Positions 1 through 26,800 of a DNA stretch of 26,800 bases are shown in pieces. Below the pieces are notes generated by a model. It did no database searches, had not been told where the DNA came from, and saw only the letters and a list, made by a program, of their open reading frames with translations. The stretch is from Prorocentrum cordatum. Taxonomy: Eukaryota. A program made the translations under genes and the position numbers. The DNA lies in the NCBI GenBank assembly GCA_963575745.1, contig CAUYUJ010000336.1:434001-460800 (forward strand). The letters run 5' to 3'. Positions within the stretch are counted from its first letter, which is position 1, and each line of letters starts with the position of its first letter.

Positions 1-180
1 TGCCTCCTGAGGCCTCCTCTGGTTTCCTGAGGCCTTCTGGAGCTTCCTGGAGCCTCCTGAAGCTTCTTGGGACATCCTGTGGCCTCTTGAGTCTTTCTGT
101 GGCCTCCTGATGCCTCCTGGGACCTCATGTGGTCTCCTGGGGCCTCCTGGAGCCTGTTGGAGCCTCCTGTGGCATCCTGA
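1..180 (+). repeat. Degenerate 10-bp GGCCTCCTG(A/G) tandem array
   Basis: ggcctcctga / agcctcctgt / ggcctcctgg units with a 10-nt period. Confidence 0.85.
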
Positions 181-204
181 GAAGAATCTGCGCCCACGAG
201 CCTG

Positions 205-756
205 GCCACCAAAACAAGCAAACCGATCGAGACATCCTCAACATCTGGCCCACCTGGGGGGTGAAAATGAGCGCCTCGCTCGAGACATCCTCCAAATCTG
301 CTCCGAAAGCGAAGGATGGTGGCACAGAAAACAGGCAAACCGCTTGAGACATCCCCACAAAATCCCGCGAAAGGGGCCGAGTGCAATTACCCCTCGGCCG
401 TTCCCCTTAGGAACGTGAAAAGGAGCGCCTCGCTCGAGACATCCTCCAAATCTGCTCCGAAAGCGAAGGATGTTGGGACAGAAAACAAGCACACCGCTCG
501 AGACATCCCGACAAAATCCCGCGAAAGGGGCCGAGTGCAATACCCCCCGGCCGCTCCCCTTAGGAACGTGAAAAGGAGCGCCTCGCTCGAGACATCCTCC
601 AAATCTGCTCCGAAAGCGAAGGATGTTGGGACAGAAAACAGGCAAACCGCTCGAGACATCCCCACAAAATTCCGCGAACGGGACCGAGTGAGATACCCCT
701 CCGCCGCTCCCCTTAGAGTGCTGAGACGAGCGAATCGCCTGAGACATCCTGAACAT
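205..756. repeat. ~153-154 bp tandem repeat, about 3.3 copies
   Basis: GAGCGCCTCGCTCGAGACATCCTCCAAATCTGCTCCGAAAGCGAAGGATG starts at 269, 423 and 576. GAGACATCC occurs twice per unit. Confidence 0.95.
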
Positions 757-758
757 CA

Positions 759-962
759 GTGTGTGTGTGTGTGTGAGTCATCCGATGAGTGGACCTGAGT
801 GAGTGTAGTGAATGTATGAGTACAAGTACGAGTGAGTCTGAGTGATGAGTGAGTCTGAGTGATGAGTGAGTCTGAGTGATGAGTGAGTCTGAGTGATGAG
901 TGATGAGTCTGAGTCATGACTGAGTCCGAGTGATGAGTGAGTCTGAGTGATGAGTGAGTCAG
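759..962. repeat. (TG)n followed by 17-bp TGAGTGATGAGTGAGTC minisatellite
   Basis: Directly visible tandem units. Confidence 0.95.
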
Positions 963-1004
963 AGGAGGTGAGGGTGTTCCTGTGTTCCTCCGGCGCGGTC
1001 CGCC

Positions 1005-1097
1005 AATAACAAGAACCCCATACTTAGGATATAGGGAACAAGAACCCCATCTCTTTGGATATGGGGAATAACAAGAACCCCATCTTAGGAGATGGGG
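1005..1097. repeat. Three tandem ~30-bp AACAAGAACCCCAT...AT(G/A)GGG hairpin units
   Basis: Units start at 1005, 1037 and 1067. The third forms a perfect CCCCATCT-TAGG-AGATGGGG stem-loop. Confidence 0.85.
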
Positions 1098-1955
1098 ATA
1101 ATTTGCTAAGGATGGCGGCCTCACATATCTATCGGACTTGGGAATTGGAACTGTTGCAGGGCGCAGGACAGCCTAGTCTTCGCAGCCTGCTAGCCCCACC
1201 CAAAGGGGGCCCGCAGATTCACGCGGTCCTTCGAGGGAGTCCCATGTCCTCCAGGTCTTGGCCCTGTGCCTAACGGGCCATGAGGGAGGGGGCGAGGAGG
1301 GAGGTGTAGGAACAACAGTGTCCGCGACTGTTCGATCGGCTGCGTCGCGATCGGTTGCGGCTGCAATTGGTCAGTTCGATTCGGGCCGGTTGTTGCGATG
1401 TGCGATGTTGCGATGTTGCGTCGTGTCAAGAAGACTACACTATTATGTGATTTCAGATTACTTGATGTGATATGGGGGAGAACGCTGCTTCGACAACTGC
1501 TTCGCCTCTGAGCGCTGCGGCGCTTTCTACCCACGCTGCTACGAGCGCGGCTTGGCGCGACGCAAGTGTCCTGTCCTGTCCTGTCCAGTGTCGGTCTGTC
1601 GGTTTCGTTCGGTTCAGTTTCGATATCGGGTCGGTCGGGTTTCGATCATTGTCGCCGTGGGTCGTGGGCGCCTATGAACAGGGGGATGGGGAGGAGCGGG
1701 TGGAATTAGGTGTTGGACCTTGTTGGTTGGGGAGATTTTCTGTGGCCTTTGGAGACTTCTGTTGACCTCCGGAGATTTCGAGTGACCTTCGGAGACCTTC
1801 GGAGGCCCTACAGGAGGATGAGGAGGAGGATGAAGAACGCGGAAGTGTTTTCAGGGTGGAAGGTTGGTTGGGACGACTTAGAGGATCCAGGAGACGCCTA
1901 CAGATTTGCCTCCCTGCCTTCCTACTCTTCCGTATTCCACCCTCTTCCCTCTCTT

Positions 1956-1989
1956 TCCGAGCCGTTTTGGCTCGAGCCATGGGCTCAAG
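1956..1989 (+). other. Tandem relic of the dinoflagellate spliced leader (DinoSL)
   Basis: TCCGAGCCGTTTTGGCTCGAG matches DinoSL DCCGTAGCCATTTTGGCTCAAG with 1 gap and 2 A>G changes. It is directly followed by CCATGGGCTCAAG, a degenerate copy of the relic CCATTTTGGCTCAAG. Pyrimidine tract upstream at 1908-1956. Confidence 0.7.
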
Positions 1990-2924
1990 AGTCTGACCAC
2001 TGTCTGTTTTTTCATGCGCGCCTGCTTGCACATAATCAGTGGATCGGTTGAGTTCGGCGTGGTTGAGGAACCTTCCGCGGTCGCCGCGGGTGTCTGGGAT
2101 GCGCACTTACGATGGCACACGGGGACAGCAGTGGGGCGTTGACCCACCGATGGAGGTGCCCAGCGGTGGTGTGCTAAGCTGGATTAGTGGGTGTGGTGCA
2201 GATGGGTCGGCGGTGAGAGGTGCAACCGCGAATGAATCACGCACGATTGCGTGCACTAGTACGCAACGATTGCGGGGGGGGGGGGGTGACACGAACTATT
2301 GCACGGGGAACAACTGCTGCATGGGAAGACACATTGCACAGTTGCATCTACGGGCAACTAGTGCATCCTGCGTAGAAGCTATTGATTCCACGCGCCAACC
2401 ATTGCAAACACTCTTGCACCTCTTCCCGCGGACTGATCTGCGTCACACTCACCACTCCGGCTTAAAGGTACATCTGGCTTGTTCCACACGTTCAGACCGA
2501 ATACGCAAACGGCAAGAAGGCCATTACGACCGAGCTCCGTCGGTAAACAAAGTTGGGCCGTGTGGAACAGACAGCCTTACGGGCGTCCGAACGTTGCAGA
2601 GGTTAGTCAGGGAACGCCAGGATGTAGGTGTAAATTCGGCGGCTTCACTGGTTTCGAGTACTTCGAGTGTACGGAGGGGACTGCCCAAACATGCAATCCA
2701 CATGGAGATGCACGCGGTAATTCGATCGATATGCGGAAGCTGGTTGTGAGAAGGTTTCGTGAATCCAGTGGGCAGTACGACGTGCAAGTTTCTACAGATG
2801 TCGTGTTGAGCGGGGTAGGCGATCCACCGATAGTTTGACCGCCTCTCATTGCATCCACTGCGCGATCATTCTGAGAAGTCCTGACCTCATGCGGGATGTG
2901 GCCCAGGAGTGGAAGAATAATCCT

Positions 2925-3206
2925 ACATCCCCTCCGTCTCCTCGCCATCCAGCCCCCGTCTCCATGATCCTCCTCCCTCATCTGTCCTCTTGCGCCCTCT
3001 CTGCCCTCGTCGTCCTTCCTCCTCGTCCCTCTCCGTCCCCGTCGTTTGCCCGCCACCCCTCTCTCCCTCGTCGTTCTCCGCGTTCTCGTCGCCGCCCTGA
3101 GCCCCCTCCTCGTCATCCCCTCCCTCCTCGCCCCCCCCCCGTTGTCGTTTGCCCCTCTCCCTCCCTCGTCCTCGACCTCGTCCCCCCCCCCCCCCTCCTC
3201 CCGCAG
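2925..3206 (+). promoter_or_regulatory. Long C/T tract ending in CCGCAG: candidate SL trans-splice acceptor region for LUC7
   Basis: About 280 nt of (CCT/CGT)-rich sequence with very few A ends at the AG at 3205-3206, about 90 nt upstream of the ATG. The function is inferred. Confidence 0.4.
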
Positions 3207-3294
3207 CCTGGAGCCCCGGGGTCCGCCCGCGGAGGGCGCGGCGGCCCAGCCCGCCGGCCAGCCCCCCCCCCCGGCGGGGGCGGCACTGGGCGCC

Positions 3295-3336
3295 ATGGAC
3301 GCGACGCGGGCTCTGCTGGACTCACTGATGGGCAAG
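3295..3336 (+). CDS. LUC7: LUC7-family U1 snRNP splicing factor, coding exon 1 (MDATRALLDSLMGK)
   Basis: ATG at 3295 in the context GCCATGG. The peptide matches the LUC7 N-terminal signature (R-x-L-L-D-x-L-M-G). Ends AAG|GC (GC donor, phase 0). Confidence 0.92.
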
Positions 3337-3431
3337 GCGCGGCGCCTGCTGCTGGGCCTCCAGGGGGAGGGTGGGGAGAGGGGAGGGAGGAGGAGCTTGT
3401 ACTCTTCCTTCGTTTTCCTTCCTTTTTGGGC

Positions 3432-3700
3432 CTCCTGGGAGGCCCTCGTCGCCACAGCTGGATTCGCCTCGAAATTCTGGTCAGAACACACCTGAGAAGA
3501 GGTCCGGGAAGTAGCGGTATCGGGATCTTTTGGCTTCTCCAGGAGGGGGAACCGGGAGTCGGGAGGGGAGGGAAGTTCGATGATTGAGATTCGCTTTCTG
3601 GATGTGTTTTTTTGTCGTCCTGGAGCGCCCTCGTGGCCACGGCTGGATCCGCCTCGAAATTCTGGGCAGAACGCACTACAGGAGAGGTCTAGGGATCGAA
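3432..3700. repeat. Imperfect direct repeat (~80 bp core, ~185 bp apart)
   Basis: GCCACAGCTGGATTCGCCTCGAAATTCTGGTCAGAACACAC against GCCACGGCTGGATCCGCCTCGAAATTCTGGGCAGAACGCAC. Confidence 0.85.
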
Positions 3701-4020
3701 TTCTGACCCCTGATCAGGGCACCGACGGTGAGGAAGGAGGAGGGCCCGAGTGCGTAAGCACTGGATGCATCAACGATGCTGCAACGCACCCCCTTGTCCC
3801 AAGTCCTCTCCTCGCAGGTCCCTGCGAGCCTTCCTTTGCTGTGGTGACGAGTGGCCAATGGGCCTGATCTTGGAGCGGGAGCTACGCTTGGAAAAGGAGT
3901 GGCTCTGCATCTCTCCAGCGAAGTATCGAGGACGCCGGCGGCACATCACCAGCCGCTCCCTGGGAGTTTGTCGAAGTGGCGCGCAGCATCGGAAGTCGTG
4001 ACGCGGCGCTTACGCCAGCT

Positions 4021-4345
4021 ATCACATGGCCTTCGGCCCATCCCGTTACCGTGCCTGGGCAGTGGGTCAGAGTCCTCATGTGTGCTTCTTGGGGTCTGTT
4101 CGGAAGGCTATCGGGGGCCTCTGCGGGGCAGCTTGGGGGTCTTTTTAGGGTGTATTGGAGGCCCCCTGTAGGCACGTTGAGTGTCTTGGCGGCGACCCCT
4201 TTGGGCCCCTCCTGTGGCCCTCGTGGGGGTCTCTTGGGCCCTCTTCGGGGCCTACTGGGCCGACTTGGGGCCTTCTTGGGCTGTCTTTGGGCTCTCTCGG
4301 TGGCCTTTTGGGCCGTCTGGGGACGATCTTAGGTGCCTGACGGAA
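4021..4345 (-). mobile_element. Terminus of a Helentron/DINE-1-like non-autonomous element plus GGGGCCTCTT array (copy 1)
   Basis: ATCACATGGCCTTCGGCCCATCCCGTTACCGTGCCTGGG: a short GGCC-TTC-GGCC hairpin next to a 15-nt motif. The same terminus occurs at 14109 and 22639. Confidence 0.55.
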
Positions 4346-4877
4346 GGGCGACAAGCCCTCGGGGGCGCGAATCTGTCGTAATTTGGGAGGGCGGTGTGGC
4401 TTCGAGAACGCAGTCAACCCGCATAGTAAGGATGAGCAGATTTCCAAGGTTACCCTTGCATCCTCCCCCTTCGGCCCATCCTTGGCCGCTTTCGCTGGCC
4501 GCGCCCCGCTTGCAGAGTGTCGGCATGGTTTTCCAAGGCCCTTGCATGCTTATCGTGTGTCCTTAATTTTACGGGCTGTCTATAATTGACAAGAGATTGC
4601 GGCCTCGGGAACGCGAATCTGTCATGATTTGTTGCGGGCTGTGGCATCGGTGGCGCGAATGCAATGTAGTTCGTTATGGATTGAGGCCTCGGGTGCGTGC
4701 ATGTAGTTGTTCAAAGGCCCCAGGGCCCCCCAAGAAATTCAGAGCACGTGATCCTGGGAGGGGAGCAGGCCTCTTTTTGGCACGGGGCCCTGGCGTGGTC
4801 CCGCGGCAGACATCCTGCCGACTCCATAGTCGCATCTCCACCGTTGGCATCGCGTCGTTGGAGGTACGATGCGTAGA

Positions 4878-4904
4878 ATACATATATATATATATATACA
4901 CACA
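4878..4904. repeat. (TA)n(CA)n microsatellite
   Basis: atacatatatatatatatatacacacac. Confidence 0.95.
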
Positions 4905-4989
4905 CTACTAATAGCTACAGCATTGAACCTGGAACTGTGAAACATGTCCCTCATTGCAGTTCGGGTTTCTGATTTCATGTCTGAGGAAC

Positions 4990-5185
4990 TGGGCCTGCGG
5001 GCTGCTCTGGCCTCCATGTGGCCGCCGTCGCCGCCTGTCGTTGCCCGTCGCCTGGGCCTGCGGGCCGCTCTGGCCGCCACGTGGCCGCCGTCTCCGCGTC
5101 GTCGCCGCCCGCTGCAGCCCGTCGCCTGGGCCTGCGGGCCGTTCTAGCCGCCATGCAGCCGCCGTCGCCGCCTCGCCGCTGCCCG
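4990..5185. repeat. GC-rich 63-74 bp tandem repeat, 3 copies
   Basis: TGGGCCTGCGGGC..TCT.GCC.CCA.G..GCCGCCGTC at ~4990, 5053 and 5127. Confidence 0.85.
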
Positions 5186-5654
5186 CTTTTCATTGCTTTG
5201 CATTGATTGGCATTGCTTGGCATTGCTGCCGTTGGAAGGAACAACTGTGCAACAAACGTTTAGGAGCTTCTTCGTATTATCCCCCTCCGCCCCTCCGACC
5301 TTAGTGTTGAACAACCGGTCCCTTAGAAGTGGGGCCGGAAAAAACTGGAGCCCAGCATCTCGGACGCAATGTTTGCCAATGTTAAGGTTGGGGTGTGGAG
5401 GGGGGAATTTGGTTGTTTCTACTTCGGGGATTTTTGTTGCATAGTGTTTCCTTCAACAGTTCGAAAGCTCGCGTCCTTCTTTTGGGAGGTCTCAATGAAC
5501 AGTTGTAAGTCGCCCGCGTACGCGATCTATCGAAAAAGAGTTGGGAGAAACACATGCGGGTGGAGCTTACTGAGGCGATGATGCACTCACCATCGGTGCA
5601 ATATTTCATCGCTTCGCTCAACCCGCCGACCCGTATTGTGCACTCGCTGGCGTT

Positions 5655-6335
5655 TGGGCTTTTGGGGGCCTTTTGGGGTCCTCGTTGGGGGTTTCTTGGG
5701 GGCCTCTTGGGTTTCTGTTGGAGCCTCTTTGGGGTTTCTTGGAGCTCCTTTGGGAACATTTGGGAGCATCTTGGGTCTTCTGGGCGCCGCTTGGGGCCGA
5801 GGGCTCGATATGTCCGTTCCGGTTCCCACTTTGGGCCTCCTCTTTGGGAGCTTCTTGGGGGCCTCGTGAGGGCCTTTTGGGGGCCTTGTGGGGCCTCTTC
5901 GGGGCCTCTTGGCGCCTCCTGGGGGCTTCTTAGGGCCGAGGGCTCGAAATGTTGTTTCGTGTTCCCTCTCTGGGGCTTCTCTTAGAGCGTTCTTGGGGCC
6001 CTCTTGGGCCGTCTTGGAGGCCTATTGGGCCGTCTTGGAACCCTCTTGGGCCGTCTTGGGGCCCTGTCGGAGGCCTCTCGGGCCTCTTAGGGCGATCTTG
6101 GGGGCCTCTTGGGCCATCTTGGGGCGTCGCGATGCCGAAAAGGAGGAAACGCCAAAATCTCCCGAATACTTAAGGAAAAGCAATGAATGATGCCTCTTGG
6201 GGCCCTCTTAAGCTTCGTGGGGCGTCTGGGGGCTATCTTGAGCGTCTTTGAGCGATCTTGTGGCATCTCGGACCCTTGGTGTACCATCTTGGGGGCCTCT
6301 TGGGCGCTCTTGGCTCTTCTTGGGACTCTCTCTTG
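5655..6335 (+). repeat. Degenerate 10-11 bp GGGGCCTCTT(G) minisatellite block
   Basis: Repeated ggggcctcttgg / gggccgtcttgg units, which produce the GASWG/PKRPQ pseudo-ORFs. Confidence 0.9.
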
Positions 6336-6877
6336 GCTGGCGCCACCTTTTGCACCCGTCCGGCCCTGGGACACAGCTTGGGTTCCTGAGTTGTTCCCAC
6401 GGTTCCGTGGTGCCCTCGCGCCATTTTGGCCGCGCTGCAGCTCGGCTGCTCGTCGCACTAGTGCGTGCTGCTGCTGTTGGACTTCCCGGCCTCGGCCTTC
6501 CTGGTACCTCGCAGCTTGCCGATGTACATGCCCAGTCTGGGCACCCAATTCGACCTCCGACCGTCGGTTTACTTGGCTGCGGCCACCCTGGTACTTTCGC
6601 ATCAGTCCGTGGGCTTGCGCCCTTGCAACTAATTCCTGTCTGCAGCTTCCTGGTTTCCGGTTACCCTGGACGCCCGCTGCCTCCGACTCGTTGCACGCGA
6701 CCCTGGCTGTACTGGTGACCCACCTACAGCCGACCCTTTTCCACTCGACGGCCAGCCGTTGAGGTGCTGCGTGAGGCTCCGCCCCACCGCTTTAGGTTAA
6801 TTCGTCTGTGCGCGCCCCGCTCTGATTGGACTCGCCGCTGGCGCGCTCGCCTGCCGGCCGCTGACTAAAAAAGTATA

Positions 6878-7581
6878 CCCACCAGCCCATCCAGAAACAA
6901 TGTCCAGGCGAGTTGGGGTGATCAGGGAAGTGCGGCAGCAAAGAGGAAGACGGCCGAACCGTGCAAAGGAGTGAGGAGGAGAAGGAGGAGGTGGATAGAT
7001 GGATGGATGAGGGAGTGGGAGGAAGGAACAGGAGGAGGAGGAGGAGGAGGGCAAGCACAAGGGCCAGAGGTCTCTTGGATGCCTCTCGGAGCCTCTTGGG
7101 GTATCTCTTGGGCGATTCTTGGTGGCCTCTTGGGGCGTCTTGGGGGTCTCTTGGCGATCCTGGGAGGCTCTTCGGGGTCTTGGGTGCCTCGGGGGGGGCC
7201 TCTTGGGGCCGCTTAGGGTCTTCTTGGGGGCCTCCTGGGGGCCTCTTGGGGACCTCTTGGGGCCATCTTGGGGCCATCTTGTGACCTCTTGGGGCCTCCT
7301 GGGCGCTTCTTGGGGCCATCTTGGAGGAGATCGGTCAACGAAGGGGGGGTCCTCAATTACGCACCCCCCCCAGGAGGCCAAAATGGGGCCAAAACCATAG
7401 TAAAATCAATGATTTTGGCTTCCTCGCCGAGGCCGTTTTGGACGCTCTAACTACCCGCGCCCCCCCCCGTCCAGGTCCACCAGGAGGGGGTAGGGGGAGG
7501 GGTAAACCCCTCCCCGAAGGGGAAGAGGGAGGGGTGGAAGTGGAAACGCCCTAAACCACCGACGCCCAGAGGGCTGGTTGG
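6878..7581. mobile_element. MITE/HINE-like element with short inverted ends, internal GGGGCCTCTT array and a strong hairpin
   Basis: CCCACCAGCCC (6878-6888) against GGGCTGGTTGG (7571-7581), 10 of 11 complementary. Perfect hairpin GGGGAGGGGT-AA-ACCCCTCCCC at ~7494-7515. A related inverted segment lies at ~18950-18990. Confidence 0.45.
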
Positions 7582-7637
7582 ATTTGCTTGTTTCTAGCTA
7601 GGGGGCTGCTGTTGCAAAGTTGTCTTTCAATCGTATG

Positions 7638-8050
7638 AATTGCTTTGCATTGCTTCGCGTATTGTTGCATTGCTGTGCATTGCTAGACATGGTTTGGCAT
7701 TGTTTGACATTGCTTTGCATTGCTGTCCACTGCTTCGTCTTGCGTTGCATGGCATGGCATTGCGTTGCATTGCTTGCTTTGCATTGCTGTGCCATGTGTT
7801 AGTGCTGCTTGGCATTGCTGTGTACCACTGTGCTCTTTGCATTGCTTGGGAATTGCGCTGATTTGCACTGATTTGAGTTGCTATCATCAGTTATGCGTTA
7901 CGTTGTATTGGTTTGCCTCGGTTATCATTGTGTGCCGCGCACTGCTTTGCATTATCTTGTATCGATTTGCGCGTTGTTGTGGGTTGCACTGCACATCAAC
8001 AAATGCACCACATGGATTGCATCGCCTATATGACACGGCATTGATTGCAC
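7638..8050. repeat. Degenerate (ATTGC/TTTGC)n pentamer repeat
   Basis: Runs of gcattgctttgcattgc; a shorter patch lies at 5190-5230. Confidence 0.85.
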
Positions 8051-8059
8051 CACCTAGAT

Positions 8060-8736
8060 TGCCCCGTTCGGGGGTCTCTCGGGCGCCGTTTGGGGGCCTG
8101 ATTTGGGCCTCTTGGGGGCCTCCTATAGCTGGTGGAGGGCCTCTTGGGGGCCTGCTGGCAGGACCCGGGGCCATGTTGGGGCGGCGAAGGGCTCGAAGTG
8201 TCGATTGGGGCCTCTCTTGCGCCCCTGTTGAAGCTCTATTGGACCGTCTTGGGGGCCTGTTGGGCCATATTTGAGCCGTCTGGGAACGCTCTTGGGGGCC
8301 GCCTTGGAGGCCGTCTTGGGGCGATCTCAGGGGCCTTTCGGACATCACTGGAGCGTGGAAGGCCAGAAAAGGCGAGAAGACTAAAATCATTAAACAGCCA
8401 TTTGGAAATCAGTGATTCGGGCATCTCGGGGCCCTCTTGGGGCGTCTTGGGGGCCTTCTGGGCCGTCTCGGGGCCATCTTGGGCGTCCTGGAGCGCTGTC
8501 GGTCTGTCTTGGATGCCTATTGGACACTTATTCGAGCACTCTCTTGGCTCGTCTTGAGGGGCCCCAGGGCCTCTGGAAAAGTCACGCTGGGAAGCCTAGG
8601 AGCGCGCGGGAGCGCCAAGACGATTGGAGATGTGGGGCTCCCTGCCCCGAATAGACTGGCTTCAGCACTGGATACAGGGTACACAGATCTCTCGAGTCCT
8701 TGGGGACCACTTCGTGCCTCCAGGCACGGTGGCGAA
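8060..8736 (-). mobile_element. Opposite terminus of the same family with GGGGCCTCTT array
   Basis: CCAGGCACGGTGGCG (8720-8734) is the exact reverse complement of CGCCACCGTGCCTGG (22663-22677). It overlaps the stem-loop CGTGCCT-CC-AGGCACG (8713-8728). Confidence 0.5.
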
Positions 8737-9227
8737 GAAGGAGACGTGTTGGAGGAGGAGGAGGAGGAGGAGGCGGACGGGTTTATAAACGTTTCTGAAT
8801 GTTCATCGGTGTCTCTGAACCCTGCGGGGACCTTCGTGGACCTCCATGTACCTCAAGATAACTACCTCTCTTCTTGCTGACGGGCAAGGCTTGGCGCCTG
8901 CTGCCGTGCCTCCGTTTTGGGAAGGACGGGGGGACGGGAGGAGGGGGATCGATGTTTTTCGACGTCGGGGGTAGAGGAGCATCGAGGGAGTAGGATCGTG
9001 GAGAGAGGGAGGAGGAGGGGGGAGGAGGATCGAAGGATGAGGAGGGTCGATGGGTTTTGAACTTTTCTCTTCCATTTTGGGACTTTCGTGAGGCTCCCCC
9101 GTGGACAGTTTTTCCTGCTTCAGGACGTCCTCCTTGCTTGGCGTGAAGGAGTCTGACGCCTGTCATCCTTTTTGGACATGGGGCTGCCGTGGCCGCGGCT
9201 AGACGCAGCTCAGATGACTGCATTCAC

Positions 9228-11150
9228 GGCGGGTCGTATTCAAAATGCGATTTTGATTTAGCGCCGCACATTCCAACCTTTGCCAACCGTTACATGGATA
9301 GTGGGCGGGTCGCCTTCAGAATAAGGAACTCGGCTTGGCACCGCGCACATGTGTCTTGAATAATGTGCCAACAGGTACAAGGACTCAACTTACCTTGTCA
9401 AGCTTGGTCCGTCCAGCCAGATGTCCAGCTGGATGTTTTTTGGTTGTGCCGCAGTTACTGAACAAGTGCAAGGTACACTCTCGAAAGGTGAAGGCTTTCA
9501 CCTCGTGACTGCGCACATGTGTTTCAAAAGCTTGTGAACATATGCAAGTGTGGAGGGCGCTCAGTGTTAAACAACAGGATTTGGGCTCAGCGCCGCGCAC
9601 GTTTATTGTAAACGTGTTAGCAGTTGCCCCACTTGGGGTCTCCGCCGTTGCGGCTCACCTCCCGCCTTGCCTCTCTTCTCTGGAGGCTGCCAGCCGTGCC
9701 CGCCCCCCCCCTCCCAGACGGCTCCGCCTAGCGGCCCGTCCCTTTCTCCGCCTTCCCCTCGTGGGGGCCCCGCCCGTGCGCCATCGCACAGGGCTGCGCC
9801 AAGTCCCAGGCTGTGATGCCGTGCACTGGCCTTGAGATGGCGTTCACTCTCTGCGACCCGCCCTCGCCTAGCGAGCCGCGTGCCGTGCCGTTCCGCGCCG
9901 GTGCCTGCTCCCGCAGCCGCAGCGCCTTGAAGGTGGTCTTGCCCCTGTCCGCAGCGCTCGCTGCCCTGTCTGGGGGCCACCGCCGTTGCGGCTCGCCTCC
10001 CGCTTTTGCCCTTCGGCGTCCCCTCGGACGGCCCCTGATGGGCCCGCCCCCATGGGGGCCCCACCCGTGCGCCACTTGCACTAGGTGCTGCCTACTCCCT
10101 AGCCGTGATGCCGTGCACCGGCTTCGGGATGGCGTTCGTTTCTTCTCAGGCTGCTTCTGCCCCGTTGCCGCGCCCCTCGGCAGGTCGACCGGCCGCTCAG
10201 CGGCCTCGCCGCTGGCCCGCCCGCTGCCCGCCGCCCGTGGGCCTCTCGCAGCTGATGCAGCGCCGGCACACTTTGCCCCTGGCCGCCGCCGATTCCCACG
10301 CCGCTGCCTCCCCCCCGCCCGGCGCCCCGGTTGTCTGGCCGCCGCATGCTGCTCCCGCTCCCCCAGTTGCCGGGCCCTGCCTGAACTGTGGCTGCTGGCC
10401 CCTCCCCACGGGTGCTCTGGGACGCCGCCCCGCAGCAGCTGCCACGGGCTGCCCTTCAACCCAGCCGCCCCCCGCGCGCTCGCCGCAGCCCCGCTGCGCA
10501 GAATGCCCCGCCCGCGCCTGGCTCCCCTCCCTGCGCGGCCGCCCCTTCGCCTTCCTTCCCTCTTGCATGCGGGTCAATTCGCGACGCCGGGGCCCCGACA
10601 CGCGTGCGGATCGCCTCTGCCGCGCTGGGACGCAAAAAATGCGAGCAGCTTGCAAGAGCCACTTGGATGAAGGGCGGGTCGCTTCACAAGTGCGGCCCCC
10701 GCGTTCCCGCCGTGCACACTACTTTGAGACAGCTCGCCATCAGTTAGATTGGTAGATGGTGGGTCGTCTTCAGCCTTGGGCTCTCGCCTCAGCGTCGCCC
10801 GCATGTGTTCTTGTTTTCCAAACTTGTCTAGGGCTACACGAATGGAGGCCGATCGCTTTCAAAAGGACTACGGTTTAGCATTGTGCGCATCTGTTTAAAT
10901 CTGTGTTGAATACTTACACGGATGGAGGATGGGCAGCGTTCACAATGAGGTTATCGTATATGTGCCGTGCACGCTCGTTGCAAAATGCGGTAAACAGCTA
11001 AAGGATGGATTGCGCCTTTTTATACTAAGCGCCACGTGCATTCGCTGCACGAGTCTTACGACAGCTACAAGAACGTAGGGCGGCCCGATTCCTCAAACAA
11101 ACGATTGTCAGCGTTGTAAGATTACACAGCTGATGCACGGATGCCCGTTC
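9228..11150. repeat. Highly decayed ~76-87 bp satellite interrupted by a GC-rich internally duplicated insert (~9640-10620)
   Basis: GGCGGGTCG..TTCA motif at ~9228, 9304, 10673, 10758, 10846 and 10928, with recurring GCGCACATGTGT. The insert repeats CGCCGTTGCGGCTC (9643/9981) and GTGATGCCGTGCAC (9813/10105). Confidence 0.55.
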
Positions 11151-11267
11151 AAAACCAGACTATCGTTGGATCATCCCGATCTTGAATGGCCCTATGTGTG
11201 TTGTATGTCTTGTGGTGAAGTAGTGCGACGCGCTTCTACTTTAGAAAAGGCTATCGCATGAAAGTTC

Positions 11268-11700
11268 GGATGCAACTCACGGGAAGCCTCTGTGTCTTTC
11301 GCGCCCTTGGATAGCGTCTGGTGGTGTCCGATAGCGTTTCTCGCGCGCCTGGACATCGTTTGATAGCGCCTGATAGCGTTCGGCCTCGGCCCCTTTGAAC
11401 GATATCCAACGCCTCGATAGCGCTCGATTGCACTCGCGCCTGATGATGCAGTCGATAGCGGTCAGCAGCGCTCACCCCTGGATAGCGTTCGTTTGCTCTC
11501 GGATATCATCACCATCCAAAGACACGTCATCATCGGATAGCGCTCGATAGCGCCTGATAACGTTCGGCCTCGGCCACGCTATCGAACCCTATCGAACGTC
11601 CTGGGCCGCTCGAGAACTGACGGGAAAAGGGGGGAGGGAGGAAGATGACGAGGAGAGGGAGAAAGGGGGAGGCGTTCCCTTGATGCTCCCTTGATGCCGA
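11268..11700 (+). mobile_element. Truncated second copy of the foldback element's left terminus
   Basis: Starts GGATGCAACTCACGGGAAGC, the same terminus as at 11727. Rich in GATAGCG. 11500-11670 is closely similar to 11990-12150. Confidence 0.8.
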
Positions 11701-12149
11701 CCGCCCCTTAGGCCTGCCACTCATTAGGATGCAACTCATGGGAAGCTATAGTGTAACGCTACTATGCTATGCTATTGTTCCCTGCGTGCGGACAGCGTGC
11801 CCATAGCGTCCCCACGGAGTTCCTCGTACGTGTCTAAGCATTATCACCATCGCCATCGAGCGCGAACGCTATCGGATGCTATCGAACGTTGTCCAGGCGC
11901 GCGCTATCGACATCTATGTCCGACGTGGATAGTGCTCGATAGCGTTCACGCCTGGATAGCGTTCGCGAGCGTTCGGATCTCCTCGATCTCAGCACCATCC
12001 AGAAAGACGTCATTATCGGATAGCGCTCGATAGTGCCTGATAGCGTTCGGCCTCGGCCACGCTATCAAACGCTATCGAACGTCCTTGACCGTTCGAGGAT
12101 TGAGTGGGGAGGGAGGAGGATGACGAGGAGGGAAAAAGGAGGAGGACCA

Positions 12150-12620
12150 GCGGAAAAGTGAGAATATTTGAAGGACGACGAGGTGGCCCTCGTGTTGCCA
12201 TCCCTGTCGCGGACCTTGACAAGGCCAGCGCCGAGGCTGAGCGTCCACGGCCTTGTCGTCGCGAATGCTCTGGTCAAAAAAACAGATGCCATCGGCTGGG
12301 CAGTTCGTAGGCAGGTCGTGGAAGTTGGTTGGATCCACGAGGTATTTTGGGGTCTCCCTCGGCGCGCGGGCAAGCTTGCTCTGGCACTGCGCCAGGTACG
12401 ATACCATCACCTCGGAGGTCGCGCTCGCTGTGAGACGGTAGCTCAAGAGGTCGGTGGCTGGTACGCCGGTGCCTTCCCTGGGAGATTTTGCGGGAGATTG
12501 GCCGACAGAGTTGAATATTGCCGGATGTATTCTTCATCATCGGCCATGGCCGTTGTGATCTTCGGCCTTTTCTTGGCCATGCAACGGATTGCGCGGGCCG
12601 CGCGCCATTATAGCCATTAT
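12150..12620 (-). pseudogene. Inverted, frameshifted counterpart of the same coding-like fragment in the left arm
   Basis: MAKKRPKITTAMADDEEYIRQY..., then a frameshift near 12470, then LLSYRLTASATSEVMVSYLAQCQSKLARAPRETPKYLVDPTNFHDLPTNCP. Confidence 0.45.
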
Positions 12621-14108
12621 GACGACAAGTTCCGCGCAGCCGTTGGCAGATGTACGCCAGGCGGCACCTTTGATCCAGGAGGGGCTAGTGGAGAAATACT
12701 TCCACGGCTTAGCATAGCAGAACACAAAACAAAGTTGGGACGTCGGTGTGGGTTCACAACGTCGGCCCCCGCAGCAGTTCATGATACCATCCTGATATTG
12801 TGATTGCAACGCGGAAGCATGAGTAGAGTAGTTCCCGTTCAGGGGGGAAGTTTTTTGTGTCCTTCAGAACCAGAGCATAGCATAGCGTACATCAGCCAAC
12901 CGACGTTGTGAGTGCAACATGGAAGCATGATTAGGTGAGTTCCCGCTCAAGGGGAGAATTCGTTATTTTTCCTCCCCCAGCATAGCCAGAGCATGGCATA
13001 GCGTAGCACACATCAACCATACCTGGGCATCTCGAAAGGCCCCTGCAACATGGAGATATCGGAAGCAGAGCCCAGGAGGGCCCTTCAAGGTTTTCTGGGG
13101 ACTCGAAATGCACTAACTATCCGCGCGATCTGGTCCCAGCTTGTTGCGCTGTGCGACGAAACTCACGCATAGAATTTGCATGGACACCTCCTGGGCCCTG
13201 ACTGGTTGAGTAGCCTCTCTCTCGGCCTTATGGGCCAAATATGTGTTCCCAATACAAGGATAGTATGATACGAGCAGAGATGCCCAATGCTTGTAAGGTC
13301 AGTCTGTTCTGGGAAGGGATACCCCTGGGACGTGCCCCCTAAGGCCGAAAGCCCCGAGGGGGTCCCTAGAAGGCTTCGAAAGGGCCCCGGGAGAGTTCCA
13401 AGACGGGGCCAGGAGGGCTCTAAGAGGGCCTCAAAGTTTTGAAACCGATTGGAGAACGTGAGGCCTTCTTGGAGCTCTCTCGGAGCCCACTCGGATACCT
13501 TTTGGTGGCTCTCCGAGTCGAATATGACGGTCCTCCGAACCCCCCGGGAGGGGCAGAGTAATCCTCCAACCAAAAGGGGTCCAGGATGGCTCCAAGAGGG
13601 CATCCAAGCTTTCAAACACAGTGAGAAACTTCAAGGCCCTCGTGGAGCCTCCTTGGGGCCTTCGCGGGGCCCTCTGGGACGGCACTGGAGGGCCACCGAA
13701 AGCTGAGAAAGGGGCCCAACGAAGGTACCAAGAGAGGTCCACGAGGGCTCCAACAGGCCCTCCCGGTTGTCCTGTCTTCTCCTTCAGAACTTGGAGGTTT
13801 TCTGGGAGCCCTCTCGGGGCCGTTGCGGGGCCGTCCGAGGCGGCATTGGGCCACTGAAAGCCCCGAAAGGTGCCCAAGACGGCGTTGAGAGGGCCTTTAG
13901 GAGAGTTCCACGACGGAAGGACGAGGAGACGAGGAGCGTGAGGAGGGAGGAGAATATAGGGGTTGCGAGGAGTGGGGAGCGGGCGGGAGGAGATGGGACA
14001 GACCGCTCAACGGACGTTATTGGGACGCTATCGGTCGCTATCTGCAGGAATCCGAAGGTGAACCACATCGGGACGTATTAGGACCCTATCGGGACGCTAC
14101 CTGTCGCT

Positions 14109-14690
14109 ATCCAATGGCATTCGACCCAACCCGCCACCGTGCGTGGGTTTTGGGTCAGAGGTATCAGGGATGTTTCTTGGGGTCTCTTCGGAGCGCTCTC
14201 GGGGTCCTCTTGGGGCAGTGTTGGGGGCCTCTTAGGGGCATCTTGAGGGCCTCCTGGAAGCCTCTTGGGGCCTCTTGGAAGCCTCATGGGGCCTCTTAGG
14301 GCCTCCTGGTGGCCCCTCGGGGCCGCGGGCTGGAAATGTCCGATTGGGTTCTGGTACCCCTTTGGGAGCCGTCTTTGGGCCCTCTTGGGCCGTCTTGGGC
14401 GCCTCTTGGGCCGTTTGGGGGCCCCCTGGGGCCATCTTGGGGCGCTCCAGGGTGCCTCTCGGTCCGTCTGGAGGCGGTTTGGGAGGCCTCGTGGGTCGTC
14501 TAGGAGCGTCGGAACGACGAAAGGGCGAGAACGCTAGCATCTTTCAAAATCCCAAGGTCAATGGTGTTGGCCTCTTGTGGCCCTCGTTGGGAGTGCTCTT
14601 GGAGGCGTCTCGGGACGTCTTGGAGGCCTCCTGGGCCGTCTTCGGGCCGTCTTGGACATCTGCGACTCGGGGGCCTCTTGCACCGTCTTC
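14109..14690 (-). mobile_element. Same element family (copy 2), inside the foldback spacer
   Basis: ATCCAATGGCATTCGACCCAACCCGCCACCGTGCGTGGG followed by a degenerate GGGGCCTCTT array. Confidence 0.55.
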
Positions 14691-15764
14691 GGGCCCTCTT
14701 GGAGCCCTCATGGACCCCTCTTGGAACCTTCTTTTGGTCCCTTTCGAACCGTCTCGGAGGGCCCCAAGAAGGCCCAAGGAGGGCCCCGAAGCTTTCTCTG
14801 TATGTAACAACATGGATGCCCTCTTGGAGCCATCCTGGGCCCCTCTTGATTGTAGCCCTCTCGGCGCTTTCGGTGGCCCTTTCAGCTCCAATTCGGAGAG
14901 CCAAAAGAGGTATCCGAATGAGCTCCGAGAAGGCTCCAGGAGGGCCTCACGTTCTTCAATTGGTTTCAGAACTTTGAGGCCCTCCTCTGCCCTCATGGGC
15001 CCGGCTTGGAACTCTCGGGGTCCTCTCAAAGCTTTCTTGGGCTCCTCTCGGCGTTTTAGGCCTTAGGGGGCACGTCACATGGGAATCCCTCCCCAAAGAA
15101 AGCCCGATGTGCAATGGCCCTGGGAGGCTTCCAGGAACACGTGTGTAGAACAGGGTGTGTTCATAAACATTGGACATCTCTGCCCTTATCAGACTACCCT
15201 TGAGTTGGGGGCACATCTCGCCGATAGGGCCAAAAAGAAGGTTTTTTTAACCAGCCAGAGCCTAGAGATGCCCATGTTAATTCTGTGGATGGGGTTCTGT
15301 CGCACAGCGCAACAAGCTAGAGCCAGAGGCGCGCGGAAGTTAGTGCACGTCGAGTCCCCAGAAGGGCCTTGAAGATCATTCCTGGTTCCGTTTCCGATAT
15401 CTCCATGCTGCAGGGGTTTTTCGGGATGCCCGGGTTTGGTTGACGTATGCTAAAGTGTGCCATGCTCTGGCCATGCAGGGAGGGGAACAGTAACACCTTT
15501 CCCCCACAGCGGGAGCTCATCTATTCGTGTTTCCATATTACGCACAACGTCGGTTGGCTGATGTATGCTAAGCTATGCTCTGGTTCTGCATGCAGGGGAC
15601 AAGTAACACATTGTAACTCCCTGAGGGGGAGCTACACAACTTATGCATCCATGTTACATTCACGACGCCGGAATGGTGATCTGAAATGTTGCGGGGGTCC
15701 TCCCTGGATCAAAGGCGCCGCCTGTCCGCGTGGATGTGCCAGCTGCTACGCGTAGCATGTCGTC

Positions 15765-16190
15765 TTGATGGTTCTCGCGGTTAGTAAAGATGGCCAGAAG
15801 CGCGCGGCCCGCGGAATTTGCGAAATGGCCAAGAAGAGCCCGAAGATCACAACGGACATGGCCAACGATGAGGAGTACATCTGGCGGTATTTGATTATGT
15901 CGGCCAGTCTCCCGCAAGATCGGCCAGGGGGGGTATCGGCCACCTACCTCCTGAGCTACCGTCTCACGGCCAGCACGACCACCGAGGTGATGGTATCGTA
16001 TTTGGCGCAGTGCCAGAGCGAGCTTGCCCGCGCGCCGAGGGAGGCCCCAAAATACCTCGTGGACCCAACCAGCTTCCACGACCTGCCTGCGAACTGCCCG
16101 CCGATGGAGCCTGGCTTGAGCACTCGCGACGACAAGGCCGTGGACGCTCAGCTTCGGCGCTGGCCTCGTCAAGGTCCGCGCCAGGGCTGA
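15765..16190 (+). pseudogene. Decayed coding-like fragment in the right foldback arm (unknown protein)
   Basis: Reads ...MAKKSPKITTDMANDEEYIWRYLIMSASLPQ...LLSYRLTASTTTEVMVSYLAQCQSELARAPREAPKYLVDPTSFHDLPANCP. Normal amino-acid composition in a low-complexity background. No family recognised. Confidence 0.45.
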
Positions 16191-16800
16191 CAACACGAGG
16201 GCCACCTCGCTATCCTTCAAACAAATATTCCTCTTTTCCGCTGGTCCTTCCCTTTCTCCCTCTCCTCGTCATCCTCCACCATCCCCCCTCAGTCCTCGAA
16301 CGGTTAAGGACGCTCGATCGCGTTCAATAGCGTGGTCGAGACGCTATCGAGCGCTATCCGATAATGTCGTCTCTCTGGATGGTGCTGAGATCGAGGAGAT
16401 CAGAACGCTCGCGAACGCTGTCAAGGCGTGAACGCTATCGAGCACTATCCATGTCGGACATAGATGTCGATAGCGCGCGCCTGGACAACGTTCGATAGCA
16501 TCCAATAGCATTCGCGCTCGATGGTGATGGTGGTAATGCTTAGACGTGCGAGGAGCTCCGTGGGGACGCTATGGGCACGCTGTCCGCACGCAGGGAACAA
16601 TAACAGACCATAGTAGCGTTACACTATAGTTTCCCATGAGTTGCATCCTAATAGGGGACTTGGACGCCAGGGTATACTACAGCATCGCTGATGCATCCTG
16701 GATTTCCCTGGTTCTCTTTCTCCTCTTCCGCCTCATTTCCTCTCAGGCCTTCATCCTTCCCCCGCCTTCTCATCACTAGCACCCTCTTCGCCTCGCCCAG

Positions 16801-16860
16801 GATCGGGATGCCGCTGGGGACAGCAAGAGGCAAAGCTTCAAGGATGAGGACGTCTGCAAG
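16801..16860 (+). CDS. LUC7: LUC7 coding exon 2 (DRDAAGDSKRQSFKDEDVCK)
   Basis: Preceded by a pyrimidine tract and CCCAG|G. 60 nt, phase 0/0. Encodes the 'R...F.D..VC' segment leading into zinc finger 1. Ends AAG|GA (GA donor). Absent from the ORF track. Confidence 0.9.
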
Positions 16861-17214
16861 GACCCGCCCCCATTCTTTATGGCCACGAGGGGAGGGGTTC
16901 TGACAAGCTAGGTGTGCTCGCGTCATATCTGACGTCCTACCCCTCTCTCCCATCCTTTACCATGGAGTAGATCTCCTCTCCATCCGCACAATCGGGTGTC
17001 GCAGCATGGCGTAGCCGTACGTGGCGTAGCATGGTGGTGAAGATCAACGTGTAGCATGACATAGCATGGCGTGGCGATGCCCCACAGTGGGGGGGGCTTC
17101 TGCGGCCCAACAAATCAACGAATCGGCACCGAATGTGGAATCACTTTCGATGTTTTTTCGGGCGACTTGGAATGACCGAAAACCATGCCGTGGCATAGCT
17201 CTGGAAGTAATGAC

Positions 17215-17395
17215 GCCAGCGCTTCAGCGGGAGCACGATTCGGGACGAGCGGAAGCGCGGAAATGAAGCCAACGTTGCAGCGGGAACACGATTCGGGACG
17301 AGCGGAAGTGCGAAAATAAGGCCAGCGCTACAGCGGGAGCACGATTCGGAACGAGCGGAAGGCCGAAAATGAAGCCAGCGCTGCAGCGGGAGCAA
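17215..17395. repeat. 53-bp tandem repeat, about 3.4 copies
   Basis: GCCAGCGCT.CAGCGGGAGCACGATTCGGGACGAGCGGAAG at 17215, 17268, 17321 and 17374. Confidence 0.95.
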
Positions 17396-19134
17396 CATTT
17401 TGAACAAAAACCCTAGCGAAAACCCAATTCCTGGGAATCTTGTGTGTCAAAAAAAACAGTACGCGGAGAGGGGCCGGATATCTTCCGGCCGTCATCAGGG
17501 GAGAGAGGCGAGAAGTATTCATGTTGTGTGTTAAAGATTTGCGACCCGGACCTCCGACGATTCGATTGTTTCGAGTCGTTGATCCTTGGAACTCTCGGAA
17601 CAGAGTCGTTGGTTCCTTGTTTCGAGTCGCTGCTTAGGGAACACGAGAACGGAAAACATTGTTTGGCTCGAGCCTTGTTTCGTCATGTGTCGTTTCTTCG
17701 ACGATCCTGGGGTCCCAGAAGTGATCTCCAGATGCCGATTCTTGCTGGTAGCGGCGCGGGTTTCTTCGAGCCGCCGGGGGCCTGGGGGAGGGAGGCTGTC
17801 GCTGGGCAGGGCGGCGTGACCGCCGCCTGGCAGGCCGACCCCTCCGCGCACCCTCCCCCTCAGGGATCCTCGTCTGCCGTTTGCCAACTCGCCTCCTTCT
17901 CCCTGGGCCTGTGCGGGGCGACGTGGTCGTCACGGAGGGGAGCGGCTGGGCCGCGCCCGAGAGGGGAGGAGGCATAGGGAGGGCAAGGAGGAACGACCCC
18001 TTGGTGAGACGCGTCCCTTGCCGAAGAACATCACAACTTCGCGGGCCAGGGCCCCAAGATCCTCCACCGCTATCGAGTCGGCTCACCACGCCTTCTCGAG
18101 ACGGGCCTCTTGTGCAATGAGGGTCTTGGGGACATCTGAGGGGCCTGTACAAGGAGCCTTGAGCGCCAACACCCGACCCCACAGCCCCACAAGTACGCAC
18201 AGCGCTCGCAAACATCGATCAAGCAGGCTTCGGCCATCCGATGGCCGAGGATGAGGAGGAGTACCCAATCGGCTTGGCCGGGCCTATCTGGGCCATCCGC
18301 CACAGCCGCCACGGGACCCACGGGATTCTCCCCAGACGGGCCAGCCACGGACCCCGCAGGACCACCCACCCCCCAGGCCCCCCACCATTCCCAGGGGAGG
18401 GCCCTCATGGACCCTGGCAGCCGCTTCCAAGGCCTTCGGGACCGCCTCGGTAACCATCGGCCTCCCGTCGGGGAGGCCAGGGAAAGCACGGGCGGCCTAG
18501 GCAATGGGAGTTCTTGCTCGAAGGACTGTGGATCCGTCTGATGATTACGCCAAGAGGCTCCCTGGAGGCCTCCAAGGTCCAAGGATAGGCTGGGGGGGAG
18601 GGGGGAAGGGGGTGGCGGGCGGCGCCAGTGCCATGCCGAAATGCCACCATCCCTTTGGGCGCAGATGGTCTAGTGTATTCTCCGTTCCTCCTCGACAGAA
18701 GCTCTCTTCAACTGTATGTTGGTTCGGGGGGGGGGCGGGCGGTCAGCGCCCAGGACGGGCCAATTCATTCCTCCTCCGTTTTCCCTCCTTCCTCCCTTCA
18801 TCCCTCCTCCCTCCCAGACCTCCTGACTACAAGGCATCGCCGAAGTGCCGGCGTCGGCGAAGGGCGGGCGCGGCGCCGGCGGTGCCATGCCGAAATCCCA
18901 CCAGCCTTCTGGGCGCATGTTGTCTCGCATAGTCACCTCTCCTCTTGCCGACCCCTTCTTCCCTTCGGGGAGGGGCTCCCCTCCCGTGTTCGTTTGGGGG
19001 AGCGAGCGGTCAGAGCGCCCAAGATGGCCCGAGATTGCTCCAGCAGGGCCTCCGAGGCCTTCAGATGGCCTCCAAGATGGGCTCAAGACAGCTCCGCACG
19101 TTGAAAGTGGTGCGCGGCCAACAAGAATGGCCGG

Positions 19135-19870
19135 GACGGAGGGGGCATTAGGGTTGCTGGGGCCACTCGGGAAAAATGACGGGGTTGTTCCTGCGGGGGG
19201 GGATTGGAAGGGTGGGGGGGTGCGACGCGAAAGTAAAAGGGTCGGGGTGGAGGGGGCACTGGGCTGCTGGAGGACAGTGGGGACCGGGGGCGGGCGGGGG
19301 GCCTGCGGGGCGTGAGGTCTGGGGACGGGGGGGCGGGGCCGGTGGTCTGCAGTGGGGATAGGGGGTGGGCGCGGTGGCCTGCCGAAGGGAGGGGCGTGGG
19401 GAGCTGGGGCTGCTACGCAAAAGTTGAAAATGGCCAGGGCGGAGGCGGCACTGGGCCGCTGGAGGACAGTGGGGAGAAGGGGGCGGGGGCGCCAGCCTGC
19501 GGAGGGGCAAGAGGGGCCCGCGCGGAAGGGTGGGGGGGGAATGCGACTGCGACCCGATAAGTCGAGTAGTCGGGGCGGAGGGGACACTGGGTGGCGGGCT
19601 GCGACGCGAATAGTAAAATCGTTGGGGCGAGGAGGGCACTGGGCTGCACTGGGCTGCGGGAGGACAGCGGGCGGTGGCGGAGGGGCTTGTCGGGAGGTGG
19701 GGGTGGGGGGGGCGCGTGGGGGGGGTGTGGGGGTGGCCACACGAAAAATAGCATGCCCGAGGCGGTGGGGCCACTGATCTGCTGGTGGACAGCGGGAACA
19801 AATAACTGGGGAAAGGTGCGCCAGCTTGCAATTGAGAAGGGGTAGGGAGGGAGGCTGCGACACGAAAAAA
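19135..19870 (+). repeat. G-rich degenerate repeat with G-quadruplex potential
   Basis: Recurring GGCACTGGGC.GCTGGAGGACAG.GGG and TGCGACGCGAAA motifs between long G runs. Confidence 0.75.
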
Positions 19871-20199
19871 CAACAATGGTCGGAGCTCTAGACACCCTGT
19901 GCAAGAGAACGAGGATTAAGAGGCGCGGGCTGGGAAGTTTATGAATGACACCCGAGGACCTTGGTTCGTCCAGAAATGGCAGGGTCAGAGTCGCACGGTG
20001 GAGATGCAACCAACCTGGGCGCTCTAGGAGGGGGAGGGGGAAGAGGCAGTACGTAAAGCATACGGGCAGCGAAGACGAGGATGAGCAGGACGGGGGATGC
20101 CCAGGATGACCAGAAGAGGGAGGGCGGGCAGGGGCGTAACATGGGAGCGACGAGAAGGTGAAAGGATGGGAATATCATTGCGCTGCCCCAGCGCGCCAG

Positions 20200-20244
20200 T
20201 ACTATCTCGTCGGCGAGTGTCCCCACGACATGTTTGCCAACCAG
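20200..20244 (+). CDS. LUC7: LUC7 coding exon 3 (YYLVGECPHDMFANQ)
   Basis: CCAG| acceptor. Peptide matches the LUC7 ZnF1 motif Y-L-x3-C-P-H-D-[LM]-F-x-N. Ends CAG|GA (GA donor), phase 0. Confidence 0.93.
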
Positions 20245-20574
20245 GAGTGCCAAGTCTCGTGTGTCTCTCTCAGTTCCACCGCCTCGCCCCCCCTGTCCGC
20301 CAGCCCCGTGCCTGATTCACCTTTTGCCCATCACCGTTGACCACCGTTGTGCTGCCCTGTCCTCAGCAGCATCGCGTCTCTCCGCGCACCCATGGTTGCT
20401 TACTCTTACCCATTGTTTACCAGTGGCGTATCGTTGTCGGGTCTTCTTTATTTGCAGCACGCTCATTGCTGGCCTCGCACACTTGGTCGCGCAATCGGTC
20501 TCATCCTTTGTGTTCCTCCCCTTCCCCTCCCTCTCTTGCGGGTACCATCATCAAATTGCTGCCAGCCGAGTCAG

Positions 20575-20672
20575 GAGGGCAAGGTCGCGGTCAACAGCCC
20601 CATCGGCGCGTGCAAAAAACAGCATTCGGAGGCGATGAGGGAACGCCTCAAGTCGGACAGAGACTACCGCAG
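20575..20672 (+). CDS. LUC7: LUC7 coding exon 4 (EGKVAVNSPIGACKKQHSEAMRERLKSDRDYR + AG)
   Basis: TCAG|G acceptor; an in-frame alternative AG at 20564-20565 would add PSQ. Supplies the G-x-C-x3-H that completes ZnF1. Ends CAG|GC (GC donor, phase 2). Confidence 0.88.
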
Positions 20673-21320
20673 GCGCCTCCTCTATCTGTGTTGCCCCCTT
20701 CATCCTCCTCATCCTCATCTCGCCCATCATGATCCTTCTCGTCCTCCTGCCCCTGATCTCCTTGCTCCCGCTTCCCCCCTCGTTCGCTCACTGGCTAATC
20801 GTCGTCGTTGTCGCCTTCCTCCTATCAGCCTCATCCGCCTCTTCCCCGAGCCATTCAGACCGAGCCGGTATGCCTTGATCTTGCTGTCATCAACGTGTTG
20901 GGGCCGAGCCATTGGCCAGACACGGGCCGCCCGTCGGGAACGCCCGACACATCCTCCAGACTCTCGTTGTCCACCCCGCCTCTCCCCTCCTCTCGTCGCC
21001 CCCTCTCTCCCCCTCTCGCTTCACGCTGCGTTGGATGTCTTGCAGAGGCAGGTTGGAGGCATCAGTTGCTGAGTGTGGCAGGGGCCCGCTCGGGCTGATA
21101 CGTATTTGGTTGGGAATACGTGTCGCCAGGCTATTGCCGAAGCATTGTGCTGGCACTCTGTGCACAACACCTTTTCCCTCGTCCCTCGTCAACTGCTCCA
21201 CCTCCTCATGAGCACTGATCGTTTTTCCCCCGAAGACGTCTTGAGAACGGCGCGCCCCCTTCTGCGTAGCGCTGTTTTTTAATACCAAAAAACGGAGTGG
21301 TTCGAGTTTGCTTGTTCTGT

Positions 21321-21369
21321 TGTGTGTGTGTGTGCGTGTGTGTGTGTGTGAGTGTGTGTGTGTGTGTGT
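21321..21369. repeat. (TG)n microsatellite
   Basis: Directly visible. Confidence 0.95.
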
Positions 21370-22206
21370 CATCCGACCGTTCTCAGCCTTCTCAGAATAT
21401 GGTGTTCCCGCCGCACGGTGGGTCTCAGTTGAGGATCGGGGCTTTGCTCCCGTCGTTCGGAGTGGCGTTGTCGCCCCAGCGCGGGCCAGTTTTCTGAATC
21501 CGAGTCCTTCCTCATCCTTGTCGCCCTCCTCCTTTTCCCTCCTCCTCCTTCCCCTTATCCTCCCGCTCCTCCCGCTCCTCCCACTCCCGTTCCTGCTGTT
21601 GCTGTTCGTACTCGTCCTCCTCCTTCCTCGTCCTGATCCTTTTCCTCCTGCTCATCTTCCTTCTCATCCGCCCCCTCCTCCAATGCACGCATCTCCCATT
21701 TCCAGACTGTGCATGGCATGGTAGTGGTCTTTTTGGAGTTCCAGGTCCGCTTTGACACGCGTCGGCGTACACAGAAACACACGTCAGTGCAATGAGATGC
21801 GATGAGTGGGAGGGTAGGATGTCGGATACTGCGCGAGCGCAGCCAGCTCGCCTTCCCCCCGCTCCCCCCCAGAGCTCCCCATGAACAAACTCTCCAAGGG
21901 GAAGCACTTCAGCCACGCCTTTCTCTCGTACGTCCATGCGGACTCCCCCACACAGCCGCCCCACGCCCGGGCGCTCGAGGCCCCCAGCCAGGCCGCCGCG
22001 TTCCGCTTCTTGCATCCCGCTCCACTGCCTGAAAGTCCCTGCACGCGCTGATCAGCTGCAGCAGTCCCTGCCGCCAGCTCGCGCCGGGCAGTAGTGATTT
22101 CAGATCCCAGGTTGTGCCATTCCAGCTCGTCTCACACCACACCACCATCTTTCTACTACGCACGTGGTAGATGACGTCCCTGTGCGCCAGACCGCACCCG
22201 AACCCA

Positions 22207-22636
22207 TCACCTCAGGTTCTTGAGCTTCGTGTCGTGCAGGGTGACTATGGCTTTCTTAGCCTCCGTTTCTGTGGAGATGCGTACTTGACCGTATCCGAAC
22301 GGTCTGCCGTAGACGGTCCCGTCTTCGTGAGCACTCTGCGGAATTCCACGCTGCCCGCCTGCTTCACGTGGTCCTATAGGTCGCGCCAGTCGCCGTCGTA
22401 AGATAAGCTCCCCACGTAGACCTGGCTTGAAGCTGATGACGTTGGCTCGTCCACGCCTCGCCCCGCCTTCTGCCACTGCTGTCCCAACTCGCACTCCCTG
22501 CCCGCGCCGCGGCTGGCCTGCGGCGTGCCGCTGCGCTTGTTTAGCGTGCACGTGTCCCCCCACACCCTGCCCTCGTCCTCCTCGTTCCCCGCGTCGTTGT
22601 CAGACACCTCCTGCTCCTTCTCCTCCCCGGCTGTGT
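22207..22636 (-). pseudogene. Intronless RRM-protein pseudogene (Gbp2/hnRNP M-like RRM), antisense in LUC7 intron 4
   Basis: QVYVGSLSYDGDWRDL*DHVKQAGSVEFRRVLT / EDGTVYGRPFGYGQVRISTETEAKKAIVTLHDTKL. Contains RNP2, a W-x-D-L-K-D-type helix and RNP1. In-frame TAG at 22374-22376 and a 1-nt frameshift near 22327. The 5' side is cut by a repeat element at 22639. Confidence 0.85.
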
Positions 22637-22638
22637 AA

Positions 22639-23720
22639 ATCTCATGGCCTTTCGGCCCAGCCCGCCACCGTGCCTGGGGTCTGGGTGCAAAGCCGATTGG
22701 ATGTTCGTTGGGATCTCGCGGGAGTCCTCCTGGGGGCCGCTCGTCGGGGGCCTCTTGGAGGCAGTTTGGGAGCCTCTTGGGGGCCGTCGGGGGGCCTCTT
22801 GGGGGCCGCGTGGGTCCCCTTGGGGGCCTCTTGGAGGCCTCCTGGGACCCCCTGGGCGCCTCTTTCGGCCTGGTCTCTTGGGGCGGAAGGCTGGGATTGT
22901 CGGTTCGTGTTCCCTCTCTTGGGCCACTTTTGGGGCCGTCTTGGGCGCCTCCTGGGCCATCTTGGGGCCCTCTTGGGGGCCTCTTCGGGCGTCATGGGGC
23001 GGTCTTGGGGACCTCTGGGGCCGTCTTGGGGCGTCGGAAGTCCGAAAAAGCGAGAACGCCAACCTCCTTCGAACACCCGGGAAAAAATTAGTGATTCCTC
23101 TCGCTTCGCGGGGTGCACGTCCGGAGTACGTGCAGTCAAGTCGTTTTGGGGGTTCTCGGGAGTTTCGTGGGGGGCGTCTTGGGCCTTTTGGAGGCTTCTT
23201 GGGGATTTCTTGGAGGCCTCTTGGGGATTTCTTGCGGCCCCTTTGGGGCCTCTGGGGGGCCTCTTGGGGCCTCTTGGGGGCGTCTTGGGCCGTCTTGGGG
23301 CGCTTACGCGCCGTTTCGCCCCTGGAGGCTGTCTTCGGGGCCTCTCGCGGTCTCCCTGGGACTCTCTTGGGGTTCTCTTGGGCCGTCTTAGGGGCCTCTT
23401 GGACCGTCTTGGGGGCCCATTTGGGCAGTCTTGGGGCCCTCCTGGGCCGTTTTTGAGCCATCTTGGGGGCTTATTGGGCTGTCTTGGGGCGATGTTGGAG
23501 GCGTCTTGGGCCGTCATGGGCTTTTGAGAGTCGCGAAAGAAGTCAAAAGTCCTAGGGACACGGGGCCCTCTGAGCCCGTCCTCGGAGCTTTTTGGATTCT
23601 CTTGGGGCCATCTTGGGCCGTCTTGGGGTCGTCTTGGCCCGCGCAGAGGCCATCTTGAGCCGTCTTGAGGCTCTCGTGGGCCCCCAAAAGGGCCAAAAGT
23701 ACAGAATCATCGATCTTCCA
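22639..23720 (-). mobile_element. Same element family (copy 3)
   Basis: ATCTCATGGCCTTTCGGCCCAGCCCGCCACCGTGCCTGGG followed by ~1 kb of GGGGCCTCTT/GGGCCGTCTT array. The right boundary is approximate. Confidence 0.55.
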
Positions 23721-24044
23721 TAGGTTCTTGTAGGTTTTCAGGCCCAGAAGGGGTCCACCACTTTTGGGTCGACGGATGTGGCGTGACCCCTGGGGGGGTA
23801 GGGGTGAGACATAATAGTGTAACACAATACAACGTGTAGCAATTTTGCAACAATTTGATACATTGGTTTCGTTGCATTACCGCCTCCACAGAAAACGCTG
23901 CCGCTCAGCACGTCACTTCGGGACGTGTACCTTCCAAAGCCAGCTCTAATCATGGGCGGCGACCAACTTCCACCTGGCTGGCGCTGCGCCGCACTTCGCC
24001 CAGGGGGGGAAATGACAGTACACTCCAGTCGCTGTGTGGGCTTC

Positions 24045-24232
24045 GGGGGGTTTCTACGGGGCCTTGTTTGGGGGCTTCTTGGAGACTTCTTGGAGGCCTC
24101 TTGGGCGTTTCTTGGGGCCTCTTGGGGCCTCTCGCGGCCGCCTTGGGGCCCTTTTGGGGTCCTCTTGGGCCGTCTTAGGGGACACTTGGACCGTCTTGGG
24201 GGCCTATTTGGGCCGTGTTGGGGCCCTTTTCC
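24045..24232 (+). repeat. Degenerate GGGGCCTCTT block
   Basis: Same unit as the other blocks; resembles 23150-23450. Confidence 0.85.
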
Positions 24233-24579
24233 TCGACAGGTCGAGTGCTGGACGGACGACTCCATGGGCGGCGCGCCCTTGCCGCGATCGTGCCAGCCGC
24301 CAGCCTGTTGTTGCGGTCTCTTCGCAGCCAGGATACGCCCTTGCCTGCGCTCTCGACAGCTTCGCAGCGCGATTTCCGCAGCGCGAGTGCTAGAGCCGAC
24401 GTGGCCTTGCTACGCTCATCAGGAGGGGGCTTCGTGCATGGGCAGCCACACTCGCCCGTCTCTGGACCCGCTGGCCAACGCCATGGGTCGCACTTGCTCC
24501 GATAGCGTGCTCTCCCAGCTGAAGGTTTACGTCTGTGCACTGCGCGACGTAACCGGTGCCTCTGTCGTCAACATTCTGA

Positions 24580-25075
24580 ACATCAGTTTTATCATCGGCA
24601 TGTTGATTATTCTTAGTATGACTTGCATGTTTATTAAGAGTACCAACATTATGAATAGTACCAGTATTCATATTAGTATTATTAGTGTCATTCTTATGAT
24701 CATAAATAATACCAGCATCATCAGTAGCATGATCAGCTGTCATGATCGTCATCATCATTGTCACCAATAGCATCTTCATACTCATCGTCGTTGCCATCGT
24801 CATCATAATCAGACGCATTATCATCATCACCACCATCACCATCACAATCACCATCATCACCATCATCATCATCACCAGCCTCGTCGTCACCGTCGTCGTC
24901 ATCATCGTCATCATCTACTGGTGCCAGTAGCATTATCATCACCAACAGCATCACCATCATCAACATCATCATGATCGTCGTCGTCGCGCTCGTGGTCGTA
25001 CTCGTCGTCGTCGTCGGCATCATCGTCACCATCACCACCATCATCATGACTTCCATCATCTCCGCCATCATCACG
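24580..25075. repeat. Degenerate (CAT/CAC/CGT/TAT)n trinucleotide repeat
   Basis: catcatcatcaccatc...; source of the poly-I/M/D pseudo-ORFs. Confidence 0.9.
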
Positions 25076-25827
25076 AGCACGCCTCCGCCGCGTGCTGTTT
25101 CTCCGCTTCCTCGTGCTATCCTCCCGCCGTAGTTAATGCTGAGTTCACCGTGGGCTATGGTTATGGGCCGCGATTCCAAAAAGGGCAGAGCGGGTCGCAT
25201 TACAAGCAGCACGTTCCACAATCGGGCGTCCGTGCGTGGATACGTACTTGTATGTATCAAATAGCTTAAGGTTCGAGTCCGAGTATCTCTCTGGATCCTT
25301 GTGGGCTCGTGCGCGTATTTCGGGCAGGGATCAGTTGGTGCACTCCCTGCCGTTAGCGTACACATCCGAGAATGTTTTCGGGTAGTTGGCTGTTCGCTTG
25401 CCATTCACAGCAGATCGACGGTATTGCCTAAGTGCCAATCAAGTTCGACAGCATGAGTGTCCCCCTCCCCCACTGGCCGTACCTGCTCCTCAATCACTTC
25501 CCCCCCTCTCCGTCGAAGCCCCTCGCACATATCCCCTCCCCTTCCCCATCCCCCGCCCTCTGCCATTCCTGCCTCCCCCTCTATGCCTCCCCGCCCCTCC
25601 TTGGACCCTCCCTCGATTCCTCCGGGGAGGGAAGCCCTGCCCCTCGGCGAGACCTCAGGCCGTTTGTGCGAGGGCCGCGCGGGCCGGCGCAGGTATACCA
25701 CGGGCTTTTGACCCCGCGGCGCGACGAGCTCAGTCGCCGGTATGAACGCCAGCGGGGTGCGCCCAACTTGGAATTGCGCCCTGTGTGCACGGGGAGTCGG
25801 AGGAAATCGGAGGACCCCAGCTGTGCA

Positions 25828-25946
25828 CGTGTGTGAGTGCGTGTGCGTGTGCGTGTGGGTGTGGGCTTGTGCTTTTGTGCTTGTGTGCTTGTGTGCTTGT
25901 GTGTTTGTGAGTGCGTGCGTTTGCGTGTGCGTGTGCGTGTGCGTGC
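25828..25946. repeat. (TG)/(TGCG)/(TGTGCT) compound microsatellite
   Basis: Directly visible; ends ~120 nt upstream of exon 5. Confidence 0.9.
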
Positions 25947-26065
25947 GCCCTCGCTTGGCCAGGCTTGGCCAGGCCAGGACCGGTGCAAGGGTGCACAGCT
26001 AGGGTCCTCCCCAGAGGCACGGAGGGGGCGGGCCGCGGGCAGGGCGGCAGCGGGCGCCGGCCCAG

Positions 26066-26096
26066 GTACCGCAGGCAGTACCTGGGAGAGCTGCAG
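26066..26096 (+). CDS. LUC7: LUC7 coding exon 5 (G + YRRQYLGELQ); gene continues beyond the window
   Basis: CCCAG|G acceptor with phase 2 matching exon 4. YRRQYLGELQ aligns with the LUC7 helix after ZnF1 (YERDFLRYLQ-type). Ends CAG|GC. An alternative in-frame acceptor lies at 26073-26074. Confidence 0.75.
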
Positions 26097-26287
26097 GCGG
26101 CCGCGCCCGGGCGCCCGGCTGGGGGAGAGATCGGGGGAACGTTAGACTCGAGTGCGCCAGAGTTCGGGTGTGCTTTTTTTGACGGGCCCGTACTGGACTT
26201 TGACGGGCAAGTTTTCACGGGATGTTTGAAGCAGGAGCCCGCGTCTGATTTCCGGCTCCCCTCAAGGGAGGGCGGATCGGCCGCGGC

Positions 26288-26353
26288 GGCAGGCGCAGGC
26301 GCAGGCGCAGGCGCCGGCGCAGGCGCAGGCGCAGGCGCAGGCGCAGGCGCAGG
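26288..26353. repeat. (GGCGCA)n hexamer repeat
   Basis: About 10 copies, one variant GGCGCC. Confidence 0.95.
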
Positions 26354-26625
26354 AGGGGTCAGGAGGGAGGTGTGGAACGTGTGAGCGATCTGCGCTCTAT
26401 CCATACCCCTGCGGCTGCCTCCAGCTCTGGGCGCCGCGTGAACAGGGCATGGCATGGATGAAAAACTTGGCCCCCAGAGGCCAGGCTCTTATTCGTGCTC
26501 CCACTTCGTTCCCTCGTAGAGGTCTGGCGTGGGCAGAGGCGCTTACAACAAAGCGACGACCACCAAGGAGCAGGTGGAGGAGCGGGGGGGAGAAGGGAGA
26601 GGAGCGATTCGGTAGAGCACTCTTT

Positions 26626-26800
26626 GGGGCCACAAAGCGTGTGAAAGGTGTACCAGATCGGGTACGATTACGCCGTGCGGACCCTGACGCTGGGGCCGTA
26701 TCGGGTGCGAATACGCCATGCGGACCTTGCCGCTGGGGCCTTCGGTGGAGCTCCTTATAGGGCCACGAAACGTGTGAGGGGTGTACCGAATCGGGTGCGG
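26626..26800. repeat. Start of a ~134 bp degenerate tandem repeat running off the window
   Basis: GGGCCACAAAGCGTGTGAAAGGTGTACCAGATCGGGTACG against GGGCCACGAAACGTGTGAGGGGTGTACCGAATCGGGTGCG. Confidence 0.6.

What the first reader, a model, noticed from the sequence alone, without database searches (positions are those of the whole stretch)
3295..26096. Hidden LUC7 gene: 276 coding nt in five micro-exons over 22.8 kb, with no GT donor
Seen: exons of 42, 60, 45, 98 and 31 nt join in correct phase into a LUC7 N-terminus. Donors are AAG|GC, AAG|GA, CAG|GA, CAG|GC and CAG|GC, so only the exonic AG and +1 G are invariant. Introns are 13464, 3339, 330 and 5393 bp. Known: LUC7 proteins are U1 snRNP factors that help select 5' splice sites, and GC/GA donors are common in dinoflagellates. 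Inference: donor recognition here relies on the exonic MAG|G half, and the gene for a donor-selection factor is itself wholly dependent on that mode.
Basis: partly seen in the sequence, partly recalled or inferred. Interest (0 to 1): 0.8.

Follow-up and report, generated by a model that had tools for sequence, protein, structure and literature searches.

The report
Ordinary dinoflagellate LUC7 gene start
This is the real 5' part of the LUC7 splicing-factor gene of the red-tide alga Prorocentrum cordatum, and its five tiny exons with GC and GA splice donors are normal for that genome, so the only new point is that the public gene model misses the first two exons.

Summary
The five + strand exons (42, 60, 45, 98, 31 nt), their phases, donors and intron lengths are exactly as described. 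The joined 92-aa frame is a LUC7 N-terminus. It scores 175 bits against a profile of 17 PF03194-positive dinoflagellate homologs, while the best of 200 shuffles scores 7.4. It aligns end to end with transcript-derived homologs.

The window matches Prorocentrum cordatum. NCBI model CAK0789981.1 already contains the end of exon 3 plus exons 4 and 5 with identical junctions. Only exon 1, exon 2 and the first 30 nt of exon 3 are unannotated.

"No GT donor" is not special. The genome paper reports donors as GT 24.7%, GC 51.4% and GA 23.8%, which gives P = 0.24 for five non-GT donors. The invariant exonic AG|G and the 2-6 bp repeats at intron ends match the "identical repeated intron boundary" published in 2015.

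No same-species RNA could be obtained, so junctions 1/2 and 2/3 rest on homology. A speculative link between clade-specific zinc-finger insertions and relaxed donors is weakened, because the near-all-GT Amoebophrya AT5.2 carries them too.

The parts
3295..3336 (+). Exon 1 (42 nt, phase 0), start codon at 3295; donor AAG|GC. Not in the NCBI model.
   Evidence: sequence. (16.4 bits, and the only N-terminal hit in six frames). (aligns to Met1 of homologs). (no in-frame ATG upstream; in-frame stop at 2965).
3337..16800 (+). Intron 1, 13464 bp, GC-AG, with a 3-bp boundary repeat AGG. Rich in a sense-strand tandem motif.
   Evidence: shift analysis. (46 of the 72 + strand motif copies). (no terminal inverted repeat of 8 nt or more). 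(no Pfam domain in long ORFs).
16801..16860 (+). Exon 2 (60 nt, phase 0); donor AAG|GA. Not in the NCBI model.
   Evidence: (26.3 bits).
16861..20199 (+). Intron 2, 3339 bp, GA-AG, acceptor CAG|T, with a 2-bp boundary repeat AG.
20200..20244 (+). Exon 3 (45 nt). Encodes the first two zinc ligands of ZnF1 (C...CPH). Donor CAG|GA. The NCBI model starts at the Met codon at 20230.
   Evidence: (26.8 bits).
20245..20574 (+). Intron 3, 330 bp, GA-AG, with a 6-bp boundary repeat CAGGAG. A GT-GA placement is formally equivalent. It contains one in-frame stop.
20575..20672 (+). Exon 4 (98 nt, ends in phase 2). Its first 8 codons (20575-20598) cover the 7-residue clade-specific ZnF1 loop insertion, followed by the C...H ligands. 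Donor CAG|GC.
   Evidence: (97% over 35 aa to P0001). (52.8 bits)..
20673..26065 (+). Intron 4, 5393 bp, GC-AG, with a 4-bp boundary repeat CAGG. Rich in the same sense-strand motif.
   Evidence: 24 + strand motif copies.
26066..26096 (+). Exon 5 (31 nt by the AG|G convention; could extend to 26099 or 26102). Donor is GC in every placement. The gene continues beyond the window.
   Evidence: (P0001 residues 38-50 match 26064-26102 at 100%)..

Best explanation
The region is the 5' part (start codon to exon 5) of the single-locus LUC7 gene of the dinoflagellate Prorocentrum cordatum. LUC7 is a U1 snRNP-associated zinc-finger protein, and these exons encode its N-terminal helix and the first (CCCH) zinc finger. 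The gene has the ordinary architecture of this genome: short exons, multi-kilobase introns, G[C/A]-AG introns with AG|G at the donor, and a few identical bases repeated at both intron ends (IRIB). It is spliced by the normal dinoflagellate spliceosome like most other genes there. The public model of the gene is truncated at the N-terminus. It starts at an internal Met in exon 3, so exons 1 and 2 are a correction to the annotation and not a new kind of gene. Shown: the exon coordinates, LUC7 homology, collinearity with transcript-derived homologs, and identity with the public model from exon 3 onward. Inferred: use of junctions 1/2 and 2/3 in vivo, and the start codon.
For: Exons and donors are as described. 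Exon 4 retrieves 4 of 4 scored hits with PF03194, including P. cordatum CAK0789981.1 at 97% identity over the aligned part. The window GC of 0.60 agrees with the published 59.7%. The joined peptide aligns over residues 1-92 (1-91 for one) with 16 of the 21 proteins compared at 63-78% identity. Seven of those alignments are gapless, and 12 of the 16 start at the homolog's own residue 1 (the other four at residues 5, 7, 17 and 17). It is 100% identical to P0001 residues 1-48. The local profile gives 175 bits against 7.4 for the best of 200 shuffles. There are no rival exon copies in six frames. The homologs match Pfam LUC7 from profile position 1 or 2, whereas P0001 starts only at position 53, as expected for a truncated model. 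All ZnF1 ligand columns that are invariant in the homolog alignment are present. Yeast Luc7 from U1 snRNP structures aligns with the close homolog P0003 over residues 4-232 at E = 2.7e-6. The genome paper gives donors as GT 24.7, GC 51.4 and GA 23.8%, acceptor AGG 79.7% and mean intron 4709 bp. Here the values are 3 GC plus 2 GA donors, 3 of 4 AGG acceptors and a mean intron of 5632 bp. The IRIB pattern (2-9 bp repeats, AGG at the 5' site) is published, and the repeats here are 3, 2, 6 and 4 bp.
Against: There is no RNA from this species. No transcript-derived protein is more than 78% identical over exons 1-3, and the metagenome scan gave only 57-59% relatives. Junctions 1/2 and 2/3 therefore rest on homology. 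The authors' evidence-weighted pipeline did not include exons 1 and 2, which could mean they lacked transcript support. Mean exon size here (55 nt) is well below the published genome mean of 240 nt. The public model diverges from all homologs after about residue 133 and lacks the second zinc finger, so whether the full locus is intact cannot be judged from this window. Single exons gave no Pfam hit.
Confidence: 0.9

Rival explanations
1. One reading: the LUC7 gene is special because it depends wholly on exon-side (MAG|G) donor recognition, which would imply a feedback between this donor-selection factor and its own unusual splicing.
For: All five donors have -2A, -1G and +1G with variable +2 to +6. 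LUC7 paralogs do tune 5' splice-site classes in animals and plants, and LUC7L3-type proteins favour exon-side consensus (PMC11842720, passages).
Against: 75% of all annotated donors in this genome are non-GT, so P = 0.24 for five of five. AGG at the 5' site was found at every intron of the C. cohnii gene array in Mendez et al.. Nothing distinguishes this gene from the genomic background. No autoregulatory element, such as a poison exon or a conserved intron segment, was seen, but none was specifically searched for.
Confidence: 0.04
2. The mRNA is the same but the true cleavage sites differ from the annotated ones. Intron 3, for example, could be GT-GA, shifted by +2. Boundary repeats make several placements equivalent.
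For:: each intron has 3 to 7 equivalent placements. Intron 3 can be written GT-GA or TG-AG. Mendez et al. stress this ambiguity.
Against: Only the G[C/A]-AG placement gives an AG acceptor and a +1 G at all four introns, and it matches the convention and the genome-wide statistics. No placement gives GT-AG.
Confidence: 0.05
3. The locus is a non-functional or chimeric LUC7 copy. Exons 1 and 2 would be relics no longer used, and the true product would start at the internal Met as annotated.
For: The public model starts at the exon-3 Met, diverges from homologs after about residue 133 and lacks ZnF2.
Against: Exons 1 and 2 are intact, in phase and 63-78% identical to expressed homologs. A product starting at the exon-3 Met would lack two of the ZnF1 zinc ligands. 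GC3 is 0.83. Missed micro-exons and gene fusions are a more economical explanation for the faults in the model.
Confidence: 0.05

Closest known systems
NCBI CAK0789981.1 / UniRef100_A0ABN9PBB8, unnamed protein product, Prorocentrum cordatum (P0001)
   Same: Same locus as far as can be seen. It is 100% identical over the last 48 of the 92 joined residues, with the same 3/4 and 4/5 junctions and a PF03194 hit of 49.4 bits.
   Different: It lacks exon 1, exon 2 and the first 30 nt of exon 3. It is 728 aa, and its sequence is unrelated to LUC7 after about residue 133. That part lies outside the window.
Dinoflagellate LUC7 proteins from transcriptomes and genomes (for example MMETSP P0003, Durusdinium trenchii P0010, Symbiodinium natans 'crop' P0009)
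   Same: 63-78% identical and collinear over all 92 residues, including every exon junction. They share the ZnF1 loop insertion.
   Different: Different species. They are full length, with ZnF2 and, in most of the longer ones, basic R/S/K-rich tails, which this window does not reach.
Saccharomyces cerevisiae Luc7 in U1 snRNP and early spliceosome cryo-EM structures (5zwn_Y and five further entries)
   Same: Same family and domain order: N-terminal helix, ZnF1, coiled region, ZnF2. The match to P0003 has E = 2.7e-6 over residues 4-232.
   Different: The yeast protein lacks the 6-7 residue ZnF1 loop insertion and the 7-9 residue ZnF2 insertion of the dinoflagellate/Amoebophrya clade.
Identical repeated intron boundary (IRIB) introns of Crypthecodinium cohnii and other dinoflagellates (Mendez et al. 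2015, PMC5032977)
   Same: AGG at every donor, 2-6 bp identical repeats at both ends of all four complete introns, non-GT donors, and one very long intron among short ones.
   Different: None in kind. The introns here are longer on average, as is typical for P. cordatum.

Membership tests
LUC7 (Pfam PF03194, LUC7 N_terminus) | Significant match to the family profile | tested here: met
It scores 175 bits (E = 8e-54) against a local profile of 17 homolog N-termini (15 carry the precomputed PF03194 label; all four of P0001-P0004 hit PF03194). P0001, which contains its last 48 residues unchanged, passes Pfam at 49.4 bits against a 33-bit cut-off. Single exons alone gave 0 families.
LUC7 (Pfam PF03194, LUC7 N_terminus) | First zinc finger with conserved Cys/Cys/Cys/His ligands (plus the CPH motif) | tested here: met
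   All ligand columns that are invariant in alignment A1 (C35, C43, P44, H45, C64, H68 in P0003 numbering) are present in the joined peptide (alignment). That these residues bind zinc is taken from knowledge of the family and was not tested.
LUC7 (Pfam PF03194, LUC7 N_terminus) | Second (C2H2-type) zinc finger that contacts the U1:5' splice-site duplex | not testable with these tools
   It is encoded downstream of the window. No genome is held, and the public model lacks it.
LUC7 (Pfam PF03194, LUC7 N_terminus) | Association with U1 snRNP | not testable with these tools
   This needs a biochemical test.
Dinoflagellate IRIB / non-canonical spliceosomal introns | AGG spanning the 5' splice site | tested here: met
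   5 of 5 donors.
Dinoflagellate IRIB / non-canonical spliceosomal introns | 2-9 bp identical sequence repeated at both intron boundaries | tested here: met
   4 of 4 complete introns, with repeats of 3, 2, 6 and 4 bp. Definition.
Introner elements (criteria used for P. cordatum: 8-20 nt inverted repeat plus 3-5 nt direct repeat within 30 nt of the intron ends) | Terminal inverted repeat of 8 nt or more | tested here: not met
   0 of 4 introns. The best exact inverted repeat is 7 nt or less and no better than shuffles, within 30 or 60 nt of the ends. Only exact repeats were tested.
LUC7L3-type versus LUC7L2-type subfamily | Phylogenetic placement within one subfamily | tested here: inconclusive
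   In a tree of 44 rows (8 dropped), the 27 insertion-bearing proteins form one group (100/97). The three named animal proteins lie together on the other side of the tree. Only three labelled references were available. The 'crop' name on two Symbiodinium proteins being an alias of LUC7L3 is recalled, and it was not found in PMC8078730.

The most novel reading that the evidence does not exclude
LUC7 of dinoflagellates and Syndiniales carries clade-specific insertions in both zinc fingers. The ZnF1 insertion is encoded at the start of exon 4 of this window. The ZnF2 insertion carries an HPH motif, and ZnF2 is the finger that touches the U1:5' splice-site duplex in yeast. These insertions could be part of what lets the dinozoan U1 snRNP accept donors defined mainly by exonic AG|G with a free +2 base. 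That would extend the LUC7-subfamily / splice-site-class coevolution reported for animals, plants and fungi.
Probability: 0.07. Interest if true: 0.55.

Novelty: already known. Interest (0 to 1): 0.15.

Why it matters
The practical value is small. It corrects the 5' end of one P. cordatum gene model (CAK0789981.1) and shows that short exons separated by multi-kilobase introns are missed even by a splice-aware pipeline. The same model also looks fused or mis-extended at its 3' side. The splicing features themselves (GC/GA donors, AG|G, boundary repeats) are textbook for dinoflagellates. The one open thread is whether the dinozoan-specific zinc-finger insertions in LUC7 relate to relaxed donor recognition. 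The one test possible here, Amoebophrya AT5.2, counts against a simple link.

Tried and rejected
- **RNA runs:** The look-up of sequencing runs (kind rna, window 16801-26800) listed none, so read laying could not be used.
- **Whole genome:** none is held, so exon 6 and the rest of the gene could not be read.
- **Pfam on single exons:** exon 4 (32 aa) and exon 2 (20 aa) gave 0 families, being too short.
- **Short query:** The search for homologous proteins on the 32-aa exon alone was rejected as too short. It was repeated with 8 extra contiguous upstream codons.
- **Metagenome scan:** searching for a same-species cDNA with P0001 residues 1-134 gave 2 loci at 57-59% identity only, which is no use for nucleotide-level junction checks.
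- **Introner hypothesis:** no terminal inverted repeats were found.
- **Retroposed copy or spliced-leader relic:** 0 matches to the 21-nt spliced-leader core with up to 3 mismatches (the motif was recalled).
- **Nested genes or transposons:** 64 of the 116 ORFs of 110 aa or more (those of 150 aa or more) were run against Pfam. None reached its cut-off, and there were three sub-threshold hits of 16.5-18.1 bits. Short nested exons would not be seen.
- **Rfam at gathering scores:** 0 matches.
- **Subfamily assignment by tree:** unresolved.
- **'Crop' alias:** not found in PMC8078730.
- **Earlier notes of this scan:** none for this genome or these words.
- **Literature:** full-text search for 'dinoflagellate' plus 'luc7' returned 1 irrelevant paper. 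Kenny et al. 2025 has 0 occurrences of 'dinoflagellate' or 'alveolat'.
Full report
**1. Observation.** Reading the window at the stated coordinates gives five + strand segments of 42, 60, 45, 98 and 31 nt. They are 3295-3336, 16801-16860, 20200-20244, 20575-20672 and 26066-26096. Joined, they make 276 nt with one open frame of 92 codons starting at ATG 3295; the other five frames contain stops. The donors read AAG|GC, AAG|GA, CAG|GA, CAG|GC and CAG|GC. The four acceptors all end in CAG and are followed by G, T, G and G. Introns are 13464, 3339, 330 and 5393 bp. The description is accurate.

**2. Is it LUC7, and is it more than chance?** Single exons are too short for Pfam (0 families). Exon 4 plus 8 contiguous upstream codons was therefore used to search the large protein collection for longer proteins. 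All 4 proteins with E <= 10 (of 6 candidates) carry PF03194.
- One is an NCBI protein from Prorocentrum cordatum (P0001 = CAK0789981.1).
- One is an MMETSP transcript product (P0003).
- A second search with P0003 residues 1-110 gave 18 hits, 17 of them labelled PF03194.

In a script the joined peptide aligned over residues 1-92 (1-91 for one) with 16 of the 21 proteins at 63-78% identity. Seven alignments were gapless, and 12 of the 16 started at the homolog's own first residue. It was 100% identical to residues 1-48 of P0001. Of the other four proteins, the Amoebophrya protein P0019 aligned over 1-91 at 48%, P0016 over 14-92, P0020 over 1-59 and P0021 in pieces. Against a local profile built from 17 homolog N-termini it scores 175 bits (E = 8e-54), while the best of 200 shuffles scores 7.4 bits. 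A six-frame scan of 916 stop-free pieces ranks exons 4, 3, 2 and 1 first (52.8, 26.8, 26.3, 16.4 bits), with the next hit at 5.3 bits, so there are no competing exon copies. Exon 5 matches P0001 at 100% over 13 residues.

The homologs match Pfam LUC7 from profile position 1 or 2, and P0001 only from position 53. Yeast Luc7 from U1 snRNP structures aligns to P0003 across both zinc fingers (E = 2.7e-6). All first-zinc-finger ligand columns that are invariant among homologs are present. Exon GC3 is 0.83. The ATG at 3295 has no in-frame ATG upstream and aligns with the homologs' Met1.

**3. Organism and existing annotation.** The window's 60% G+C and the identity to CAK0789981.1 point to P. cordatum, whose published genome G+C is 59.7%. 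The gene is therefore not hidden. Only exon 1, exon 2 and the first 30 nt of exon 3 are missing from the public model. That model also departs from every homolog after about residue 133 and lacks the second zinc finger, but this part is outside the window. Within the length ranges searched (71-2000, 161-513 and 111-513 aa), no other P. cordatum protein covering exons 1 and 2 appeared. A model outside those ranges would not have been seen.

**4. Junctions.** For each intron, every pair of boundaries giving the same mRNA was listed. None is GT-AG. Only the G[C/A]-AG placement gives an AG acceptor at all four introns. Intron 3 could also be written GT-GA or TG-AG, because six bases (CAGGAG) are repeated at both ends. 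Nearby in-frame GT dinucleotides would delete conserved residues or add 3 or 5 residues where the 16 dinoflagellate homologs show no insertion (only the Amoebophrya protein has one extra residue near junction 3/4) (this last step was worked out by eye from those outputs).

The exon-5 donor cannot be fixed. Read-through gives two alanine codons, and P0001 also has two alanines after that point, so the donor lies after 26096, 26099 or 26102. Each placement has a GC donor. Under the boundary-repeat rule this is what one expects if exon 6 starts with the same bases.

No RNA from this species could be brought to bear. No RNA run was listed, and the metagenome scan gave only 57-59% relatives. Junctions 1/2 and 2/3 are thus supported by homology only.

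**5. How unusual is it?** Table 2 of the P. cordatum genome paper (PMC10666404, passages read) compares with this gene as follows.

| Feature | Genome-wide | This gene |
|---|---|---|
| Donor GT / GC / GA | 24.7% / 51.4% / 23.8% | 0 / 3 / 2 of 5 |
| Acceptors followed by G | 79.7% | 3 of 4 |
| Mean intron length | 4709 bp | 5632 bp |
| Mean exon length | 240 bp | 55 nt |
| Mean gene length | 24.5 kb | 22.8 kb spanned so far |

With those frequencies the chance of no GT among five donors is 0.24 (0.32 for four), and three or more of four AGG acceptors has P = 0.82. The authors' pipeline was already modified for GC and GA donors.

Mendez et al. 2015 (PMC5032977, passages) described the "identical repeated intron boundary". 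In it, 2-9 bp are repeated at both ends of dinoflagellate introns, and AGG was present at the 5' site of every intron they examined. The four complete introns here have repeats of 3, 2, 6 and 4 bp, and all five donors have AGG. A review (PMC11453091, passages) and Aranda et al. 2016 (PMC5177918, passages) likewise treat GC/GA donors as a standard dinoflagellate trait. Only the small exons (mean 55 nt) stand out, and they are the likely reason the annotation missed two of them. It simply shares the genome-wide mode.

**6. Surroundings.**
- No Rfam family reaches its gathering score.
- None of the 64 ORFs of 150 aa or more reaches a Pfam cut-off.
- No spliced-leader relic was found.
- No intron has an introner-type terminal inverted repeat.
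- Introns 1 and 4 are filled with arrays of an 11/21/32-nt unit. The 10-mer TCTTGGGGCC with up to 1 mismatch occurs 77 times against 5.0 expected. Of these, 72 are on the sense strand, and 70 of those 72 lie in introns 1 and 4.

**7. A bolder thread, tested as far as possible.** Kenny et al. 2025 (PMC11842720, passages) report that LUC7L3-type proteins favour 5' sites with exon-side consensus and LUC7L2-type proteins favour intron-side consensus. They report coevolution of subfamily and site class, and they do not mention dinoflagellates.

A profile search gave 47 hits, all PF03194. In the alignment of 46 of the 52 proteins then held, 29 of 46 sequences share a 7-residue insertion in the ZnF1 loop. 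These include named Symbiodiniaceae and Alexandrium proteins, Yihiella and three Amoebophrya strains. In this window the insertion is encoded at the start of exon 4. Of the 27 of those sequences that reach ZnF2, 25 also have a 7-9 residue insertion with an HPH motif. The other 17 of 46 lack the ZnF1 insertion; among them are P0049 (whose 90% cluster includes a Vitrella protein), two fish proteins and a nematode LUC7L3.

In a tree of 44 rows (8 dropped as truncated, chimeric or partial), the 27 insertion-bearing proteins form one group (100/97). The three labelled animal proteins sit together elsewhere, so the subfamily is unresolved.

P0029 is from Amoebophrya AT5.2, a strain reported as about 99.98% GT-AG, and it carries both insertions. 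The insertions therefore do not track non-GT usage, which lowers the odds that they explain it.

**8. Verdict.** This is a correctly read but ordinary dinoflagellate gene start. The net result is an annotation correction.

Noticed in passing
window 4087-8475, 13651-14831 (intron 1) and 22775-24225 (intron 4): Arrays of an 11/21/32-nt tandem unit. The 10-mer TCTTGGGGCC (up to 1 mismatch) occurs 77 times against about 5 expected, with 72 copies on the sense strand and 5 on the antisense strand, almost all in introns 1 and 4. The strand bias relative to the gene is unexplained. It could be a satellite or transposon remnant, or a G-run intronic signal.
   Followed up: partly
P0001 (CAK0789981.1), residues about 134-728, outside the window: After the LUC7 coiled region the public 728-aa model no longer resembles any homolog and lacks the second zinc finger. 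The break falls where homologs continue into the ZnF2 region. This suggests missed small exons and fusion to a downstream gene. One NCBI nr name for the same sequence reads 'Polarella glacialis'.
   Followed up: no
window 20575-20598 (start of exon 4), and homologs P0002-P0033: A clade-specific 7-residue insertion in the LUC7 ZnF1 loop, plus a 7-9 residue HPH-containing insertion in ZnF2. Both are shared by core dinoflagellates and Amoebophrya, including the GT-AG strain AT5.2. They are absent from P0049 (clustered at 90% with a Vitrella protein), the fish proteins, the nematode protein and yeast.
   Followed up: partly
P0021 (339-aa ORF from a 2970-nt Logan contig of another organism): It looks like an unspliced genomic read-through of a Symbiodiniaceae-like LUC7 gene. 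By eye, the introns after the 'MGK' and 'VNQ' positions coincide with introns 1 and 3 here. There is no intron at the position of intron 2, and there are extra introns inside the equivalents of exons 2 and 4. The first intron codons imply GA, GC and GC donors.
   Followed up: partly
window 20663-20674 and 26067-26076: The 10-nt string TACCGCAGGC occurs across the exon-4 donor and again inside exon 5, where it encodes a repeated Tyr-Arg-Arg. An alternative acceptor at 26074 would remove three codons in frame. Homolog lengths and the public model favour the longer form.
   Followed up: partly
window 261-716, 830-964, 17209-17422, 24740-25074, 26289-26353: Other tandem repeats upstream of the gene and in introns: a 153-bp unit x3 at 93% match, a 17-nt unit, 53/106-nt units, (CAT)n-like tracts and (GCAGGC)n. 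None has an evident function.
   Followed up: no
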